In this document: positions 1 through 64,000 of the stretch, one piece after another
Numbering within the stretch: position 1 is the first letter of the stretch
Layout of the letters: every line of letters begins with the position of its first letter
Origin: a virus
Direction: 5' to 3' (one strand)
Length of the DNA stretch: 64,000 nt
Virus record (IMG/VR): IMGVR_UViG_3300044981_000021
Location: 36,881-100,880 of that record
Notes under the pieces: model-generated
The model's database searches: none
Told to the model about the DNA's origin: nothing
Seen by the model: only the letters and a program-made list of their open reading frames with translations
Position numbers and translations under genes: made by a program

Positions 1-940
1 GAGAAGCTGTGGTTGCCCCTGTCCACGTAGCAAACTGAGTCGTATTTCCTGTTACGGTTCCTGTTGATGGATTGGCCCCTGCCCCACCGCCAATTAGAGG
101 CAGATTTAACGTAAACGTTGGAACGGTAGGAACCCCCGCTCCAGTGGTATTCGATATAAGCCCTGTAGCCAGACCTGATAGCGATGTTCCGTTAAGACCC
201 GTGTTGGTCATCACCCCGGCGTTGGTTATCGAAGAATCACCACTAAGTGCGACACATTTAGCGAGGTTAGAACCGTTACCTACAACCAAAAACGCAGAAG
301 TACAAGCAGCGGCAATGGCTTGTGAACTACCGTTGGTAGCAAGAAAAGTTGCAGAAGCAGGAACGGCGGCACCATTGATTCCAGTATTGGTCCATACCCC
401 TCCCGCCGTAACTGAAGCATCTTGTGAAATCGCCTGCGCTACGGGAAGATTACCAGCGCTTCCAATGTAAATATCTGTATTTGGCAACGCTGCGGCTACA
501 GGTTGGTTGCTACTATTGGTCCCCACGATTAGGGCAGAAGCAGGGAACGTTCCGCCATTGGCTTCGTTGGCGTTAACTACTCCTGTACCAGAAAATGTAA
601 GCGTTCCCCCTGTTGGGACCGTGCTAGTTCCACCGAGAGAAAGAATGCTGGTGCTGCTTCCAGTCAGGGTCGTTGTTCCGTTGGTTGTCCACTGCGTAAT
701 ACCACCAAACACCGTAGCGTTATTCCACTGTATTTGTCCGTTTGAACCACCCGGGTTTGACCCTGCCCCACCGCAAGCTCCGCCTGAGTCTTGAATCGTA
801 TTAGAATTTAAAAACGATACGCAGTGCCCCGCAGTAACCGCCCCATTAACCGATACGGTACCTCCACCAGAAATTTGGGCTAGAGCAGCGCACTGAAGCA
901 GCAGCAGAACACAAACTACATTTAATGTACGTTTTACCAT
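1..940 (-). CDS. Tail fibre/virion-associated G/T/S/N-rich protein with N-terminal signal peptide (3' end runs off window)
   Basis: ATG at 940-938 overlaps the stop of the upstream ORF (TAATG). Open frame to the window edge: MVKRTLNVVCVLLLLQCAALAQISGGGT...GGSNGQIQWNN. Not in the ORF track because it has no stop in the window. Confidence 0.7.
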   Translation of the reverse strand, partial: MVKRTLNVVCVLLLLQCAALAQISGGGTVSVNGAVTAGHCVSFLNSNTIQDSGGACGGAGSNPGGSNGQIQWNNATVFGGITQWTTNGTTTLTGSSTSILSLGGTSTVPTGGTLTFSGTGVVNANEANGGTFPASALIVGTNSSNQPVAAALPNTDIYIGSAGNLPVAQAISQDASVTAGGVWTNTGINGAAVPASATFLATNGSSQAIAAACTSAFLVVGNGSNLAKCVALSGDSSITNAGVMTNTGLNGTSLSGLATGLISNTTGAGVPTVPTFTLNLPLIGGGAGANPSTGTVTGNTTQFATWTGATTAS

Positions 941-1344
941 TATCCGGCAACCCTACCCGGTGCCCATGAAACCGAATACTCAACAAATACCTGACAAACT
1001 TGCTGAGCGTTGCAATTCAAGGTTAGATCGAATCCTGCCCCGCTAGACGTATTGCGGGTAGTCTCAAATAAGAATCCGGGCGGGCTAGCGCGTTCTGTCC
1101 AGTTTCCCGTACCGCCCGCCGATGGAATCAAGAACGGACCAGCAATATTAGAAAAGTTGGAGTCCTGCCACGTAACAAGCACCGGATTGCTAACATTTTG
1201 ATTCTGAACGTTGTAACTGTGAATACGAACTACGGCTCCGCGCTGTTGGCCGTGGACAGGTCCAGTCTTGTAGGGGTTTGTAACTATCGTAGACGAGTTA
1301 CTTGAGTTGATCGTAACGTTCGCCGTTTGGATGAAAGGAGCCAT
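940..1344 (-). CDS. Hypothetical beta-rich protein, probably virion structural
   Basis: 134-aa ORF with GAGG RBS, translationally coupled to the tail-fibre-like gene. Confidence 0.6.
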   Translation of the reverse strand: MAPFIQTANVTINSSNSSTIVTNPYKTGPVHGQQRGAVVRIHSYNVQNQNVSNPVLVTWQDSNFSNIAGPFLIPSAGGTGNWTERASPPGFLFETTRNTSSGAGFDLTLNCNAQQVCQVFVEYSVSWAPGRVAG

Positions 1345-1354
1345 AATTACCTCA

Positions 1355-1780
1355 CTACATCAATTGGTTTGACGATTGGAGCCATGGCTCATCGTTTGGT
1401 GCGTTGTCCTCTTTTTCATAATCGCGCTGGATAGTTAAAGTTAGCAGGCTTACCGCAAGCATTAACTTCCCGAACTTTTCTTCCACGTTGCCGCGAAACT
1501 CATCGGTCCCCGCCTGTAGGGCCGGTAGCCTAAATCCTTCGTCGAACACGGTTAATCTTTTGAGGACTTCCCAGCAGTCATCAATTCGCATTCCCATCCA
1601 TGCCGCGTTATAGGCTTGTTGGGCGATTTCTTTCTGTTCCTTGGTTAGCTCGCGATCCTTGGCCCACTTTTCAAAACTGCCGACGCGACTGATCTGCAAC
1701 TTTGCCAGCCGCCTAAATCTTTCGAGGCGATCATCCGTGGGAAGTGCTTCAGCTATAACGGTTTCTAGTATTTTTGTCAT
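1355..1780 (-). CDS. Hypothetical protein
   Basis: 141-aa ORF coupled to the upstream ORF (TAATG). Confidence 0.6.
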   Translation of the reverse strand: MTKILETVIAEALPTDDRLERFRRLAKLQISRVGSFEKWAKDRELTKEQKEIAQQAYNAAWMGMRIDDCWEVLKRLTVFDEGFRLPALQAGTDEFRGNVEEKFGKLMLAVSLLTLTIQRDYEKEDNAPNDEPWLQSSNQLM

Positions 1781-2169
1781 TAGTTAACGATCCATTCCGA
1801 CATAAGGTTCGACACGGGAAGCAAAATACTCGACTGGGCTTCGGAATCATAGAAATGCGTGCGGCAGTGATTGTCTTTGAATGATGGGAACGGGCACCCC
1901 TTGGTGCTGCATCTCCCGTCAATCACGATTTCCACGCGCCGCTCTGGCTTGAACTGGCTGCGGAAGGAACATAAGCCGGAATGGCCGAATGGGCGTTTGC
2001 AGGGACACGGGGGCAACTTCATCTTGCCGACTGATCGCCGGATAGATTCTGCGCAAAGGTTAAATTCAACGGAAGCGTCGGCAAAGGTGTTTCCAGGTAT
2101 GGAAACAAAGGCTCTTATTGCCGAACGTTGAGCATCGGTGAGTGCGTGCGCGATATAACTACCTCGCAC
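1780..2169 (-). CDS. Hypothetical protein, HTH-like N-terminus with Cys/His motifs
   Basis: 129-aa ORF with CxC..H..C and C..C..C..H clusters. Confidence 0.5.
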   Translation of the reverse strand: MRGSYIAHALTDAQRSAIRAFVSIPGNTFADASVEFNLCAESIRRSVGKMKLPPCPCKRPFGHSGLCSFRSQFKPERRVEIVIDGRCSTKGCPFPSFKDNHCRTHFYDSEAQSSILLPVSNLMSEWIVN

Positions 2170-2369
2170 GTAATATTAAAGGTTATAGGGGAAAACTTAC
2201 TAGGCAGTACGGCCTTGATAGAATCCAGCGCGGGATTTTAAAACGTGGTCGTCGTGGAAGTGTTCTTGCAGTTCTTCTAGGGAGAGAAAAGGACGCCCGC
2301 CGTCAGGGCACAAATGGCAAAACGCTTTATAGGGCGGCGGGATTATAAATTCAGTTTTTGGTTCTTCGC

Positions 2370-2648
2370 TCACGCGGCTTCTTCGTCTTCTTTGGCCTTC
2401 TTGATTTTTACCTTGACCTTGATATCTTCGGGAACAAGGTCAATCGTTATTCCGTTGTGCTCGTAGTGCTCTCTCTTGTACTTGGTCATCAGGGCAAGTA
2501 TTGCCGCCTTCTGCTCTACTTCCTCGACTAGTAGCGCTTGGCGTTGGTCGCGAGTTTCGGCATATTCTTCGGCTGCCGCCTCTAGTTCCTAAATAGCCGC
2601 ATCTTCGGTACCAGGTAAACGATCTTGCTTAGGCTTTGACTTCGACAT
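2370..2648 (-). pseudogene. Small acidic/basic phage protein with an in-frame TAG at codon 20
   Basis: MSKSKPKQDRLPGTEDAAI*ELEAAAEEYAETRDQRQ...KVKIKKAKEDEEAA; TAG at 2591-2589; otherwise a clean 93-codon frame with GGAGG RBS. Confidence 0.6.
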
Positions 2649-3052
2649 TTTGTGTAACCTCCTGCTCGCAAATTAGTTCTTCGTCTTGGTCTACTGTTGG
2701 GTCGATAGACCTGATCCAATCCGCAAGTTTTTCCATGGTCCACGGCTCAGCATCGGGAAAACCGTGCAATTGTAATCCCATTGGACCAAGCCTATCTTTA
2801 CAAACATGTTCATTGAATAGGTGGGTAATCACGGTTGCAACTTGCCATATGCACCGTCTGTCTAGATTACAACTGCACGGCGAAACCGCTTCCCGTAAAA
2901 GCCATGGATATAAATTCTCGGCAGCTTTTCGTTGTTACGCTCGGCCCTTCTATCATCCCCAGCGCACAGCCAACGCCAACCCCGTAGTGCCGCAAGAATG
3001 GTTCCGCTTGCATCAACTTGCTATTCAGCAACATCTTTTCGTGTGCTCGCAT
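2629..3052 (-). pseudogene. Frameshifted member of the 'LSEAIxLGS...W/ExLADW' paralog family
   Basis: N-half (MRAHEKMLLNS..GCALGM) and C-half (AAENLYPWL..HLFNEHV..WTMEKLADWIRSIDP) lie in different frames, joined by one extra A in AAAA near 2927. Confidence 0.55.
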
Positions 3053-3195
3053 TACTTTCCTCTCGTCGCAAAATAAATTCCGATTATCCAAAGTACGACA
3101 TACGCCAATATGTCTAGGTGTATGCCATAGTCGGATAGCCGCTTGTTCACTTCTTCTCCGTAGTTGCGCCATTGTTCTCTCTCCTTGGAAATTAG

Positions 3196-3224
3196 ATGCT
3201 AGGACACAGCTAAAGGATTGTCAA
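3196..3224 (-). promoter_or_regulatory. Sigma70-like promoter
   Basis: TTGACA-17 nt-TAGCAT on the - strand. Confidence 0.55.
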
Positions 3225-3426
3225 GATTTTTTTCTTTACGGAAGTCCTTAGCGTTCGGGCAACTACTCCAGTGAGCAATCAACGTACCTGAGTCGAGCGG
3301 AACGAATTTCCCCGTTGGCGTCCTCCAAAATTCGATCTCGGCTCCGCATCCCGTACGTTTAGTGGACTTCTTGGGCGGTTCGTAGCCCGCTCTTACTAAT
3401 CCGTCTTCAGTGGTCGGAAATGGCAT
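3199..3426 (-). CDS. Small zinc-ribbon-like hypothetical protein
   Basis: GCGAEIEFWRTPTGKFVPLD...HWSSCP. Confidence 0.55.
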   Translation of the reverse strand: MPFPTTEDGLVRAGYEPPKKSTKRTGCGAEIEFWRTPTGKFVPLDSGTLIAHWSSCPNAKDFRKEKNLDNPLAVS

Positions 3427-3841
3427 ATAAACTCCAATACGGCACGATTTTCATGTTCTTTAGGTGATGATCTGAATGGCATTTAGCGTCTAGGCACGCG
3501 ACATTCTGTAAAACGTCAGACCCACCAAGGCTGCGATGTTGTAAATGGTGTAGTTCAAACGTTAGGTAATGAAATGGTTTACCACAACGTTTGCCTTGTT
3601 TTACGCTCTCGCACCTGCCACCGCTGCGTTGGTAGGCGGCCAGCCTTAAATCCTCCATCCCCCTAGCGTCCAACCTAATCTTGCCGCTTCGCCAAGAAGT
3701 CTTAGCCTTCTTTGGTTTTTTCTTGATCCAACTTCTTTTAAGCGGTTTTTTGGGCTTTTTCACGAAGTTTACTCGCTTGTTTCTCGGCTGTTTTCTTTCG
3801 CCTATCCGCAGCCTGTAATTCTTCCGCGTTGCCAGCTTCAA
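3407..3841 (-). CDS. HNH endonuclease (true start probably near 3741)
   Basis: RSGGRCE..RCGK..ELHHLQHRSLGGSD..NVACLDAKCHSDHH. Confidence 0.75.
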   Translation of the reverse strand: MKLATRKNYRLRIGERKQPRNKRVNFVKKPKKPLKRSWIKKKPKKAKTSWRSGKIRLDARGMEDLRLAAYQRSGGRCESVKQGKRCGKPFHYLTFELHHLQHRSLGGSDVLQNVACLDAKCHSDHHLKNMKIVPYWSLYAISDH

Positions 3842-4463
3842 AGAAAATCACCAAGGCATAGAGAAACTTAGCTTCCGCCGATATTGATTTATCCGCATCG
3901 TGGAACTGCTCCATGTAAAGCGCCCGAGATTCCAAATCCTTGAACCTTACAACTAGGCTTACGGGGTAGTTCCTCGCAAACAGTACCGTCGCTTCTTTTT
4001 GTTCTTCGGGTGGAAGATGTTTGTTTTTGGCTTCTTGTAAGTCGGTTTTCCACTGTTCTGGACTTGAATCTAGTGCCGACTTTACTAAGTTGATTCGTTC
4101 CTTTGGTGGTACGCTAGCTAGCTCCGCTGCCCGCGTATGGCCGATAGCGTCAATCATGTTTTCAGGGATCGCATATTCGCCTTCGGCTAGACTGCCAATC
4201 AAGGCTAAATTGAACAATTTTGTGTGCGAAATGCTGCCCATGTTCGCCTTAGCGTAAGCTTCCCACGTCCGAAACTCTTTCCCCGTAACAGGATCAGTCA
4301 ACACCCGCCATAGAGATTTATCCTTCATCCGACAAACGCATTTACTAAGCGCAGAGATGTTCTTCTTGAAAGATGAGATTAAGTCTTTGATTTCTGCGTC
4401 TAGTATCTTCGCTTCGGCAACTAGTAATACTTGCTCGGACGGTAGAACTAACTCAGCCTTCAA
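3738..4463 (-). CDS. Hypothetical helical protein
   Basis: 241-aa ORF, TTG start. Confidence 0.6.
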   Translation of the reverse strand: MKAELVLPSEQVLLVAEAKILDAEIKDLISSFKKNISALSKCVCRMKDKSLWRVLTDPVTGKEFRTWEAYAKANMGSISHTKLFNLALIGSLAEGEYAIPENMIDAIGHTRAAELASVPPKERINLVKSALDSSPEQWKTDLQEAKNKHLPPEEQKEATVLFARNYPVSLVVRFKDLESRALYMEQFHDADKSISAEAKFLYALVIFFEAGNAEELQAADRRKKTAEKQASKLREKAQKTA

Positions 4464-4626
4464 CCATTAACCCGCCTTGATGAAATGTTTACTACAGATT
4501 GTTTTTCAATACCGCTAGGTTCGCGTTGTACAAACGGCGTGGGGTCGTGATTATCCTTTGACCGATGGAGAAACGCTGCGCGGCCAGAATCCCCACTCCA
4601 GCCGCATTTACAGCGCCATAACACCG

Positions 4627-5016
4627 TCACTGCTTCACCAAGTTTTCGCAGAAAATCTCTACCGCTTCGCGCGTCTCCTTAGAGGTTTCCTTTGGTTCAA
4701 TTGTGGACACGAAATCAGCCAACTCTTCGATTGTCATTTCGCCCTTGCAAACATGCCGATCAAATGGATGCCAAACAATTTCTTGGAAACGTACCGAATG
4801 TAAACACTTTGGACATGTGGCACTAGCAATATTTACATCGTCCATCCATGGGAATTGTCTTTGAAATGCAAACCAAGCATTCGTGTCCCTTTCATCTTCG
4901 GCCAAATAGCCATTGGTGGCGAGGTTTGCCATCGCCATACCGCACGTCCGCAGATCGCCACTTTTGGGCTTGCCAACCAAAAAACTCCCAAGACGGATAG
5001 CTTCACTGAGTAACAT
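4627..5016 (-). CDS. Hypothetical protein, 'LSEAIRLGS' paralog family
   Basis: MLLSEAIRLGS..FPW..CPKC..HPFDRHV..MTIEELADFV. Confidence 0.7.
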   Translation of the reverse strand: MLLSEAIRLGSFLVGKPKSGDLRTCGMAMANLATNGYLAEDERDTNAWFAFQRQFPWMDDVNIASATCPKCLHSVRFQEIVWHPFDRHVCKGEMTIEELADFVSTIEPKETSKETREAVEIFCENLVKQ

Positions 5017-5464
5017 GGATATCGACCTCCGTTTCCGTTTTAACTTCGGGTTGAATTTCTGCTTCTTGTGGCTCGTTCTCGCGAATCCAGTCCACGGCTT
5101 GTTCGAGAGTCATATTTCCAAGTTTTATTTGCACGGCCATGATGGAAATAATCCCCTTAGCAAAGTAAGGTGATTGGCAATTTTGCGTTACATATCCAAA
5201 TGGATGAGTGTCGTCGTAAGGCGGAAGGTCTTTCAGGAATTTCGGTATCTCAAACTTATCGTTTATCCATGGCCAGATAGCGGTTATTTGACCTATTTCG
5301 TCTACGTGCTCATCTAGAATGCGCTTGTTGTAGTCAGCTTCATATCTTACGCCAAGAGCGTAACCACCAAGCCCCAGCAAACAGCCGCCATCTTCGCACA
5401 TCCAATACTTTGGCTCAAATCGCAATTGGGTTGAACCCAACATAATCGCTTCTGAAAGTTTCAT
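5003..5464 (-). CDS. Hypothetical protein, 'LSEAIMLGS' paralog family
   Basis: MKLSEAIMLGS..GCLLG..WPW..MTLEQAVDWIRENEP. Confidence 0.7.
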   Translation of the reverse strand: MKLSEAIMLGSTQLRFEPKYWMCEDGGCLLGLGGYALGVRYEADYNKRILDEHVDEIGQITAIWPWINDKFEIPKFLKDLPPYDDTHPFGYVTQNCQSPYFAKGIISIMAVQIKLGNMTLEQAVDWIRENEPQEAEIQPEVKTETEVDIHVTQ

Positions 5465-5475
5465 TTTTCTCTCTC

Positions 5476-7122
5476 CTAAAATGGTGTCTGGTCGTTAACC
5501 GCATTTCGTTTCCGCCCATTACTAGGCGGGGTGTACTCGATACGCTCTAGTTTAATCGCTCCATCGGCTGTGTCAAGAACTTTAAAAAAGAATTTCTCCG
5601 GAGCCATCGCGGCCTTGATTTCGCAAAGGAACTCTCGTGTCCACGTGTCCTCATCCTCAACCCTGATTCCCAATACGAATTCTGCATATCCAGCGATTGA
5701 TCCCGCCCCGCGTATGCTTTCTGTCAGTGTGGCGTCGGCAGTTTTGTTGCTGTGGTGAATCACGCATATAGATGCCCCGGTTTCGTTTTGGATGTGATTT
5801 AACACATCAATTACGCCTTTTTGCATGTCGGTCGGGGAATTCTCGTCTTGTCCATGCAAGACCCGCATAACGTCTAAGATGAGAAATTCGGCTTGATGAT
5901 GCTTTAAATCTGCAATCAATTTGGTTACGTCTTCGGGATAATCGAGCATTATTTTAGGACGTAACCCCTTAGCGTTTACAAATAACCAACCATCTAGATC
6001 GGCGGCAGTCAATTGGCGATGAGCGCGGAGTTTCTTGAGTCTCCACTGAGTTAATGCGGCATTATCCTCGCGGCTCACTAGCGCGACCTTGGCTCGCTTA
6101 GGAACGAAGAAATCTAGCCATTTCTGCCCACTCGCGATAGCCAACGCCATGTCTAGTGAAACGATAGACTTTCCAGCCTTAGGACGAGCCACAAAAATTC
6201 CATTGGAGCCGCGTTGAATAACGCCTTCGATAAGCCAATCAATATATTCCGCCGACCGTTCCTCGAATTGAGTAATAGTCATAAACAGCGTGGCCGTTGG
6301 TTCTTCTGGTTTCCATGTCGGCGTATTCTTGACCAATTGAATCAGTTCTTGAACGGTATGCGCGGCGAGATAGTCCGACACGTCTTTTACGTCAGGACAG
6401 GAAACAATCTTCACACCATTGGCATACCGATAGACGGAGTTAGCTACTTGGAGGGCGTGGGCACGACCGGGATCGTCGTTGTCCTGAAAGATGATGACTT
6501 TTTTGCCCGTAAAAAATGGAGAAAAGCGGTCCTGCCATTTTCCTGCCCCTCGCGGCGAAGTCGTCGCCGTAAACTTCCCGCTTTGATTGCGGAGTATAGT
6601 TCGCAAATTATCGGCATCGCGTTCCCCTTCCGCGCAAGCTACCTCGCTCGCGCATATAATTTCATCCAAGTGATAGGGCACCATCGGAATGTCTTGCGTT
6701 TTATATTCCCACGTCCCATCGTCTTTTTTGTGGCGCTGCGTAAATCGCTTGCCTGGGTATCGAACGACTTGGAAGATTTCTTTGCCATTGGCGTCTACAT
6801 AGGAATAGATTGCTTCGGGTTCTTTCCCGGTCGATAGGAACAACTGCGGTTGGCCGACAATCTCGGCTATCTGCTTCAATGCCGCCTGTTTGTCGCATGA
6901 GGAAAATTTTTGCTCGAAATCTAAAATTCCACCCTTACCACACCCCGCATGACAAAACCATACCCCGGATTGCATGTTGACAGAAAATGCTGGAGTGTTA
7001 GTGTTGTCGTGGAATGGACATAGCGCCATCCATCCGCGTCCAGACCTGCGCAGCCTTCGATCTTGAAGTCTTGCTTCAAAAAAGCGAGTGAATTCCTGTT
7101 CTGATAGCTCGCTTATTCGCAA
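5476..7122 (-). CDS. Primase-helicase (CHC2 zinc finger + TOPRIM + RecA-like AAA_25 helicase)
   Basis: CPFH..WFCHAGCG; EGERD and DNDDPG TOPRIM motifs; Walker A ARPKAGKS, Walker B LILD, IHHSNK, RGAGS. Confidence 0.9.
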   Translation of the reverse strand: MRISELSEQEFTRFFEARLQDRRLRRSGRGWMALCPFHDNTNTPAFSVNMQSGVWFCHAGCGKGGILDFEQKFSSCDKQAALKQIAEIVGQPQLFLSTGKEPEAIYSYVDANGKEIFQVVRYPGKRFTQRHKKDDGTWEYKTQDIPMVPYHLDEIICASEVACAEGERDADNLRTILRNQSGKFTATTSPRGAGKWQDRFSPFFTGKKVIIFQDNDDPGRAHALQVANSVYRYANGVKIVSCPDVKDVSDYLAAHTVQELIQLVKNTPTWKPEEPTATLFMTITQFEERSAEYIDWLIEGVIQRGSNGIFVARPKAGKSIVSLDMALAIASGQKWLDFFVPKRAKVALVSREDNAALTQWRLKKLRAHRQLTAADLDGWLFVNAKGLRPKIMLDYPEDVTKLIADLKHHQAEFLILDVMRVLHGQDENSPTDMQKGVIDVLNHIQNETGASICVIHHSNKTADATLTESIRGAGSIAGYAEFVLGIRVEDEDTWTREFLCEIKAAMAPEKFFFKVLDTADGAIKLERIEYTPPSNGRKRNAVNDQTPF

Positions 7123-7580
7123 AAAAATTCTCCGTGGTATGCGAGCGCATATTTCCTGTAAGCGTCGGCGGCTTCGCGTTCGTCGCTAAACGATCCGAGG
7201 TAGTGACTTTTCCCATCAACCCTGATGTTAGCAATCCATTTTTGGGCCTTTTTGTTCCACGCAACACCCTTAAATTTTGAACTGCTAGGATGTTCTCGGT
7301 GCAAGTTGAATTGATTTTGCTGGCGGGTGGCGATTCGTAGATTCTCTCTTCTGCAATTTAACCCATTGTGGTCCTTGTGGTCTACGACTAACTTTTTATC
7401 AGCAACCCCCATAATCACGCGATGCAACATGTGTAATTTTAAACTAGGCCAATCGGGGCGATAGGCGTATTTATGCTTGTTCCTCACAACAAGCAGGGAC
7501 CATTTCCATTGAGATAAATATTGGTAATCTTCGTCGTCTACTATGGCAACCAAACCACGACTGAGGGGAAGTTCTTTCAT
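7113..7580 (-). CDS. HNH-AP2 homing endonuclease
   Basis: LHRVIMG..VDHKDHNGLNCRRENLR followed by an AP2 domain (SKFKGV..KWIANI..YLGSF..EAADAY). Confidence 0.9.
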   Translation of the reverse strand: MKELPLSRGLVAIVDDEDYQYLSQWKWSLLVVRNKHKYAYRPDWPSLKLHMLHRVIMGVADKKLVVDHKDHNGLNCRRENLRIATRQQNQFNLHREHPSSSKFKGVAWNKKAQKWIANIRVDGKSHYLGSFSDEREAADAYRKYALAYHGEFFCE

Positions 7581-7606
7581 GGGGAATGAGACAATCTACC
7601 ACGAGT

Positions 7607-7822
7607 TCACAAAGAAGCAACAGAATTATTTTTCACGAACCACATGGCCAACTCCACGCGATTTGAGTGGCCCGTTTTGTCTAGGATGCGGCGAACGTAG
7701 TTCTTGATGACATGTCTGGTTGTACCCAAGATGTTGGCGATGTCTTTGTTGTTCTCGCCTGCCGCTATCAGCCGAAGAACTGCCAATTCTTTGGGCTGAA
7801 AATGAATGTCGCCTAGTCGCAT
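7607..7822 (-). CDS. LuxR/GerE-type HTH transcription regulator
   Basis: PKELAVLRLIAAGENNKDIANILG..IKNYVRRILDKTG..NRVEL. Confidence 0.9.
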   Translation of the reverse strand: MRLGDIHFQPKELAVLRLIAAGENNKDIANILGTTRHVIKNYVRRILDKTGHSNRVELAMWFVKNNSVASL

Positions 7823-8067
7823 GTGTCCTGGATAGCCCGCATGGCCATGGCCGCAATCTTAATCAACTCGCGCTTCATCCGTTCTTTATCGCGGACACCC
7901 GGTTTTTGCATAACTTCCTTCCAATATTCGTCCATTTTTTCAAGGATGACCGCGTAGGCTTCATGTGGACTAGTCATTGGACCGTAACGCTTGACGGCGG
8001 TTTCTAGTTCGTTGGCTACGGCAGACAGGATGTACTCGGTGGATAGCGTAGTGCGGGATTTAATCAT
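7813..8067 (-). CDS. Hypothetical protein (MazG-like helical family)
   Basis: SPHEAYAVILEKMDEYWKEV..ELIKIAAMA; start chosen at the ATG following GGAG. Confidence 0.55.
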   Translation of the reverse strand: MIKSRTTLSTEYILSAVANELETAVKRYGPMTSPHEAYAVILEKMDEYWKEVMQKPGVRDKERMKRELIKIAAMAMRAIQDTCD

Positions 8068-8084
8068 TTCATCTCCAGATACAT

Positions 8085-8285
8085 TTAATGTATTTTCGAC
8101 TTTTTCTGTTTGGCTTCCTTGGCGGTTGGGATTTGCTTCTTCAACCGCCACGTCGCAACTTGAGATTCCACGAGTTCCGTCAAAAACCTATCGGGTTCAA
8201 TGTCGAGACTCTGGGCTACCAATTTCGCATCTCTTAATAAGACCGGGTTTATATGCAGGGTTACGGTCGCAATCTTTTCGGACAT
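8085..8285 (-). CDS. Small ribbon-helix-helix-like protein
   Basis: Alternating beta strand (VTLHI) followed by two helices; stop codon lies inside the 13-bp palindrome. Confidence 0.45.
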   Translation of the reverse strand: MSEKIATVTLHINPVLLRDAKLVAQSLDIEPDRFLTELVESQVATWRLKKQIPTAKEAKQKKSKIH

Positions 8286-8297
8286 GCGGCGATTCTA

Positions 8298-8492
8298 TCA
8301 GTGCATCGTGCAAGTTAATAGCGGAAAATTAATTCCATGCTTTTCTGATAGGTGATTGAAGATCATCCACTCCCGCTTGAAGTTTTCTTCGGGAACCATT
8401 AGCACGATTTCCCAACCACATTCACACGATATGGTTTCTATTCCCGCAACTCCTGTCGGCGGATTTTTCTCTAAATCGCCAAGAAGTGTCAC
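8298..8492 (-). CDS. Small Zn-finger-like protein
   Basis: CECG...HLSEKH. Confidence 0.5.
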   Translation of the reverse strand: MTLLGDLEKNPPTGVAGIETISCECGWEIVLMVPEENFKREWMIFNHLSEKHGINFPLLTCTMH

Positions 8493-8962
8493 AGTATCCT
8501 CCGCTTCTGCACGACTAGCGGCTTGCCGTACTTGTCTAATGGACCATTAGCATAGCTCGTTATATTTGGCAAGAACTTTCTTGGTCGATCAGGAAAATTC
8601 ACATTTTGTGAATCCATGTAGTTCAGCAGCCATTCCCGAAATTCTTCCTTTGTCAATTCGGGTCGTGCCTTGAGCAGATTGTTCAACTGCTTCGCATCTC
8701 CCGCATCCCAAACTGGGGCTTTACCGAAGTTGATGTGTTTGTAAAACTTTACTAGCATTTCTTTGAATTGCTCAAATCGCGACCTAACATCAGTCGGCGG
8801 CGGTAGTAGTTCTAGATTCACTAGCTTTGGGGTTAGGGCTTCAATCTTCTTGTTGGCTTCTTTTAGGGCTTGTTTGGTTGCTAGTAGCCTTTGCCTTAGT
8901 TCGTGAATCTCTTTATCTTTACCAACCGTTTCCGAAATCATAAAGTCTTCAAATGTACTCAT
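8489..8962 (-). CDS. Hypothetical protein
   Basis: 157-aa ORF with GGAGG RBS, coiled-coil N-terminus. Confidence 0.6.
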   Translation of the reverse strand: MSTFEDFMISETVGKDKEIHELRQRLLATKQALKEANKKIEALTPKLVNLELLPPPTDVRSRFEQFKEMLVKFYKHINFGKAPVWDAGDAKQLNNLLKARPELTKEEFREWLLNYMDSQNVNFPDRPRKFLPNITSYANGPLDKYGKPLVVQKRRIL

Positions 8963-8988
8963 TGCACCCTCCTAGACTAAATAGATGC

Positions 8989-9225
8989 TCAGTAATGCCC
9001 GATTGGCTCAGATTTGAGGCACACGAGAACCATAGCCATGATTCCCGTGATTATGCCGTCTTGGACGAGTCCTCGGCTTTCAACGTGTACAGTTCTGGTG
9101 TAATTTCCGTTCTCAGAGAGAACTAGGCTTAACGACACACACCAACGCTTCTGCAATCTTATTATCGCCTCGGTCATGTTCCCAAGGAAGGTTCGGAAAG
9201 CTCTTGTTTTGGCTTCGTACAGCAT
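8989..9225 (-). CDS. Hypothetical protein
   Basis: 78-aa ORF in the operon direction. Confidence 0.35.
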   Translation of the reverse strand: MLYEAKTRAFRTFLGNMTEAIIRLQKRWCVSLSLVLSENGNYTRTVHVESRGLVQDGIITGIMAMVLVCLKSEPIGHY

Positions 9226-9592
9226 AAGATTGGCCCTTGCGGACTACAGCGCCATAGCTGCCGCCACCCCTCGCGAGATGGCTTAATAGCATCAAATTTT
9301 GGTCTTTCTCTTGTATGAAGATACCGAAATCTGAATTTTGGGTTAGCAAAATACGGTGGTCGTGGCGGGTGCGGATTTCGGTACGCGAAGCCCGCCAGCG
9401 ACCAAGGATTTTACTGAATCCCTAAAAGAACTATAAAACGACAGACCAAGAAATGCAAGCACTAGTCTGGCGGAAATATGGGTTTAATGAACCCTATTAC
9501 GTGCTTGGCCAATTCACCGCCAAGCCAAAGCGCAATTCCTAGCGAGAAAACGATAACGACAAAGCGGACTGTCGGGCTATTTTTTAGCACGT

Positions 9593-9829
9593 TCATTCAC
9601 AAACTCCAACTACTTGTTTCGTAACCGCATTGATTTCTTCGTGGAACTTCTTAGGATCGCATTCGCACACCATTCGCCCAAAGTTGTGGGTGCAGGTTTT
9701 AAACACCAGCACCCCATAGGGCACCGTCTTGGGTTTTTGGTGGGCACAGCCAACCATAACTATCAGCGAGAAGATGAGTAAACGCCGCACTTGATAAATT
9801 CTTCGTATTCTTTGGCTAGACGAGCACAA
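9593..9829 (-). CDS. Small lipoprotein-like protein (start probably near 9790)
   Basis: RRLLIFSLIVMVGC lipobox-like signal. Confidence 0.45.
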   Translation of the reverse strand: MCSSSQRIRRIYQVRRLLIFSLIVMVGCAHQKPKTVPYGVLVFKTCTHNFGRMVCECDPKKFHEEINAVTKQVVGVCE

Positions 9830-10374
9830 TCTTCGGCTAATCCGGGGTACCGCTTCTGAATCAGTGTATGGTGTTGCGTTACCTCAAAGCAATGTTCGCC
9901 CCGTTCTGCGATCACAAACACTTCGTACTTGAAAGTATCGCATTCCAGGATGTCGAGATACAGCCGCCACTGATAGCTCGCCATAAACCGATCCGCGTCG
10001 AATTGCGAGGTTGTTTTGTAGTCGGTTACTTCTTTTCCGTTCAGCCCATCCACCCTACCGCGAACCAAGATATTCCCGTATTGTTTTTCAATTGGCAACT
10101 CGTGAATCTCCAACTTTTCGATATTGGCATCGCAATTGAAGTCAAAACGGTAATCTCCCAATGCCAACGTCCCTAATTCTCCCTCGCTAGCGCGTTCTAG
10201 GGCCTCGTGGAACGCATTTCCCGCCTTCATGGCGTCTGTCTGCTCATCGGTACCCAAAAGTCGCGCCAGGAACACGGAAAGTGGCATATCCTCGTCGGTT
10301 TGCCACGTCCTAAAGAAGTCGAGATTAGAAACACTGATCCGTTCACCCAAAGATGGCTTCTGTAGTTGGGACAT
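9763..10374 (-). CDS. PD-(D/E)XK (RecB-like) exonuclease
   Basis: GNAFHEALE..RGRVDG..DYKTT..QWRLY; adjacent to the Sak4-like gene. Confidence 0.85.
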   Translation of the reverse strand: MSQLQKPSLGERISVSNLDFFRTWQTDEDMPLSVFLARLLGTDEQTDAMKAGNAFHEALERASEGELGTLALGDYRFDFNCDANIEKLEIHELPIEKQYGNILVRGRVDGLNGKEVTDYKTTSQFDADRFMASYQWRLYLDILECDTFKYEVFVIAERGEHCFEVTQHHTLIQKRYPGLAEDCARLAKEYEEFIKCGVYSSSR

Positions 10375-11269
10375 GGGCGGCTATTTTCCCTTCTTTTATC
10401 TCGTACAGGTTGCTTGTTTTGTTGTAGATGAAATCCAAATCCTTGGCTCGCTTGGCAGCTATGGCCTGAATGCTCTTTGGAGCCTTGCGAAGTTCGGCCA
10501 ATAGACTATTGAAATCGGCTACGGTTTTCAGCCCAGCAATTGTTTCTGCCCACTCAGTAAGCAGGCTTTGTGCTTCTTTCTGTTCCGCCGATTGATGGTT
10601 TATCCTTTCCTTCATTAAACGTATCGTAACCCCTAGTAAATCATGGTCATTTAAGGTGAAAGAAATTGGATCAAAACCACAGGGATTCTTACCAAAGGCG
10701 TTCTCGCGGGGAGAGAAATCAATGATGCGATCTTTGCCCCTGATAAAGATGCGGCCCATAGCATCTACCGACTTGTAAATCTCAGCTTTTGACCCACCTT
10801 GAACATCGAGCCGCTCGACAATATCATCTCCCGAACGCTGTTCGTCCATGTGGGCAATTAAAACAACGTCTTTACCGAACGTATTCAACATCTTAAGCCA
10901 TGCGGCGAAGCGAGATTTAAGTGCCCCGAAACCTTGTAAAGTCAACGCCCCGCCACGACCCAGCTTGGGATTGTCCGCGATAATATCGGCAGTCAGGTAA
11001 TCCAAGGTTCGTCCTGCGGTATCAACGATAATGGTCTTGTAGGGGGCTAGGTCGGCAGCCACGGGATCGGCAATGTCTGACCACGAAGAAACTTTAACCG
11101 TATCCTTGCGGTTAGATGCACGATGGGAACCGTGATCGGTATCAAGCAACAGCGGGTCATCGGCAGTATAGGCTAGGGTAGTTTTACCTAGTCCCGGCCC
11201 CGAATATATGCAGACGTTGACATGTTCAATTAACAGCGGTTCGGAAGATTTGGTGATTTTTAGCGTCAT
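10343..11269 (-). CDS. Sak4-like AAA_24 ATPase (single-strand annealing recombinase)
   Basis: IYSGPGLGKTT, LDTDHG, TIIVDT, VLIAH motifs. Confidence 0.85.
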   Translation of the reverse strand: MTLKITKSSEPLLIEHVNVCIYSGPGLGKTTLAYTADDPLLLDTDHGSHRASNRKDTVKVSSWSDIADPVAADLAPYKTIIVDTAGRTLDYLTADIIADNPKLGRGGALTLQGFGALKSRFAAWLKMLNTFGKDVVLIAHMDEQRSGDDIVERLDVQGGSKAEIYKSVDAMGRIFIRGKDRIIDFSPRENAFGKNPCGFDPISFTLNDHDLLGVTIRLMKERINHQSAEQKEAQSLLTEWAETIAGLKTVADFNSLLAELRKAPKSIQAIAAKRAKDLDFIYNKTSNLYEIKEGKIAAHVPTTEAIFG

Positions 11270-11271
11270 TT

Positions 11272-11763
11272 TTATTCTCCAGTCTCGATAAAATGGTCGA
11301 TGCGTTCACATGCGCGTTCAACTTGTTTTTGTGGCGATAGACGCTCAAACCCCGAAGCGAACTTACCCCAACCATCAATATAGAAAAGCAGGTTCGTGTC
11401 TTCGTAGTCTAGGCCAAGATATTCGGCTGCTATTTCTGGGGTGTCGTCACTAAAATTAAACACGGCTACTTCTCCGTCTTCAACGTCGTCCGAGAATATT
11501 GGTTCTATGAGTTTGCCCATTATTAGCGCCGACCCGGCCAAACATGCCATGGTATTACATGGCGGCTTTAATTTAAGAAATCGTTTTACGTTAAGATCGT
11601 AGTTTAGCGAATCGTCTTGGTCGATTAAGTCACAATGCGCAGTTAGCGCTTCCAGGTTTTTTACTACCGTTCCCCACCGTGACATATCAAACCTACGCGG
11701 CTCTTTGTGGATAAAAGTTTGTAGTTTGCGAAGTTTCTTGATTGTTTCTTTTGATGGTTTCAT
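11272..11763 (-). CDS. Hypothetical protein, paralog of 41702-42208
   Basis: LRK..I.KEPRR..M..W; PPCNT.ACLAG; ERIDHFIE. Confidence 0.7.
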   Translation of the reverse strand: MKPSKETIKKLRKLQTFIHKEPRRFDMSRWGTVVKNLEALTAHCDLIDQDDSLNYDLNVKRFLKLKPPCNTMACLAGSALIMGKLIEPIFSDDVEDGEVAVFNFSDDTPEIAAEYLGLDYEDTNLLFYIDGWGKFASGFERLSPQKQVERACERIDHFIETGE

Positions 11764-12323
11764 GCGACTCTCCTTTGTTTTCTTTCAAGTTGTTCCCACG
11801 CATTCAGGTAATTGATATAGTCGTGGCGCTTGGAATATGCCCCAGGTTTACGCCTATCCCGTAACGCGATGCACGTAGAGTCTTTCGGTTGCTTGTTCTT
11901 GGGGATGATTAAGAATCCTACAGGGGTAGACCAAATATAGAAATCTACCGCACTAGCCGGGGATCGCCTGATTGTCCAATAGGTATTCTTACCCAAAACC
12001 CGGCGAGAACTTGTAAACAACCCGCAGCGAAATCCGTTAATCAAAATTCGGCACTTCGATGGACGGAGATTGCCAAGGGCTACAGCTTCTACCTTGTATC
12101 CACGTTCTTGTGCCAAGGTAACAAACGGATGCGATGGTGGAATTTTTGATTCCTCAACCCGCCGCATCTTGCACCGTTCGCGACCCGTAAGACCAAAATA
12201 CTTGAAGTCGAGTTGCCTGATTCTCTCCCGCGAGCAGCCCATTATCCTAGCTACTTCGGTTGGCTTCACGCCATCATCGAGTAAACTCTTGATTCGTTCG
12301 TGGTCAAATTGTTTGTTGCTCAC
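11760..12323 (-). CDS. HTH-containing protein, possible degenerate homing nuclease
   Basis: PTEVARIMGCSRERIRQL HTH; VDFYIW..FLIIP; YLNAWEQL. Confidence 0.55.
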   Translation of the reverse strand: MSNKQFDHERIKSLLDDGVKPTEVARIMGCSRERIRQLDFKYFGLTGRERCKMRRVEESKIPPSHPFVTLAQERGYKVEAVALGNLRPSKCRILINGFRCGLFTSSRRVLGKNTYWTIRRSPASAVDFYIWSTPVGFLIIPKNKQPKDSTCIALRDRRKPGAYSKRHDYINYLNAWEQLERKQRRVA

Positions 12324-12497
12324 ATGTCCTCCAGTTTTAACATTCCGTAATTATGGCGAATTATTTCTTGCACTCACACCCACCAAACTTCATCACTAAG
12401 CGTTTCTAAACGGTTCTTGTCTAAACCATAGGTTTTCAATCTACGGTCGGCATGATCGCCAAGTATCCCCGTAGACCAAAGGAAAAACAGGCGCTCC

Positions 12498-12812
12498 CTA
12501 TAGCGTTGTGAGACGTTTGAGGAATGCTTTGGCAGTACCATTTAGTATCTCTCCTGTACTGAAACGATACACATTGAATCCTAGAATTGTAGCTTCGCGG
12601 TACTTTTCTAGGTCTTTCTCGTAGCCAGCACCCCTAGTATGCCTTCCGCGAGCGTAGATTCCACCTTCAATCTCGACAGCAACCAACGGCAAGATCAAGT
12701 AATCAAATCGCCACTTACGGGTCGGATGAAACTTGAACTCGGGTACAAAGTTATCAAATCCTAGTTCGCGAAGATGAATTTCTAATAATGTGTGCGCGGG
12801 CTGTTTACTCAT
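12498..12812 (-). CDS. DUF559/Vsr-like endonuclease
   Basis: EFKFHPTRKWRFDY..VEIEGG..GRH..DLEKY. Confidence 0.8.
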   Translation of the reverse strand: MSKQPAHTLLEIHLRELGFDNFVPEFKFHPTRKWRFDYLILPLVAVEIEGGIYARGRHTRGAGYEKDLEKYREATILGFNVYRFSTGEILNGTAKAFLKRLTTL

Positions 12813-13014
12813 GCTTCGAGCATACTAGCATTTCTTTGCTAATAGCCCAACCTACGCCACCGGGGTCATCTTTAACCTTCCACGCCCCTTCTTCGTTTTG
12901 GTAATGGTGGGCATTGGGAATGCGAGGATAGGCAATCTCCCGCCACTCCGTCACGATCCGTCTAGCCTTTTCCTTGGACCTGCTCGACTTCTTGCATATC
13001 CCGCAGATGAACAT
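12805..13014 (-). CDS. Small zinc-binding hypothetical protein
   Basis: MFICGIC...VCSKH with GGGG RBS. Confidence 0.55.
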   Translation of the reverse strand: MFICGICKKSSRSKEKARRIVTEWREIAYPRIPNAHHYQNEEGAWKVKDDPGGVGWAISKEMLVCSKHE

Positions 13015-13028
13015 CGTAAAAATCCCCC

Positions 13029-13433
13029 TTATGTAGACATTTCTACGAGTTCTTGTTTCCACTCGGATTGTTGACGGATGCGATCACGGCGGCGGAATTC
13101 TGCACGAATCATGGGTATCATAATGCGACGGCGAGTAGCGTCATCATCGGCAAGATACAGATAAGCATTTTCGGCCTCGTTGGCACCGATTAAATCTTTG
13201 GCGTGGTCGTAATGTGGAACCTCTCCATGCTTTAAAATGTCCATGTTTAGAACATTCTTTACTTCGTTTTTCAGGCTACGAGATTTTAGCGCATGATCGG
13301 CGGTAGAAATGCCAATAAAACAGCAGCAACTAAAATACGCCAATTTGCCGTCTTGGGCATGTACCAAGAGTTGAGCTAGGCGTTCATCAGTATAATGTCT
13401 TTGCATGAAATCTCTGATTGGTTGTTTGTTCAT
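13029..13433 (-). CDS. Hypothetical protein
   Basis: Start at MNKQPIRD after the GGGAGAAGGA RBS. Confidence 0.6.
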   Translation of the reverse strand: MNKQPIRDFMQRHYTDERLAQLLVHAQDGKLAYFSCCCFIGISTADHALKSRSLKNEVKNVLNMDILKHGEVPHYDHAKDLIGANEAENAYLYLADDDATRRRIMIPMIRAEFRRRDRIRQQSEWKQELVEMST

Positions 13434-13485
13434 TTTCCTTCTCCCTTCGGAAAAATTGGGGCGAGCATTGCACTCGCCCGCAGGC

Positions 13486-13944
13486 TTATGCAACTTCTTG
13501 AAATGAATGAGTGGGTATGTCGGTACTGGTTTCTGTAACGACATTGCGGAACCGCTCCAAAAAGGCGATGCTTTGGTTGAGTTCGCTGATTTGGGATTGA
13601 AGGTTCTCAACTTCCGTCTTTTTGCCGTAAATCATGGTATCGAGCTTGGTGGCAAATTGCGATGGGTTGTTGAGCAGTTCGATGAGCGGGTTGACCTTCG
13701 CTTTGTTGTACGGTCCACGAGAAGTACGTTTAACGTAGGTCCGCGACTTTGCGACGGTTTCTTTGTGGGATACCTTGCCGAGCCTGTATGCCTTAGACCC
13801 TGTGCTTGTTCCTGAGACGCCGTGTTGCAATCGGTGAGTGCCCAATTTGGGACGCTTGTCGAAAGTCGTGCGCTTCCCGTCTGCGGCACATTCAGGACAT
13901 GGAAACGGCGGTCCCTGAATTTCGTTGGTTGAAATGTGATTCAT
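13486..13944 (-). CDS. C2H2-finger, basic and coiled-coil protein
   Basis: CPEC..F..L..HRLQH; contains the 13725 palindrome. Confidence 0.6.
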   Translation of the reverse strand: MNHISTNEIQGPPFPCPECAADGKRTTFDKRPKLGTHRLQHGVSGTSTGSKAYRLGKVSHKETVAKSRTYVKRTSRGPYNKAKVNPLIELLNNPSQFATKLDTMIYGKKTEVENLQSQISELNQSIAFLERFRNVVTETSTDIPTHSFQEVA

Positions 13945-13991
13945 TGATTTTCTCTCTCCTGTGCAAGTTGCACATTAACTCAGATGAAGAG

Positions 13992-14020
13992 AGATTAAAC
14001 AGCGATTCATTATTTGTCAA
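13992..14020 (-). promoter_or_regulatory. Sigma70-like promoter for the replication/recombination operon
   Basis: TTGACA-17 nt-TAATCT. Confidence 0.6.
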
Positions 14021-14026
14021 GAGATT

Positions 14027-14113
14027 TGGTCCTGGCAGCAGGAGTTCAACCCGCACGCCCATTACGAGCACTGCATCCTAAGTGCAGCGTGTCTAGCATT
14101 CCACCATGCCGGG
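14027..14113 (-). tRNA. tRNA-Leu(TAG)
   Basis: CTGCA-CTTAGGA-TGCAG, long V arm, A73-CCA; T loop TTGAACT. Confidence 0.85.
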
Positions 14114-14115
14114 AC

Positions 14116-14199
14116 TGGTGCCCATGGAGCGATTTGCACGCTCACGCCTTGCGGCAGCGGGTCTTAAATCCGCCGTGTATCCTATTCCACCACATGGGC
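14116..14199 (-). tRNA. tRNA-Leu(TAA)
   Basis: GCGGA-TTTAAGA-CCCGC, V arm with GCAA loop, CCA. Confidence 0.85.
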
Positions 14200-14205
14200 A
14201 AAATC

Positions 14206-14294
14206 TGGTGCATTGGGAGAGATTTCAACTCTCATTACCCGTAGGGTAGATCGTTTTACAGACGATTGCGACCAAGCGTATTCGCCTCCAATGC
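14206..14294 (-). tRNA. tRNA-Tyr(GTA)
   Basis: ATCGT-CTGTAAA-ACGAT, long V arm, CCA. Confidence 0.85.
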
Positions 14295-14295
14295 A

Positions 14296-14381
14296 TGGAG
14301 GAAGGTAGAGGAGTTTAACCCCCATCCCCGTAGGGAGCGACTGGGTTCAGGCCAGTTTGACACACGGTGTCCGTACCTTCC
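14296..14381 (-). tRNA. Atypical tRNA-Ser(TGA)
   Basis: ACTGG-CCTGAAC-CCAGT, long V arm, GACAC/GTGTC D stem with 3-nt loop, U73-CCA. Confidence 0.75.
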
Positions 14382-14382
14382 A

Positions 14383-14470
14383 TGGCGGAGAATATGCGAG
14401 TCGAACGCATTCGCCCCTTGCGGGTGCTCTTGTTTAGCAGACAAGCCCCTTGCCGTCCGGGTCATTCTCC
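14383..14470 (-). tRNA. tRNA-Ser(GCT)
   Basis: CTTGT-CTGCTAA-ACAAG, long V arm, TTCGACT, G73-CCA. Confidence 0.9.
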
Positions 14471-14872
14471 GATAATAAATTCTTTATATTTATTGCCTAC
14501 AACAATCATCCATTTGTTGCCCTTTAATTTACCGTAGGGAATTTCATAACAGTCGCCATCGTTGGTGACCACAAACAACACGTCCGCCGCGTTTACGTTA
14601 AACGTGGCATATCTAGCCTTACCGTCGGCCCGCATTGATGTTGAGCACAAACGAACAACCCACTTAATTCCACGCTTGCCAATTTTCTTTTGGCAGGTAA
14701 CTCGTACTTGTATTCGAGAAAATTTTCCATGCGCAAAAACCACAAGATCGAACGGCTGACTATCGGTCAACGGTATGCATACGGTATGGCCTAGCGATGT
14801 ATAGTGGGCGATGGCCACACCTATACCGTGGTCGCCTTTTTGTTTCGAGCCTCGATGTTCATTTGGCTTCAT
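14462..14872 (-). CDS. PD-(D/E)XK homing endonuclease (I-Ssp6803I/PDDEXK_5-like)
   Basis: KQKGD.G...VCIPLTDSQPFDLVV..RIQVR..CYEIP. Confidence 0.8.
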   Translation of the reverse strand: MKPNEHRGSKQKGDHGIGVAIAHYTSLGHTVCIPLTDSQPFDLVVFAHGKFSRIQVRVTCQKKIGKRGIKWVVRLCSTSMRADGKARYATFNVNAADVLFVVTNDGDCYEIPYGKLKGNKWMIVVGNKYKEFIIGE

Positions 14873-14895
14873 ATCGTTAATCTAACATCTAATCT

Positions 14896-14983
14896 TGGTC
14901 CGGCCTCTCGGACTCGAACCGAGAATGCTTTTTAGGGCGGATGATCTTGAGCCATCTGCGGCTTCCAGTTTCGCCAAGGCCGG
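14896..14983 (-). tRNA. tRNA-Leu(CAA)
   Basis: GATGG-CTCAAGA-TCATC, TTCGAGT, A73-CCA. Confidence 0.9.
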
Positions 14984-15005
14984 ATAAATTGTTATAGGGA
15001 TAAAC

Positions 15006-15318
15006 TATACGACAGCCATGAACGGCTGAGGTTCGAGAGTCGCAATGAGCGTAGAAGAGTCATTGGGGTTACTATGACCGCGCCGATTGCTGTCATGTGA
15101 ATCAGCGCAGACCGTGCATCATTGGCGATTGACCTATCCTCGCGAAAGCCATCTGAGACTTGAATTCCCGTTTCGCTTAACTCAATGTGACAGCCCATTA
15201 TAGAGTTAATGTCGGCACCCTTTACTCTCAGCCGCCTCGGGTGCGAAATGTCCGGTGAAGCAATCGTTCGGTCGTACAGGTCTTTCTATTGGGTGGAATG
15301 TCTATCGCGACGTTCCGC
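15006..15318 (-). ncRNA. Candidate ~300-nt structured ncRNA (strand inferred from the tRNA operon)
   Basis: Long-range TACGAC/GTCGTA closing stem plus several hairpins; no credible ORF. Confidence 0.45.
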
Positions 15319-15327
15319 GTTTAAAAT

Positions 15328-15402
15328 TGGGAGCAGGTACCGGATTTGCACCGGGTCTAAGCGTTATGAGCGCTTCGTATTGTCCTGCGCTACTAACCTG
15401 CT
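15328..15402 (-). tRNA. tRNA-Met/Ile2(CAT)
   Basis: AAGCG-CTCATAA-CGCTT, T loop TGCAAAT, CCA. Confidence 0.8.
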
Positions 15403-15441
15403 TCGATGATTAAAGCATGAGCGCGGGACGCGAGTCAAGTT

Positions 15442-16005
15442 TTATTCCGTGTCGAACTCAACCATTTCTTCGCCCTTGAATTTTACTTGTTGAAGAATTT
15501 CTAGTGGAATCAATCCATTCCTATATGCGACGATTACGCGATATTCTTCGAGTTTCAACTGACCCTTGAGTTTGTTGCACTCTAGGCAACAAGGAACTTT
15601 GAGTTTTCCGCCAAGACTTCGGGGCGTAACGTGGTCCTTGGTCCTAATAGCGTCCTTGGTGCAGTCTGTCATGTCCCGTCCGCAGTAAAAGCAACTGCTG
15701 TAATACTGCCGTGGCGTGATATTCGGGAAAAGCTTAATTCCAGGAATTTTGGGGGCCGATAACTGTATCGACTTAGGTTTTTTATCAGGAGCTAGGCGAA
15801 TAAGGTGTTTTTCGCCAACGGTATGCGGAAGTACACAGGTTCCGTTCGGAGCAACACATTCTACTGGTTCTACCGAAATACCGCCACGGGGAACATTTCC
15901 AAAATGATATTGGAAGCGTTGATCGGCTTCTGTGATATCTTCGGCATCACAGGCAAGAATAATCTTGCCCCCGCTATAGCGGTCGCGATAGATGTAGTGC
16001 TTCAT
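15442..16005 (-). CDS. HNH endonuclease with extra N-terminal domain
   Basis: CFYCG..TKDHVTPRSLGG..CCLECNKLKG. Confidence 0.85.
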   Translation of the reverse strand: MKHYIYRDRYSGGKIILACDAEDITEADQRFQYHFGNVPRGGISVEPVECVAPNGTCVLPHTVGEKHLIRLAPDKKPKSIQLSAPKIPGIKLFPNITPRQYYSSCFYCGRDMTDCTKDAIRTKDHVTPRSLGGKLKVPCCLECNKLKGQLKLEEYRVIVAYRNGLIPLEILQQVKFKGEEMVEFDTE

Positions 16006-16014
16006 GGTTGGGCT

Positions 16015-16043
16015 AGGTTAATTTATGGTCAGCGGCAAGTCAA
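16015..16043 (-). promoter_or_regulatory. Sigma70-like promoter of the HNH gene
   Basis: TTGACT-17 nt-TAACCT. Confidence 0.45.
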
Positions 16044-16177
16044 GTTTCTCGCTTTAACATTTTAGTTATAACGCCATCGTTATTTTTACAACCTGAGCTA
16101 TTTTGCTCAGTATTGGCTCCCCAAACTTTATAGCCTTGTCACAGATCGTGACATTCCAACCAAGAGAGGAAAACACA

Positions 16178-16447
16178 ATGAACGTGCAAACACTGGCTGA
16201 AATCATCGAAAACCTGAGAGCGCAAGGCAAAGCATTCAACGAAGCCGCCGATACGCTTCAGGACAACAGGGGAAACCAGCAGAACGGAAATGGCCGCGCT
16301 AACGGCTTTTTAAGGCTGCCTCCACACGGAAACGCTGGGCGGCACATGAGCGCGGAGACTCGCAAGAAAATGTCGGCATCGCAGAAGGCGCGACATGCTT
16401 CCAAGCATATCCCTGCGATAGTGTCGGTTGATGATATGGTTGCCTAG
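16178..16447 (+). CDS. Small coiled-coil protein with a NUMOD3-like DNA-binding motif
   Basis: GAGAGGA RBS; GRHMSAETRKKMSASQKARH. Confidence 0.65.
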   Translation: MNVQTLAEIIENLRAQGKAFNEAADTLQDNRGNQQNGNGRANGFLRLPPHGNAGRHMSAETRKKMSASQKARHASKHIPAIVSVDDMVA

Positions 16448-16593
16448 GCAACTAATTCATCTTCGGGTTCTGGCGTAGGTATGTATTCATCGTATCCGCC
16501 CCAGAACCCGTCGTCCTTTGCGACAGGGGGTGCGTAGGACCACAGGATGATCCACGCTAGGATTAGGGCAACGGTGATTAGGTAGGCAAGCAT
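16444..16593 (-). CDS. 49-aa single-pass membrane protein
   Basis: MLAYLITVALILAWIILWSY..EDELVA*. Confidence 0.45.
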   Translation of the reverse strand: MLAYLITVALILAWIILWSYAPPVAKDDGFWGGYDEYIPTPEPEDELVA

Positions 16594-16597
16594 AAAA

Positions 16598-16672
16598 TGG
16601 TCGGGGTAGCTGATTCTGCCACAGCAACCCCTCGGTCCCAGGCCGAGTGCTCTGCTTTTGAGCTATACCCCG
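16598..16672 (-). tRNA. tRNA-Pro(TGG), atypical T arm
   Basis: CTCGG-CCTGGGA-CCGAG, C1-G72, A73-CCA. Confidence 0.8.
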
Positions 16673-16677
16673 AAATT

Positions 16678-16753
16678 TGGTGGGACGGGCCAGAATCGGA
16701 CTGGCTACCACATGGGCTTCAGCCATGCACTCTACCGGCGAGTTCCACGTCCC
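16678..16753 (-). tRNA. tRNA-Phe(GAA)
   Basis: CATGG-CTGAAGC-CCATG, CCA. Confidence 0.85.
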
Positions 16754-16807
16754 AAAATATTTTAGTGCGCTTGATAAAGTTTACGCAACCACGTCATAAT
16801 AACACTT

Positions 16808-17347
16808 ATGAAGATAGCCATCCATCATGGTAAACGCCGCAAACTTTATGAAACAAATTGCCAACACTGCAAGATATCGTTTTATACGCCAAAACATAAA
16901 CTAGACAAACAGTTGTCAAAGTATTGCTCCTTGCCGTGTTTCCACGCGGCCTCACGAACGGCAACAATAAAACCGTGCGCCATATGCGAAAAACAAATCA
17001 CGAGAACTCTAACGGCCTTGTCGCGATGCAAAAGTGGCCTATTTTTCTGCTCACGTAAATGTAAATCCATAGGCCAAAGATTTGAAAATACAACCATGGC
17101 CGCCTGCCATCCTGCGCATTACAAGGATGGTTCTTCGGCCTACGGTAGAATTGCGATTCGCCACCACGGTAATCACTGCAATCGTTGTGGCTACAAAGAA
17201 CATATTGAAATACTCCGCACTCACCATAAAGACAGAAATAGCGAAAACAACTTGCCGGATAACCTTGAGCGCTTATGCCCAAATTGTCACGAAACTGAAC
17301 ATTTTTTAGCGGGCGATGGTGTTTATACTGGACACAAACGCCACTAG
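16808..17347 (+). CDS. HNH endonuclease with Cys-rich repeats
   Basis: CxxC..YCS..C repeats; HHKDRNSENNLPDNLERLCPNCH. Confidence 0.9.
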   Translation: MKIAIHHGKRRKLYETNCQHCKISFYTPKHKLDKQLSKYCSLPCFHAASRTATIKPCAICEKQITRTLTALSRCKSGLFFCSRKCKSIGQRFENTTMAACHPAHYKDGSSAYGRIAIRHHGNHCNRCGYKEHIEILRTHHKDRNSENNLPDNLERLCPNCHETEHFLAGDGVYTGHKRH

Positions 17348-17363
17348 CTCACTGCTCAAAATT

Positions 17364-17438
17364 TGGTGGAGGCGCGGAGAGTCGAACTCCGGATACTTGG
17401 TTGCAGGCCAAGTGTGTTCCCGCTAGCACTACGCCCCC
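17364..17438 (-). tRNA. tRNA-Ala(TGC)
   Basis: G3:U70, CTTGG-CCTGCAA-CCAAG, CCA. Confidence 0.9.
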
Positions 17439-17440
17439 AT

Positions 17441-17516
17441 TGGGGTATACGAGGAGGGTCGAACTCCCTAAAGACTGTTCCACAGACAGTCGCCGCACCG
17501 TTTGGCTTCGCATACC
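17441..17516 (-). tRNA. tRNA-His(GTG)
   Basis: G-1:C73, ACTGT-CTGTGGA-ACAGT. Confidence 0.9.
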
Positions 17517-17522
17517 ATAACT

Positions 17523-17597
17523 TGGAGCTGAACGTCAGGCTTCAACTGACATCTCCGAATTCACAAGATTCGTGTTCTGGTTTTGAACTAGTTCAGC
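17523..17597 (-). tRNA. tRNA-Thr(TGT)
   Basis: CGAAT-CTTGTGA-ATTCG, CCA. Confidence 0.85.
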
Positions 17598-18293
17598 AAT
17601 TTCTCTAAATTCTCTTGTCCGTCTTTTCTTTCGCCTAGAAGCACTTGCTTGTTTATTTCGTGATCGAAACGTGGGCGTCAAGGCGTGGCAATTAGGGCAT
17701 AGCAATTTCAGGTTTTCGTCCTTATTGTTGTCGGCGTCTCCGTTGATATGTTCTATTTCTAGGGGTATTGGTTTTTGCAGCCACTCGGTCAAGCCGCAAC
17801 TTTCGCACCGATACCCACGAGTTCTAAATAAATATCCACGTAATGCATGACTAGTCCTAGCCGTTTCGGGAGAAGTGGTTAGACAATAAATCCGCATTCC
17901 GTAACACGAATTACAGAATTTCCTATGCGTCGAGCACGGCGTTCCACAATGTTCACACTGTCCGGACGTGAGTGCTCGCTTGCGGCGATGTTTTAAGTAA
18001 CACGCCCGACTACACGACCGCTGCTTTCGCTTCTCGTATGACATCTTTTCGCCACAATAAATACAACGCTTATTAGCAGCTTTTTCTCTAGCCGCCAAGG
18101 AAATCCCAACTCTAAATGCAGTCAATTTGTCTTTGGCTGCCAACCATCCGATGCGCCCAACATCTTCCCTCGACATTATCGGCTGTTCCCGTGGATCGTT
18201 TGTGTATATTCTTCGTGTTGTTTTTAAGGTGCGATCCCGATTCTTGTAATACCACCTGCGACGAGCCGCACGCCTTTTATCTTGGTTGCGCAT
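17535..18293 (-). CDS. HNH endonuclease
   Basis: CESCG..LEIEHINGDADNNKDENLKLLCPNCH; C-terminus overlaps tRNA-Thr(TGT). Confidence 0.9.
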   Translation of the reverse strand: MRNQDKRRAARRRWYYKNRDRTLKTTRRIYTNDPREQPIMSREDVGRIGWLAAKDKLTAFRVGISLAAREKAANKRCIYCGEKMSYEKRKQRSCSRACYLKHRRKRALTSGQCEHCGTPCSTHRKFCNSCYGMRIYCLTTSPETARTSHALRGYLFRTRGYRCESCGLTEWLQKPIPLEIEHINGDADNNKDENLKLLCPNCHALTPTFRSRNKQASASRRKKRRTREFREIAELVQNQNTNLVNSEMSVEA

Positions 18294-18301
18294 ATAAATG
18301 T

Positions 18302-18375
18302 TGGAGCCAAGAATACGAATCGGACGTATGCTTCGGTCGTACCAGGACCGCGTACTGCCACTATACGATCAAGGC
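18302..18375 (-). tRNA. tRNA-Thr(GGT)
   Basis: CGGTC-CTGGTAC-GACCG; two U-U mismatches in the acceptor stem; CCA. Confidence 0.8.
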
Positions 18376-18377
18376 TC

Positions 18378-18452
18378 TGGAGCCGAGACGGCGAATCGAG
18401 CGCCGATAACGAGTTTACGAATCTCGCATTCTTCCACTTGAATTATCCCGGC
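18378..18452 (-). tRNA. tRNA-Thr(CGT)
   Basis: CGAGA-TTCGTAA-ACTCG, CCA. Confidence 0.85.
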
Positions 18453-18458
18453 CAAACT

Positions 18459-18533
18459 TGGACTGCCGTGAGCGAATCGGACGCTCGTATAAGGTTTTGC
18501 AGACCTCAGCCTAAACCACTCGGCCAACGGCAG
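18459..18533 (-). tRNA. tRNA-Cys(GCA)
   Basis: GAGGT-CTGCAAA-ACCTT, U73-CCA. Confidence 0.9.
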
Positions 18534-18538
18534 TAAAA

Positions 18539-18641
18539 TCTAGGTGTACGGTCCAAGAATCGCCGCGTTCCCGAATCGAACGGACCAACGCCACTGCTGC
18601 CTTGCAAGCGACCAGCGCCTTGTTGCGCACATACACCTAGA
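18539..18641 (-). ncRNA. Candidate ~100-nt tRNA-like ncRNA
   Basis: 10-bp terminal stem TCTAGGTGTA/TACACCTAGA enclosing a T-loop-like GTTCGATTC; no CCA. Confidence 0.5.
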
Positions 18642-18644
18642 ACT

Positions 18645-18718
18645 TGGAGCGGGATGCCGTAATCGAAACGGCGTCTGGAGTTTGGAAGACTCCGGCCTTG
18701 CCACTAGACGAATCCCGC
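18645..18718 (-). tRNA. tRNA-Gly(TCC)
   Basis: GGAGT-CTTCCAA-ACTCC, U73-CCA. Confidence 0.9.
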
Positions 18719-18864
18719 TTACTCAACGCATACACCGTTCATGTTTGTGGCGGTGCATTCTAAACAAAATTCTACCGCATGTTTAACGCATGGATACTGC
18801 TTCCAGCCATGCCTAGCCATGTAATGATCCCAATGGCTAGCGACCCAATAGCGGGGTCGCGAAC

Positions 18865-18940
18865 TGGCACCAGCGCCGTGAGTCGGACACGGTACATCTG
18901 TTTTGGAGACAGATCGAGCACCCTTTTCGTCTTCGCTGGC
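18865..18940 (-). tRNA. tRNA-Trp(CCA)
   Basis: TCTGT-CTCCAAA-ACAGA, G73-CCA. Confidence 0.85.
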
Positions 18941-18987
18941 AAAAATCTTCTTGAACAACTTCATTAAACGAACTTCCTTTCGTAATC

Positions 18988-19066
18988 TGGCGGTCGCAGC
19001 GGAATTTGAATCCGCGATCTGTTCCGTGACAGGGAACTGGGGACGGCCTGACTCCCCTATGCGACC
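18988..19066 (-). tRNA. tRNA-Asp(GTC)
   Basis: GTTCC-CTGTCAC-GGAAC, G73-CCA. Confidence 0.9.
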
Positions 19067-19248
19067 GAATCTTTACAATGCGTACAGATGCATCCCCTGC
19101 CATGCAATTTAGAGATGCACTTACTGCACCAAAGTTGCGCCCAACCACCACAAAGTTTCTCGCCAATCACGTGCTCCTTTGCGTCCATGACGGTCATAAC
19201 TGCCCCGCTGCACCTGTGGCAAAACCCGATATGTTTCACGTGCGACAT
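19057..19248 (-). CDS. Small Cys-rich protein
   Basis: 63-aa ORF with CxxC motifs filling the gap between tRNAs. Confidence 0.45.
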   Translation of the reverse strand: MSHVKHIGFCHRCSGAVMTVMDAKEHVIGEKLCGGWAQLWCSKCISKLHGRGCICTHCKDSVA

Positions 19249-19253
19249 AAAAA

Positions 19254-19327
19254 TGGCCCCGAGTAGTTGAATCGAACAACTGTTGGCTGATCCAGAGTCA
19301 GCAGTCTTGCCACTAAACGAACTCGGA
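19254..19327 (-). tRNA. tRNA-Gln(CTG)
   Basis: GCTGA-CTCTGGA-TCAGC, G73-CCA. Confidence 0.9.
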
Positions 19328-19332
19328 AATCT

Positions 19333-19366
19333 TGGAGCCGGGAGTATTTTAATGAGCTATCCCGGC
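19333..19366 (-). ncRNA. tRNA minihelix / internally deleted tRNA ending in CCA
   Basis: GCCGGGA-TAGCTCATTAAAATAC-TCCCGGC-T-CCA. Confidence 0.55.
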
Positions 19367-19428
19367 GCGCTCACTCGCGGAGCGTTGTCTGAAAAGGCGA
19401 TCAACCCTCCAGTCGCAACGACGCAAAA

Positions 19429-19502
19429 TGGAAGGGAGTCTGAGAATCGGACTCAGGTCTGATGATCCAAAGTCATCGGCATTGCCATTATGCGAACTCC
19501 CT
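19429..19502 (-). tRNA. tRNA-Gln(TTG)
   Basis: GATGA-CTTTGGA-TCATC, CCA. Confidence 0.9.
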
Positions 19503-19686
19503 AACTCTTCAACGGAATTGCGCGTACGCATCTCGCGCAAATCACAAAACTTGAATCTACATCTTTTTCTAGTTTGCGCCGCGCCTCGCGACATTCTTCC
19601 ACTAGGGCACGATGGTCTGATAGCCCCATGCGGCAGTAATCTATCGTCCCGGGCATTACAATCGCGCCTAGAAGTTCATGCTTCAT
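19501..19686 (-). CDS. Small hypothetical protein
   Basis: AAGGA RBS, 61 aa. Confidence 0.5.
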   Translation of the reverse strand: MKHELLGAIVMPGTIDYCRMGLSDHRALVEECREARRKLEKDVDSSFVICARCVRAIPLKS

Positions 19687-19831
19687 AAATCCTTAACTCA
19701 AATGGCCCAAAGCGGTAACTTGTGTACGGGCTATATCCCCACATAAGCGTCCCGTTCATGCGTAACGTCTTGCCAAAACTCCATGCATCCCAATATGCGT
19801 GCCACGTTACGAGTTTGGAGCCGATAGTCAT
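19676..19831 (-). CDS. 51-aa aromatic-rich protein
   Basis: MTIGSKLVTWHAYWDAWSFG..; AAGGA RBS overlapping the tRNA-Glu CCA end. Confidence 0.45.
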   Translation of the reverse strand: MTIGSKLVTWHAYWDAWSFGKTLRMNGTLMWGYSPYTSYRFGPFELRIYEA

Positions 19832-19838
19832 AAATCCT

Positions 19839-19913
19839 TGGTAGGGCCAACGGAAGTCGAATCCGTATTCACGCCTTGAAAGAGCGTTTACCTAGCCGTT
19901 AGTAGATGGCCCC
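19839..19913 (-). tRNA. tRNA-Glu(TTC)
   Basis: ACGCT-CTTTCAA-GGCGT, CCA. Confidence 0.9.
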
Positions 19914-19919
19914 AAAACT

Positions 19920-20264
19920 TTATACGGTCGCAGAATTGGCTATCACGGCCTCCGCGTATTCCACTAAGGGGCCATAACGCCTGCTATATCTCTTGTTTTT
20001 GCTTTGCTCCTTTGGCGTTGCCCAACGAACATTGCCACGTTCGTAATGACCGTTATTGTTTATCCTTTCTAGTGTTGAACCCTCCGGCCTCGGGCCTAAT
20101 TCTTACATGAATTCGCCAAACGAAACAAATCTAAATTCTATCCCCCTGCCGCCGTAGTACCTGAAATCTTCGCAATTACTATTCATGCAACGGTATCGCG
20201 CATGGTCGAAAGATTTATATTCCCGCTTAAATTGTTTCGTTAAGCCACTTCCCGAAAATCTCAC
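19920..20264 (-). pseudogene. HNH-type homing endonuclease with an in-frame TAA
   Basis: YYGGRGIEFRFVSFGEFM*ELGPRPEGSTLERINNNGHYERGNVRWAT; TAA at 20105-20103; same family as 47598-48365. Confidence 0.75.
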
Positions 20265-20285
20265 CGTTAATCTCCTAAAAAACGT

Positions 20286-20313
20286 TTAGCCCCGCATTGT
20301 TTTTCGGGGCTAA
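20286..20313. terminator. Terminator-like hairpin
   Basis: TTAGCCCCG...CGGGGCTAA. Confidence 0.45.
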
Positions 20314-20432
20314 TTGAACTACGTTAAATGTACTTTCCCCGATTGTTTATGGCGTACCTTCCCCCGCCTGCCATTGGGCTGGTGTCGGGAAGCAATCGGC
20401 ATGAAATTGAACATTCATTGGTTAATGAAACA

Positions 20433-20462
20433 AGCCTAAAGCATGTCTGCTTGTTCTGTCAA
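20433..20462 (-). promoter_or_regulatory. Sigma70-like promoter inside the tRNA array
   Basis: TTGACA-18 nt-TAGGCT. Confidence 0.5.
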
Positions 20463-20470
20463 GAAAAAAG

Positions 20471-20547
20471 TGGAAGGCCGGATCGGACTTGAACCGACAA
20501 CCTCAAGATTCGGAATCTTGCGCGAGTTCCCTTTTCGCTTCCGGCCC
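20471..20547 (-). tRNA. tRNA-Arg(CCG)
   Basis: CAAGA-TTCCGAA-TCTTG, CCA. Confidence 0.85.
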
Positions 20548-20550
20548 AAA

Positions 20551-20627
20551 TGGTCCTAGCGACAGGATTCAAACCTGCATTCAACTGTTTAGGAAACAGT
20601 GCCGTTGTTCAGTTACGGAACGCTAGG
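20551..20627 (-). tRNA. tRNA-Arg(CCT)
   Basis: ACTGT-TTCCTAA-ACAGT, CCA. Confidence 0.85.
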
Positions 20628-20631
20628 AAAA

Positions 20632-20932
20632 TCGGCCACAAGTCAAACTGCAAACTTTCGCTAGCTACTTCGTCCTTCTGCGCTGGGCCACTCACGACGG
20701 TTAAGCTCTATCTATCCCAGCCTTCGGTCGGCTCTTTCCTCCGATTAGGGGCGTCATCTTCCAGACTTTTTGCCAACTTCGTTGGTTCCACTAGAACCAT
20801 TACTGGATTGCATCTAACTTCGCCAACGCGACACTAGATCGACTTTCGGGAGCGGGTTAGATACCCGTTGCTTGGCCAAGCATCCCCTCGGCTAGTCGTC
20901 CAACCGGCAAGCGGCAGTTTTTTCGTGGCCGA
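20632..20932 (-). ncRNA. Candidate ~300-nt multibranched ncRNA
   Basis: Closed by TCGGCCAC/GTGGCCGA and AAACTGC/GCAGTTT, with many internal hairpins, between two tRNA-Arg genes. Confidence 0.55.
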
Positions 20933-20953
20933 AATAAATATAACACGGGAAAA

Positions 20954-21031
20954 TGGTGCAGGATAGTGGACTCGAACCACTCGCCTCGGCTTTCGTAGAA
21001 CCGCGCTCTAGTCCTGATGAGCTAATCCTGC
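20954..21031 (-). tRNA. tRNA-Arg(ACG)
   Basis: CGGTT-CTACGAA-AGCCG, CCA. Confidence 0.9.
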
Positions 21032-21036
21032 AAACT

Positions 21037-21111
21037 TGGGAGCGCATAACCGGGTCGAACGGTTGTCTCTTAGGTAGAAGCCAAGGCTCTGTCCTGTTGA
21101 GCTAATGCGCC
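21037..21111 (-). tRNA. tRNA-Arg(TCT)
   Basis: CTTGG-CTTCTAC-CTAAG, CCA. Confidence 0.85.
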
Positions 21112-21118
21112 ACAATTC

Positions 21119-21194
21119 TGGTGGAAGTGAGACGATTCAAACGTCCATCGGCCTACTTAAAAGGTAGGGGTCTTAATCGTTAGACGACACTTCC
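21119..21194 (-). tRNA. tRNA-Lys(TTT)
   Basis: CCTAC-CTTTTAA-GTAGG, CCA. Confidence 0.85.
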
Positions 21195-21199
21195 AAAAC

Positions 21200-21274
21200 T
21201 GGTGGAGCGCAATGGACTCGAACCATTGTTTCCCGAGTAAGGGTCGGGTTGCCTAGCCACTGACGGAGCGCTCC
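21200..21274 (-). tRNA. tRNA-Lys(CTT)
   Basis: CCCGA-CCCTTAC-TCGGG, CCA. Confidence 0.85.
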
Positions 21275-21280
21275 TAAAAA

Positions 21281-21358
21281 TGGTGCGGAATATTGGAATT
21301 GAACCAATGGCCTCGTCCTTATCAGAGACGCGCTCTAAGCCAACTGAGCTAATTCCGC
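21281..21358 (-). tRNA. tRNA-Ile(GAT)
   Basis: CGTCT-CTGATAA-GGACG, canonical arms. Confidence 0.92.
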
Positions 21359-21359
21359 A

Positions 21360-21435
21360 TGGTGCCGGAGCCAAGACTCGAACTTGGGACTTCCTGCTTG
21401 TAGGGCAGGCACTCTGGCCGCTGAGTTAATCCGGC
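21360..21435 (-). tRNA. tRNA-Val(TAC)
   Basis: CCTGC-CCTACAA-GCAGG, CCA. Confidence 0.9.
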
Positions 21436-21437
21436 AC

Positions 21438-21512
21438 TGGTTGAGGGCGATGGAATCGAACCATCCCGAAACAGTGTTTATAAGACGCCGCAGCGCTCCA
21501 GTGCTGCCCTCA
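21438..21512 (-). tRNA. Atypical tRNA with TAT anticodon (Ile?)
   Basis: TGAGGGC/GCCCTCA acceptor, compact D arm, CGGCGT-CTTATAA-ACACTG, TTCGATT, A73-CCA. Confidence 0.7.
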
Positions 21513-21517
21513 AAATC

Positions 21518-21593
21518 TGGTACGAGTGGGAGGAATCGAACCTTCCGACACCGTGGTTATGGGCCACGTAATCTACCACTGATCTACACTCGC
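21518..21593 (-). tRNA. tRNA-Met/Ile2(CAT)
   Basis: CGTGG-CCCATAA-CCACG, A73-CCA. Confidence 0.85.
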
Positions 21594-21818
21594 TCAACTT
21601 AAACCGCCTACGCGCCATTTATCGTTGATTTGCGCGTATTCCTGCTCAATCTTTCCAACCCGAACCACGGTCCAACGGCGTTCATTCATAAGCGATTCTT
21701 CGTGGTCGAAGGTTACGACGTTACCGCGCTTTAATCTCCACGATGCATCTACCCATGCAGTCGTATGGCGAACACCGCCATTTACTTTACGCTCGAATTG
21801 GACTTGAACCATCCTCAT
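21594..21818 (-). CDS. Hypothetical protein
   Basis: 74-aa ORF filling the gap between tRNA-Asn and tRNA-CAT. Confidence 0.55.
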   Translation of the reverse strand: MRMVQVQFERKVNGGVRHTTAWVDASWRLKRGNVVTFDHEESLMNERRWTVVRVGKIEQEYAQINDKWRVGGLS

Positions 21819-21825
21819 AAAAATA

Positions 21826-21913
21826 TGGCTGGCACGAGAGGACTCGAACCTCCAGAGGGTTGCCCCACTTCATTAACAGTGAAGCCCGCTACCAAATTAC
21901 GGTTTACATGCCA
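21826..21913 (-). tRNA. tRNA-Asn(GTT) with a long variable arm
   Basis: CTTCA-CTGTTAA-TGAAG; V arm GGG-GCAA-CCC; G73-CCA. Confidence 0.85.
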
Positions 21914-21932
21914 ACGTTGTCTCCAAAACCAA

Positions 21933-21964
21933 ATGGGCCTTCAGGTTAAGTTTTGAAGGCCCAT
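21933..21964. terminator. Strong hairpin at the 5' boundary of the tRNA array
   Basis: ATGGGCCTTCA/TGAAGGCCCAT. Confidence 0.45.
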
Positions 21965-22107
21965 CAGGAAAGGAGGATGCAATGAAAATGAACTCTTATC
22001 CCGAACGCGCCCGCACGACTCGCATTCTAATGCGATTTCGCTTTTCGCGTTTAGGTATCAAGCTCATTGGTCTAATCTACATCAGCGATTTGGGAAAAGC
22101 AAGAAGA

Positions 22108-22362
22108 TTATTGAACACCATTCCAAGACTGCAATCCTCGCAATCCAGATTGGATATTACTAAATCCTCCGGTAATGGTTGGCGGCCAATATGGCGAAGT
22201 ATTTGGATAGCCGAACGGATATGGCTGAATCGTTGGCTGGGTTCTGTAGCGGCCACAAGTAGGACAATAACCACAATTAGGACAGACGCTCCCAAAATGT
22301 TGTGCATAATCTGGGTTGATTCCTTGGGGTTGATAATTTGCTGATTGAAAATCGTTGTACAT
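22108..22362 (-). CDS. Hypothetical Pro/Tyr-rich protein with CPxCG motifs
   Basis: CPNCGYCPTCG. Confidence 0.45.
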   Translation of the reverse strand: MYNDFQSANYQPQGINPDYAQHFGSVCPNCGYCPTCGRYRTQPTIQPYPFGYPNTSPYWPPTITGGFSNIQSGLRGLQSWNGVQ

Positions 22363-22374
22363 GCCGTAATTATA

Positions 22375-23163
22375 CTATTTCCAGGGTGACCCAGAGTGGA
22401 TAATCTTCAAATCGGTTTGCGGATCATCGAGAACTTGCAATGGCATCCAAAAGAACCCCGATAAGCCCCATCCCGAACCCCACGAATTTTGAATCAATAC
22501 GGCGGGAGGGCAACCAACGGGTCGAAGCGTGGGCGTTTCTCCAACGTCGCATCCAACCATTAAAACTTCGTGCCCTCCCATGACTTCTTCCCCTTGGGCG
22601 GGAATGGGCATAATCCCCGTTTGCGCTAGTTCGTCACTCTCGAAAGATGCATAAACCGTGAATCCAACCTCGATTGGCCATGGAGTTGGGTCGCCAATAA
22701 CACTTAACGCTGTTTGCGATCCCGTTAGGCCATGATAAGCGCCAAGTCTAAATTGTGCGGCATTGGCATCCTGCGAAGTTGTTGGCTTTTCGATATCCCC
22801 AGCGATATATGGGTAGACGGATAATTCGCAGCACCCACTGACGATCATAGTATTACAGAGCGTTGTACCATCTGCTCCAACGTCGTTTGGAAAGTTGCCT
22901 TGGGCGATTAATTCCTTGGCGTAGGTATATTGCGGAGAGAAAATTGGGGATGCGTTGAGATATTTGCGATGAATTAATTCATTGGCCGATGTCCCGGCAT
23001 GGCCCGTACACGAACCCTCTTGGCCTTGGTCTTTTATGGGGCCACACCAAATTCTTAGATCGACCACGGGAGAAGCAATCGTGGCACGAGAAAGCATTCT
23101 ATGGGCGGGAAGCGGCGCGGGGATATTGCGTCCGTAGCGCCGCCCAATTGTGCTGATAGCCAT
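22375..23163 (-). CDS. Papain-like (C1) cysteine peptidase
   Basis: IKDQGQEGSCTGHA (Q, C), GGHEV (H), IQNSWG (N). Confidence 0.9.
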   Translation of the reverse strand: MAISTIGRRYGRNIPAPLPAHRMLSRATIASPVVDLRIWCGPIKDQGQEGSCTGHAGTSANELIHRKYLNASPIFSPQYTYAKELIAQGNFPNDVGADGTTLCNTMIVSGCCELSVYPYIAGDIEKPTTSQDANAAQFRLGAYHGLTGSQTALSVIGDPTPWPIEVGFTVYASFESDELAQTGIMPIPAQGEEVMGGHEVLMVGCDVGETPTLRPVGCPPAVLIQNSWGSGWGLSGFFWMPLQVLDDPQTDLKIIHSGSPWK

Positions 23164-23766
23164 TTACTTCGCTATCCCAAGGGTAACGATGCGGGTGAAC
23201 TTGCTGTGCTGATGATAAACCACCAATTTGGAGCACTTTGCCTCGCCGCCACAAACTTCACTCGTCCAACGAGCCTGAATTCCTTCAGGGGTTAATGGCA
23301 CGGGAGAGCTAGCCGCAATCTTAGCCTTTTCCTTTAGGCTTGAAGCGCTAGTTAGTTGTGGCAGGAGGGCCAAAACCGCGCTAAGCGTAGAAGTGATGAC
23401 GGCATCCCAAGCAGTTACGGTTTTGACCGCTGCGGGGCTTTGGACGTGTACCGCTGCTAGTTCTGCGGGAAGGTTGGCGTTGAATGTAGTGATGGCCGCC
23501 TGCAACTTCTGTAGGTCGGTAGTAGAGTTGCTAGCTTTCCAGGTGTCGTAATCCTGCTTGATTACGTTCAGCCCTGCGGTAGCAGTTGCCACAAACGCAC
23601 CTAAAAGAACGGCGTCGGGTGGACTGACAAGCGCCACGGCGGGGGCTAGAGCGTTGGCCATTTGTAGGACGACGTTAATATCTGCCAGCGCCTGATCTAC
23701 CGTACACGCGACCATGGCAAAGCAAAGACTGACTGCGAGGATTGACGAAAGAATTTTGTTCTTCAT
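23164..23766 (-). CDS. Lipoprotein in the lysis cassette
   Basis: MKNKILSSILAVSLCFAMVA-C lipobox; helical body. Confidence 0.7.
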   Translation of the reverse strand: MKNKILSSILAVSLCFAMVACTVDQALADINVVLQMANALAPAVALVSPPDAVLLGAFVATATAGLNVIKQDYDTWKASNSTTDLQKLQAAITTFNANLPAELAAVHVQSPAAVKTVTAWDAVITSTLSAVLALLPQLTSASSLKEKAKIAASSPVPLTPEGIQARWTSEVCGGEAKCSKLVVYHQHSKFTRIVTLGIAK

Positions 23767-23770
23767 AGAT

Positions 23771-24043
23771 TTATATTTTACCTACATTGATTGGGGTTGT
23801 GTTGGACTTTTCGCTAACTGCTGCAATAGCAGAACTTGGCGGCTTCATATAAAGCGCCTTCAGGGTCACTAACGCCGTAACGATGGCAGTCCTGGCATAG
23901 TGCCTGAGACAAATAGCCGTAAAACACCCGCCTTCGTCAACCGCGTGGGCGAAGGTTGCTAGAAACGTGGCCCCAAACGTGGTGATGGCAGCCTGCCATG
24001 GGGCGGGAAGTGAAGCCCAAAACTTTTTAATCTTAGCGATCAT
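23771..24043 (-). CDS. Holin-like membrane protein
   Basis: Two hydrophobic segments; next to the endolysin. Confidence 0.5.
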   Translation of the reverse strand: MIAKIKKFWASLPAPWQAAITTFGATFLATFAHAVDEGGCFTAICLRHYARTAIVTALVTLKALYMKPPSSAIAAVSEKSNTTPINVGKI

Positions 24044-24064
24044 TTCCCAAGACTAGCGGAGTTA

Positions 24065-24307
24065 TTAGAGCCAATTCGAGTAGCGCCTGTTGCACGCATC
24101 CTGCCAATAATCCCAACCGAAGTAAAGGCTAATTTTGTCGTTGATGCAATTACTGTTAACCCACAATTCTTCCACGTATGGATCAAGTTCGGGGCCAAAA
24201 AGAATCTTAGTGTCTTGAAATGTGGTGATTTCTATTTGCGAAGGCGATTCTTTAAGGATGATTACCGCTAGCAGCGCGAGGATGATAAAACTGCAAAACC
24301 AGCGCAT
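24065..24307 (-). CDS. Small membrane-anchored protein
   Basis: N-terminal hydrophobic helix. Confidence 0.45.
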   Translation of the reverse strand: MRWFCSFIILALLAVIILKESPSQIEITTFQDTKILFGPELDPYVEELWVNSNCINDKISLYFGWDYWQDACNRRYSNWL

Positions 24308-24398
24308 ATAGAGAGGCGGGCTAGGTGGAGGGTTTTTGGTTCGAGAGAGAGCCTAGCCCGCTTGCCTTGTCGGCGTTGTGATAATAACAGAATGGCAA

Positions 24399-24824
24399 TC
24401 ATGGATGAGTTGATGCAAGTCGATAAAAGTGCAGACGCCCCAAATCGCAGGTTTTAACCTGACTGCCATCTTCGGCCCATTTCGGGGGATTTAAATCCAG
24501 ACTCATATCGAAATAAGAAGTCGCACCATTTGTTGGATCAGATACGCTAGGCATATCACCGCCAACGTCTCCTGCCACGGCTACACATTCTAGCCACGAT
24601 GGGTCGTTTTCCATGGGCCACTTGGTTGCGTTTGGGTCATTGTGATTGAAGGAAGAAAACTGGTATGGCATCAGGATGACCGTCCAGTACGACCTACCCC
24701 ACCACCCGGGATTGTTCACACGATTGCGGATCGTCCACGCTACGGCTTGCTTGGTTAGCAATAATTCTCCCCTAGCTTCTCGCCAGAGACATAGCGCAAG
24801 TAAACATTGATCTTGTGGGGTCAT
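24399..24824 (-). CDS. SleB/Hydrolase_2 cell-wall hydrolase (probable endolysin)
   Basis: LWREARGE..AVAWTIRNRV..YQFSSFN..DPTNGATSY..HFY. Confidence 0.9.
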   Translation of the reverse strand: MTPQDQCLLALCLWREARGELLLTKQAVAWTIRNRVNNPGWWGRSYWTVILMPYQFSSFNHNDPNATKWPMENDPSWLECVAVAGDVGGDMPSVSDPTNGATSYFDMSLDLNPPKWAEDGSQVKTCDLGRLHFYRLASTHP

Positions 24825-25045
24825 GCACCCTTTCGTCTTACCCTATCCCAGAATACTTGGCTGAATCCACAGGTACATTCTTCCCTAGGTGATGGACATG
24901 ATCTATCGTGCCCCGAGCAGGGGATTTCACAAACTGGACGGGAAAAATCATCTAGTTGGTATGACTGCCTTTTTTGAATTGGTTCGCCACAATTGGCGCA
25001 TTTTAGGGTGTTTACTGCCTTTAAACTTGGACCTGAATTGAACAT
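24821..25045 (-). CDS. Small Cys-rich protein
   Basis: 74-aa ORF coupled to the endolysin. Confidence 0.45.
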   Translation of the reverse strand: MFNSGPSLKAVNTLKCANCGEPIQKRQSYQLDDFSRPVCEIPCSGHDRSCPSPREECTCGFSQVFWDRVRRKGA

Positions 25046-25190
25046 TATGAAACCACCATGAACAGCTACGATCTTCGTCTGTGTCGATCCAAGGAAGAGA
25101 AACCGCCATATCGGACCTCCGCGAGCGAGATAAGGATTTTCTCGCTAATCGAAGGACTTTTCAAGCATTATTTTATAAGTCGTTGAGCGA

Positions 25191-26384
25191 CTAGCCAATT
25201 TTGCTAAGGATGGAATATACGCTAGTGCCAATAAGCCCTTCAGTCTTATTCCACACGTAAGCCTCCGCAGACCGAATCGAGCCGACATAGTTATATTCGG
25301 AACTCCATGCATCGGGCGGGCGAAGAGACGGTAGTATTCTTATGGTTACCCCAGGGAACTCGATTGTTCTCTTGTGGTGTTTATCTCCCGTGTGTGCCTC
25401 CCGCCATTTCGTTCTTCCCCACATCGCGGGTTGCTCCGCAGCCATGGTTTTTCCGTAGTCTTCGATCTTCCCTGCATGGCCATGGGTAAAGAGAAGCATA
25501 TTAGTACCGAATTCATAATATTTTCTGAACGACGGTTCATTGTTCACATTAACAGCGTTGCAGTTTCTATACCACGACTTCAGGCTGTCGCCCAAATGCC
25601 ACGCAGATAATGGGTCGTGGTTTCCGGCCACCAAGACAACATCTACGCTTTTATATTGACCAAGCAGTGCATCAATAGCCCAAATAGAACAATCGCGAGA
25701 TACGCTGAAAACCTTTTGATACCGACCATCCATGTTCTGCGGTGTTCCTCGTTCCGTGGTTCCAATGCGATTGTCTGCATTTTGCTGATCGTTGCCCAAT
25801 ACAAGTAGCGCTTTATCCGGCCTGTATCCTTCCGTCCGCGACACTAGCGCAGAAAGCGCGTTTTCCCAACACGTCTTAGCAATTTTCAGATCGTAGTCTT
25901 CGCCTCCGGTTTCTTTGCCCCAAATCAAGGCTCCGAAGTGGTGGTCGTTGATGGAGAACTCGGCTAGCGTTTCTGTTCCCTTGCCTTGTTTAGCTAGCGT
26001 CGGATATTTGGGGGAGAACTTCTCGGCCTTTTTGCGGAGTTCATTTAATTCGCCAAGTGCGGCAACGATTACGGTTTTTCTCCGCAAAAACGCCTTCACT
26101 TGGTATAACTCAACGATAACGGGATTGGTTTTTGTGCGAACCCATATAGGCTTTCCGTTGACGTATTCTGCGACCTTTGGTTGAGACATTCCCACATCCC
26201 ATTTATTGCAAATGAAGCGCTCGACTTCCCAAACGGCTAAATCAATTTTGCAATGCTCGATAAGTTGTTCGAGTGTGTGTATGCGAGTTTTGGGGAGAGA
26301 AATCGTCCACAAGTCTCCGGCTATTTCGCTCGTTTCTTTCGGTGTTTTTGTTTGTGGCACAGGACCAACTTCGGTAATCTTCAT
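25191..26384 (-). CDS. Calcineurin-like metallophosphoesterase
   Basis: DHH, GND, GNHD, HGH, GDKH motifs. Confidence 0.85.
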   Translation of the reverse strand: MKITEVGPVPQTKTPKETSEIAGDLWTISLPKTRIHTLEQLIEHCKIDLAVWEVERFICNKWDVGMSQPKVAEYVNGKPIWVRTKTNPVIVELYQVKAFLRRKTVIVAALGELNELRKKAEKFSPKYPTLAKQGKGTETLAEFSINDHHFGALIWGKETGGEDYDLKIAKTCWENALSALVSRTEGYRPDKALLVLGNDQQNADNRIGTTERGTPQNMDGRYQKVFSVSRDCSIWAIDALLGQYKSVDVVLVAGNHDPLSAWHLGDSLKSWYRNCNAVNVNNEPSFRKYYEFGTNMLLFTHGHAGKIEDYGKTMAAEQPAMWGRTKWREAHTGDKHHKRTIEFPGVTIRILPSLRPPDAWSSEYNYVGSIRSAEAYVWNKTEGLIGTSVYSILSKIG

Positions 26385-26677
26385 TGATTCTCCAGTTGTT
26401 TTGAGTATTTACGGGCAGCAATAATACCGCGAGGATTACCGAAAACATAAAAACATTTACTGCCGCGATGGTCTAGAAAAGAATAAAAGGAAAGTCTGAC
26501 ATTATGCCGCGCCCAATCGTAGACCGTTTCCCTGCGACCTATTTGAAGAAGTTCCATAACATCCCAAATAGTCAATACTTCATCGTCGGGAAGGGAATCG
26601 AGAATTTCTATTAAGCGATCTATCTTCGTGGGCAACCTTTTAGTTGCACGCATACGGCGGAGTATAAAGCATGGCAC
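26381..26677 (-). CDS. HTH-like protein
   Basis: LTIWDVMELLQIGRRETVYDW. Confidence 0.5.
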   Translation of the reverse strand: MPCFILRRMRATKRLPTKIDRLIEILDSLPDDEVLTIWDVMELLQIGRRETVYDWARHNVRLSFYSFLDHRGSKCFYVFGNPRGIIAARKYSKQLENQ

Positions 26678-26723
26678 ACTATTTTGTGCAAGTTTATTTT
26701 TTCGATGGATCAGAAAAGTACAT

Positions 26724-26996
26724 TTAACGTAGGTGCTGGCGCACTTCCTCTAGCGTGACCAGCTTCTTAACTTCATCTCTAATTTCTCTCAGCGTTTCGC
26801 CCATTCCTTGATTTGCTAGTTCCTCTCTTACGGCGATCCGGAATTCCGTTTTCCAATAATCCACCGACTTCTCCCCTGAATTACCGTTGCCATTCCTGCC
26901 GTTTCTAATCTTGGCTACAAACGTGAAGGTTTTGTCGAGGACGAGGACGCAGAAGGCGCAAGCCCCCGCTAGTTCTGGCATTGAGATATCGGGCAT
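26724..26996 (-). CDS. Membrane-anchored coiled-coil protein
   Basis: N-terminal TM segment, C-terminal coiled coil; stop lies inside the palindrome. Confidence 0.55.
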   Translation of the reverse strand: MPDISMPELAGACAFCVLVLDKTFTFVAKIRNGRNGNGNSGEKSVDYWKTEFRIAVREELANQGMGETLREIRDEVKKLVTLEEVRQHLR

Positions 26997-27057
26997 GGCG
27001 AACTCCAATTTGGCGAAGTTTCTAAAACGCCAAGTAGATGCCATTCTAGGGGAGTTG

Positions 27058-27420
27058 CTACTTGCGCCATTTGACGGTAACTTCTGGGCGTGGATATAGC
27101 ACTAGGAGACGTTCACACATCTCGCCAACCGAGCATGGCTCGAAATGGCTACTGCGAAGTTCGTTCGGGCTGAATTCTGGGCACCTGCAAATCGGGCAAT
27201 AAATCTGGTTGTCTCGAATCGAAAATAGCAGATCGCGCAATTTGCACATGTCGATATTTCCTACAACAAGCGGCGGGTCAGATTTTTCTTTGGATACGAA
27301 TATGCCAACCTGCTCGGCTAGCAATATTTCTGGATTGATGTCTAAATTGGCTAGCTGCGTTGGTTCGGGAGTGGTTACATCTAACGGAAATGGCGGATTG
27401 TGGTGTCCATGTTTGGTCAT
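27058..27420 (-). CDS. Hypothetical protein
   Basis: ORF with CPIC..H..C. Confidence 0.45.
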   Translation of the reverse strand: MTKHGHHNPPFPLDVTTPEPTQLANLDINPEILLAEQVGIFVSKEKSDPPLVVGNIDMCKLRDLLFSIRDNQIYCPICRCPEFSPNELRSSHFEPCSVGEMCERLLVLYPRPEVTVKWRK

Positions 27421-27421
27421 A

Positions 27422-27628
27422 TTATGCATTCCCGGCCACGTACAGATAGACGAGCGGTATCGGTGGCGCTTCCTGCATGGTCTTATAGATATCATCAGGA
27501 AGGCGATTTAGGGTTTCTGTGGTCAAGGTGGAATACCCGAGATGCGCGTTAGAAACGAAAAAATCGTGGGCGCTTTCGTATTTAATCAGCCGATCAGCGC
27601 CGACTAGGATGATGGTAACTTTATTCAT
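27422..27628 (-). CDS. Hypothetical protein
   Basis: Coupled small ORF. Confidence 0.45.
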   Translation of the reverse strand: MNKVTIILVGADRLIKYESAHDFFVSNAHLGYSTLTTETLNRLPDDIYKTMQEAPPIPLVYLYVAGNA

Positions 27629-28034
27629 TGTCTGGCCAGTTAATGTGATCTGGTCGTTCTTTCGGTTTCGTAATGACAACCTCCATGCTAGACTCTCCCG
27701 CTGGTACTACAAATCCTCTTGGGCCACGATGGCGAGCTTCTATCTTCCATGCGATTGCTTCCATTTGGTAACGGTCTAGGGAATTGATTTGAGTGTAGCT
27801 CGTGCATTCATAAACGCGGAACGGAACATTCCCGCGAAGATGAGAAAACATGTCGGCCCGACAATGAATTACCAATTCGCCGTTCTGCCCCTTAACGATA
27901 CCCGCATCTCGGCATGTCATACATAACGACTTCCCCGATTGCGGTGTGCCATCTTTTATTCGGACTCTCATTTTAGGCTTTACGCGCCGATTAAATATAG
28001 CATCAAGAAGTCGATCCTCGGGAGATTTTATCAT
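27621..28034 (-). CDS. Hypothetical Cys-motif protein
   Basis: 137 aa; CMTC..C..C. Confidence 0.55.
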   Translation of the reverse strand: MIKSPEDRLLDAIFNRRVKPKMRVRIKDGTPQSGKSLCMTCRDAGIVKGQNGELVIHCRADMFSHLRGNVPFRVYECTSYTQINSLDRYQMEAIAWKIEARHRGPRGFVVPAGESSMEVVITKPKERPDHINWPDNE

Positions 28035-28294
28035 TTCTTCTTGCGGGGTCGCGTTTGTAAATCATGCGTCACAAAGGCGTGGCAGTTGCAGCACAGGACT
28101 TTACACTTGGCCAATTCTACCCGTAGCGAAACTTCGTCCAACCTCTTACCCTCGGTGCCAAGGTTAATAGATTTAGCTCCGAGATGATGAAGTTCGAGCA
28201 CGAAGAATGGGTACCGCGCCCCACACTGTTCGCAACCGCGAGATTCCTTGAAATCCCTTATTAGTTGCAGGGCAATCCGCTGTGTCCACTTCAC
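28031..28294 (-). CDS. HNH-like endonuclease
   Basis: GCEQCG..LELHH..ELAKCKVLCCNCH. Confidence 0.75.
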   Translation of the reverse strand: MKWTQRIALQLIRDFKESRGCEQCGARYPFFVLELHHLGAKSINLGTEGKRLDEVSLRVELAKCKVLCCNCHAFVTHDLQTRPRKKK

Positions 28295-28560
28295 ATTCCC
28301 GACCCACGACATCTAGCACAAGCCGCCGTAGACCACAGTTTACACAATGGATTCATGTCCAAGAACCATATTTCTTGTTTGCTATATCGTGTTGGAGCGT
28401 AAATGGCGTTGGGGTTAGGCCAAACCGATGTCGGGTAGGCCGCCCGTGCAGGATATGTGCGACCACGCCAATCGTAGGCTTCGTACACGGGGCCGTGCTC
28501 CACGATGTCTCCCGTAACACCTGCGGAGACTTCGCCTCGGCCATGACATACTGGACACAT
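28291..28560 (-). CDS. Protein with DnaJ-like CxxCxGxG motifs
   Basis: CPVCHGRG...CARCRGSG. Confidence 0.55.
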   Translation of the reverse strand: MCPVCHGRGEVSAGVTGDIVEHGPVYEAYDWRGRTYPARAAYPTSVWPNPNAIYAPTRYSKQEIWFLDMNPLCKLWSTAACARCRGSGM

Positions 28561-28563
28561 TTA

Positions 28564-28710
28564 CTAGCCTTTGACTTTTTTGAGATTCTTGTTCTTGGCC
28601 TTAGCTGCCGGGCTTGCCCGACGAGTTGCGGAGGCTAATTCTGCGCTAGCTCGTTCTTTGGATATGCCTTGTTTCTTGGCCATGCCCGATGCTACTGATT
28701 TAAAGCTCAT
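28564..28710 (-). CDS. Small basic protein
   Basis: MSFKSVASGMAKKQGISKERASAELASATRRASPAAK. Confidence 0.55.
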   Translation of the reverse strand: MSFKSVASGMAKKQGISKERASAELASATRRASPAAKAKNKNLKKVKG

Positions 28711-28762
28711 GTCGTATTTCTCCACAATCGGAAGTTTCCGATGCGGCAATAATAACATGCTG

Positions 28763-29467
28763 TTAAGTTTTCGCAAGTAGGGTTTGTTTCTTCAACCAGA
28801 ACTGAGCGGAATCGGGCAGGTTTATGAGTTTGATATTGTTTTCCGAAAGCCATTCTAGGAACGTGAGTTTTGGCTTTTTGGATGATTGCAGGACTTTTTG
28901 CGTGAATTCTGTTATGGCCAAGGCTTCAGGAAGCAATCTCACTTCGCGATTGTAATTTAGCTTCAATAAGCTTTTCTCGTAGCTCTCGGCAGGCGTTACA
29001 ATTGGCATCGGGCTTTCCTTTGTGTGAAACGCGAATATGGTTGTCTAGTGCTATCTGCCACTGCTCCGCACAGCGAGCGTTGGTATTGCGAACCCCGTTG
29101 CGGGCTACGCGGGTACCGGGATAAATGTTCATCCAAACATAGTCTTTCATGCGGCGTTGCTTTTCTTGGCTTTTGGCTTAGGCGGATTCTTGAGCCACAA
29201 CTTGGCCGCTTGGCGAGTGCGGGTCGGAAGAAACCTATTGGCCGCGACTTGTTGCAATATTCTCGCCTTGACGTTGTTGCCCGCGAGGATAACAGAATAT
29301 CGACAGGAGTATAGCCTGCCAACGGCCACGTCCCTAGCAATCTTCCTGCTAAAAGGATCAATCGGATTGTGGGTAGAAACAGTGAATCTAACTCCATCAA
29401 CCCCTAGGTCGCTAGCCACAAACGCGCATGGCCATTTCTTTTTGTCGTGCAGAAAAAAGCCTTTCAT
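28763..29467 (-). CDS. Small hypothetical genes (28763-29008, 29147-29467 and probably a short ORF between them)
   Basis: Coupled ORFs; 29147-29467 has a GGAGG RBS and DPFSRKIAR..A.GR motif. Confidence 0.45.
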
Positions 29468-29644
29468 TCTTCCTCCATGATCTTGCGAACAATCTCGGCA
29501 ACCTCGTGGTCACTCAGCCGGGATAGGCTATTCTTCCACCACAGCCTAGACTTTAGCCACCACCACCACTTTCGGATCATAACTATCTAGGTGCCGATTA
29601 TGGCGCTACGGGTTCAGGCTCGACGGGAACACTTACGGGTTCGT

Positions 29645-30424
29645 CTATGCGACTTGGTTCTCGCTCTGGTTCTGCGGGGACAGGAACGACAACAGGTTCG
29701 ACCGTAAAGACTCTTTTGATTTCTCCGATATCCACCTTGTGCCTCCATTTTTGAATTTACGTTTTTGCCACCAACTAAACTTCTGACATGGAATGCCGTA
29801 TCGTTCAGCAATCTCTCGAATCTCTTGTTCTTGCCCATCGACGATAAACAACTTGGCGGGATAGGCGAACTCTGCCCGATATCCATCGTCACCTTCAAGA
29901 ATATTACCCCATAAGTAGACTAAGCCTAGCACGCCGTTCAATCTGGGGAATATTCCAGCGGGGTCGGCAACGGACGGAGAACTACATTTGTTGATACGGT
30001 AGAAGATGGGGTCGATATTTTTCCTAGCGTATATCCCGCAACTGCAACTACGATGCGGCATTGGCAATGAACTAAACGTACAACTATAGCAAATGGCGGT
30101 CTTTTGCGTTTTAGGAAGCCACGGGCCACGATGATTAAAGTGCAGGCTGTCAAGGCTCTTGCCGTTAATGTTCCACATCCGCCACGCCAAGATGGGCTGT
30201 GTGTAAGTAGCGCCGTCGATTTGTTCGGCTTCAGGCTTAGGAAATGAAATGATTGGCCATTCGCGCGTGTTTACATAAGCGCCTAGTAGCACAACCCAAG
30301 CAACCGAGCCAACCGCTGCCCAAAACAAGGGACGACTAGATGGATGAAATACACCGCGAAGATTGACCGCCACGAGAAATAAATAGAACACATCAAGCCA
30401 AACCAAAGCCCACTTAACTCGCAT
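29645..30424 (-). CDS. Membrane-anchored hypothetical protein
   Basis: Two TM helices followed by AWRMW..CSCGIYA..LWG..GYRA. Confidence 0.65.
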   Translation of the reverse strand: MRVKWALVWLDVFYLFLVAVNLRGVFHPSSRPLFWAAVGSVAWVVLLGAYVNTREWPIISFPKPEAEQIDGATYTQPILAWRMWNINGKSLDSLHFNHRGPWLPKTQKTAICYSCTFSSLPMPHRSCSCGIYARKNIDPIFYRINKCSSPSVADPAGIFPRLNGVLGLVYLWGNILEGDDGYRAEFAYPAKLFIVDGQEQEIREIAERYGIPCQKFSWWQKRKFKNGGTRWISEKSKESLRSNLLSFLSPQNQSENQVA

Positions 30425-30758
30425 GTTCCCTCTTTTTGGTCATCTCCTCCGCGTACTCGATAGCGCAAAGGATGTATTCGTTGACGCTCAACTCTGACCT
30501 AGCGGCAGAAGTCTTGATCTGCTCGAACTGCTCCGTAGACCTGAAACGTAGTTGCATGACAGGGCGAAGTTTCATAAGAATTTCTGCATTCTCGCGTAGC
30601 ATCCCGGTTCCCACAATTTGCCTTGATCGGTACCTATAATCTACGGTGCAATTGCCGTTGGGGGCGTAGTAGTCGAAAAGGAAGGCGGGCATATCCTGCT
30701 TAGGCTTGTGGCACCCAAGATTAACGGCTAGCAAAAAACCAATAATCGCTCGCCTCAC
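30414..30758 (-). CDS. Hypothetical protein with a C-terminal RHH/HicB-like segment
   Basis: QLRF..QIKTSAARSELSVNEYI. Confidence 0.55.
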   Translation of the reverse strand: MRRAIIGFLLAVNLGCHKPKQDMPAFLFDYYAPNGNCTVDYRYRSRQIVGTGMLRENAEILMKLRPVMQLRFRSTEQFEQIKTSAARSELSVNEYILCAIEYAEEMTKKREHAS

Positions 30759-32390
30759 GCCAACCCTCCATGGGTAGTGTCGGTTTGCAAGGCATCGTCA
30801 ATTCTGTAGATTAAGTCTTGTACGTCTTCGGCCCAGCAACTACATGGACCAGATTCTTCCGCATATTGGATGTAGTCAGGAGACTTCGGGCAGGTCGGCG
30901 CACCGTCGCCATTGTTGTGATTTCTGAACCGCAAGAGCATTTGGTACATCTCGGCTTGTAGGGCGGGAGGGATTTTCATTTCTTCAACCTCTTGGCCTTG
31001 TTTAGCTGATTGGTGAACTTGGTGACTAACTTCTCCCAACCATCCGCCCGAACGTGACCCTTTAGTTCACCGCCGTAGATTTGGCGGTCGTTGATAAAGA
31101 CGCCGACATTGTAATCGGAAACATCGGCTAGTTTGCTCTTGTTTGTGAAAACCACGATTAGCGCCATACGTTTAATGTACTTTCTTGGTCCACTGGTCAC
31201 AAACCCCTATCATCATCGGCCCGAGCGGCTCGTTATGTATCGCGGTACACTCCCATTCTGCATAATTAAGGATGATTGGTTGACGATCCAACTCGACCCT
31301 CGTGCGATAAATCGTCAACAGATATCCGCAGTAGAGACAAATTGATATCGCAACAACTGCCCACTGTTTCTTGAGCATACATTTAATGTACTTATTTCTT
31401 TTGTCGTTCGTTGAGGATTAGCATTTGTGACATTACGGCCCACGCGACTGCTAATGTTGCCTTAGCGGTAGCATCGTGGAAGTCGTACCAAAGCGCGAAT
31501 CCGAGATTTGTGGTGGTTACAACCGAAAGCAATAATATCCACATACAACATGAGATGATATCACTTCTTGGAAAGTTTCAGTTTATGAATGACGAACATG
31601 GCCACGGGAACGACAAAAAGCACAACGGTCCAAGGCTTGACAATAGTAGCGAACAATGCGGGAAAGTGTATACCTACAGTGATCCCGCCAATGGCCAGGA
31701 CGTACCAACTACAGCCGAGGATGATTTGCAGGCGGTAGAACACCCCTAGTCTCCCGTTTTACGCCAGTAGGACCAGTCAGAGAAAGAAGCGATTTTCTCT
31801 CCGTTGGGATTTTTATCTGTCGGGTAGGCAAAAATCATAAGAACCCTGCCATCGTCACAGTAAGTTACATTTTTGAAGGCGAAGGTTACTTTTCCGGTTG
31901 TGGTTGGAGTGGGCGGTTCAAAACAAACAACTTCAACTTGCATGGGTTTACTCCGTAAATTATTGAAACGCAGCCTATTCCACGCTCTTTTGGGCGGCAC
32001 GTGGTACCCGGAGTTCCCTAGACTTATGTCGATCTAAGCGGGATCGACTGCCGGTTGTGGGTGAAACCCGCTGCGTTTCTTCCTCACCTATACACTACGG
32101 CGGGGAAAGCGTCAAGAAATGTTTTTATTTTCACCAGAACACCCCGAAAGCGGGGGTTTCGTTACAAAGAATAGCAACTGTACCCTTATGTTGGTTGTTT
32201 AGTGGCTAAAGCTCCGCTGTATAGGTACTTCTTTTAATCCTAAAGCCTTACGGAGCATATTTGCATACCAATCGCATTCTTCTTTGTTTCCATCGTAATC
32301 AAGCTTAAAGGATTGAACTCCTGAAATAATCCATACCCTACACTTCTGGCTGCGGTAACGTCGAACTTCAATCTCTACTTTCTTCGCCAT
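30755..32390 (-). CDS. Run of small hypothetical genes (30755-30979, 30976-31167, 31172-31378, 31392-31544, 31561-31743, 31746-31943, 32199-32390), several membrane proteins
   Basis: Tightly coupled short ORFs; three have TM segments. Confidence 0.5.
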
Positions 32391-32870
32391 AAATACATTA
32401 GATGTATTTTGAAAGAAAATTGTCGCAAACTTCTGACAAATTAACATATCGTTGACCATAAAGCACTTACGGTTAAATATATGACACCTTAAGAAAAACA
32501 TGGGGTGAGTAGTAAGCACTCGCACTTCCCTATCTTTGGGCACCTACCCCGCCCCCTAAAACCGATTACCACCCTACAGTCTCGCCTACTCTCTCGCGCA
32601 TTGCCTGGATTCGCCTTTTGTTCGCTCATTTTGGCGTAATGTTCGGAAGCTTTCGGGGGCAACTCTATGATTCTAATGGGTCCAGTGGTACGCATTATTA
32701 CATACTGGGTAAGGATTGTGGCCGCATCGTGGCCGCTAGAATCCCGATGTAATCCCTACTAGATTAGTAGTGATTCGGCGCCAACTAATTAATTAATTGT
32801 GCGTCCTGCGGTGCAACGTTTTACTTGTGGTCCGCATCGGATGGTTTGGAGGTGAAAAATAGCAATAACG

Positions 32871-33128
32871 GTGATTCAGACTTGGAGCACTCGCGGGATG
32901 CGGTATCAAGTGGAGCTAACTAAACAATTGGCCGACAACAATCAAGAATGGTATGAGGTACGGGAGTATACTCGCGGACGACTAGCGAGTTGTGCGGTAC
33001 TTAATACGCTAGAATCCGCCACAAATCGACTAGCATTGGCAATTGAACTAGGCAAGCTGGACGGTATCAATGCAACTAATCGCGGTGAATTGGCATCTGT
33101 GGTGATAGGAGGATTCGGCCATGAATAA
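32871..33128 (+). CDS. Hypothetical protein
   Basis: 85-aa ORF after GGAGG. Confidence 0.5.
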   Translation: MIQTWSTRGMRYQVELTKQLADNNQEWYEVREYTRGRLASCAVLNTLESATNRLALAIELGKLDGINATNRGELASVVIGGFGHE

Positions 33129-33345
33129 AGCAGCATTAGAGATTAAGCGAGCTAACCCGACACTCACAGATGCGGACGCTATCTGGCAAGAAAAGCATAA
33201 TCGAGCCGGGCAGACCTGCTAGCTTGTCCTATATGGCCGCGCAAGCTGTAAGGATGAATCTGCTGGCAATTCACCGCGAATTAAGCTTTGTCCCACTAGA
33301 TGCGGCAGAATCCTTCCTCGACTGATCTCCCGCTATTCCCCTACT

Positions 33346-33370
33346 AGCCTAGCTAAATGCTGGGCTTTTT
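33346..33370 (+). terminator. Intrinsic terminator
   Basis: AGCCTAGC-TAAAT-GCTGGGCT-TTTT. Confidence 0.6.
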
Positions 33371-33665
33371 ATTGTCCTTCCGTAACCTTGCACTCGATAT
33401 CATCTCAGGCTAGCCTAGGTTCGGGAGGTTATTCCAATGAGCGTTATATGGCAGTCGCATGAACGTGGCGAGTTAGAAACCTTTGTAGAGTGGACATTGC
33501 GCTGGCTAGGACGCTATTACAGAGCAAGAAAATAGCCTAGGCTTGTTAGGACCTAGGCTAGCAGGTACATTTAATGTACTTCTCGTTAATCGTCCGTATC
33601 GAACCATTCCCCTAGCACGATTACAATCCCGACTAGGGTTAGCATTGCCACAAAGCCTAGCAGAT

Positions 33666-33896
33666 TCATAGCGCGAATTGTCCCCCTTGCCTTGGTTTCG
33701 CTCGCATCTCTTGCTCTGTACGCGCTAGCGGGAATGGTAGTTCCTCAGTTTTTGGTTCGTCCTTACGCTTGCCAGCCCAGACTAGCCATTGCGGACCGTA
33801 AGCTAATTGATACTCGCCTACTAGGTACACACAATCCCGAGGCGAACAATGATCTATTACTTCCACTTGTCCGCGATACTTGCCGTAGATTTTCAA
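33666..33896 (-). CDS. Hypothetical protein
   Basis: KIYGKYRGQVEVID..YLVGEYQLAYG..W. Confidence 0.55.
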   Translation of the reverse strand: MKIYGKYRGQVEVIDHCSPRDCVYLVGEYQLAYGPQWLVWAGKRKDEPKTEELPFPLARTEQEMRAKPRQGGQFAL

Positions 33897-34315
33897 GATC
33901 GTACCTCTTGAACGTAGGACGAAGGAATAACACACTCACAAAAATATCCCGACCTATCCTCTAGTGGGTCCGGTACTAGCTTTCGCGTAATGGTTTGCGG
34001 TACGTCTAATTGGACAATCGCAGGCTTCGCGTTAGGCTCTACCCTATACGAAAGCTTGCGCGGTTTATCGTCCTTTCCGCCATCTATAGGTGTACCGTAT
34101 GGTGCACGTTCGTACTTAGTGCGAAACAAAGCATACATCCTTGCCAAGTCTAGGTCTGTAGTCAAATAGATGTATGGTTTTTGTTCGTTTGGTAGATCGT
34201 GCAATTTGATACCGCGATTGTCTACTAGTCGAAAACTTGTTTCCCGATGCGGAATCAATCCCTCTCGCTGAATTGCTCTAGCCGCATCTAGCGTAGTTCC
34301 ATGATAGAAAATCAC
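33893..34315 (-). CDS. ADP-ribosyltransferase/Tpt1-fold protein
   Basis: FYHGT..AIQREGL; IYLTTD..A..YA. Confidence 0.65.
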   Translation of the reverse strand: MIFYHGTTLDAARAIQREGLIPHRETSFRLVDNRGIKLHDLPNEQKPYIYLTTDLDLARMYALFRTKYERAPYGTPIDGGKDDKPRKLSYRVEPNAKPAIVQLDVPQTITRKLVPDPLEDRSGYFCECVIPSSYVQEVRS

Positions 34316-35534
34316 AGATTCTCTCCTCTCCAGTTTGGCATGTATTGTCCCTCCGTAATCAAATTGTCTAACAGATCGGGAGTATTTGGTATGCCCGCTG
34401 TAGCTGTAAAGCTTTCCCTCTCGGGAGTATTCATTCCCAAGCCTAGCGCGTCCGCTACGTTTTGTACTGTAGCTTCCCAGGCTCCGTTTGTGTATGGAAT
34501 AGGCTTTGTTATGGCGAGCGCTCGTGCTATTGCATCGGGATTCGGTTTAGGTTCCCAGATCATATGCTAACTCCATTCTGTAAGAGATAGGCCGCGTAGA
34601 ACGTTTGCCAGTCCGCGTCCGGCTTCCCTTGCGATACCTCTAGCTTATGATGTTCGTTGTATGCTGCGGTAAGCTTGTCCGCTAGCGCCTGTATGCGCTC
34701 TAGGCATATGCTAGCCTCACTATCAGTAGAGGCTAGGTGACATGGTGCGGTATAGTTTGGCTCTTGATTCGATTCAAGTTTTCCGAACATTATCGTTTAT
34801 CTCCCATGAGCGAATATTCGCGGATATCCTTTACGATATCGAATGCTAGCCATAATGGCTGGATTGTACGCTCTAGACTTTTACCTTTGGCCGATTGAAT
34901 AGCGCGGCCTAGCGCGACGTATGCTAGGTGTACGTGTTTTGTAGTTTCTTGCATTGCTCCCTCTTTTTGCGATGCTAACGATTGCTAGTTGCATCAATAG
35001 GCGGACACTCATAATATCCGCCTAATGTCGCAATTAGTTATCAATATCTCCTAGGAACGAACCACCGGGAAACAAACGATCTACAATTGTGGACATGGTT
35101 AATTCCCCCATAGTCCCGAGGATACCCGCTGTATACCCATGTTTCCGCAATAGCAATACTGCCATTGCAGCTATTACGAAAATTGAGATACGAATAAGAT
35201 GTTTTGAGCGCTTGGGAAGCTTTTTAAGTTTGTTCGTTTTCATCGGCCAATACCTCCGAGAATGAGCGATAGAATAGACAAAGCAGCTACTAGGCTAGCT
35301 GCCATGTATAGGCGAATGAGCAATCCGCCTACAGTTTCAGGATTGAAAATCAGAGACAATTTAGTTTGCATGATATCCCTCGGAGTTGAGTTGCATTAAC
35401 GTGAAAATCGCGGATTCGACGGCCACAATACCGTCTTTAATCTCATTCGACAGTCGCAATTCCACACGATTGCTACGCGCCATGACATAGGCTTCGCGTA
35501 ATTCAGTTTGTGCTTTGAGTAGTTTTTGTTTCAT
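34312..35534 (-). CDS. Run of small early-type genes (34312-34563, 34560-34790, 34790-34954, 35034-35243, 35361-35534)
   Basis: Coupled ORFs with GGAG/GAGG RBSs. Confidence 0.5.
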
Positions 35535-35872
35535 CGGTACGTCCCCATTGCAGCATCTTTCTGTTTTTTGTCTAGCTTTGGATAGGCGATTTCCGCAAGA
35601 TGCCAAGCTTCGCTTTCCGATGCTAGATCATTGTTTTTTTGTGCGGGAGAATTCAGCATCTCGCCTATTAGGTGTCCGAACTCGTGCGCGAGCGAACTAG
35701 CTGTATTCTGCATTCCCTTGTACGGAATCCCGCGATACTCTAATTCCTCTTTGTCTACTGCGGGAGTTAACAGAATCGTGTATTCTTTGTTTCCCTCCTT
35801 CTGAAGATGCGAGGATTCCGCGCGGTTTTCGCCATCTAGCCATACGCTTACTTTGCCTAACAGTTTTTTCAC
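35531..35872 (-). CDS. ImmA/IrrE-like HExxH metallopeptidase
   Basis: LAHEFGH...ESEAW. Confidence 0.65.
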   Translation of the reverse strand: MKKLLGKVSVWLDGENRAESSHLQKEGNKEYTILLTPAVDKEELEYRGIPYKGMQNTASSLAHEFGHLIGEMLNSPAQKNNDLASESEAWHLAEIAYPKLDKKQKDAAMGTYR

Positions 35873-36240
35873 TGTGCATCCTCCTTGTTGCAGATTGCTT
35901 CTATCCAAGCACCATTGCTACCCTTGAGGCGAACCACTACGCTATAAATTGCGATTCCCTCTTTGAGTAGCATGGAGCACAATTCGCGGGCACTCGCAAG
36001 AGCCATTAACTCGCAACTAATGCCCGTCCAATGTGGCGCAAGCTTGCCAAAACGATTGTCAAAGTAGGTTTGAATCTCCTCGTTATTCATTACGAAACCA
36101 GACTTTGACAGATGCGAATCGTTAGCATTGATGCGGACAAAGTATTGATAGTTTTTGGTCCGCATGCTCGCACACTTACATGGTGTAGGCACCATGTTTG
36201 CAGCATGGAAACTGCCGGAACGTTCTAGGGATACGTGCAT
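35869..36240 (-). CDS. Degenerate QueD/PTPS-like T-fold protein
   Basis: SFHAAN..KC..NY..GFVM..SCELMA..SVVVRL..AWIE follows the QueD motif order, but without the His/Glu ligands. Confidence 0.5.
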   Translation of the reverse strand: MHVSLERSGSFHAANMVPTPCKCASMRTKNYQYFVRINANDSHLSKSGFVMNNEEIQTYFDNRFGKLAPHWTGISCELMALASARELCSMLLKEGIAIYSVVVRLKGSNGAWIEAICNKEDAQ

Positions 36241-37018
36241 TAGCCCCTACCTCTCATTGCCCGCGCAATTTTCTTGCGTGCGGACATGGCCAGCGCTAGC
36301 GTTTCATAACTAGCGGTAGGCGTTTTTCCCTCTCGCCACAAAGAATAGGCTTCATCAAACGTGAGTCTTACGTTAACGTGTGCTTTCATTTTCCCTCTTT
36401 TCTGATTAGGCTAGCTAATCAAACGATAGTCACGATGAATTGTGACTATCCTATGTCTAGTTAGCTGTGCAGTTCCCAGTACGCGCTAGGGTCCGATGCA
36501 TTCCCGCACGTTTCAAAATATGGATTACACAATTCCCGAGGGATTCTCAATTCGTCCTCGGGAATAACCACAACTCCCGGGATATCAACTCCGAATTGAG
36601 TAGCGGGAACAAGCTTTGCATTCCCTGTTTGGTAATCTCCGATGAAACAATCGTTACACGTTTGCATGTTTGAAAATCCTTCCCTCTGCTAAGAGTTGCA
36701 TGGCTCTACGTCCATACATTCCCTGTAACTGCCAAGCCATACCCGAATCAACTAATTCTTGGAAGAATGAATCCTCTCGGGTATCGTCCATTTCCCCATT
36801 CTCCCAGTCCGCGATATTGTTTACCAGGTCCATTAGCGCACCATCCCAAAACGTTTTGAAGCTTGGTGATCTAAAAACGCATCAAAGGAATGCCACGAAA
36901 CCATGGGCGCGTGAGTGCGGACAGTCTTAGATATGTCTGCTGCAATGGGGCGGAAATTCAACGCGCTATGCTGGGGTTTGTTGAGTGCTTCGCGGAGTCT
37001 TTGGCCGAAGTATGTCAT
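36240..37018 (-). CDS. Small early-type genes (36240-36389, 36461-36667, 36654-36833, 36833-37018)
   Basis: 36654-36833 = MDLVNNIADWENGEM..FFQELVDSGMAWQLQGMYGRRA, a typical phage early-gene motif. Confidence 0.5.
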
Positions 37019-37595
37019 TAGAGGATACCTCCGAGGAAATTTGACATACGGAATTTTCGGCCATCTTGAATAGTGAGTAATGTTGAGCTATTCGGGAAAA
37101 CCGCATAATAGGTGCGGCCATTTTCGTTAACGCTATCCAGTGCCACAGCAAAAACAGGATAGCTAGGCGGATTCGGATTTTTGTACGCTAGGTGCATTGT
37201 TTCCCTCTGTTACGGCGAATTAGACACACTACTTTGTGCTATGAATCCAATGGCATAGAGTTAGGTTGCTTGCCTTGAATCTTTTTTCTGTGGAAAACAT
37301 CTAATCTTTATACAGCCGAAGATAGAGCGAATTACGTGAGTCACAGCAATATTCCCGAGAGGGAATAATTAGGTGTAACCGGGCGACGACATTCCCAAAA
37401 GACACCGAGCGGTAACATTTGGCGATCTGCCCTAAAGTAAGTCGATTTATATCGTATCCAATATAAAAATAATAATAAAACGCGAATTTTTTCTCGCGTG
37501 TGCGTGTGTGTGCGTACATGTCAAGTTTTAAAGCAGAAAAACTCCTCTTGTGCGGCATTTGGGGCCGCTTTTTGAGGCAAAATTTTTGGAATGGG

Positions 37596-37833
37596 TCAGG
37601 CGGCGGGTACAGGCCACCATTTTTTGTGGCATATTTTACATTGACGGGTTGGGTTAGGACGGTTTTTTCTTGATGCGGTGCGCTTTTCGTTCACTACCAT
37701 AGCCACCACTAATTCTTCCGTAGCCGCGATACGTACTACCCATCCAAACCTAGCACTTTCCTAAATTTGGATCATGTTGTGGTACCGGGCCATTAAAATT
37801 TACCTTATTCCAAAACTTAATAGGCAATATCAT
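37596..37833 (-). pseudogene. HNH endonuclease remnant
   Basis: FWNKV..NGPVP..LGKC*VW, then frameshifted GYG..KAHR; the HNH core is missing. Confidence 0.55.
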
Positions 37834-37951
37834 ATCGTCTAAATCTATCACGGATAACACACTTACGCAACCATTGGCCCCAAAAAGAATCCATTTCGAT
37901 TTGTCAAGCATCTTATGCTTTGTACGCATTGCAAACTGAATGGAGGCTCGC

Positions 37952-38137
37952 ATGTCTAAGAAGCATTTCATCGCATTGGCGGACGCCATCAAGAAGTACG
38001 ACGAAACCAATTTTACTAAGTTACAACTCGAAATGTTGGCCGATTTCTGCAAATCGCAGAATCCACGCTTTAATCGTGAGCGCTGGCTTGGTTATATTGC
38101 TAGTTACAATGGCCCGAATGGGGGAGCAATCAAGTGA
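37952..38137 (+). CDS. Hypothetical early protein
   Basis: GGAGG RBS; MSKKHFIALA..NPRFNRERW. Confidence 0.65.
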   Translation: MSKKHFIALADAIKKYDETNFTKLQLEMLADFCKSQNPRFNRERWLGYIASYNGPNGGAIK

Positions 38138-38371
38138 AACGACTACTGTACGAAATCGCACGCGAGATTCGCAAGGATTGGACTAAGCCGTATTTTGGCG
38201 CGGTCCCATACCTTGAAGCCATGGAAACCCTGAAAGATATTAATCAGGATTACTAATGCGGATTCCGCAGAATCCATTGTGCTTTACTTCTTGTCCAATG
38301 CTCAAACATGGAAGGGCGAGACTGCGCGGCGCATCAAAAAAGAACTGAAAGAACTGACCAAAGTACGTTAA
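38134..38371 (+). pseudogene. Phage early protein with a 1-nt insertion
   Basis: LYEIAREIRKDW.KPYFGAVPYL.AM..DY[+A]YADSAESIVLYFLSNAQTWKGETARRIK; 238 nt = 79 codons + 1. Confidence 0.65.
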
Positions 38372-38396
38372 ACGTACTTTCGGAGAGGGAAACACA

Positions 38397-38828
38397 ATGA
38401 AAAAGATCGAGATTGCTTCGCTGAAAGTGTATCTGACTGACTGCCAAGATATTCCTTCGCATTTGGTACAGACAGGACCAAAACAATTTGAACTCGGCAT
38501 CAATCCGCTTGTGGATGAAAAGATTCTTGAACTCTACAAGCGGGAAGGCAAGATTACGGGCAACACGACCGATTTAATGCAGAACATCATCGCACACGAA
38601 CTCGGTCACTTTGTCGCCTTTATGACGCGATGCCCAACTCATTCATTAACCAACGCCACTACGCGGCCAATTACGGTGAATGGTGAGACGGGCGTACAAG
38701 TAGTTAATCCGCAAGCCGAGATGCGGGCGTGGACGCTTGCAGGACGAATGATCGGGGATAAGCTGAATCCGCAATTGCGAGACGTAACCACGGCATCATA
38801 CGTCTTGGGAAAGCCGGTGACGATATGA
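38397..38828 (+). CDS. ImmA/IrrE-like HExxH metallopeptidase
   Basis: IAHELGH...EMRAW. Confidence 0.65.
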   Translation: MKKIEIASLKVYLTDCQDIPSHLVQTGPKQFELGINPLVDEKILELYKREGKITGNTTDLMQNIIAHELGHFVAFMTRCPTHSLTNATTRPITVNGETGVQVVNPQAEMRAWTLAGRMIGDKLNPQLRDVTTASYVLGKPVTI

Positions 38829-39136
38829 AAACAAAGGAGTTAATTTGTGACTTCTGCTTCAGCGACGAAGTAGTTTGCGGATTTGATGGCCCCGCTACGG
38901 CTGTTGTAATGGCAGGCGAAGGAAAAACCGCTACATGGCAGCAATCGGGCGGTTGGGCAGCATGTGAACCATGCGCCAAACTAATGGAAGCGGGAAAACT
39001 AGAAGAATTGGCTAATCGCGCCATTGATGCCCCGGGCAACGGCATGAATCCGCGCAACGAGAGCGACCGAATCCTGCTGGTGGCTTTGCTCTTGACTCAA
39101 TACAACAAAATCAGTCGAAAGAGGGAGGCAGCGTAA
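38825..39136 (+). CDS. Zn-binding hypothetical protein
   Basis: CDFC...WAACEPC. Confidence 0.6.
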   Translation: MKTKELICDFCFSDEVVCGFDGPATAVVMAGEGKTATWQQSGGWAACEPCAKLMEAGKLEELANRAIDAPGNGMNPRNESDRILLVALLLTQYNKISRKREAA

Positions 39137-39138
39137 TT

Positions 39139-39432
39139 ATGGCAACCGTAATCAGGGCACACGATGGACAAGAATTTTCCGTCAGCCCAAAAAACAAAGA
39201 GACAGGCTTCGCGTTGCAGGAGTTGTACGATCTGATCGGCAACAATTGCGATTGCGTGGAACATATCACGCTAGCGGATGGTCGTTCGATGTGGCTAGAC
39301 GAAGAGGGCAAGTTTCGGACACCTGCACTACACAAAAATGCGAAGGCAACTCGCCTACTACACAAAGCTGGCGGGATGCCAGATGATTTCGTGGTTGGCA
39401 ATGTGGTAATCGAAAAGGGGGAAGTGCGATGA
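39139..39432 (+). CDS. DUF3846-like protein
   Basis: LQELYDLIG..VE..MWLDEEGK..N..AT..VVGNVVI. Confidence 0.75.
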   Translation: MATVIRAHDGQEFSVSPKNKETGFALQELYDLIGNNCDCVEHITLADGRSMWLDEEGKFRTPALHKNAKATRLLHKAGGMPDDFVVGNVVIEKGEVR

Positions 39433-39728
39433 ATATCGAAAAAACCATTAGTGAGAAAGTGATCGGCGGTAGCGGAACTTCCATCCTCCGCGCCGCCGCG
39501 AAACAAATCCTCGAATCGCTTGAAAAGCATGAAGCGGTCGAGGGCGAAGAGGCAAGCATGGAAACTGCCATTGGCGATCTAGCCAAACAAGGGCAAATGG
39601 ATCGTAGTTTGGTATCGGCAATGCTGATCCATAGCGTAGCCGAAAGCTACGTGCAATCAAAAATGCAGCAGGCACGCCAACTAAACGGCATGGACGTGAG
39701 CCAAATGCAGAAAGTGGGGAATTGCTGA
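39429..39728 (+). CDS. Hypothetical protein
   Basis: Coupled 99-aa ORF. Confidence 0.55.
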   Translation: MNIEKTISEKVIGGSGTSILRAAAKQILESLEKHEAVEGEEASMETAIGDLAKQGQMDRSLVSAMLIHSVAESYVQSKMQQARQLNGMDVSQMQKVGNC

Positions 39729-40433
39729 ATGAAACTCTATCATGGAACATCGGAGTGGGCCGCGAGGGAAGCCCTAAGCAAAGGCTTACATCCTCGCGGC
39801 GGCGGTAGCATAGACAATTGGAAGCATACCGTTAGCAGCAATCCCAACGGAGTGTACCTAACCGATACTTATGCTTGCCATTTCGCCATGCACGCAATGC
39901 AGAATCATCCGCGATTACCCAGCGAGGATGGCGGCATTCTTAAGCGGATAGCCGTGATCGAGATTGAAACTAGCAATCTAGTACAAGGCAAACTGAGGCC
40001 CGACGAGGACGCTATGGAGCAGATCGGGCGCGGGTTAGATGATATCGCGGGCGACATGAGGCAACGGACGATGTTCTATCGCGCCAAGGCCGCCAAACTG
40101 AATACGTGGGAAGCTAGCTTGAAAGCATTGGGAACCTGCGCCTATTACGGCCCTATTCATCCGCGTCACTTTACGCGCATCGCCTACTTTGAACCCAAAA
40201 AGAATCGAGACATGGCCTTAATGATGATGGATGGGTCGGTGTCCACTATAGCGTTTAGGATTTGTGGCCATTTTCATCGCAACTATACGCAATGGTTACT
40301 TGGGGCCGACATCAAACCGACCGACATTAGCCTAATTCCTGACGAAAAACAGCAGGAATGGCTCAAGGACGTACTTGACAATCGCAAAGGGGTTGAACTC
40401 GTAAACCTGAGAGAAAAACAAAAAGCAGCGTAA
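39729..40433 (+). CDS. ADP-ribosyltransferase/Tpt1-fold protein
   Basis: LYHGTS..ALSKGL; VYLT..A..FA; PDED; Y.G.I.P. Confidence 0.65.
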   Translation: MKLYHGTSEWAAREALSKGLHPRGGGSIDNWKHTVSSNPNGVYLTDTYACHFAMHAMQNHPRLPSEDGGILKRIAVIEIETSNLVQGKLRPDEDAMEQIGRGLDDIAGDMRQRTMFYRAKAAKLNTWEASLKALGTCAYYGPIHPRHFTRIAYFEPKKNRDMALMMMDGSVSTIAFRICGHFHRNYTQWLLGADIKPTDISLIPDEKQQEWLKDVLDNRKGVELVNLREKQKAA

Positions 40434-40471
40434 TCTTAACGCATTACATCTGATAAGCGAGAGGGAGAAAC

Positions 40472-41152
40472 ATGAAAACACTAAAGGTTTTATTCGCCGT
40501 AGCTCTACTGAGTGTCGGGCTAATGGCGCAACAGCATCAAGGGCAACATCAAACCGTTAATTCCAATAACACCGTCACCAATAGTCACAATGTCACGGCC
40601 ACGGGCGGCAACGCTTCGTCCTATAATGGCGGTAATTCTGCCACTATGGGCGTAACCACGTCTATGACAAGCGGGGGGACAGATGTATCTACCAACGTAC
40701 CGCGCCAAGCGCCTCCAGCCTTTGCTCCCGATGCCTATCCCTCGGCCCCTTGCCGAGTTTCAGGTAGCGCAGGTGGTTCTAGCCCATACTTTGGATTCTC
40801 CATCGGCGGTTCCAAGCTAGACAAAGACTGCGCCAAAAGGGAGTTGGCTAGGCTATTGCTAGCAGCAGGGCAGCGGCAGGCAGCAGTAGATGCTTTGTGT
40901 AGCACGCAAGCGGCTAAGGGCATTGCGAACTGCAATCAATTAGAGGTCGGGCCTGAACCAACACCGCCGCCTGTAGTCGTGCCACAACCGCAAGAAGTAA
41001 CGCTTTACGTTGAGCCGATTGACCTTAGGTTTAAACCTATGCGGGTCGAGCCTATCGTCGTTCAACCATTACCACCTGAGCGGCCCGTGCATGTGATTGT
41101 CGAGCAGCATCATGTGCGGAAGCATAAAGCGTGCCCGACAGGGGAGAAATAA
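40472..41152 (+). CDS. Secreted protein
   Basis: Signal peptide MKTLKVLFAVALLSVGLMA-Q. Confidence 0.7.
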   Translation: MKTLKVLFAVALLSVGLMAQQHQGQHQTVNSNNTVTNSHNVTATGGNASSYNGGNSATMGVTTSMTSGGTDVSTNVPRQAPPAFAPDAYPSAPCRVSGSAGGSSPYFGFSIGGSKLDKDCAKRELARLLLAAGQRQAAVDALCSTQAAKGIANCNQLEVGPEPTPPPVVVPQPQEVTLYVEPIDLRFKPMRVEPIVVQPLPPERPVHVIVEQHHVRKHKACPTGEK

Positions 41153-41154
41153 GC

Positions 41155-41691
41155 GTGCGCTATCTCGATAAAACACAACTCCGCCGCCTACTCGAAGTAG
41201 CGCGGGAATATAGCGCCAAAGATCACCTGCTATTCTTGGTGACTTACGCCCACGCGCTCCGCGCTTCAGAAGCCGTGGCGATTAGGCGCTCAGATATTCA
41301 GGATGGATTTTTGACGGTGAAAAGGTTGAAAGGGAGCTTACGAACTTGTCAGCCACTAGTAACTTCTGGCGATCCGCTATTCAACGAGAAGCCATTACTT
41401 GAAGCTTGCGGACCGGGGTTATTGTTCCCCGGTTATACGCGCCACACCTTCAATAATAGGGTTCGGAAATACGGATCAATAGCTATGATTCCAAAGCATT
41501 TACGGTTTCCTCATTCGCTAAAGCATAGTCTTTTGTATCACGCCCTGAATGCGGACCCAGAGAAACGGGCGAAGATAAATGAATTGCAGACTTATGCCGG
41601 GCATAAATCAGGTAGTAGTACCATGAAATACTTAGTCTGCGACGAACAAACCGCATCTAAAGCAGTAATAGGTGCCATATTGGCAGCATAG
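41155..41691 (+). CDS. Short tyrosine recombinase (FimB/FimE-like, catalytic domain only)
   Basis: HALRASE (R), RLKGS (K), PHSLKHS (HxxK), AGH..ST.KY (H, Y). Confidence 0.8.
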   Translation: MRYLDKTQLRRLLEVAREYSAKDHLLFLVTYAHALRASEAVAIRRSDIQDGFLTVKRLKGSLRTCQPLVTSGDPLFNEKPLLEACGPGLLFPGYTRHTFNNRVRKYGSIAMIPKHLRFPHSLKHSLLYHALNADPEKRAKINELQTYAGHKSGSSTMKYLVCDEQTASKAVIGAILAA

Positions 41692-41701
41692 GAGAGAATG
41701 A

Positions 41702-42208
41702 ATGAAAACCAAACTCAGCAAGAAAGCAATCGCCCTGCTCCGCAAGGTGCAGAAAACCATAACCGAAGAACCAAATCGTTTACTGATGGGATGGTGGACG
41801 CGGCAAGTTCTGGAGGGCACGGACACCATCTACGTAGCCGACTATGATCCAAGCGAGGAAGTTGAGCGGCCCGTGCCACCTTGCAACACGGTGGGTTGTA
41901 TTGCGGGATGGACGGCAATCCACGGCATGGCGGATTCCGCCCTACCGAAAGTTACATTCAACGGCATAGAAATGGTAGACGTTACCGAAATCCCCGACGT
42001 TGAACTCGAAGCGCGAGAACTGCTCGGTCTTGAAAAAGATCAAGCGCAAGCCCTTTTCTACCTACCAAATTGGTTGGTAGTGGAACATGGCGATTACAAA
42101 GCATGGCCAAAGAAGTTTGCCGACGCTTACGCCAAGGCAAAAACCGCCAAGCAACGCGCCAAAGTAACCTGCGAACGTATTGATTACTTCATTGAGCACG
42201 TAGCGTGA
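41702..42208 (+). CDS. Hypothetical protein, paralog of 11272-11763
   Basis: LRKV..I.EEP.R..M..W; PPCNTVGCIAGW; ERIDYFIE. Confidence 0.7.
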   Translation: MKTKLSKKAIALLRKVQKTITEEPNRLLMGWWTRQVLEGTDTIYVADYDPSEEVERPVPPCNTVGCIAGWTAIHGMADSALPKVTFNGIEMVDVTEIPDVELEARELLGLEKDQAQALFYLPNWLVVEHGDYKAWPKKFADAYAKAKTAKQRAKVTCERIDYFIEHVA

Positions 42209-42648
42209 TCTGCGGGCCGGAGAGCAAGAAACTGCTTGTACGGCCCTACTTTACTTTGTATCTGCGGAATCAAGCTAGCCACGCTGTACCCATAAGTAAC
42301 CAATAATGCCCGATCTGCATTGTTCCCACATTGTTCTAAGGACTTCTTGAGCAGTTTGCAACCCACAGATACATTTAACGCAGGTTCTAATAATTCTGCT
42401 TGCGATTGCTTAAATCCTAGCTCCTTGGCTGCTTCGGGATTGATCTGTAATAGCCCTAGGCGGCTATTAGGGACCGCTAGGCGCTGAATTGTGGGGTTAA
42501 AGGCCATTGGGTCGGGACTTTGCTCTACGCGCTCTGGGTGCCATTCTGAGAGCGTATCGACGATTGCCATAATGAATTCAGGCGGTAACCCTTCCGCAAT
42601 GGACGTATCCGCCACAATGGCTGCAAGTTCTGCTTTGCTATTAAGCAT
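42184..42648 (-). CDS. SLT lytic transglycosylase-like protein
   Basis: GLLQI..A..LG..LLEPALNV..G..LL; the catalytic ES position reads LS. Confidence 0.7.
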   Translation of the reverse strand: MLNSKAELAAIVADTSIAEGLPPEFIMAIVDTLSEWHPERVEQSPDPMAFNPTIQRLAVPNSRLGLLQINPEAAKELGFKQSQAELLEPALNVSVGCKLLKKSLEQCGNNADRALLVTYGYSVASLIPQIQSKVGPYKQFLALRPADHATCSMK

Positions 42649-42818
42649 TTAAGTCCGGAACGGGTCTATGGCGTCTCCCAATAGGTCGAGAGCGAGTTGG
42701 GAAAACTTGAGCACCTGAGAATCGCTGATAAAAACTTCTACTTCATCGTCCGAAATACGCATGGCGTAAATCATGTCTGGCATGATTTCAAATACGTCAA
42801 ATTGCTCGGAATCGTCCA

Positions 42819-44567
42819 TCACGGCTCACCCGTAGCATCGCTTACACCCCTGGGGCCATGAGATGCTTTATTCTGCTGAATCTTCTTGGCGGCTTCTTGG
42901 CGTGCGCCCTTAACAACATCAGCGCGACCTGTAATCTTGGCTTTCTGTGCGGCTATTTCTTTGGGTGTGGAACCTTCCCAAACAATATCGGTTGGCCTTG
43001 CGGGAATATTTACATAGCCCGGCGTCCGTTCTGCAAAAGCATTGGTATGCGGAGGAACGCTTGGCCCCTGAATAGATACGGGCAAACCATGGTCGCCACG
43101 TTCTTGTAACATTTTCCAGCCTGCCCTAATATCGCCATCCCGTGGGTCGCCTAGCATTGCCCGCTTTGCCCTAACCGCGCCTTGTTCTACGCCTTGATAA
43201 ATACTTCTAGCAGATTCCCCGAGTGGAGTGTTAGCCTTAGCTCTAGCTTGCTGCCAGCGACGTTCCATAGTATCTGCCACGTCGCGCAACTGACCATTTC
43301 TAGTTCGTACTTCAGCTACATTGACTCCTAATCTATCGCCAACGCGGTTCTGTAATTCGGAATAAAGAAGTTTGCGAATCCCGCGAGCTTCGGAAGTTAA
43401 TTCCGATGCCTCACCTATAGCGGCCTCAGACGGCAAACCGCCCTTGCCGCGCTCATAGCTCTTGTAAAGCATGTCGTTAATTTTGTCTAGGCGGTCATCC
43501 AACTGTTGCAAGGTAGCTTCGCCCGTCATGCTATCCATGGCACCTTTGTAATTTGGAATCTTGGCTTTGGCTCCCACTTGTACATCTTTGACGGGCTGCA
43601 ATATTTCTCGCTGATAAAGTGTATTGAACTTGTCGGCAGTTTGAACTGCTAAATCCGTCAAATCTCTGCGGCCCATTGGAGTTTTACCCTGCTCTTGGGC
43701 GGTGCCGATGATATAGGGCAAATTAGACTTTAATTCTTTGTCAAACTTGGCATATTCACGGGCTGCGCCTTCGCCTTCAGCCCCCGATAGCGTTACTTCT
43801 TCAGGTGGATTGACGGCTCGTATTAGAAGATCGGCTGGAGTCTTAACATATTTGTTCGCTTGGGCGGCGCTGATAGCATCCATAACTTCAGGTGTCCAAT
43901 GCGTAATCTGTCCCACGGGAACACCTAATACCGTTGCCATTCCTGCGGCTGTCAGTGCTTCGCTTGGGCTAGCGCCGTGAACTGCTGTAACGCCTCCCGT
44001 AACTGCGCCTTGGCGTATTGCCTGTATTCCTAGTTCCATTGCCCTTTGACTAGCGGGATGCATTTCTAATGCTTTGTGAATCTTTCCCACAAGATTGTAT
44101 TTGTCGCCAAGCGTTAACCCTTTCAAGGCCTCATCGCCCAAGATAAATTCCCCTAAGCTTTCTAACCCCGCGCCCGCCGCTTCACCCAAGCCTTCGGGCG
44201 TATTTATATCTTTACCGAAGCTTTCCATGGATTCGGCAGCCTGAATACCTTGGGATGGGGCTAGGGTTTCACCAATTCCGGGTATAGCATTCAATCCCTT
44301 GCTGATTGTATTTACGGTTTGACCAGCAGATTTAGCAATGCCGGTTGGAATACTAGTTAGAAATGATGGATCAGCCAAAGAATGAATACCAACTTCGGGT
44401 GGTTGAACGTCTTTAGATGGCCCAAGATTTAATGGCGCAGGTAGGGGGCGTTGTGCGGCCTGATCGAATACATCTCCGCTATCGGAAGGCGGTTCTGCCA
44501 CGGCAGCCGACGGTTGTTGGGATGCACCCTTGGCCGCAGCTTGATCGAATATATCTTCTCCTGCCAC
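42819..44567 (-). CDS. Internal virion/DNA ejection protein
   Basis: DIFDQAA repeats, Ala/Gly-rich, podovirus-type position. Confidence 0.6.
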   Translation of the reverse strand: MAGEDIFDQAAAKGASQQPSAAVAEPPSDSGDVFDQAAQRPLPAPLNLGPSKDVQPPEVGIHSLADPSFLTSIPTGIAKSAGQTVNTISKGLNAIPGIGETLAPSQGIQAAESMESFGKDINTPEGLGEAAGAGLESLGEFILGDEALKGLTLGDKYNLVGKIHKALEMHPASQRAMELGIQAIRQGAVTGGVTAVHGASPSEALTAAGMATVLGVPVGQITHWTPEVMDAISAAQANKYVKTPADLLIRAVNPPEEVTLSGAEGEGAAREYAKFDKELKSNLPYIIGTAQEQGKTPMGRRDLTDLAVQTADKFNTLYQREILQPVKDVQVGAKAKIPNYKGAMDSMTGEATLQQLDDRLDKINDMLYKSYERGKGGLPSEAAIGEASELTSEARGIRKLLYSELQNRVGDRLGVNVAEVRTRNGQLRDVADTMERRWQQARAKANTPLGESARSIYQGVEQGAVRAKRAMLGDPRDGDIRAGWKMLQERGDHGLPVSIQGPSVPPHTNAFAERTPGYVNIPARPTDIVWEGSTPKEIAAQKAKITGRADVVKGARQEAAKKIQQNKASHGPRGVSDATGEP

Positions 44568-44569
44568 GT

Positions 44570-46447
44570 TTAGAACGACTGTCCTTCTGCCGCTGCTAAT
44601 TGCTTAGCCTTGGCTTTTTGTTCATCTGTCGGCTTACCGCCCGTCCATCCCGCTTTTTGGAGATAGCTTTGCGCTCTAGTTAGTAGGCGGTCTTTCAGTT
44701 CTTGTTGGGCGCGTAGATAGTCGGCCTTGGACATCAATTTGTCGTCTTTTTGGTAAAGCTGTGCGGTATTACGCATAGATGAAATAGCCCCAAGCGCTTG
44801 TTCGGTATTCATCTTAGCGTTCAACATCGTTGTTGCTTTATCTAGAATCTCTTTCGAGAAACGACTAGTGTGCATCTTGGTAAAACCAGATTGAGCCGTC
44901 AGTAAGTCGTCATATAGCGATTGCGCATCCTTCTTGCCCATTCCGTAATGCGCCATGAATTCACCAACCGACCCACCAATAGGACCGATATAGGTTGGAT
45001 GAGATTTAATAACCTGCTCAATACGGTCTAGCTTTTCAAGCAATGTTCCCGCAGTGGCAGCAGTTTGTTGCTGCATCTGTCCCGGCTTATAGGCGGATAT
45101 CTCCTTTAATGGAATTGGATTACCATAGGCATCTACCGGCTGTGTATCCCCGGACTCATCTAAGGTCAGCTTGCCGCCGCGCTGGTCGCGCCCATCTTGA
45201 ATTCGCTGATCGAAAAGAACCTTTTCTTCGTTGAAGTCTGTTTTGCCTTCTTTGTTAGCCGCCGCTGCCTTGAGTTGTTTCTGATACTTATCGTCCCACG
45301 GTTTAGCCCTGTCAATGAGTTTCTGTGCTCGCTGTACTAACTCAGGCGATCCGCCGCCTTTATTGTCGATGATGGTCTTAGCATCTTCTATGGCCTGCCC
45401 TGCCAATTTGCCATTTTCTTCGGCAAAATTACTTTCTGCCTTATCTAGTGTCTTACGAAATTCCGCAGTCTTAGCCATTTGATCGGGCTTATAGTTGGGG
45501 CTGAAGTTGTGGATGTAATCGGTAGCGCGATCTTTACCAACCACAAACTCTCTTCCGTTACGCACAGACTTAGCAGGAATAGCCGTCTTTGGTTCTTGGC
45601 CTTGAGCGATGGCATATAAATCGTCAAAGTTATCGGGCACGGGAACCTTAATGCTTCGCATGTAGCCCTTAACTTGGTCGCTAGTTTCTTGTGGAGCATC
45701 TAGGCCGTCGCGAGGCGCAAGTTTGGATGTTTCGTTTTCAACTAACGCCTTACGTCCTGCATGAACCAGAAGTGATGTACCATCGGTCGAGTTAGTCCCA
45801 GCGGGAACAGAACCATTCATTGGCGGTATGCCAGCTTCTTCATGCCCGGGCAGCTTCCAATCGAAAGCCCCTTCCATGGAGTTATTTTTTACATGGAATA
45901 CGGCCTTGGTTGGATGCTCGTAGGTTGAAAACCCAGTGGGGGCAATCATTACTAAATCGTTTGGATATTGTTTCTTGGCCGACTGTAATTGGTCCGCTAG
46001 ATCGGCATCTTTATCGGAAGTTCCACCAACAATCTCGGCATTTCCTTCTTGGTAGAGATTGTCAAACCATCCTGCCATGGTGTCGTGGGCGGCTTTTTGC
46101 GAAGCCTCGTCGGCTTGCGCCAGTGCGTGCTTTGCTTGTAGATATTGAACCTGCGTCATCGCAATACGTTGTTGACGCATCGTAGCTTCATCTGCTTGTG
46201 CTTGTTGTTGCTGTTGCTTCTGCTGATTTACTTGCTGCGCATTAATCCCCGCAGCCATAGAGCGCGTATAGGGATTGCTCTGATTCTGTCCTAGCGCGGC
46301 TACTCCGCCTTGCACGGCCCCTCTTACTAGGGTCTGGACGAGATTCCCAAAGAATCCAGTCCCGCCCGAAATACCCATTTGGCCACCATTAATCATGCCG
46401 CCTTGTTGCTGTACGGGTTGCGAATTGTCAGTCTGCGGGTCGGGCAT
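44570..46447 (-). CDS. Internal virion/DNA ejection protein
   Basis: Gln-rich N-terminus, helical body. Confidence 0.6.
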   Translation of the reverse strand: MPDPQTDNSQPVQQQGGMINGGQMGISGGTGFFGNLVQTLVRGAVQGGVAALGQNQSNPYTRSMAAGINAQQVNQQKQQQQQAQADEATMRQQRIAMTQVQYLQAKHALAQADEASQKAAHDTMAGWFDNLYQEGNAEIVGGTSDKDADLADQLQSAKKQYPNDLVMIAPTGFSTYEHPTKAVFHVKNNSMEGAFDWKLPGHEEAGIPPMNGSVPAGTNSTDGTSLLVHAGRKALVENETSKLAPRDGLDAPQETSDQVKGYMRSIKVPVPDNFDDLYAIAQGQEPKTAIPAKSVRNGREFVVGKDRATDYIHNFSPNYKPDQMAKTAEFRKTLDKAESNFAEENGKLAGQAIEDAKTIIDNKGGGSPELVQRAQKLIDRAKPWDDKYQKQLKAAAANKEGKTDFNEEKVLFDQRIQDGRDQRGGKLTLDESGDTQPVDAYGNPIPLKEISAYKPGQMQQQTAATAGTLLEKLDRIEQVIKSHPTYIGPIGGSVGEFMAHYGMGKKDAQSLYDDLLTAQSGFTKMHTSRFSKEILDKATTMLNAKMNTEQALGAISSMRNTAQLYQKDDKLMSKADYLRAQQELKDRLLTRAQSYLQKAGWTGGKPTDEQKAKAKQLAAAEGQSF

Positions 46448-46817
46448 TCTTCGCCTCTACGAAATAGTCTAGCTTGGTCTTGGTATTAATCTTTGGATCG
46501 CCAATGGCCTTATGAAGATATTTAACGATATATTCCTCTGTGCCTTGGTGAATGGAGTAAGTTCGCATCAAACTTGTTACCGTGTGGTCGCCTAAGTCGG
46601 CTCGCGACGCACCGTTACATTTCATTTCGAGGTCGAAAAGACAAGCCTTTTGCCCACTGTGTATAGAGCCAAATTGCCGCAAGCGAAATGTCGGCTTACC
46701 GTTTTCAAATACCTGTAAACGCAGCGGATTATTTGCGTTATATGCTGGGTCGCCGGGGATATTGGCTTTGTTGTAAGCAGCGATAGCGGACAGTAAGCAT
46801 TCAAGTCGGGAGCGCAT
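46428..46817 (-). CDS. Lysozyme-like virion protein
   Basis: AYNANNPLRL..F.S...G...L. Confidence 0.45.
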   Translation of the reverse strand: MRSRLECLLSAIAAYNKANIPGDPAYNANNPLRLQVFENGKPTFRLRQFGSIHSGQKACLFDLEMKCNGASRADLGDHTVTSLMRTYSIHQGTEEYIVKYLHKAIGDPKINTKTKLDYFVEAKNARPAD

Positions 46818-47584
46818 TAAAATGGACCGCTTACCAGTGGAATTGAATCTGGGATTGGGGATGATGCTACGGGCGCTCCGGTAAAGCCGGGGTTGCCCAA
46901 ATTGGCATTGCCTTGACCGCCTCCAGCCATAGAGAACATGGTGCCACCAATTTGACCCATAGTAGTTAGCCCGCCCGTTAACGCCCCCGCTGCACCATTT
47001 ATCAAACCACCCAATAAGCCTTGCCCTAAATTACCCCAGAAGTCCCCAGCTATGGATTGCTGATTTATTGTATTGGCCTGATTGAAAGCGTTCTGATTGG
47101 CCCCGGTTAGCAATCCGCCTACCTGTGGAGATGCGCCTAGCATTGCTGGGATATTTTGCAATCCAGATAAAGCTGTCATTTGTTGCTGATTCTTGTATTG
47201 CTGATTGGCTAGGTTAATCTGGTTCTGTCCGGTCGCCACAGTATTGCCTGCGGCAGAATTGATCTGTGATTGGATAGCGGCGTTAACTCCAGACGGAAGT
47301 CCTGCCATGTTGTTAGTTGCGAAATTTGCGTTCTCGGCTTGTCTGGCGTTAGCTGCTTGTGCGCCCGTAGTGTTGATTAGACTTGCATCTAAGTCGGCAA
47401 GTGCCGCCGCCCCAAACCCAGTCGGATTGGTATAGAGCGATTCTAGTTGGGGTTTTAGGAAATTATTTACGAAAGAATTTTCTTGTCCGAATTGCTGCTG
47501 GTACTGAGTAAAAAGCGCTTGACTTTCCGCAGCGGCTTGTTGCTGCGCCGTTTGTTCCGCCTGAGATGGACCCGAACCACACAT
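46817..47584 (-). CDS. Pilot/ejection protein
   Basis: MCGSGPS start, Q/N-rich, Gly-rich C-terminal helix. Confidence 0.6.
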   Translation of the reverse strand: MCGSGPSQAEQTAQQQAAAESQALFTQYQQQFGQENSFVNNFLKPQLESLYTNPTGFGAAALADLDASLINTTGAQAANARQAENANFATNNMAGLPSGVNAAIQSQINSAAGNTVATGQNQINLANQQYKNQQQMTALSGLQNIPAMLGASPQVGGLLTGANQNAFNQANTINQQSIAGDFWGNLGQGLLGGLINGAAGALTGGLTTMGQIGGTMFSMAGGGQGNANLGNPGFTGAPVASSPIPDSIPLVSGPF

Positions 47585-47597
47585 AGTTCGAGTCTAA

Positions 47598-48365
47598 TCA
47601 AGTTGTTACAAGACTCTCTAGTGACTGAAGTTTTAGTTCTAGTTGGCAGATTCGTTCTTTTAGTCTTGTGCAGTTATCGCATCTCTTATTTCTCGCTTGC
47701 TGCTTGCCTGTGGCCCACCGACAATTTCCCGGCCCGTAGTTGCCATCAACCTCTATGCGGTCGAGAGAATATTCCATAGATGGTCGCGCCCCTAATTCAT
47801 CGTAAAACTGCTCGAAACTGATGAAGTTAAATTTAATACCGCGTCCGCCATAGTTATTATATTGGTTGTTTTTGGGATTCACACAGCGGTTCATCGCGCC
47901 TTGATAAATCCTGTACTCTGTACTTCCAGACATGCCGTGAGTCATGTGGCGCGGCATTATTTTCATGGTTTCATATCTACGGCAGCCGCACGAGCCGGTA
48001 CCCCCGGAAGCAAGATTGCAGCCTTTTACGATGGTTTCTTTGCCGCAATCGCACTTACATCTCCACCATGCAGAAGATGTACCGATTGTCAATCTCTCTA
48101 GCACGGTTAATTTGCCGAAACGCATTCCGGTTAGAAATAGAAACCTAGTCACGCGCTTTGGTTTGCATCCACAAGATGTAACACTATGGCCAAGTAGGTT
48201 CTTTGCGGTTGATGTGTGCATATTTCCGCAATCGCACTTGCATGACCACGAATGTCTCTTCTCTTTGCCAAGTCTGCCGATATACTTCTCAGCTACTAGG
48301 CTTCCAAATCTCTGATTAGTCAGGTCTTGATGTATTGGTGGTAATAAGTTGTCCATAATTACCAA
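47598..48365 (-). CDS. HNH-type homing endonuclease with two CxCDCG repeats
   Basis: DLT..RFG.L..W.CKCDCG x2; YGGRGI..SLDRI..GNY.PGNCRWAT. Confidence 0.85.
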   Translation of the reverse strand: MVIMDNLLPPIHQDLTNQRFGSLVAEKYIGRLGKEKRHSWSCKCDCGNMHTSTAKNLLGHSVTSCGCKPKRVTRFLFLTGMRFGKLTVLERLTIGTSSAWWRCKCDCGKETIVKGCNLASGGTGSCGCRRYETMKIMPRHMTHGMSGSTEYRIYQGAMNRCVNPKNNQYNNYGGRGIKFNFISFEQFYDELGARPSMEYSLDRIEVDGNYGPGNCRWATGKQQARNKRCDNCTRLKERICQLELKLQSLESLVTT

Positions 48366-48476
48366 ATATACATGACGCGCTAAATGATTTGTTGATTTAT
48401 TTTAGTTTCCGACAACCGAACACACTAGGGGCGAGTAACAGAAGCAGCCAAATAACGGGATGAGATAGAATGCGAA

Positions 48477-48917
48477 TCACGGCGTTTTATCTGTTGGTAG
48501 GGTTGAAACTTGTTGCTCCAACCACAGAACTCGTTCGTCGGGACTATCGGTGAAGCCGAGGTAGCGGCGACAGAACCAAGCAAGCGGTTTCGAGATTGTT
48601 TCATACAGAATTTGAGCATAACCATTTCGCTTCGCGTTATGTACTACTTCTGGGAACTGCGTGACCAAACACTTCCGAATTTTTTCTTTTTCAACTCCAC
48701 AGAATTGGATATGAAGCCGGAGGGCATTCGACATACGCAGGAAAAGGATTGGTCCATCTTCGTCGAAATAAACACGTGACACCGTGTTGGGTTGCACGAA
48801 AAACGCGGGCTTCATCCAATCGGCGTGACAAGAATCTCTAGCGATTTCTTGTTCTATTTTAGGAAAATCTTCGGGGGTTATTGGCCGATGCGTAATCACA
48901 CCGCGAGTATAACTCAA
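48477..48917 (-). CDS. GNAT-like protein of the podovirus tail module
   Basis: RPIT.ED start, beta-rich core, AK..GY..I; sits just before the ejection genes. Confidence 0.5.
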   Translation of the reverse strand: MSYTRGVITHRPITPEDFPKIEQEIARDSCHADWMKPAFFVQPNTVSRVYFDEDGPILFLRMSNALRLHIQFCGVEKEKIRKCLVTQFPEVVHNAKRNGYAQILYETISKPLAWFCRRYLGFTDSPDERVLWLEQQVSTLPTDKTP

Positions 48918-49591
48918 CTTGGGATAAGGCTATTCACAAATAAAGAACGACTGACGCCGGGGCTTGTAACATTGCCGTTGGTCGTAGCTTTCCAATAGAC
49001 GCTGTACGTTTCGAGGTTAAGTAACGAGTGACTAAGTGGAGCAGGATCGGTATAGGCGAGGCTCACAATGCTAGGCGTATTCGCGTTGCTTGACGTAGAT
49101 TGAGTGAATATCTGCGACATCAATTGGCCGCCCCGATAGATGGCGAACTGGACCTGATCGGCAGGATTCTGTGATTGCAACGGAATTGTGGCGGAAATCG
49201 TCGCGGGACCATTTACGACTAGCGATAACTCCATGTTTGGTACGGTACTCCACGACGTGCTCGCGTTTACGTTAGCCACGGCTCCTGATAGAACTTGCGT
49301 AGCTCCCGTGGTTCGCGGGACGGAACTAGACTTAATTGTAGTAATGGTATCATGCGTGATTGCTACGGGGGGAATCTGCCACATCTGCCGCCTAACCCCC
49401 GGCGATGCGTTCATAAACGGCGAGTCGTAACCTACACTGGTATCGTAGACATCCTGCGGAGAAGCATAGCCACGGGGCCGAATAGGGGCAGGAGAGCGGC
49501 TAGGACCGATGGTATTTATCTCGACAGACGCTTGTTGTTCTGCTGCGTCTTTGGCCTGTTCGAGAAGTACATTTAATGTAGGTCGCGTCAT
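48914..49591 (-). CDS. Virion structural protein (putative)
   Basis: S/T-rich C-terminal beta domain; contains the 49568 palindrome. Confidence 0.55.
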   Translation of the reverse strand: MTRPTLNVLLEQAKDAAEQQASVEINTIGPSRSPAPIRPRGYASPQDVYDTSVGYDSPFMNASPGVRRQMWQIPPVAITHDTITTIKSSSVPRTTGATQVLSGAVANVNASTSWSTVPNMELSLVVNGPATISATIPLQSQNPADQVQFAIYRGGQLMSQIFTQSTSSNANTPSIVSLAYTDPAPLSHSLLNLETYSVYWKATTNGNVTSPGVSRSLFVNSLIPS

Positions 49592-49932
49592 TAGTGCCCC
49601 TCAAAATTCACAAATGTTTGCTTATTTTTATAAGGGCTGGTTGTCATAGAATACCACGCATCGCTTGTTCCGCGTACCGCTGAGCCGATGTATCTCTGAT
49701 TGGGTTGAGCGGGTACATAGAACCACGAATTCATCTGTGTGCTGTAAAGAATAAGCTGATTCTTTTCTGCTCCATAAGTCACAGCCCAAAGAATCTTCCC
49801 CGTAATTCCATTGGCGCGACAATAAATCGTATTGCTTGGTGGAGCGAGGTTCAACCATCCTACGCCGATACATTTTACGGTTTGACCAAAAGACGGTAGA
49901 GAGAGTAGTAAAAAGAACAACAATTTCTTCAT
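49591..49932 (-). CDS. Signal-peptide-bearing protein in the tail module
   Basis: MKKLLFFLLLSLPSFG-Q. Confidence 0.6.
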   Translation of the reverse strand: MKKLLFFLLLSLPSFGQTVKCIGVGWLNLAPPSNTIYCRANGITGKILWAVTYGAEKNQLILYSTQMNSWFYVPAQPNQRYIGSAVRGTSDAWYSMTTSPYKNKQTFVNFEGH

Positions 49933-49933
49933 A

Positions 49934-52369
49934 TCAATGCCCCATCAAAACGGGAGCCGTAGCAACCGGATCGCCACTTTCTTGTTTACCAGACAAGCCT
50001 AGTCCTAGCACTTCGCTTTGTGCGGCTTCAGAAGCGAACTGAATTAGTATTTGCACATACTTTACCGCTGCCGCCGAACTTGGGTTGTAGATTTGGGTTG
50101 CGATGCTTTGCCAGTTATACCGAAGACTGCGATAGTTCACAGGATCGGCACCATAGGTTGGTGGGTCAGGAACAGGGTTGATAAGTTGTAAGAATTTACC
50201 CGTAATCTGCGAACCCGGAGGGTTGGTTAATGTAACCCCGGCATCGTTAGGGAGAATAGAAACACTAGGCACGCTGCCCGCGTTAGTCATCTCAAGATAC
50301 AGATTTTCCATCTTAGCTAATGTTCCTGGGTCGGCTTCTTGAATCGTTCCGACCACTACTTGCGGAGCATATGGCGTACCTAAATCAGTGAACGTAGCAA
50401 GATCGCGTTGTGCTATGGATTCTCCTGTTCCAATCAGATATTTCCAAACCCCAGGCCGTATCTCCACGGCTCCTGCGGCGGTAATGTTTGTGAACTTCAA
50501 TAGCGCGGGCAGGCACCATGCATTCTGTCTTATGTTGAATGGATAAAGAACCTGATTAGCTACGTCCAACAAGAACACCATCGCATCTAACCCCGAACGA
50601 TAGATGGTTACATAGGCTTGCGTTGGATCGACTTGTTGGAGTTGGTCTGCTATAACTCCTCCGCCAACTTCTTCCATTCCCGAAGCCGTTAAAGCAAAGA
50701 ATTGCCTGTCGGCGGTAAACATGTAGACGTTGGAACCATCCGTATCGGAAGCATTGTAGTTCCATAGTCCGGTATCGCGAATGAATTCATTGACAGTAAA
50801 TGAAACCGTAGACGTGCCACGAACTACTAGAATCTCGTCCAAGTCTTGAACCAACAAACCATTTGGGAGGGCGGTCAGACGAGTAATGGATGTTGGGATT
50901 ACAAACACATATACGGGATTCCAATTCGATTGCTGTAAACCTGAAAGAGAATCAGGACCGGTAGAGAAATAAAGCAGGTTTCCAACTATGCCCCAAAGTC
51001 TTCCCGCAAACCATTCCATACACGAAAGCCCCATGGGCGGAGGCGTGTTCTGAAAGTTGACAGCCGCTTGGCTGTTAACGTTAAGTGCCGTATCGAAAGC
51101 CGTGTCTTGTATGTTGGCTGTAGTATTCGGGAATGGCGAGTTTGGCAATTCGTAGAAGATCGACCCACCACCAGAATCGGTAGTTCGGTAAACGTGGATT
51201 TGGCTTACTTGTGTATCGGGAGATGCAGTCAGGGCAACTTGTACCGAAGTTTTACCGTTAAATGGTCCTGTATTGAGCGACGGTTGCGAGGCATTAGAGA
51301 TTTCCCCGCTAATTGGATTTCCGTAAGCCGTTACATATGTCCATCCATTTATAGCAAAAAAACTCCCCGATCCCGTAGGTGTAGCCGTAGGAGCGGTGTT
51401 GAAGAACAAATTGATGTTTACGTTGTCTACGGCAAACTGAATTGACGGTGATCCAACGGGAACTTGTACCGATATTCCTACTCCGAAAGTAGAGCTATTT
51501 ACGATGCTTGCAGGGATTCCATTAAACAGCCCCCAACTATCAGATGCAGAGCCAAAAGTAAATTGAGTTGAAGTCGTAGATGCGAAGCTAGAAGTCTTAG
51601 AATACAGATAAGCATGTCCATTGTAGAGCAAGGAAACCGTCAATTGATTTGGCGATATCTGACTCATTGACCCATTGAATGTTACCTGAACCCCAACGGC
51701 GGCAGCCGTAGCCCCGAATCCAAAGTTAGTAGCTTCCAGCGTACCCGAAAATCTGCTTGAACTGCTGCGGGTTGTCGTTGCATAGGCAACCGTAGATGTA
51801 ACGTTGCTAGGGTTGGCCCACGCTATTCCACCCGAACCCGTGGAAGCTCCTGCCCCGGCAATGGTTGCTCCCGTACTAGAAGCAATGGCTGAGATGCCCC
51901 AATTGGTTACCCCCTGTGATCCCGCAGGCCCGTCCCATTTGAACTGAACCTTGTTTCCGCCGACAAAAAGATAATTGCCAACGCCAAAGAAATAGCACTT
52001 CGTTCCAATCTGATCCCCAGTCTTGGTATAGACCACCGTAGGGGCGGTAGCATTGGGGGCGATGTATTCTATGTCGGCGGTTGTATCGAAGATTTGGAAT
52101 ATGCCTTGGCTCGCCGTCTTCCATGAGTAGGTATTCAGTAGCGTACCGTTCATTATTCCCGTTGAACAGTAGAGGAGATATCCGGGGCGGCGTTGGAGGG
52201 TTAGGCGGGGGGTTATCTCTAGGTCTTGACCGGAGAGCAATGAATCGTACAATTCGATCACTCTACGGCCCATTAACCGGATTGGGGTCGTAAGCTGGTT
52301 TCTTAAAGTTATCCAACCTGTATACCATCTTTGCCAGAAGATTAACGCGGCTTCGCTGAGGTAGGCCAT
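49934..52369 (-). CDS. Tail tube/nozzle (stabilisation) protein
   Basis: 811 aa, beta-propeller-like segments (RRPG; GRLW..GNLLYFS), VYRT Ig-like insert. Confidence 0.65.
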   Translation of the reverse strand: MAYLSEAALIFWQRWYTGWITLRNQLTTPIRLMGRRVIELYDSLLSGQDLEITPRLTLQRRPGYLLYCSTGIMNGTLLNTYSWKTASQGIFQIFDTTADIEYIAPNATAPTVVYTKTGDQIGTKCYFFGVGNYLFVGGNKVQFKWDGPAGSQGVTNWGISAIASSTGATIAGAGASTGSGGIAWANPSNVTSTVAYATTTRSSSSRFSGTLEATNFGFGATAAAVGVQVTFNGSMSQISPNQLTVSLLYNGHAYLYSKTSSFASTTSTQFTFGSASDSWGLFNGIPASIVNSSTFGVGISVQVPVGSPSIQFAVDNVNINLFFNTAPTATPTGSGSFFAINGWTYVTAYGNPISGEISNASQPSLNTGPFNGKTSVQVALTASPDTQVSQIHVYRTTDSGGGSIFYELPNSPFPNTTANIQDTAFDTALNVNSQAAVNFQNTPPPMGLSCMEWFAGRLWGIVGNLLYFSTGPDSLSGLQQSNWNPVYVFVIPTSITRLTALPNGLLVQDLDEILVVRGTSTVSFTVNEFIRDTGLWNYNASDTDGSNVYMFTADRQFFALTASGMEEVGGGVIADQLQQVDPTQAYVTIYRSGLDAMVFLLDVANQVLYPFNIRQNAWCLPALLKFTNITAAGAVEIRPGVWKYLIGTGESIAQRDLATFTDLGTPYAPQVVVGTIQEADPGTLAKMENLYLEMTNAGSVPSVSILPNDAGVTLTNPPGSQITGKFLQLINPVPDPPTYGADPVNYRSLRYNWQSIATQIYNPSSAAAVKYVQILIQFASEAAQSEVLGLGLSGKQESGDPVATAPVLMGH

Positions 52370-52395
52370 TTACAACTAAGATTTTAGGGGAGTTG

Positions 52396-53031
52396 CTATT
52401 GGGTTAAGTATTCAGCGTAGTCCACTACGCACTTAGCCAATTCAGGCGGGATAGTTGCAACCTTGGCGGCGGCTTTTGCCTTATCGCGATTCATCCATTC
52501 TGAATATGGGACACGATATTCTGTCAACTTACCTTGTGCTCTCGCCTTGCGGGCATCTTTTCCGTTGCCAATATCTATGCCTTTTTTTATTCCTTGCGGC
52601 ACCAGCGGCGGTACCGCATTGCCCCACAAATAAAATGGTCCACAATGATGAATCGCCCTACCCACAAAATCTTGCGCCGACCTGACGTTTTCCATGATAT
52701 ACGGGACGCCACTAGCTTCACAGATTGCACGGGTATGATTAAATAGTTGTATTCCTAATTCTGGATACGGTGGATTGGCATGAAACATCTTCATACCATG
52801 AACCGAGAATTGCTCACAAGGGGAGCTAACACAGATGAAATCAGCATTATCTGTTAATATTTTGAGCAATATTATTTCTTGTAAAATATCGCCTCGATAA
52901 AACTCGAAATGTGGCGGAATTTCTGGTGGGTCAATTAGATCGACGCCAACACATTCCCAACCCGCCGCCAAGAATGCTTTTGACCATCCTAGCCGACCGC
53001 AGAACAAGTCGAGCATCCGTTTGACTGCCAT
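52396..53031 (-). CDS. C5 cytosine DNA methyltransferase-like protein
   Basis: LDLFCG.LG (motif I), SPC (IV), ENV (VI). Confidence 0.8.
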   Translation of the reverse strand: MAVKRMLDLFCGRLGWSKAFLAAGWECVGVDLIDPPEIPPHFEFYRGDILQEIILLKILTDNADFICVSSPCEQFSVHGMKMFHANPPYPELGIQLFNHTRAICEASGVPYIMENVRSAQDFVGRAIHHCGPFYLWGNAVPPLVPQGIKKGIDIGNGKDARKARAQGKLTEYRVPYSEWMNRDKAKAAAKVATIPPELAKCVVDYAEYLTQ

Positions 53032-53061
53032 AATCCTCTCTGTTCTACTGTACCACGCTGT

Positions 53062-53658
53062 TTATCCTGTCTCGCCTTTCGCGTTAATCCATTTGGTACG
53101 TTTAACGTATGCGATCATATTTTGGAGAATTTCTATGTCCTCTTTGATTCCACCCAAGGCCATATTGCATGTACTACACAGTAATCCGCGAACACAACGA
53201 CCACAGGATTTGCTTCCAGGGCAACAAGAATGGTCGTGATCTACGTGAAGCCTTCGCACCCTTCCAGTAGTCGGCTCCGTGGCTGGACAAGTGGCGCAAT
53301 GCCCATCTTGGGCATTAAGCATTCTCGCGTAATCTTCAATCGTTAAATTGTAGTTGTACCCAAGGAGATAATCTGAGCGATATTCGGGGTGTGCTTCGCG
53401 CCACCTTTTGTTTAGTACGCCACGTTGGACCTTGTTGGCGTTGTTCCATGCGCGATTATAAAAAGTAACTTTTTGGCGGTTATTGCGCTTCCAATTCTTG
53501 CAGCGCTCCTTGTTGTAATCGCGGTTTTCCTCGAAATAGGCGTCGTTATACTCTTTGACGTGTTCTTTGTTTTTTTCTTTCCACGCCCTCATGTACGCGG
53601 CCTTCTTGGCTTTGCGATCTGCTAGTTCTTGGTCCGTTAAAACTTTCTTTTTAGACAT
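53062..53658 (-). CDS. Endonuclease VII-like homing endonuclease
   Basis: Q.G.CA.C..LHVDHDH..VRGLLC..CN..LG. Confidence 0.9.
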   Translation of the reverse strand: MSKKKVLTDQELADRKAKKAAYMRAWKEKNKEHVKEYNDAYFEENRDYNKERCKNWKRNNRQKVTFYNRAWNNANKVQRGVLNKRWREAHPEYRSDYLLGYNYNLTIEDYARMLNAQDGHCATCPATEPTTGRVRRLHVDHDHSCCPGSKSCGRCVRGLLCSTCNMALGGIKEDIEILQNMIAYVKRTKWINAKGETG

Positions 53659-53699
53659 GCAACTAGTATAGCACAAGCTGCCGCAAAGTGTTTATTTAT

Positions 53700-55046
53700 T
53701 TATCCTCCGCGCATTATTGCTAGGTCTGGGAAGTAACTTTCCGAGCGTAGTTCTTGGTCCTTGGAATCAAGCGCACGCAAGGTGTCGGCTTGTGCTTTAG
53801 CAAATTGAGTCGGGTAGCGAACGTCCTCAAAAAAATTGTAGCAAGCGGCAAGCACATTGCTTCGCAGCACGTATCCAAAGTTGTCCGGCCACGGTGCCCA
53901 CGTATTCTGAAGCGAAGTCTTGATCGGCGCTTTGAGTTGGTAGAAGATAAAAGCTTGCCAGATTTGAGTAGACGGTACGGGCCAAAATCGGAAGGTCAGC
54001 GTGGTTCCAAACGCCTGCCCGGTAGGCGATCCAATCGTTTCTAAGATACCGTTAGCAATGATAATTGGCGTATTGGCCGACACAAATAATACCTTGGGGT
54101 TAGATGAAAAGGTAGTCGATGTAGTAACTAGATTTTGGGCCGCATTTACGCTCAACCTCCATGTAGTGGCCGTCGTGGAATCGTTAAGCAAGTAAAAAGA
54201 CGATCCAACCAGGCTGGTTTGAGTAATGGTTATCTGTCCCGCCGAATTTACTCCTAGCAACCAATTCAGTCCGTTTGGGTCGGTCAGCACTACGGGCGTA
54301 ACCGTGGGCACGTTTTCTAGCAACATACATACCTTAAATGGCGGCTGAATGATGCTTTCGATATATAGCGTAGACACCACTTCTATGTCGTGTACGGGCC
54401 TCACAGTGGCCGTATTCATGTAATCCTGTAGGGTACAGTGGGAAACCCAATTTAAGTCGCCTATGCCTTGTCCACCGTCGTTTGCTAGCCCTGTCGTGGC
54501 TACATTAAATGTAATTCCTAGAACGCCTCCGTTGGCCCCGATGACCTGACCGGTAATGACTGCGTTGGTTACGTTGTAGGCCGACTGAAAGGCTCCCGTA
54601 ATAGTTACGGTCTGACCTGGCGTAGGAATGCTTGACCCCGTGGTTACGGGTTGCGACCCGGGAGGGCCATTCAATCCAAAGGTTCCATTGGGGGCGAAGT
54701 CTGAGAATAAGGCCGTAACAACGTTTCCCGACTGCGACAATCCCGGTCCATTCGTAGAAATTACCGAATTCAGGTGTACGCTGCACACGTTCACAAATCC
54801 TGCCGTAACACTCATTTGGCAGCCCGAGAGCACATAATCTTGCTGATATGGGATAGTTGTGAACGGTAGAATGGCTCCCTTGTTGAACTTCCAATCATAG
54901 GGAGAGGAAAGCAGAGATTGCAGAGTGTCGTTACAGATTGACAGCGCAGGCTCGTTAGCCACGCCTCCGGCATTGACTAAGGGACTCATCCTTACGTGAA
55001 CTTGTGCCCACGAGATTATGTCCTGAAGTAGTAGCGTTGATGACAT
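53700..55046 (-). CDS. Head-tail adaptor-like protein with inserted beta domains
   Basis: N-terminal ..N..LQ.LLS..YDWKFN and C-terminal FRFWPVP..Y..KAP..W..WPD. Confidence 0.55.
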   Translation of the reverse strand: MSSTLLLQDIISWAQVHVRMSPLVNAGGVANEPALSICNDTLQSLLSSPYDWKFNKGAILPFTTIPYQQDYVLSGCQMSVTAGFVNVCSVHLNSVISTNGPGLSQSGNVVTALFSDFAPNGTFGLNGPPGSQPVTTGSSIPTPGQTVTITGAFQSAYNVTNAVITGQVIGANGGVLGITFNVATTGLANDGGQGIGDLNWVSHCTLQDYMNTATVRPVHDIEVVSTLYIESIIQPPFKVCMLLENVPTVTPVVLTDPNGLNWLLGVNSAGQITITQTSLVGSSFYLLNDSTTATTWRLSVNAAQNLVTTSTTFSSNPKVLFVSANTPIIIANGILETIGSPTGQAFGTTLTFRFWPVPSTQIWQAFIFYQLKAPIKTSLQNTWAPWPDNFGYVLRSNVLAACYNFFEDVRYPTQFAKAQADTLRALDSKDQELRSESYFPDLAIMRGG

Positions 55047-55049
55047 AGG

Positions 55050-56879
55050 TTAATTTTGGATACCCCAGCAATCTATCGCTGGCCACGATGCCGCTGCTGC
55101 TGTAATAGCAACATAGTTAACGGTCATACTTCCGGCTGATTTACTGACCACATAGGGTGTGCTTGGAAAATTTGTCGGCGCTCCTACGGGGCTACATCCC
55201 GCAGCATAGGAAGTGCTGGAAAACGTTCCCGGCCACGTAATCGTGATTGCCGTGCCGCAAGCATTCCCCGCAGAACTCCCCGTTGTGCAACCATTGGCAG
55301 AACCCTTCAACGATTGATATACCCCGGTTCCGGCATTAAGGGTCAGTCCAACCGTAGCATTTCCCCCGGCGTCGGGTACGCTGTAGGTCACAGATGCAGC
55401 AGGATTGCCGACAGATAAAACAGTATTGTGTGTATTGCCATTGAAATTGATTTGGTTGGATGTTCCATTATTTACCCACTGCCCTGGGCTAGCCGTCCCG
55501 TTTTGTAGAATCTGCATCCAGATATGATTTGCTCCGTCTTGAACTTCAAAAAACCCACTGGAGTCGGCCAACAATTGCCACTTGGGTACGCCTGCTTTAT
55601 ATATGGATAAACCACAAGAAGTGTTAGGGCAATCGACACCGATAGGTTGAGTTCCGCTTCCCGAAGCAGAAAACAAAAGAGTGTTTGTCCCCGTATCCAC
55701 GGAAGAATTCCACCATTTAACTTGACTATAGGTGTGGTTTTGGGGCCAATCTATTAACTGCCCTGTCGTATAAGTGAGGTTATAATCTGCCGAGATGTGA
55801 GTCGTAGAAGCATTATTGATCTGACAGTTAGTAATTGCATCTGTACCCGCCGACTGCGAAGCAAAAACTACTTGAGTTACCGTCTGCCCACCGCTAAACA
55901 CGCCCAAGTTAACACAGTTTAACAATCCGCCTTGATTAAGAATAAAGGCAGTAATGGTCCCGCTGGTTATATCGTCGGCCATTTTGCTGTTGGCAATATT
56001 GATTGAGCCGCCCGCGTTTACAATGTAGGTTGCCGTCGCTGTACCGCTGATGTTCTCGAAGTGACCACCGTTGATCTGAAATGTAGACGTACCATTGTTG
56101 ATGCATCCGCTGGTGTTGTCATCGCACGATACTCCTGCCATCCAAATATCTGTGCTATTGACCGGGACATTTAATCCGTAATTCAGGTTTTGGAAAATAT
56201 CGTCATTGACGTAGCGGATTAATTCTTCTCCGCCAAGATGGTTAGCCCCGTTCAGGCATCCATGAAGTTGAGATGTTTCGATAGTAATATTAAATGCCTT
56301 GTTGAAATTCAGACATTGACCACCGGGAAAACCCGAAACATTGACGCCCGAAAGAACCGCCTGATCTAATCCGTTTCCGGGCCCAATAGCAATTCCGCTT
56401 CCCGTTCCACTGCCCGGACCCGTGAGCGCAACATCGCGAATACCCGCCGCTCCTAGGTGGGATGTTCCCCAATCGAGTTGGATTGCGGTTGAGCTAGTTG
56501 GGATAAAGTTTAACGTTACAGGTCCGGCAGGATCGCCTTCTAACAACGCAGGCTTGTTGTTAACACCAACGGTAATTGTTGTCGAGAAATTATAGCTCCC
56601 TGCGGCTATTTTTATCCTACAACCGAGCGATGGACACGAGGCATAGGCTTTATTAATCTCGTCTCCGATATCTATCCCGCCCCGAGAAAGGCTAGAGTCA
56701 ACATACTGAACATTCTCTAGGGCTTGAACAAAAACCTTGGCAAAGGTTTGAATCCCCGTCCATGTGCAGTTTTGATCTAGGGCGCAAAAGATATGCGTTG
56801 TTTGCCCGGAAAGAACCTGTAGACCAATAGCCCAAGTCAAAACCAAAACGATTGGGATTCCAATTAAGTATTTCTTCAA
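55050..56879 (-). CDS. Tail spike/fibre with a pectin-lyase-like beta-helix and N-terminal signal peptide
   Basis: INKAYASCPSLGCRIKI..G.Y.F.T.I followed by parallel beta-helix repeats; MKKYLIGIPIVLVLTWAIG..G-Q. Confidence 0.7.
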   Translation of the reverse strand: MKKYLIGIPIVLVLTWAIGLQVLSGQTTHIFCALDQNCTWTGIQTFAKVFVQALENVQYVDSSLSRGGIDIGDEINKAYASCPSLGCRIKIAAGSYNFSTTITVGVNNKPALLEGDPAGPVTLNFIPTSSTAIQLDWGTSHLGAAGIRDVALTGPGSGTGSGIAIGPGNGLDQAVLSGVNVSGFPGGQCLNFNKAFNITIETSQLHGCLNGANHLGGEELIRYVNDDIFQNLNYGLNVPVNSTDIWMAGVSCDDNTSGCINNGTSTFQINGGHFENISGTATATYIVNAGGSINIANSKMADDITSGTITAFILNQGGLLNCVNLGVFSGGQTVTQVVFASQSAGTDAITNCQINNASTTHISADYNLTYTTGQLIDWPQNHTYSQVKWWNSSVDTGTNTLLFSASGSGTQPIGVDCPNTSCGLSIYKAGVPKWQLLADSSGFFEVQDGANHIWMQILQNGTASPGQWVNNGTSNQINFNGNTHNTVLSVGNPAASVTYSVPDAGGNATVGLTLNAGTGVYQSLKGSANGCTTGSSAGNACGTAITITWPGTFSSTSYAAGCSPVGAPTNFPSTPYVVSKSAGSMTVNYVAITAAAASWPAIDCWGIQN

Positions 56880-57093
56880 GCCGCTTTCTCCTTGGTAATT
56901 TCTATGGCGCGAGCACGCATGATGGCTTTGCCGATGTTATAGGCGTGTTGGTTGAGGCGTTCTTCCCAGAATAGGTTCAACTTGCGGCCAAAGGATTCTC
57001 GGTGAAGCCTATTGCGCCATTGGCGAATTAGCCAGTAGGTTGAGACGGTCTGGCGTAAATCTTGCACAGACCGATTCTAGGGGAGTTGTTAGA

Positions 57094-57609
57094 TTATATG
57101 TAGAGGACCGAGTTACCGGTTCTGGTTGGAAGTCGGATTACGTCCTTGTACTTCTCGAATACTTCTTGACTGCTGCATTCCCCGCGTATAGGGCTGAAGA
57201 CACAGTAGCAGTGAGGGCAATATCCTCTTTGCACATTGTCCGACTGAATGGCCCAGCAAATGCACGAGCTACCGTCGTCTCTTAAATGGCTGCACTGCAA
57301 GAATCGTGATTGCAATTGCCCCCAATGGGCTTCTTCGGCTTCTTTCTTAGTCTTCGCAGCGCGAGCCTTCTGTGCTTCTTTGATTGGATCAACGGGAACT
57401 TCGCGAGCAGCTTTAATGCTTTCCCTGATGCCTTCATTCATCTTTTCCGCAAACATAGCAAGCATCTGCGTGAAGAATTCTACGGGCACGGTTGGTTGAC
57501 CCGTAATTAGGGTTGCTGTTTCGATTGGTTTTTCGGTTTGAATTGGATCGCTAGGATCGGGTGGAAGTTCTACGGCAAACGGATTTTTACTACGCGGCAA
57601 ACGGTTCAC
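57094..57609 (-). CDS. Hypothetical protein
   Basis: 171 aa; CSH..CPHC. Confidence 0.6.
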   Translation of the reverse strand: MNRLPRSKNPFAVELPPDPSDPIQTEKPIETATLITGQPTVPVEFFTQMLAMFAEKMNEGIRESIKAAREVPVDPIKEAQKARAAKTKKEAEEAHWGQLQSRFLQCSHLRDDGSSCICWAIQSDNVQRGYCPHCYCVFSPIRGECSSQEVFEKYKDVIRLPTRTGNSVLYI

Positions 57610-57613
57610 GCTC

Positions 57614-58210
57614 CTAAGTGTTAAATGCTAAAGAAGTTGTTGGTAGCAAGTCTATCTTGCGGGTTTCCGTGTTGTAGACTGCCCGAACGGTCTTGCCGTT
57701 TTCGTCTTTGGTATAGCAAAGCCGTTGTTCATCGCAATGGTCTATCTTGCGTTGCGGTTTAGTGAATCCACTATAAAAACTAGCTAGTTCGGCGCGTGCA
57801 TCAGATGCGGCAATCTCTTCCCACGGGGAAACGCAATTTCGTGGAATATTGGTGCCATCCCAGCGTGATCGTGTCGTCCATCCACGACGCGCCAATTCGG
57901 GCAACATATCATCGTAGGGAATGGTGTGAATGCGGATATCATAGGCGGCACGATAGGCTAATTCTTTGGCGCATTGTTCTACGACCGGGTCAATGGCGGC
58001 TTCAAGTGAAAGGTCAGAAAATGAACGGTTATAACTATATTGCTGTATTACCGCAGTCTTGATGGCTACATTCTTCGGGATACTCCAAACGGGGCGGCGC
58101 TTCAGCCAAGAAGTAATCTCGGCAAACGCTCCCGCTTCGGCCATGGTTGCAGACGCAACCAAACCACCGCCCGTTAATCCTGCAAGTTGTAGGAATTTAC
58201 GACGATTCAC
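57614..58210 (-). CDS. Tat-signal protein with a capsid-like segment
   Basis: MNRRKFLQLAG; QY..SFSDLSLEAAIDPVVE..AKELAYRAA. Confidence 0.55.
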   Translation of the reverse strand: MNRRKFLQLAGLTGGGLVASATMAEAGAFAEITSWLKRRPVWSIPKNVAIKTAVIQQYSYNRSFSDLSLEAAIDPVVEQCAKELAYRAAYDIRIHTIPYDDMLPELARRGWTTRSRWDGTNIPRNCVSPWEEIAASDARAELASFYSGFTKPQRKIDHCDEQRLCYTKDENGKTVRAVYNTETRKIDLLPTTSLAFNT

Positions 58211-58374
58211 TTCTGGGGCTGATTATCTGTAATTTCTTTCATGGCCGATTTAAACGCTTTGATACTTTCACCAACACCCTTGCCCAATTCGGGCAGTTTC
58301 TTTGGACCAAAAATAAGCAAAGCGATACCGAAGATTACTAGCAGATGCATTGGTTGAAACAATCCTTCAAACAT

Positions 58375-59265
58375 TTATTTTGCCTCTGCGGATACTGTAT
58401 CACGAATTGATTGTGGGCGACTAATTGCTTCGGTAACTTTAATGTCGGGATTAATAGCTAATTTTTCGTCTATTTCGGCTTGTGCTATCCCTGAGTCTGC
58501 AATCGCTACGAGGTTCCCTGCATAGCAATATGTTCCCCAATGCTTCAACTTTACAAACGGGGCCATCCAAACCTTGCCGCCAATCGACTTCCACAATCGG
58601 CTGAAATAGTAATCTTCGGACAGGTAGTAATCTGACGCGGGATCAACCTCGGCCCGAAAGAAGTCATATATCTTGGGACCATAGAAGGATTGCTCGTCCG
58701 ACATTGGGGTATAGGACTTAACCGCATTAGCGGCGATAAGCTTCTCGTATACCGAGCGATTCAAGAGCATGAAGCCCGTTCCCGCGTCGGTAATTTCATT
58801 TAATTCATCTAGGCGAATTGTGGTGATTTCAGGGCTAGTTCTAGTTCCGACGATATTGAAAACGAAGTCTCCACATAGAACTTCCAAATCTCTAGGTTCT
58901 ATCTCGGGATTCATCTTGATAGCTCGTTTAGCCCTAGCCCAATTCATCTGCTTCTTTGGATAAGCCCCGCAGACAAATTCTTCATTCATGCAAAGCAACT
59001 TAAGTACGTCGGCCCCATCAAACTCAATATCGCTGTCGATAAACATTTGGTGCGTAGATGAGGAAGACAGGAATAAGTCGGCTTGGCGGTTTCTAGCGCG
59101 AGTTACAAGGCTATCGTGGACGAAATTGATCTGTAACTGCACTTCGTATGCTCTACATAGGCTAGCAAGATTCAACAACCCATTCACGTAGTTCGTGTGG
59201 CATTGAAGATTGTAGACCGGGGTGGTTACAAAGAGGCTTTTGCCCACTAGTTCGTCTACTCGCAT
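58375..59265 (-). CDS. GT-A fold glycosyltransferase
   Basis: TP.Y; SLVTRARN; FIDSD (DxD); GTGFML; SEDYYF. Confidence 0.85.
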   Translation of the reverse strand: MRVDELVGKSLFVTTPVYNLQCHTNYVNGLLNLASLCRAYEVQLQINFVHDSLVTRARNRQADLFLSSSSTHQMFIDSDIEFDGADVLKLLCMNEEFVCGAYPKKQMNWARAKRAIKMNPEIEPRDLEVLCGDFVFNIVGTRTSPEITTIRLDELNEITDAGTGFMLLNRSVYEKLIAANAVKSYTPMSDEQSFYGPKIYDFFRAEVDPASDYYLSEDYYFSRLWKSIGGKVWMAPFVKLKHWGTYCYAGNLVAIADSGIAQAEIDEKLAINPDIKVTEAISRPQSIRDTVSAEAK

Positions 59266-59269
59266 ACGT

Positions 59270-59827
59270 TTAATGTATTTCCTTGTACCAGATTCTTGTA
59301 TTCGGTCCCACGGCAAAGCCCTCTAGGAGATTGTTGCAGGCCATTACGACGCCCGGCGAAGTAATGTCATAGTCGTGCCCACAGATTACCCCCCCCTGTT
59401 CAAGTACGGATAGACCGAATTGGATATCCCGATAGACGCTATCATAGTCGTGCTGGCCGTCTACGAATACCATGTCGATTCCGGTTGGCCTAACTTCTGC
59501 GGGCAGTGTAATGCTGCCAAAATTGTCGGCTATCACGTTGTTGAGTTGTTCCTTGGTTATTTCTTTGTGATTAGCTTTCCATGGAACTACTTTCTTGCTA
59601 GCGATATGTTCGCCCATGTTCTTGATAAACGCATCATAGACGGCTTCGCGGTCTTTCCAGCACATGATTACGTCGCTAGGTCCGTGGAAATGGTCACAGG
59701 CGATTACGAAGCCTTCGGTATTGTCGGCCATGGCGCGAGTAGAGCGGCCATAGTAACTGCCTAGCTCAAGAATCTTCTTGTGCTTAGAAGCTAGTTCGGC
59801 TAGGAACTCTAGTTCCTGATTAGCCAT
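59270..59827 (-). CDS. Class I SAM methyltransferase (Methyltransf_24-like)
   Basis: LELGSYYGRST; FVDGQHDY; GGVICGHDY. Confidence 0.9.
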   Translation of the reverse strand: MANQELEFLAELASKHKKILELGSYYGRSTRAMADNTEGFVIACDHFHGPSDVIMCWKDREAVYDAFIKNMGEHIASKKVVPWKANHKEITKEQLNNVIADNFGSITLPAEVRPTGIDMVFVDGQHDYDSVYRDIQFGLSVLEQGGVICGHDYDITSPGVVMACNNLLEGFAVGPNTRIWYKEIH

Positions 59828-59895
59828 TAATCCTTTAAGATTCTTGGCGGGGGCTGTGTTAAATGGAGCTATGTACGGAACGGGCGGGAATTGGT

Positions 59896-60222
59896 CTACG
59901 GAGATATGTCCACCACCAAGCGCAAAGTCTTTCCTTTCAGGACATAGCTTAATATAGGAGCTTCGTTGCTTGCAATACCATCATTCTCGTAGGTGTATGC
60001 GCGAATAGAATAACCCGGAACTATAACTGCCTCGGGTTTAACTCCTGAACCGCCAAGACGACCATTGATGGTCAGCCACACTTCTCCCGCGCCGTTGATT
60101 TGAGTTCTTTTGATTGTTAATTGAGAACCGCTAGGGCTATTTAGCTCTACAATGTAATCCTGTGGATCGTTGCCTATGTCAAGCGGTACGGGCGGCTCGA
60201 AGGAATTCCAGTAAACTCTCAA
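59896..60222 (-). CDS. Hypothetical protein
   Basis: 108-aa ORF. Confidence 0.45.
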   Translation of the reverse strand: MRVYWNSFEPPVPLDIGNDPQDYIVELNSPSGSQLTIKRTQINGAGEVWLTINGRLGGSGVKPEAVIVPGYSIRAYTYENDGIASNEAPILSYVLKGKTLRLVVDISP

Positions 60223-60284
60223 GGGGTGGGTTCAATCCTATTTTTTTGATTCATAAATAGATTGCTGATTTGTTTATAGTACAG

Positions 60285-60644
60285 TCAATATTGCACGATC
60301 ACAAAATCACAGGCCTGTTGGAGATTCAAGTTTCCGTTGGTTGAATTGATAATCGGTACCTGTACTCGTGGGTGACTGCCCGTTGCGTAAGAAGTTCCGG
60401 TCGGTGCTAATAGTTGGACGGTCCCAAGAGAAATACCAGAGTTTACGTTAGCGTTCGAGAACGTTGCGGGGAGAGTCGCCTCGACCTGACCATTGCCCTG
60501 AAATTGCCAAGGTACAGTCACTGTCACTGTAGTCTGCCCACCATTCCCAGTCACATTCCCGGCAGCTATAGCATTAGGCGCGTAGACGCGAGAGTGTTCC
60601 GAGCTAGCGGTGCGAGTCCAATTAGATTTCTGAAATGTACCCAT
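60285..60644 (-). CDS. Virion structural protein (putative decoration)
   Basis: AAGGAG RBS; beta-rich, T/N/S-rich. Confidence 0.55.
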   Translation of the reverse strand: MGTFQKSNWTRTASSEHSRVYAPNAIAAGNVTGNGGQTTVTVTVPWQFQGNGQVEATLPATFSNANVNSGISLGTVQLLAPTGTSYATGSHPRVQVPIINSTNGNLNLQQACDFVIVQY

Positions 60645-60659
60645 AGTGAACTCCTTTGC

Positions 60660-61046
60660 CTAGACCCCTTGGTTGAACACGAACAGCAGCCGCGAGTTGG
60701 TATTGATGTTGGCCGAGCTACCCATGCCATAGAACGTTACGTTGATTCCCGAGCTATTCTGAAACACGGACGAAATAGCCACATTGGTCGTGTTCAGGAA
60801 GTTGATGTTCGATTGCTGAATGTTTGGGGCGGGGGAATTGTAGTTCGTGTTGGCTAGAAGCGTAACCGCAATAGGCAACTGATAAGTGTTAGAAGTGAAA
60901 AATGATCCGCTGCCGTAAGCGGGGGCGACGAACGTTACGGTGGTGGCTGTATTGGCGGTCAACGCTATGTTCTGATTACAAACCGCCTCGCACCAGAGTC
61001 CCACGGTCGAAGATTGTGCGGATGTTAGGTTTCCTACGTTACTCAT
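60660..61046 (-). CDS. Virion structural protein (putative decoration)
   Basis: AAGGAG RBS; N/T/S-rich. Confidence 0.55.
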   Translation of the reverse strand: MSNVGNLTSAQSSTVGLWCEAVCNQNIALTANTATTVTFVAPAYGSGSFFTSNTYQLPIAVTLLANTNYNSPAPNIQQSNINFLNTTNVAISSVFQNSSGINVTFYGMGSSANINTNSRLLFVFNQGV

Positions 61047-61165
61047 GGAAGATATCTCCTTGGGCCATGGGCGTTTTGCGCGGCCCCATTAACAGTTAAA
61101 ATCGTAGAGAACATTTAGGAATAGACACAAGTGCTTCGCCGTGCTATATTTCCCCCTAGAGAGAA

Positions 61166-61540
61166 ATGGCCTATTCGCCCGCGTCAATACAATCAGGCAG
61201 CCTAAGCAGTTTAATGCCTAATTTTTTAGGAAATCCAATGTATAATGGGCCGCTGTCCAATCCCTGTAGCAACATGGGTCAGGCGTACTATTCTCAAGCA
61301 GACTTGCAAAATATCTACGCATCCGCACAGGCACAAATCGCATCTAAAACAGAGAGGAAAACAACCATGCTAGCCGACGCACGTAAATACGTTTCTGACA
61401 ACCGCGACCTGATCTATACGGTCATCTTCGTAGCCATCCTTGACCATCTTTTATTCGATGGCGCGTTCCGCGAGAAGATTAAAAGCCTCGTGGATGGGTT
61501 CCTGAATCGAGCACAAGCAAAACACGCAGCCACGGAGTAA
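61166..61540 (+). CDS. Hypothetical membrane protein
   Basis: C-terminal TM segment; alternative start at MLADARK after GAGAGGA. Confidence 0.5.
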   Translation: MAYSPASIQSGSLSSLMPNFLGNPMYNGPLSNPCSNMGQAYYSQADLQNIYASAQAQIASKTERKTTMLADARKYVSDNRDLIYTVIFVAILDHLLFDGAFREKIKSLVDGFLNRAQAKHAATE

Positions 61541-61600
61541 TCCCATGAAGAAAAACGTTCTCGCGTTTCTGTTTGGCATTATTGTCGCTGCCCAAATCAA

Positions 61601-62032
61601 TTGGGTATTGCTGTTTGGGTTTGGAGGGCTATGCTTTATTCTTGGATACGCCGTTCACCTAAAATAATCTTCTTGCTGTGGATTCCTGCGCTTATGCTAT
61701 GCCGCCCAGACGTAACATGGAAAGCTGTAACCTTCATACCGCGCCACGTTCGTTGCAGCGATCACCCAAGACCGTTAGTGGAAAGCACTCAACCAATTAA
61801 AATTAATAGCAATCAATTCCGTGGCTACGTTCGCGGCATGAAGGCAGTCGCGGATGGATGCGTGGATGTTTTGTTTGAGAAAGACGACAGAACAATCGTC
61901 AATTTCCATGTTTGGCGTGGTCAGCGATATGATGGATGGCCGCCACTTTGGGTCGGGATGTATGGAAACGTAAACTTAGAACTAAATCCAATATGTGGCT
62001 ACTCAGTTACCTCTTCGCAACAACTACATTAA
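61601..62032 (+). CDS. Membrane-anchored hypothetical protein
   Basis: Hydrophobic N-terminus; stop lies inside the 62025 palindrome. Confidence 0.5.
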   Translation: MGIAVWVWRAMLYSWIRRSPKIIFLLWIPALMLCRPDVTWKAVTFIPRHVRCSDHPRPLVESTQPIKINSNQFRGYVRGMKAVADGCVDVLFEKDDRTIVNFHVWRGQRYDGWPPLWVGMYGNVNLELNPICGYSVTSSQQLH

Positions 62033-62038
62033 ATGTAC

Positions 62039-62911
62039 TTACTTCTGTGCGGCGACGGTATCTATGACGTAACGGGCCACAGATTCCGTGGTCAACCTCT
62101 CTCGTGTAACCTTCATCATCGGCTCAATCAATCTATTGTAAAGATCAATTGCCGTATACCGTCCTTCGGGACCATATTCAATCAATCGACGGAACAAATC
62201 GCATTCCTTTTTGGGATAGCGGTGCATTACCATATCAGGAATTGCTTCGACGCAGCGGAAGTACGGAATGCAGTAGTTAGCTAAAATCTCATAATGGCGA
62301 AGACAGTCGAAACCCATTTTTCGCATGGTGGGAGCGAAGTAACTACAAGCATAGCCCGCGTAGTAATCTTTTTCATTATCGTAGATGTAGTTGCGGTTGA
62401 TGAGCGGGTCGTACTCAGCCATGTATCTAGTCTTTGCCGGCGGTTCGGTTAGTATTTTCGACGATGGGATGCCGAAGTGGATGGGATAAATGTTGTCTAC
62501 GCTGCTGCAAAGTTCCCTTTTGAAAGAAATTGCGTGGTCCTGCAATACAAGCGTGTATGGCGAATCCTCCCCGTCAACCGTTACCACCTGATTCTTGGGG
62601 TAGACAGAAACAACGCCGCCGAAATAGAATTGACACCTTTGTATGCTGCCATAGATCACCAGATCGAAATATTTCTTCTGCAATTTGTTAACTATGTCGG
62701 TACGGTCTATGTTCGCATCGGAGCCAAGCATGTGAAACAACGTGAATCCCTTGCCGTGGTGTTCGGTGCCATCGTCTTTGTGGTCGGCATAAAGGTGATT
62801 GATTCGGTTGTAGTCCACCACGTCATCGCCTAGAAGTTGGCGAAGACCCAAAAATAGCGAATCGCACATGTAGTCGGCCAGGTTGCCATTTGATAGAAAC
62901 AAAATTTTCAT
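62039..62911 (-). CDS. Glycosyltransferase-like (GT-B type) protein
   Basis: MKILF..DY..D.L..GLR; DGED; FKRE; GFDCLRHYEILA..CIPYF. Confidence 0.7.
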   Translation of the reverse strand: MKILFLSNGNLADYMCDSLFLGLRQLLGDDVVDYNRINHLYADHKDDGTEHHGKGFTLFHMLGSDANIDRTDIVNKLQKKYFDLVIYGSIQRCQFYFGGVVSVYPKNQVVTVDGEDSPYTLVLQDHAISFKRELCSSVDNIYPIHFGIPSSKILTEPPAKTRYMAEYDPLINRNYIYDNEKDYYAGYACSYFAPTMRKMGFDCLRHYEILANYCIPYFRCVEAIPDMVMHRYPKKECDLFRRLIEYGPEGRYTAIDLYNRLIEPMMKVTRERLTTESVARYVIDTVAAQK

Positions 62912-63537
62912 TTCCTAAACACCACAATCCAATCCTTCCACTGATCCCCGCTGATTACTTCTTCGCCTAACTTGAACTCATATTCGCTGATGTGGCTGTA
63001 GATTAGCTTTACGGGGTCGCCCATGCGTTCTGACCACTTCTCTAGTGCCGTTCCTGAGCCGGGATAGAATCGCCAACAATCTACCGGGCACGGATGGTAC
63101 GGTCCCGAACTAGGAGCTTGAATGTAGATTAAGCCGCCCTTCTTTGTGATGCGAACCATCTCCATAAATAGCAGCCAAAAGAATTCGACATGTTCTAACG
63201 TGGACGATGAAACTACAATATCGGCGTATTCGCTAGGTAGATCGACCTTGTATGGATCGCGGGCTACGATGTCTACGCCTTTCCCGGGGATACAGTCGAT
63301 ACCAACGAACTTGACACCTTCGGGAATCAGTTGGCGAATGGAGCCGTTTATGTCTTGGGAACCAAATTCAACCACGGTCGCGTCTTCAGGTGGAACTTCT
63401 ACGAATTTGTTGAAGAAAAACTTAGCGTTTTCTATTGAGGTTCCATGCATGTAAGCAATAATCCAATCAGCGATTTTGTCGGTTGTTTCCTTGTCGTATA
63501 CGGACGATTCGGCGGTTATGTTACCTGCGATGGCCAT
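62908..63537 (-). CDS. Class I SAM methyltransferase (Methyltransf_11-like)
   Basis: EFGSQDINGS; GID..PGKGVD; LEHVEFFW; DCWRFYP. Confidence 0.9.
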   Translation of the reverse strand: MAIAGNITAESSVYDKETTDKIADWIIAYMHGTSIENAKFFFNKFVEVPPEDATVVEFGSQDINGSIRQLIPEGVKFVGIDCIPGKGVDIVARDPYKVDLPSEYADIVVSSSTLEHVEFFWLLFMEMVRITKKGGLIYIQAPSSGPYHPCPVDCWRFYPGSGTALEKWSERMGDPVKLIYSHISEYEFKLGEEVISGDQWKDWIVVFRK

Positions 63538-63562
63538 TTCACCTATTCGTAAAACTTAAATC

Positions 63563-63808
63563 CTAAAGGATGGCAAAAACAGTCGGCCTTTCCCTTCCAG
63601 TCACAGTTTTGGCAGGTATTTTGTTGTAATAGTGGTTTCGCGAACAGCGATAGGATGTAATCCTGCAATTGTCATCGTGGTAATGGTAAACACCTTTTTC
63701 GTCATATCTAGGCGCGTATCCAAGCGAAGTTACGCTAGTTCCACCTTCGCATACCGTGGACGTTTTCCCTTCCTCTTGGCATTTTTTACAAATCATGGTA
63801 GCGGGCAC
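63563..63808 (-). CDS. Small Zn-ribbon protein
   Basis: CKKC...YRCSRNH. Confidence 0.45.
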   Translation of the reverse strand: MPATMICKKCQEEGKTSTVCEGGTSVTSLGYAPRYDEKGVYHYHDDNCRITSYRCSRNHYYNKIPAKTVTGRERPTVFAIL

Positions 63809-64000
63809 CCATGCCAGCTAAGCTGTCTCCACGAAGGCGGCACGTTCCTCTCGATTTCGATGTTGGTAAACGGTTTGCCTTTTTGTGGTCCTAGTTTCTT
63901 AGCCCATGCAGCCATGCGGCTCAACCCATCTTCAAGCGTTACCTTGGGTTTATAGCCAAAAACCGACTCGCATTTACGATGATCGCTGATGGCGTGTGTG
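63793..64000 (-). CDS. NAD-dependent nucleotide-sugar epimerase/dehydratase, C-terminal fragment
   Basis: HAISDH.K...FGYKPKVTLEDGL.RM..W..IEIERNVPPSW. Confidence 0.7.
   Translation of the reverse strand, partial: THAISDHRKCESVFGYKPKVTLEDGLSRMAAWAKKLGPQKGKPFTNIEIERNVPPSWRQLSWHGCPLP

Follow-up and report, generated by a model that had tools for sequence, protein, structure and literature searches.

Cluster O mycobacteriophages carry more than 30 copies of a 17-bp dyad, TGTTCGG-NNN-CCGAACA, in genomes of about 70 kb. About 40% of these repeats lie in short intergenic gaps, some near gene 5' ends, and about a third are intragenic; their orientation is not meaningful, they are conserved across the cluster, and their binder was predicted to be dimeric (PMC4351075). 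The phages are not obviously temperate, and a repeat binder was not proposed (PMC4351075). The stoperators of Cluster A phages (L5 gp71 type) are more than 20 13-mers located in promoters and short intergenic spaces, which are asymmetric and orientation-dependent and are bound by a temperate phage's repressor, a monomeric HTH protein with two domains (PMC9283540). In SPbeta, the master repressor MrpR, a 320-aa protein with a recombinase fold that has lost its catalytic residues, was found by ChAP-seq to bind the SPBRE repeats; these are present in many intergenic regions of this large phage and had been predicted computationally decades before MrpR was identified as their binder (PMC10516654).

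The genome described here (G000), a circular assembly from an uncultured phage, is 100,880 bp long. The window analysed is a 64-kb stretch of it (36881-100880), and G000 site coordinates are those of the window. For comparison we used two close relatives (G001 and G002), a more distant one (G003) and a distant phage (G030). The palindrome TACRTTWAAYGTA occurs in the window in 14 exact copies, each at the position given for it in an earlier note on this DNA, as compared to 0.01 expected from dinucleotide shuffles (0 of 100 shuffles reached 14). The one-mismatch copies listed there, at 14594, 32394 and 42370, were also found, but their total is four, not three, with the addition of 10611; sites with no more than one mismatch thus number 18, against 0.31 expected. 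In the full 100.9-kb genome there are 18 exact copies, of which one has a G centre; one-mismatch copies number 6 (0.7 expected), and two-mismatch copies show no excess over background. Enrichment over codon-preserving shuffles, which had been anticipated, was evident, since synonymous-codon shuffles of the called genes left 7-10 copies, 7 of which sit outside the shuffled codons, as compared to the real 18. In a symmetrised logo of 35 sites the motif widened to 19 bp: 76% of half-sites have A at -3, and T is almost absent at -1 and -2. Its geometry is 6-1-6 in the core (9-1-9 over 19 bp), with the half-site AMV-TACRTT. The suggested likeness to a LexA box is not supported: unlike the direct repeat GTTC-N7-GTTC, the site is an inverted one, TAC-N7-GTA, with outer bases that differ between related phages.

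Sites are present in all modules of the genome and are concentrated at gene boundaries (23 of 43, as compared to 12.5% expected; P about 1e-10). The central TAA of the exact copy at 8080..8092 is the stop codon of a gene for a ribbon-helix-helix (RHH) protein, and the ATG of the next gene lies 25 nt downstream (RBS GGAG); the same arrangement is found at 36903 in G001 and, as a variant motif, at 58301 in G003. The central TAA also terminates ORF 26724-27044(-) at 26719..26731 (orthologous sites: G001 56473 and, as a variant motif, G003 31866), ORF 31172-31378(-) at 31167..31179, gene 59270-59827(-) at 59265..59277 and ORF 61601-62032(+) at 62025..62037, the last being a convergent junction where gene 62039-62911(-) ends 2 nt away. 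An ATG lies at +12 (GTAtg), without a Shine-Dalgarno sequence, at the 31167 site; the exact copy at 31378..31390 adjoins the ATG (+12) of ORF 31172-31378(-), and the ATG of 58375-59265(-) is at +12 of the 59265 site.

These arrangements bear on whether the element acts in RNA, as a small hairpin whose loop would hold the upstream UAA and whose 3' arm would contain the following AUG or directly precede it; termination would then be coupled to re-initiation, or an RNA-binding protein would recognise the hairpin. Such a role would fit the central TAA serving as the upstream stop at 5-7 G000 sites, the ATG at +12 without a Shine-Dalgarno sequence at three G000 sites and also in G001 and G002, a G030 site whose TAATG is a real stop/start overlap of 342-aa and 271-aa ORFs, and the fact that the palindrome is identical in either transcript. 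However, the stem would be merely 5 bp and A/U-rich, and R and Y vary independently, leaving a sense-strand A.C mismatch in 3 of the 4 asymmetric G000 sites (about 8 of 10 across G000, G001 and G002, by our own reading of the strands). The convergent junction and the tRNA cluster also have sites, and others lie within genes or past start codons. We regard a hairpin function as very unlikely.

The remaining sites have varied surroundings. The exact copy at 20320..20332, in the tRNA cluster, is flanked by conserved TCGGGG/CCCCGA arms and lies just upstream of a terminator-like hairpin on the minus strand (its G001 orthologue, at 48007, has a flipped centre), and the intergenic copy at 33566..33578 is 5 nt upstream of a minus-strand terminator with a 10-bp stem. 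At the head of the main plus-strand gene block, the copy at 38364..38376 is the core of a perfect 21-bp palindrome, as previously noted, 20 nt upstream of ATG 38397(+); a minus-strand ATG lies 3 nt downstream of the near copy TACATTAGATGTA (32394..32406). Codons 5-8 (T-L-N-V) are covered by the exact copies at 917..929, in a gene for a 2078-aa fibre-like protein starting at 940(-), and at 49568..49580, in gene 48914-49591(-). In G001, the former has its orthologue at 27519, where an L-to-F change retains W, and the latter has decayed to TTCTTTTAATGTA. Exact copies also fall within a 152-aa ORF (13725..13737, in 13486-13944(-)), near the 3' end of an Endonuclease VII-like gene (53097..53109, 4 nt downstream of a -10-like TATGAT) and within the adaptor-like gene 53700-55046(-) (54501..54513), the latter two not being conserved in G001. 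The other one-mismatch copies are TTCATTAAACGTA (10611..10623, within an AAA_24 gene), TACGTTAAACGTG (14594..14606) and TACATTTAACGCA (42370..42382, within an SLT lysozyme-like gene). The 26719 site lies 29 bp upstream of a conserved sigma70-like promoter, the block TGCACA-18-TATACT (26661..26690, minus strand), which is conserved in G001. Since the surroundings vary (a promoter downstream, an overlapped start site, terminators following, first codons, a convergent junction), they do not point to any one transcriptional mechanism.

One such mechanism would make the palindrome a phage promoter element, read by a phage sigma-like factor as in phiEco32, where the gp36 promoter is a single element, tAATGTAtA, with the start 6-8 bp downstream (PMC8948821). 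Portal and adaptor both belong to the SU10/phiEco32 lineage, the core of tAATGTAtA is matched by the half-site AATGTA (PMC8948821), and putative host-type sigma70 promoters are depleted. AATGTA is, however, the sole sequence in common. Sigma70_r2 is absent, the r4-like HTH of orf187 is sub-threshold (18.5 bits) with a helix that does not track the motif, and a search that had no positive control found no T7-type RNA polymerase. Moreover, a directional promoter would not need a perfect dyad, the centre flips between orthologues, start codons lie on either side of the site (-14 to +33), and the GTA is lost in the G003 and G030 variants. A promoter of this type appears highly improbable.

Copies of the TACRTTWAAYGTA type were found in both close relatives (12 in G001 and 5 in G002), often at orthologous gene junctions. 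The predicted conservation at orthologous positions was seen at six junction sites, where all ten fixed bases were kept while R/W/Y had changed at 9 of 15 positions and the flanks were just 65-80% identical. Constraint on synonymous sites, for which a test had been suggested, was observed in the intragenic copies, whose fixed third-codon positions were kept in 10 of 10 cases as compared to a background of 50.4% (P=0.001). The copies that are not conserved are those deep inside genes, and the conserved ones lie at junctions and 5' ends. The centre W was flipped in 3 of 5 orthologous pairs, indicating that the site is truly symmetric. In G003 the TAC type is missing and TGWCCATTWAATGGWCA is present in 8 copies, 3 of them at orthologous junctions. 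The retained fixed bases and the third-codon constraint argue that the palindrome is, as judged from sequence comparison, a selected, symmetric DNA site, and the earlier note's proposal of a symmetric protein-binding site acting genome-wide and conserved in relatives is supported.

A selected palindrome might instead be acted on by an enzyme of the phage (nuclease, nickase, recombinase or DNA modifier), given that HNH/Endonuclease VII genes abound in the genome and that a short tyrosine-recombinase-like gene is conserved in all three relatives. But the 1-bp spacer of the 6-1-6 geometry leaves no 6-8 bp crossover region for a tyrosine recombinase, cutting or nicking both strands of the palindrome would break the genome at about 20 places, and restriction-type palindromes are usually avoided, not kept at orthologous junctions. 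In the recombinase-like protein, the residues R, K, H, H and Y are retained, with R-to-K in HxxR, and its divergence does not run in step with that of the motif (40% identity between G000 and G001, 49% between G000 and G003). We consider an enzyme target extremely improbable.

RHH repressors are small strand-helix-helix proteins that insert a two-stranded sheet into the DNA major groove; they usually bind symmetric sites of 13-21 bp as dimers of dimers. CopG recognises a 13-bp pseudosymmetric element, and Arc and Mnt of P22 likewise use short symmetric operators; each of the three has one or two operators, as compared to about 20 sites here. MatP binds a 13-bp palindrome, matS, at 23 sites, has extra domains and acts on a host macrodomain.

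Among the four binders that had been suggested, the best candidate is the 66-aa RHH protein orf66 (8085..8285, minus strand). Its AF2 model, a monomer prediction (pLDDT 81.8), is extended over residues 1-13 with helices at 14-26 and 31-48, in keeping with the N-terminal strand and two helices (a beta-alpha-alpha core of about 45 residues) typical of the RHH fold; there is a basic tail and no further oligomerisation or partner domain. Its top Foldseek matches were nearly all RHH proteins (Arc, CopG, PutA-RHH, CopA, TacA, AmrZ, MatP), with TM (target) up to 0.78, rmsd 1.9-2.8 A and E 0.3-2, and its neighbours in a language-model atlas are RHH families. Orf66 had no Pfam match at E<=0.05 and no PDB sequence match at E<=10, and the RHH models PF01402 and PF12651 had no match across the genome. 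The protein is conserved in G001 (69%) and G003 (50%), and in G000, G001 and G003 a site is centred on its TAA stop. A gene whose presence tracks the motif had been called for. The three genomes with the RHH gene have 26, 21 and 13 copies of the core CRTTWAAYG, as compared to 0-4 in 18 RHH-less relatives. The strand is predicted to present T7/T9/H11 to the DNA in the TAC-type clade and I/K/E in G003; H11 is invariant in 8 of 8 TAC-type sequences (G000 and 7 homologues), and positions 7 and 9 vary. This covariation of RHH residues and motif amounts to a single evolutionary change.

The other suggested binders fared less well. Neither G001 nor G003 has the LuxR-HTH (GerE) protein encoded at 7607, although both keep the motif, and the variant recombinase (41155) and the NUMOD3 ORF neither fit nor track it. 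The HTH of orf187 has an identical recognition helix in all three genomes while the motif differs, and no other DNA-binding domain was found in 20 conserved small proteins.

The distant phage G030 (104.7 kb), whose portal has just 32% identity and whose replication module is a different one, carries 9 copies of GTCCATTWAATGGAC, which is G003-like, at gene junctions. No orf66-family protein was detected in G030 even by hmmsearch --max (G003 control, 2e-29). G030 and G003 have nearly the same 15-17 bp palindrome and about 20 proteins in common, with no recognisable regulator among them, and no DNA-binding protein common to all four motif-bearing genomes was found. Either the G030 binder is non-homologous, or the binder is everywhere another protein, e.g. 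the host's. The presence of the motif in G030 without the RHH protein would fit the earlier option of a host regulator or decoy sites: a host-encoded regulator or nucleoid protein would bind the sites, the phages would exploit or titrate it, the two motif variants would reflect an orthologous factor in two hosts, and the RHH link would be incidental. The near-identity of the G003 and G030 palindromes despite so few common proteins speaks for it. Against it, three genomes have a site that includes the stop codon of the RHH gene. Two Acidobacteriota MAGs with distant prophage relatives showed no excess of either motif variant (5 vs 5 and 4 vs 5 in the control), 301 sampled Acidobacteriota genomes had at most 6 copies per multi-Mb genome, which is control-like, and the density in the phage is more than 100-fold higher; this test is weak because the host phylum is itself a prediction. 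We consider a host protein rather unlikely.

The earlier note had also raised genome organisation and partition. The sites might organise the chromosome (condensation, segregation, packaging) like MatP-matS or ParB-parS/KorB-OB. RHH folds serve MatP, ParG and omega, MatP being among the orf66 Foldseek matches; sites are genome-wide, and many are away from recognisable promoters, as was argued for the Cluster O repeats (PMC4351075). The largest gap in the window, counting near copies, is 7.2 kb as noted, and with these counted the spacing was slightly even (P=0.03 for the largest gap, P=0.014 for the CV). The regular grid that had been described is not robust, however, as judged from the exact copies (P=0.18 and P=0.07, respectively), and spacing in G001 shows no evenness (P=0.70 and P=0.58), with a largest gap of 29 kb. 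A partition protein is not supported, ParB_N (PF02195) and ParA/CbiA (PF01656) being absent from the complete genome in searches whose controls were positive. It also counts against an organising role that the conserved copies are the junction and 5'-end ones and that orf66 lacks an added partner domain, its basic tail aside. Such a role seems distinctly unlikely.

The reading that we prefer, with about even confidence, is that the palindromes are docking sites for a phage-wide regulator, most likely orf66 dimers, mainly at gene junctions. A sequence-specific, two-fold symmetric protein would dock on double-stranded DNA at about 20-25 places in the genome. Orf66 would probably bind the 19-bp footprint as a dimer of dimers, with one AMV-TACRTT half predicted per dimer. 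It is predicted to regulate transcription genome-wide, by repression or as a roadblock, at the heads of operons, at 5' ends and at gene junctions; one such place may be immediately after its own gene, where the primase-helicase operon follows.

The arrangement is of a known kind, and its binder is here tentatively identified. Arc, CopG and MatP are among the Foldseek matches of orf66, which belongs by sequence to none of the families of Arc, Mnt, CopG and MatP. MrpR differs in that the short recombinase-like protein of this phage keeps most catalytic residues, lacks a core-binding domain and does not track the motif. Among the Pfam-scanned proteins, a subset of the ORFs, no normal-length integrase was found. 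Cluster A stoperators resemble these sites as dispersed 13-mers giving genome-wide control (here predicted) by a phage protein, with specificities that diverge among relatives. The comparison with stoperators made in the earlier note is apt for the distribution, which favours gene boundaries (23 of 43), but not for the site itself, a perfect palindrome with a freely flipping centre (3 of 5) and an RHH candidate rather than an orientation-dependent, asymmetric 13-mer. The Cluster O repeats are another parallel: both are perfect dyads spread genome-wide over intergenic, 5'-end and intragenic positions, without orientation and conserved among relatives, although sequence, host and phage lineage are unrelated and the geometry there is 7-3-7 rather than 6-1-6 (9-1-9). 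Unlike in Cluster O, the variant motif at orthologous junctions and the linked RHH gene provide a testable binder here.

The 13-bp palindrome TACRTTWAAYGTA occurs in 14 exact copies in the window, against 0.01 expected from dinucleotide shuffles, and all 14 were found where an earlier note on this DNA had placed them. With one mismatch allowed, the window held 18 sites (0.31 expected); the near copies listed in that note were present, but they number four, the one at 10611 having been overlooked. In the whole 100,880-bp genome there were 18 exact copies, one copy with G at the centre and six one-mismatch copies (0.7 expected), two-mismatch copies were at the background level, and half-sites alone showed no obvious excess, as we estimate from the counts. 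Shuffling synonymous codons within the called genes left 7-10 copies of the 18, of which 7 lie outside the shuffled codons; essentially all intragenic copies in the genome were lost. When 35 sites from three genomes were combined in a symmetrised logo, the motif widened to 19 bp, with A at position -3 in 76% of half-sites and T nearly absent at -1 and -2. The copy at 38364 is, as had been noticed, a perfect 21-bp palindrome. The 21-bp forms of the two dialects of the site are AAAGTACGTTAAACGTACTTT and TGTCCATTTAATGGACA. No match to the literal motif was found in the literature searched, and a scan of IMG/VR with the extended form of the TAC-type site present in this phage gave chance or AT-rich matches only.

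The source record in IMG/VR, of which the window covers bases 36881-100880, is complete and circularly assembled, with 48.5% G+C. Its portal and adaptor are of the SU10/phiEco32 type in structure, and its gene content includes a primase-helicase, a Sak4-like ATPase, an exonuclease, many HNH/Endonuclease VII genes and, in the window, 25 tRNA genes; most other proteins had no family match. At least five homing-endonuclease-like genes of the HNH/Endonuclease VII type lie at window positions 7113-7580, 15442-16005, 17535-18293, 47598-48365 and 53062-53676, one of them fused to AP2 and one a zinc-ribbon HNH within the tRNA cluster, and their placement varies between relatives. A papain-family cysteine protease domain is encoded at 22375-23163(-). 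The gene at 55050-56879(-) was rejected as the portal, being a secreted, beta-helix-like protein of 609 aa (metagenomic homologues, 740-780 aa) and a possible depolymerase or tail spike; a metagenome scan with it returned two short contigs only.

DNA and single-protein searches for relatives in an isolate phage collection and IMG/VR gave nothing useful, and relatives were gathered as 80 IMG/VR loci with a portal profile. The portal has more than 100 metagenomic homologues, several on contigs of about 100 kb; the closest homologues of the portal and of the ribbon-helix-helix (RHH) protein considered below (P0010, P0011, P0017 and P0131) are on ENA/JGI contigs of about that size. Distant portal homologues (32-38% identical) lie within large contigs of Acidobacteriota MAGs, namely CAZISB010000001.1 (L117, 807 kb, 38%) and CAWAZO010000001.1 (L118, 411 kb, 32%). 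Both loci are probably prophages, a hint that Acidobacteriota may be the host phylum of the whole lineage and that temperate relatives exist.

Among the fetched portal-clade loci, the motif was confined to the closest relatives. G001 (103,362 bp, portal 82% identical) carries 12 exact copies and G002, a 38-kb fragment, carries five, with no reversed-pattern controls in either. The earlier note had staked its reading on conservation at orthologous positions, and this was found: five sites (genome positions 229, 5600, 37797, 57200 and 63599) align with sites in G001 or G002, in surrounding DNA that is only 65-80% identical, and a sixth (44960), which in both genomes coincides with the end of the RHH gene at its stop codon, is orthologous by synteny. 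All ten fixed bases are kept at orthologous sites, and changes are limited to R, W and Y (9 of 15 such positions over the five aligned pairs). The centre W is flipped in three of the five pairs; an orientation rule seen in this phage, with the centre A on the sense strand, is broken between orthologues and was abandoned. The copies that are not conserved are deep intragenic ones (18525, 89977 and 91381). At in-frame sites, read as xxT-ACR-TTW-AAY-GTA (T-[L/F]-N-V), all 10 comparisons showed identity at the two fixed third-codon positions, whereas flanking synonymous positions were 50.4% identical (P=0.001), and in one orthologous pair Leu changed to Phe with W kept. Thus, the constraint on synonymous sites that had been suggested as a check is present, and selection acts on the DNA word.

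The stop and start codons at several sites would suit a hairpin formed in RNA. However, its stem would be limited to five A/U-rich pairs, R and Y change independently, and at asymmetric sites the sense strand would form A.C rather than G.U in three of four cases in this phage and, on our reading, in about 8 of 10 in three genomes. An RNA hairpin is not favoured, though these codons leave it as a minor rival. We consider it highly probable that the sites are instead a selected array of symmetric binding sites for a protein that recognises double-stranded DNA.

A second dialect was found in G003, a more distant relative (102,319 bp, portal 69% identical, 53.6% G+C), which has no TAC-type copy and eight copies of CCATTWAATGG, six of which extend to TGWCCATTWAATGGWCA. 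The two dialects have the core CATT-W-AATG in common and differ in the outer bases. At three junctions that bear TAC-type sites elsewhere, G003 has a site in its own dialect: where the RHH gene stops, at the junction of genome site 63599, and where a histidine-phosphatase gene ends; at this last junction G002 has an exact site, G001 one with one mismatch, and the present phage a deletion. The core CRTTWAAYG occurs 26 times in this phage, 21 times in G001 and 13 times in G003; in 18 further records of the portal clade, of which six are at least 90% complete, the count is 0-4. Scanning IMG/VR with the extended G003 motif identified a distant phage, G030 (IMGVR_UViG_3300037258_000147, loci L139-L144; 104,680 bp, 97% complete, 47.7% G+C), in which GTCCATTWAATGGAC, almost identical with the G003 dialect, occurs nine times and controls are absent. 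These sites (25875, 38753, 43578, 52538, 58776, 67427, 72708, 83777 and 89099) are also at gene junctions; at 89099, TAATG forms the stop/start overlap between a 342-aa helicase-like ORF and a 271-aa ORF. G030 has the structural core alone in common with our phage (portal 32% identical), and its replication module is different.

Over four genomes, a rough gene caller placed 23 of 43 sites close to a gene boundary (no more than 35 nt from a start codon or 8 nt from a stop codon), compared with 12.5% for random positions (P about 1e-10). Part of this bias could reflect tolerance of a word with TAA on both strands. In the phage itself, the upstream gene ends on the central TAA at five to seven sites, and at three sites there is an ATG at +12 (GTAtg, lacking a Shine-Dalgarno sequence); three sites fall in codons 5-8, and two precede, by 20-25 nt, a start codon that has a good RBS. 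Contexts vary across the genome. In the window, site 26719 has a stop codon on one side and, on the other, a promoter-like block that is conserved in G001, 53097 is 4 nt downstream of a -10-like box, 33566 is 5 nt upstream of a strong terminator, 20320 is in the tRNA cluster between conserved TCGGGG/CCCCGA arms, and 62025 is between convergent genes. Genome site 229 is within a gene that spans the assembly junction (genome about 100673..999(-); window end from about 63793) and encodes an NAD-dependent epimerase/dehydratase-like protein (about 345 aa); this copy is kept in three genomes as T-F-N-V, and a Methyltransf_24 protein (L004:1439-2794) adjoins the gene. In window positions 1-60000, matches to a Sigma70-type promoter consensus were below shuffles in all 20-kb segments (18 v 23.4, 15 v 25.1 and 16 v 26.8), and terminator-like hairpins were in excess in 20-40 kb only (36 v 21.6). 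In this lineage of uncultured and otherwise unannotatable phages, the palindromes mark regulatory boundaries; that their main role is control of transcription is about an even bet. The regular grid proposed earlier did not hold up: evenness of spacing was not significant for exact copies (P=0.18 for the largest gap, 0.07 for the CV), was marginal when near copies were included (P=0.03 and 0.014), and was absent in G001, where the largest gap is 29 kb.

The best candidate for the binding protein is orf66, the 66-aa RHH-like product of window 8085-8285(-), which is 69% identical in G001 and 50% in G003. In all three genomes, the orf66 gene ends in a TAA that forms the centre of a site. A confident structural model has an extended N-terminus and two helices; its best structural matches are Arc, CopG, PutA-RHH, CopA, TacA, NikA, AmrZ, ParD and MatP, and its language-model neighbours are RHH families. 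It had no sequence-family match and no homologue in 26 other portal-clade records; generic Pfam RHH models were powerless here. In Arc and CopG, the DNA-facing residues precede helix A by 7, 5 and 3 positions. By analogy, we take those of orf66 to be T7, T9 and H11 in the phage and G001, and I, K and E in G003; H11 is present in all eight TAC-type sequences. The earlier note had listed this gene among its candidates, and its conservation and stop-codon site agree with that, but G030 has sites and no orf66: neither tblastn nor hmmsearch --max found a homologue there (2e-29 for the G003 control), and a weak syntenic tblastn match was rejected as not RHH-like. Thus, either G030 uses a non-homologous or unrecognisably diverged reader, or orf66 is not the reader. 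We regard orf66 as a plausible but contested binder, with an even chance, or slightly less, of serving as such in this clade.

Two other proteins named in the earlier note fared worse. The LuxR/GerE HTH at 7607-7822(-) is a true domain (9e-12) and the only one in the genome, but it is missing from G001 and G003. It is a stand-alone 71-aa protein, found in this genome alone among the three complete relatives, and was inserted together with the HNH-AP2 gene between orf84 and the primase-helicase. The variant, tyrosine-recombinase-like protein at 41131-41691(+), about 180 aa long, is a catalytic domain that lacks the core-binding domain; it retains R, K, H, H and Y, and the second catalytic Arg is Lys (HxxR to HxxK). 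It is conserved in G001 and G003 and was rejected on its out-of-step identities, this phage being closer to G003 (49%) than to G001 (40%), and on the 6-1-6 site, which lacks a crossover spacer. The HTH protein orf187 (11760-12323(-)), which has a sub-threshold Sigma70_r4 match, occurs in each of the three genomes with an invariant predicted recognition helix, CSRERIRQL; no site adjoins its gene in G001 or G003, and it too was set aside. So were the HNH/Endonuclease VII proteins common to all motif-bearing genomes, which are ordinary homing-type enzymes, and an acidic 130-aa protein of G003 and G030, absent from the phage and G001. No ParB, ParA or Sigma70_r2 was found in the genome, nor a T7-type polymerase in a search run with no positive control; twenty other conserved small proteins had no DNA-binding domain, and no regulator common to all four motif-bearing genomes was found. 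The best conserved small protein in all four (57-76% identical) is a 57-aa DUF6496 protein of pI 11.5 (genome 19990-20163(-); L005:1990-2163), directly upstream of and overlapping a terminase-like gene.

A host factor might read the sites, as the earlier note had allowed, and the presence of the motif in G030 without orf66 fits this reading. Against it, motif counts in two Acidobacteriota MAGs with distant prophage relatives did not exceed the control (5 v 5 and 4 v 5), and 301 sampled Acidobacteriota genomes had at most six copies each, like controls. This is a weak test, since Acidobacteriota may not be the host phylum, and a host reader is a less likely alternative.

The small RHH protein and its roughly 20 genome-wide operators may have changed specificity jointly, from AMV-TACRTT to TGW-CCATT, in one clade of phages about 100 kb in size that probably infect Acidobacteria; a distant phage whose replication module is different may also have taken up the dialect. 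We consider this scenario rather doubtful. If true, it would amount to a control layer for the whole genome that is portable and co-evolving, or to an immunity-like specificity system, in phages where no standard lysogeny module is apparent, and could be a natural example of a regulator and its entire operator set shifting jointly. The clade offers a testable case, with two dialects at the same junctions, a 66-aa candidate with matching residue differences and a distant motif-bearer without that protein.

Dispersed dyad repeats are already documented in phages. The closest published parallel is the 17-bp dyad repeat of Cluster O mycobacteriophages, which has more than 30 copies genome-wide, many intergenic and one third intragenic, with no orientation and a predicted dimeric binder; its function is still unknown (PMC4351075). 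The phiEco32 gp36 promoter, tAATGTAtA, has AATGTA alone in common with the palindrome (PMC8948821). The SPBRE/MrpR system of SPbeta is a precedent for such repeats as sites of a master repressor (PMC10516654). Cluster A stoperators, the one asymmetric case that is understood, are similarly distributed but, in contrast to the palindrome, lack symmetry, depend on orientation and are the sites of a monomeric HTH repressor (PMC9283540).

What the first reader, a model, noticed from the sequence alone, without database searches (positions are those of the whole stretch)
20632..20932. Candidate ~300-nt multibranched ncRNA among the tRNA-Arg genes
Seen (- strand): stacked closing helices TCGGCCAC/GTGGCCGA, AAACTGC/GCAGTTT and CTAGC/GCTAG enclose GCTTG/CAAGC, CGGGT/ACCCG, ATCTAG/TTAGAT, CCAG/CTGG, GGTTC/GAACC, CCAAC/GTTGG and GCTGGG/CCCAGC, with purine-rich linkers (GAGGAAAG, GCGAAAG). 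It fills nearly the whole gap between two tRNAs, so tRNA processing would release it. I cannot match it to tmRNA (no tRNA-like ends) or RNase P RNA (no GAAAGUCC). Inference: best candidate in the window for an undescribed large RNA or ribozyme.
Basis: partly seen in the sequence, partly recalled or inferred. Interest (0 to 1): 0.75.

Follow-up and report, generated by a model that had tools for sequence, protein, structure and literature searches.

The report
New structured RNA in phage tRNA array
A ~290-nt non-coding RNA between two arginine tRNA genes of a 101-kb soil phage is real: it accumulates as a discrete RNA in soil metatranscriptomes, a second phage keeps its base-pairing through compensatory changes, and it matches no described RNA family, so its function is still open.

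Summary
The stretch is a real, expressed, structured non-coding RNA of an undescribed family. It fills the gap between tRNA-Arg(ACG) and tRNA-Arg(CCU) in a 25-tRNA array of a 100,880-bp phage with direct terminal repeats.

- **Known families:** Rfam 15 gives no match, even at E 10.
- **Expression:** three soil metatranscriptome runs each hold a contig identical to window ~20635-20922 and nothing from the flanking 2.3 kb.
- **Homolog:** a second complete phage (103,362 bp, locus L178) carries a 268-nt copy in the same slot (197 bits, E 7e-66).
- **Covariation:** the two copies differ at 56 aligned positions. Thirty of these form 15 base pairs changed on both sides, in 8 helices. Slid controls give 0-1.
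- **Coding:** none. Substitutions fall 20/18/18 by codon position, and no indel length is a multiple of three.

It replaces three of his core helices and adds a pseudoknot.

The RNA is absent from a third phage with a syntenic array and from 37 related viral records.

Function is unknown. The closest analogues are ROOL and GOLLD, abundant phage RNAs near tRNA islands. An RNase P-like or tRNA-binding role is possible but unsupported.

The scan had noted this same stretch once before, in the same genome and not on other DNA.

The parts
20954..21031 (-). tRNA-Arg(ACG), directly upstream of the RNA
   Evidence: ARAGORN; Rfam tRNA 53.4 bits
20933..20953 (-). 21-nt AU-rich 5' spacer. It holds TGTTATATT (20937-20945), which resembles an extended -10 promoter, 5-6 nt before P1. 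The motif is kept as TGCTATATT in L178.
   Evidence: Sequence; spacer identity 17/21. Promoter function is inferred only; the sigma-70 scan found no full promoter here.
20632..20932 (-). The structured RNA, 301 nt from the first to the last base of P1. RNA position = 20954 minus window coordinate.
   Evidence: RNA contigs 20635-20922, 20637-20911 and 20636-20905 with 0 differences. Homolog L178:6798-7065, 197 bits. 97.9% of cells paired and 15 compensatory pairs.
20923..20932 (-). P1, 5' strand (pos 22-31); pairs with 20632-20641
   Evidence: 10 pairs; C-G becomes U-A in L178; end duplex better than all 2000 shuffles
20632..20641 (-). P1, 3' strand (pos 313-322)
   Evidence: As above. RNA contigs of three runs stop at 20635-20637 with no loose end.
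20910..20920 (-). P2 and P2a, 5' strands (pos 34-44); they pair with 20645-20651 and 20659-20662
   Evidence: P2 has 2 compensatory pairs and P2a has 1
20645..20662 (-). P2 and P2a 3' strands with the conserved linker AAAGTTT (pos 292-309)
   Evidence: An alternative pairing of pos 289-294 with 177-182 also has one compensatory pair.
20889..20906 (-). Hairpin H1 (pos 48-65, loop ACGA)
   Evidence: 7 pairs, 2 of them compensatory (C-G and G-C both become A-U)
20847..20888 (-). Variable region (pos 66-107) with two hairpins found only in the window copy. About 34 nt of it are absent in L178, and a metatranscriptome variant has an unrelated hairpin here.
   Evidence: Alignment A3; loose ends beyond 20846
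20780..20841 (-). Central arm. It comprises a small hairpin C0 (pos 113-125, loop CTAGT), then C1 (126-131/169-174), C2 (136-141/159-164) and C3 (142-144/151-153). It also has a purine-rich 4x4 internal loop and a conserved ATGGT bulge.
   Evidence: C1 has 2 and C2 has 2 compensatory pairs. This is the best-conserved part in the RNA variants.
20752..20757 (-). Helix X, 5' strand (pos 197-202, ATGACG); pairs with 20694-20699
   Evidence: Three consecutive pairs changed on both sides in L178 and in the RNA variant, giving GAAACG/CGTTTC
20694..20699 (-). Helix X, 3' strand (pos 255-260, CGTCGT)
   Evidence: As above; 5 of 3000 simulated variants (substitution sites moved, new bases random) did as well
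20728..20744 (-). Hairpin He (pos 210-226). A 4-pair stem closes the conserved 9-nt loop AGGAAAG(A/C)G.
   Evidence: Stem TCGG/CCGA becomes CCCG/CGGG, 2 compensatory pairs. GAGGAAAG occurs only 3 times in the 64-kb window on both strands.
20716..20721 (-). Helix W, 5' strand (GCTGGG, pos 233-238). It pairs with 20682-20687 (CCCAGC) and crosses helix X, forming a pseudoknot.
   Evidence: Invariant in both copies, so it is untested by covariation. Pairing is inferred from energy.
20700..20715 (-). Conserved single-stranded segment ATAGAT..AGCTTAAC (pos 239-254). In L178 and in the RNA variant it reads AAGCTT, a 6-nt palindrome.
   Evidence: This segment was the search pattern that found L178.
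20628..20631 (-). TTTT between P1 and the next tRNA; L178 has TATTTT at the same place
20551..20627 (-). tRNA-Arg(CCU), directly downstream. It is 88% identical to the L178 copy, more than most neighbouring tRNAs (60-74%).

Best explanation
This is a gene for a stable, highly structured non-coding RNA of about 270-300 nt that belongs to an undescribed family carried by a small group of ~100-kb soil phages.

**Shown**
- It lies on the same strand as the tRNAs, in a fixed slot between tRNA-Arg(ACG) and tRNA-Arg(CCU).
- It accumulates in soil RNA as a discrete species, while its flanks do not.
- Its fold is under selection. The fold has three stacked closing helices, a 5' hairpin, a variable insertion site, a long irregular central arm, and a 3' domain. 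In the 3' domain a six-pair helix crosses a second helix and encloses a hairpin with an invariant AGGAAAG loop.

**Inferred**
- It is made as part of the tRNA operon transcript, or from its own extended -10-like TGnTATATT motif.
- Its ends are set by the enzymes that cut out the neighbouring tRNAs: RNase P at the downstream tRNA, and RNase Z or RNase E behind the upstream one.
- The GC-rich closing stem protects it from exonucleases.
- It then acts in trans during infection as an RNA or RNA-protein particle, much as the abundant phage RNAs ROOL and GOLLD that also sit beside tRNA islands.

Its molecular target is not known. My best guess is that it acts on tRNA or translation, because of its fixed place among Arg tRNAs and its exposed AGGAA and TGGT motifs.
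For: **Expression.** Three soil metatranscriptome runs of three studies (two of them from 2016, perhaps one campaign, and one from 2020) each hold a contig with 0 differences to 20635-20922, 20637-20911 or 20636-20905. None holds anything else from 19800-22400, apart from a 45-nt tRNA-like piece with 4 differences. The uncovered flanks argue against DNA carry-over. One contig runs into an Illumina read-1 adapter at 20922, in the orientation expected for a minus-strand RNA if the library is a dUTP-stranded one.

**Homolog.** L178:6798-7065 scores 197 bits (E 7e-66) in the same tRNA slot of a complete 103,362-bp phage.

**Structure.**
- 97.9% of cells are paired, and 15 pairs in 8 helices are changed on both sides, against 0-1 in six slid controls.
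- Seven helices carry 2 or more compensatory pairs, against a mean of about 0.5 and a maximum of 4 in 300 column permutations.
- Helix X was found first from the metatranscriptome variant alone, before L178 was known.
- G-U pairs in H1, X, C2 and P1 fit the minus strand only.

**Not coding.** Substitutions fall 20/18/18 by codon position, and indels are 1, 4, 25, 5, 1 and 1 nt.

**No known family.**

**Conservation.** The RNA is 83% identical over aligned positions, while 6 of 9 compared tRNAs are 60-74%.

**Analogy.** ROOL and GOLLD are phage RNAs 'often near tRNA islands', ROOL is as abundant as 16S rRNA, and GOLLD has a conserved 3' and a variable 5' region (PMC12286853).
Against: - Only two full-length copies and three partial variants are known, so each helix rests on few independent events.
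- The alignment used for counting was fitted to a structure model.
- The RNA evidence comes from assembled contigs. These cannot give exact ends, strand or level, and the exact copy could in principle come from another replicon that carries the same gene.
- The RNA is dispensable for this kind of tRNA array. A third phage (L100) has Arg(ACG) and Arg(CCU) 6 nt apart, and 37 related viral records lack it.
- No partner protein was found. RT, Ro60/TROVE and RtcB are absent from the genome.
- Nothing here shows action in trans.
- The sigma-70 scan found no full promoter or classical terminator at the ends.
Confidence: 0.62

Rival explanations
1. It is a cis-acting sensor that gates the two downstream tRNA-Arg genes. 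P1 followed by a U tract would act as a terminator, and a ligand or an uncharged tRNA-Arg(CCU) would control its formation, in a riboswitch-like or T-box-like way.
For: - The GC-rich P1 is followed by TTTT in both phages.
- RNA contigs of three runs stop at 20635-20637, inside the 3' strand of P1.
- Repeated segments (ATCTAG twice, GTTGG twice) allow alternative pairings.
- The invariant loop has AGGAA, complementary to TTCCT in the anticodon loop of the next tRNA. A conserved bulge has TGGT, complementary to the ACCA end.
- Earlier notes of this scan propose leader-controlled tRNA blocks in the same array (e1-6012083, e1-6012090; not tested here).
Against: - There is no Rfam T-box or riboswitch match.
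- A terminator with a 280-nt structured 'loop' has no precedent that I know of.
- The terminator scan finds nothing here.
- The TGGT bulge is far from P1.
- AGG and TGGT would each turn up by chance in roughly a third of RNAs of this size (my estimate).
- High steady-state abundance fits a stable product better than a leader.
Confidence: 0.13
2. It is a ribozyme that processes the phage pre-tRNAs, as a rewired, minimal RNase P-like RNA.
For: - It sits inside a tRNA operon whose genes encode CCA.
- The invariant loop GAGGAAAG is identical to the core of RNase P conserved region I (my knowledge), and that 8-mer occurs only 3 times in the 64-kb window on both strands.
- AAAG in that loop can pair with CTTT-like GCTTA 25 nt downstream, and one pair is gained in L178.
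- An internal-loop GGT resembles the L15 site that binds the RCCA end (my knowledge).
- The RNA is large and has a pseudoknot.
Against: - No RNase P model of Rfam gives any match at E up to 10 for either copy.
- GAGGAAAG is a hairpin loop closed by a covarying stem, not a junction leading into P4.
- The putative P4 has only 3-4 pairs, and its strands lie 25 nt apart instead of spanning the molecule.
- There is no specificity domain.
- Phages with the same array do without it.
Confidence: 0.06
3. It is a selfish or decaying DNA insertion, such as a small element with terminal inverted repeats or an intron or endonuclease remnant. Its transcript would accumulate only because it is cut out with the tRNAs and happens to fold stably.
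For: - It shows a clean presence/absence polymorphism. L100 has only TATTTT at the junction.
- The ends form an imperfect 20-nt inverted repeat.
- The array holds HNH endonuclease genes, and the genome holds a group I intron.
Against: - There is a single copy per genome.
- More than half of all substitutions between the two copies are compensatory, and they lie in internal helices, not only at the ends.
- Loops are conserved while stems vary.
- The Rfam group I model finds another intron in this genome at 68 bits but nothing here.
- No target-site duplication is visible.
Confidence: 0.06
4. It is a chance set of complementary segments in an ordinary spacer.
For: The whole gap folds with z = -1.3 only.
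Against: Expression, a 197-bit homolog and the covariation counts.
Confidence: 0.01

Closest known systems
ROOL RNA (Rfam ROOL; PMC12286853)
   Same: It is encoded by phages and prophages, often beside tRNA islands. It is very abundant in cells, has pseudoknots, and has no known protein partner or function.
   Different: ROOL is about twice as long and forms an RNA-only cage. Neither copy of this RNA gives any Rfam match. Whether this RNA forms oligomers is untested; only palindromic CTAG and AAGCTT motifs in conserved unpaired segments hint at it.
GOLLD RNA (Rfam GOLLD; PMC12286853)
   Same: It is phage-borne and found in or beside tRNA arrays, sometimes with tRNAs inside it. It has a conserved 3' region and a variable 5' region, as seen here (core and 3' domain conserved, pos 66-107 variable).
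   Different: GOLLD is over 800 nt, there is no sequence or model match, and the helices differ.
Stable RNAs 'species 1 and 2' (RNA C and D) of the phage T4 tRNA gene cluster (from my own knowledge, not checked in a paper here)
   Same: They are small stable RNAs of unknown function, co-transcribed with phage tRNAs and cut out by the tRNA-processing enzymes.
   Different: The T4 RNAs are about 120-140 nt, simpler, and unrelated in sequence.
Bacterial RNase P RNA
   Same: Both are linked to tRNA biology and are closed by stacked terminal helices followed by a 5' hairpin. Both contain the 8-mer GAGGAAAG, a GCTTA segment that can pair with it, and a pseudoknotted core.
   Different: There is no covariance-model match. 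The 8-mer is a hairpin loop here, there is no long-range P4, no specificity domain and no other conserved regions. Catalysis is untested.

Membership tests
Bacterial/archaeal RNase P RNA (Rfam RNaseP clan) | Match to a family covariance model | tested here: not met
   No match at E up to 10 for the window copy or the L178 copy
Bacterial/archaeal RNase P RNA (Rfam RNaseP clan) | Long-range P4 helix formed by conserved regions I and V, following directly after P3 | tested here: not met
   GAGGAAAG lies in a 9-nt hairpin loop whose stem covaries. Pairing to GCTTA is possible over only 3-4 pairs, 25 nt away.
Bacterial/archaeal RNase P RNA (Rfam RNaseP clan) | Cleaves pre-tRNA 5' leaders | not testable with these tools
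   Needs an in vitro cleavage assay
tmRNA | tRNA-like domain formed by the two ends, plus a tag reading frame | tested here: not met
   ARAGORN reports no tmRNA in the window. Rfam gives none. The ends form plain helices P1 and P2.
Group I intron | Match to Rfam RF00028 with the P3-P7 core | tested here: not met
   There is no match here at E up to 10. The same model finds an intron elsewhere in this genome at 68.3 bits. The element lies between complete tRNA genes.
ROOL / GOLLD | Match to the family model | tested here: not met
   No Rfam match
ROOL / GOLLD | Phage-encoded, beside tRNA genes, and abundant as RNA | tested here: met
   It lies inside a 25-tRNA array of a phage with terminal repeats. 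It is the only part of the 2.6-kb laid stretch that was assembled at full identity in three metatranscriptomes. The family description is from PMC12286853.
T-box riboswitch | Match to the Rfam T-box model, with Stem I, specifier loop and antiterminator bulge | tested here: not met
   No match. Only the short motifs AGG and TGGT are present.
Structured non-coding RNA (generic criteria) | Transcribed as a discrete species | tested here: met
   The evidence is from contigs only, so exact ends and strand are not proven.
Structured non-coding RNA (generic criteria) | Base pairs kept through compensatory change, with no coding signal | tested here: met
   This rests on two full sequences and partial variants, so it is not yet an R-scape-grade test.

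The most novel reading that the evidence does not exclude
The RNA is a new catalytic or tRNA-recognising RNA made by the phage for its own tRNA set. One form would be a rewired minimal RNase P-like ribozyme. The other would be an RNA that docks tRNA-Arg(CCU) through its invariant AGGAA loop and TGGT bulge. Either would let the phage process, protect or meter its tRNAs independently of the host.
Probability: 0.12. Interest if true: 0.92.

Novelty: new variant of a known kind. Interest (0 to 1): 0.7.

Why it matters
Bacterial and phage RNAs of this size with intricate conserved folds are rare. Those whose function is known are mostly ribozymes or cores of large RNA-protein machines. The unsolved ones (OLE, ROOL, GOLLD, raiA) are active research targets.

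This one is compact (270-300 nt), has a defined pseudoknotted model, and is abundant in natural soil RNA. It sits at a fixed place among arginine tRNAs in phages that carry near-complete tRNA sets. That makes it directly usable for SHAPE, cryo-EM, pre-tRNA cleavage and tRNA-binding tests.

It may also bear on why phages place large RNAs next to their tRNA genes.

Tried and rejected
**Known families and similarity searches**
- Rfam at gathering and at E 10 gave nothing for either copy.
- blastn of the RNA with and without flanks against 50,697 phage records and 72,556 plasmids found no match.

**Relatives found through neighbouring genes**
- I used the papain-like peptidase and the exonuclease.
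- This gave 166 loci (2.0 Mb) with no blastn or nhmmer hit and no covariance-model hit.
- Whole records of 37 such viruses also had none.
- These relatives turned out to be a poor guide, because the one phage that has the RNA lacks the peptidase.

**DNA pattern scans**
- Four core patterns (three plain 20-mers and one gapped pattern) in IMG/VR gave either nothing or one chance hit inside a coding region of L167.
- A 24-mer in genome contigs gave nothing.
- A gapped pattern there gave 9 hits, all chance by the model.
- The fifth viral pattern found L178.
- Short matches in L002 lie in coding sequence.

**Alternative readings**
- A coding reading is rejected.
I revised it after L178.
- Helix C1 survives in the RNA variant only with a one-base register slip.
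- Searches of the genome for reverse transcriptase, Ro60/TROVE and RtcB as possible partners found none.
- 'Relatives' cannot be drawn for a virus record.
- CGAAGT occurs three times in the RNA, which is only weakly unusual.
- The runs with small word shares that I did not lay (X4, X8, X9) say nothing.

Full report
**Setting.** The window is part of a complete viral record of 100,880 bp with direct terminal repeats. On the minus strand, ARAGORN finds 25 tRNA genes between 14027 and 21913, interspersed with HNH endonuclease genes. The finding occupies the 326-nt gap (20628-20953) between tRNA-Arg(ACG) and tRNA-Arg(CCU). I number the RNA as position = 20954 minus window coordinate.

**Check of the observation.**
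- The whole gap folds no better than shuffles (z = -1.3).
- The element from the first to the last base of its closing stem does fold better (z = -2.6, 0 of 150 shuffles).
- The duplex between its two ends is -34.0 kcal/mol, against -14.5 +/- 4.5, and none of 2000 shuffles reached it.
- No reading frame of note exists.
- Rfam 15 gives only the flanking tRNAs, at gathering score and at E up to 10. ARAGORN sees no tmRNA.

**Expression.** A search of public runs with 19800-22400 returned soil metagenomes and three soil metatranscriptomes that each held 8-9% of the words.
- When laid on the stretch, each RNA run holds one contig with no difference to the window: 20635-20922, 20637-20911 and 20636-20905.
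- Nothing else of the 2.6 kb is covered, apart from a 45-nt tRNA-like piece with 4 differences in one RNA run (also seen in the DNA run X3), which belongs to another organism.
- The search stretch was nine times longer than the element, so this confinement is not built in. The uncovered flanks argue against DNA carry-over.
- The three contigs stop within 3 nt of each other, inside the 3' strand of P1, with no loose end.
- One contig runs into an Illumina read-1 adapter at 20922, in the orientation expected for a minus-strand RNA if the library is dUTP-stranded.
- These are contigs, so ends, strand and level are hints only.
- Two of the runs date from 2016 and may be one campaign. The third is from 2020.

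**Variants in the same runs.** The runs also hold diverged copies.
- One lineage covers 20663-20846 (X6) and 20743-20846 (X7).
- Another has the central 120 nt replaced by 48 nt.
- A DNA contig shares only 20835-20909.
- Mapping the first lineage's differences onto the RNA showed that AUGACG (197-202) and CGUCGU (255-260) had become GAAACG and CGUUUC. That is three consecutive pairs changed on both sides.
- The stem under the GAGGAAAG loop had changed from UCGG/CCGA to CCCG/CGGG, including a one-base insertion that would break any reading frame.
- In a simulation that moved the substitution sites and drew new bases at random, 5 of 3000 variants produced a helix with three such pairs.

**Search for homologs.**
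- Relatives reached through the neighbouring peptidase and exonuclease genes gave 166 loci. None had a sequence match or a match to the covariance model R1. Thirty-seven whole viral records had no model match either.
- One relative, L100 (102,319 bp), has a syntenic array in the same gene order, but Arg(ACG) and Arg(CCU) are separated by only TATTTT. Two other complete ~102-kb relatives have no tRNAs at all.
- Four patterns from the conserved core found nothing real in IMG/VR, and two patterns in the prokaryote genome set also found nothing real.
- The last viral scan used the segment conserved between the window and the RNA variant (pos 229-253). It hit L178, a complete 103,362-bp phage with terminal repeats.
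- Model R1 scores L178:6798-7065 at 197 bits, E 7e-66. The match lies in the same slot, between tRNA-Arg(ACG) and tRNA-Arg(CCU) of a 24-tRNA array.
- That phage lacks the peptidase, which is why the protein-guided searches missed it.
- A second model built from both copies finds exactly one copy in each of these two genomes and none in 37 others.
- Rfam again gives nothing for the L178 copy.

**Structure.** The two copies are 79% identical on the model alignment and 83% in a global alignment. They differ at 56 aligned positions.
- RNAalifold and an exhaustive list of helices that pair in both sequences confirm P1, P2, P2a, H1, helix X and the hairpin He.
CGUUGG (126-131) pairs with CCAACG (169-174), and GUUAGA (136-141) pairs with UCUAGU (159-164), capped by a small hairpin. 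Each of these two helices has two pairs changed on both sides.
- ATCTAG/TTAGAT, GGTTC/GAACC and CCAAC/GTTGG lose pairs in L178.
- On the revised model, 97.9% of cells are paired, and 15 pairs in 8 helices changed on both sides. Six slid controls gave 0, 0, 1, 0, 0 and 0.
- Seven helices carry at least two compensatory pairs. In 300 permutations of the alignment columns the mean was about 0.5 and the maximum 4.
- Helix X crosses GCTGGG/CCCAGC. That helix is invariant and so untested, which leaves the pseudoknot inferred.
- Positions 66-107 are a variable site: two hairpins in the window copy, about 10 nt in L178, and a different hairpin in the RNA variant.
- Caveats: only two full sequences exist, the alignment was fitted to a model, L178 and the RNA variant share the changed state of helix X (probably one event), and helix C1 survives in the RNA variant only with a one-base slip.

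**Not coding.** Substitutions fall 20/18/18 over the three codon positions, and the indels are 1, 4, 25, 5, 1 and 1 nt.

**What it is and how it may work.** Shown: a discrete, abundant, minus-strand-compatible RNA of about 290 nt, with a conserved multi-domain fold, in a fixed place in the tRNA operon of two phages, and absent from a third.

Inferred: it is transcribed with the tRNAs, or from the conserved TGnTATATT 5-6 nt before P1. The sigma-70 scan saw no full promoter there. Its ends would come from the cuts that free the neighbouring tRNAs, and P1 would protect them.

Conserved unpaired elements are the likely working parts:
- the loop AGGAAAG(A/C)G
- the segment AUAGAU..AGCUUAA, which reads as the palindrome AAGCUU in two lineages
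- an AUGGU bulge
- a 4x4 purine internal loop
- the A-rich linkers

By analogy with ROOL and GOLLD (phage RNAs near tRNA islands, very abundant, function unknown, shown to be RNA-only assemblies; PMC12286853), I favour a stable trans-acting RNA particle. A cis sensor for the two downstream tRNA-Arg genes is a weaker alternative, and an RNase P-like ribozyme weaker still. The 8-mer GAGGAAAG equals the core of RNase P conserved region I and is rare in the window (3 copies). Here, however, it is a hairpin loop, and no RNase P model matches. No reverse transcriptase, Ro60 or RtcB gene is present.

**Novelty and verdict.** No described family matches. The literature searches found nothing on this RNA. 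One large catalogue of viral RNA candidates (PMC10690425) could not be checked motif by motif. I rate it a new family within a known kind, namely large structured phage RNAs beside tRNA genes. Interest is 0.7. The case for a real structured RNA is strong, while its function is open.

Noticed in passing
outside the window: G000 6621-6783, minus strand (L168:122-284): Rfam finds a group I intron here (RF00028, 68.3 bits, E 2e-16).
   Followed up: partly
window 16682-16752, minus strand: Rfam calls a tRNA here (32 bits) that ARAGORN does not list, so the array holds at least 26 tRNA genes.
   Followed up: no
window 15442-16005 and 17535-18293, minus strand: Two HNH endonuclease genes sit inside the tRNA array (PHROG matches, E 6e-9 and 2e-25).
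   Followed up: no
L100:12556-20766; records G001 and G002: The tRNA array is an accessory module. One ~102-kb relative has a 27-tRNA array in nearly the same order, while two other complete ~102-kb relatives have no tRNA at all.
   Followed up: partly
window 19254-19502 versus L178:3213-3361: The two tRNA-Gln genes are 95-97% identical between the two phages, and tRNA-Arg(CCU) is 88%. Most other tRNAs are only 60-74%. This is a mosaic pattern that suggests exchange of small cassettes.
   Followed up: no
window 21294-21338: A 45-nt part of tRNA-Ile(GAU) is matched, with 4 differences, by very abundant short contigs in a soil DNA run (depth 183) and an RNA run. They probably come from a bacterial tRNA-Ile and might hint at the host.
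   Followed up: no
window 22375-23163, minus strand: A papain-family (C1) cysteine peptidase gene lies next to the array. It has hundreds of 60-75% identical relatives in soil and peat viral contigs, but the phage that shares the RNA lacks it.
   Followed up: partly
window 20667-20672, 20776-20781, 20817-20822: CGAAGT occurs three times inside the RNA, and CGAAAGT twice more. This is only weakly more than chance by my estimate.
   Followed up: partly
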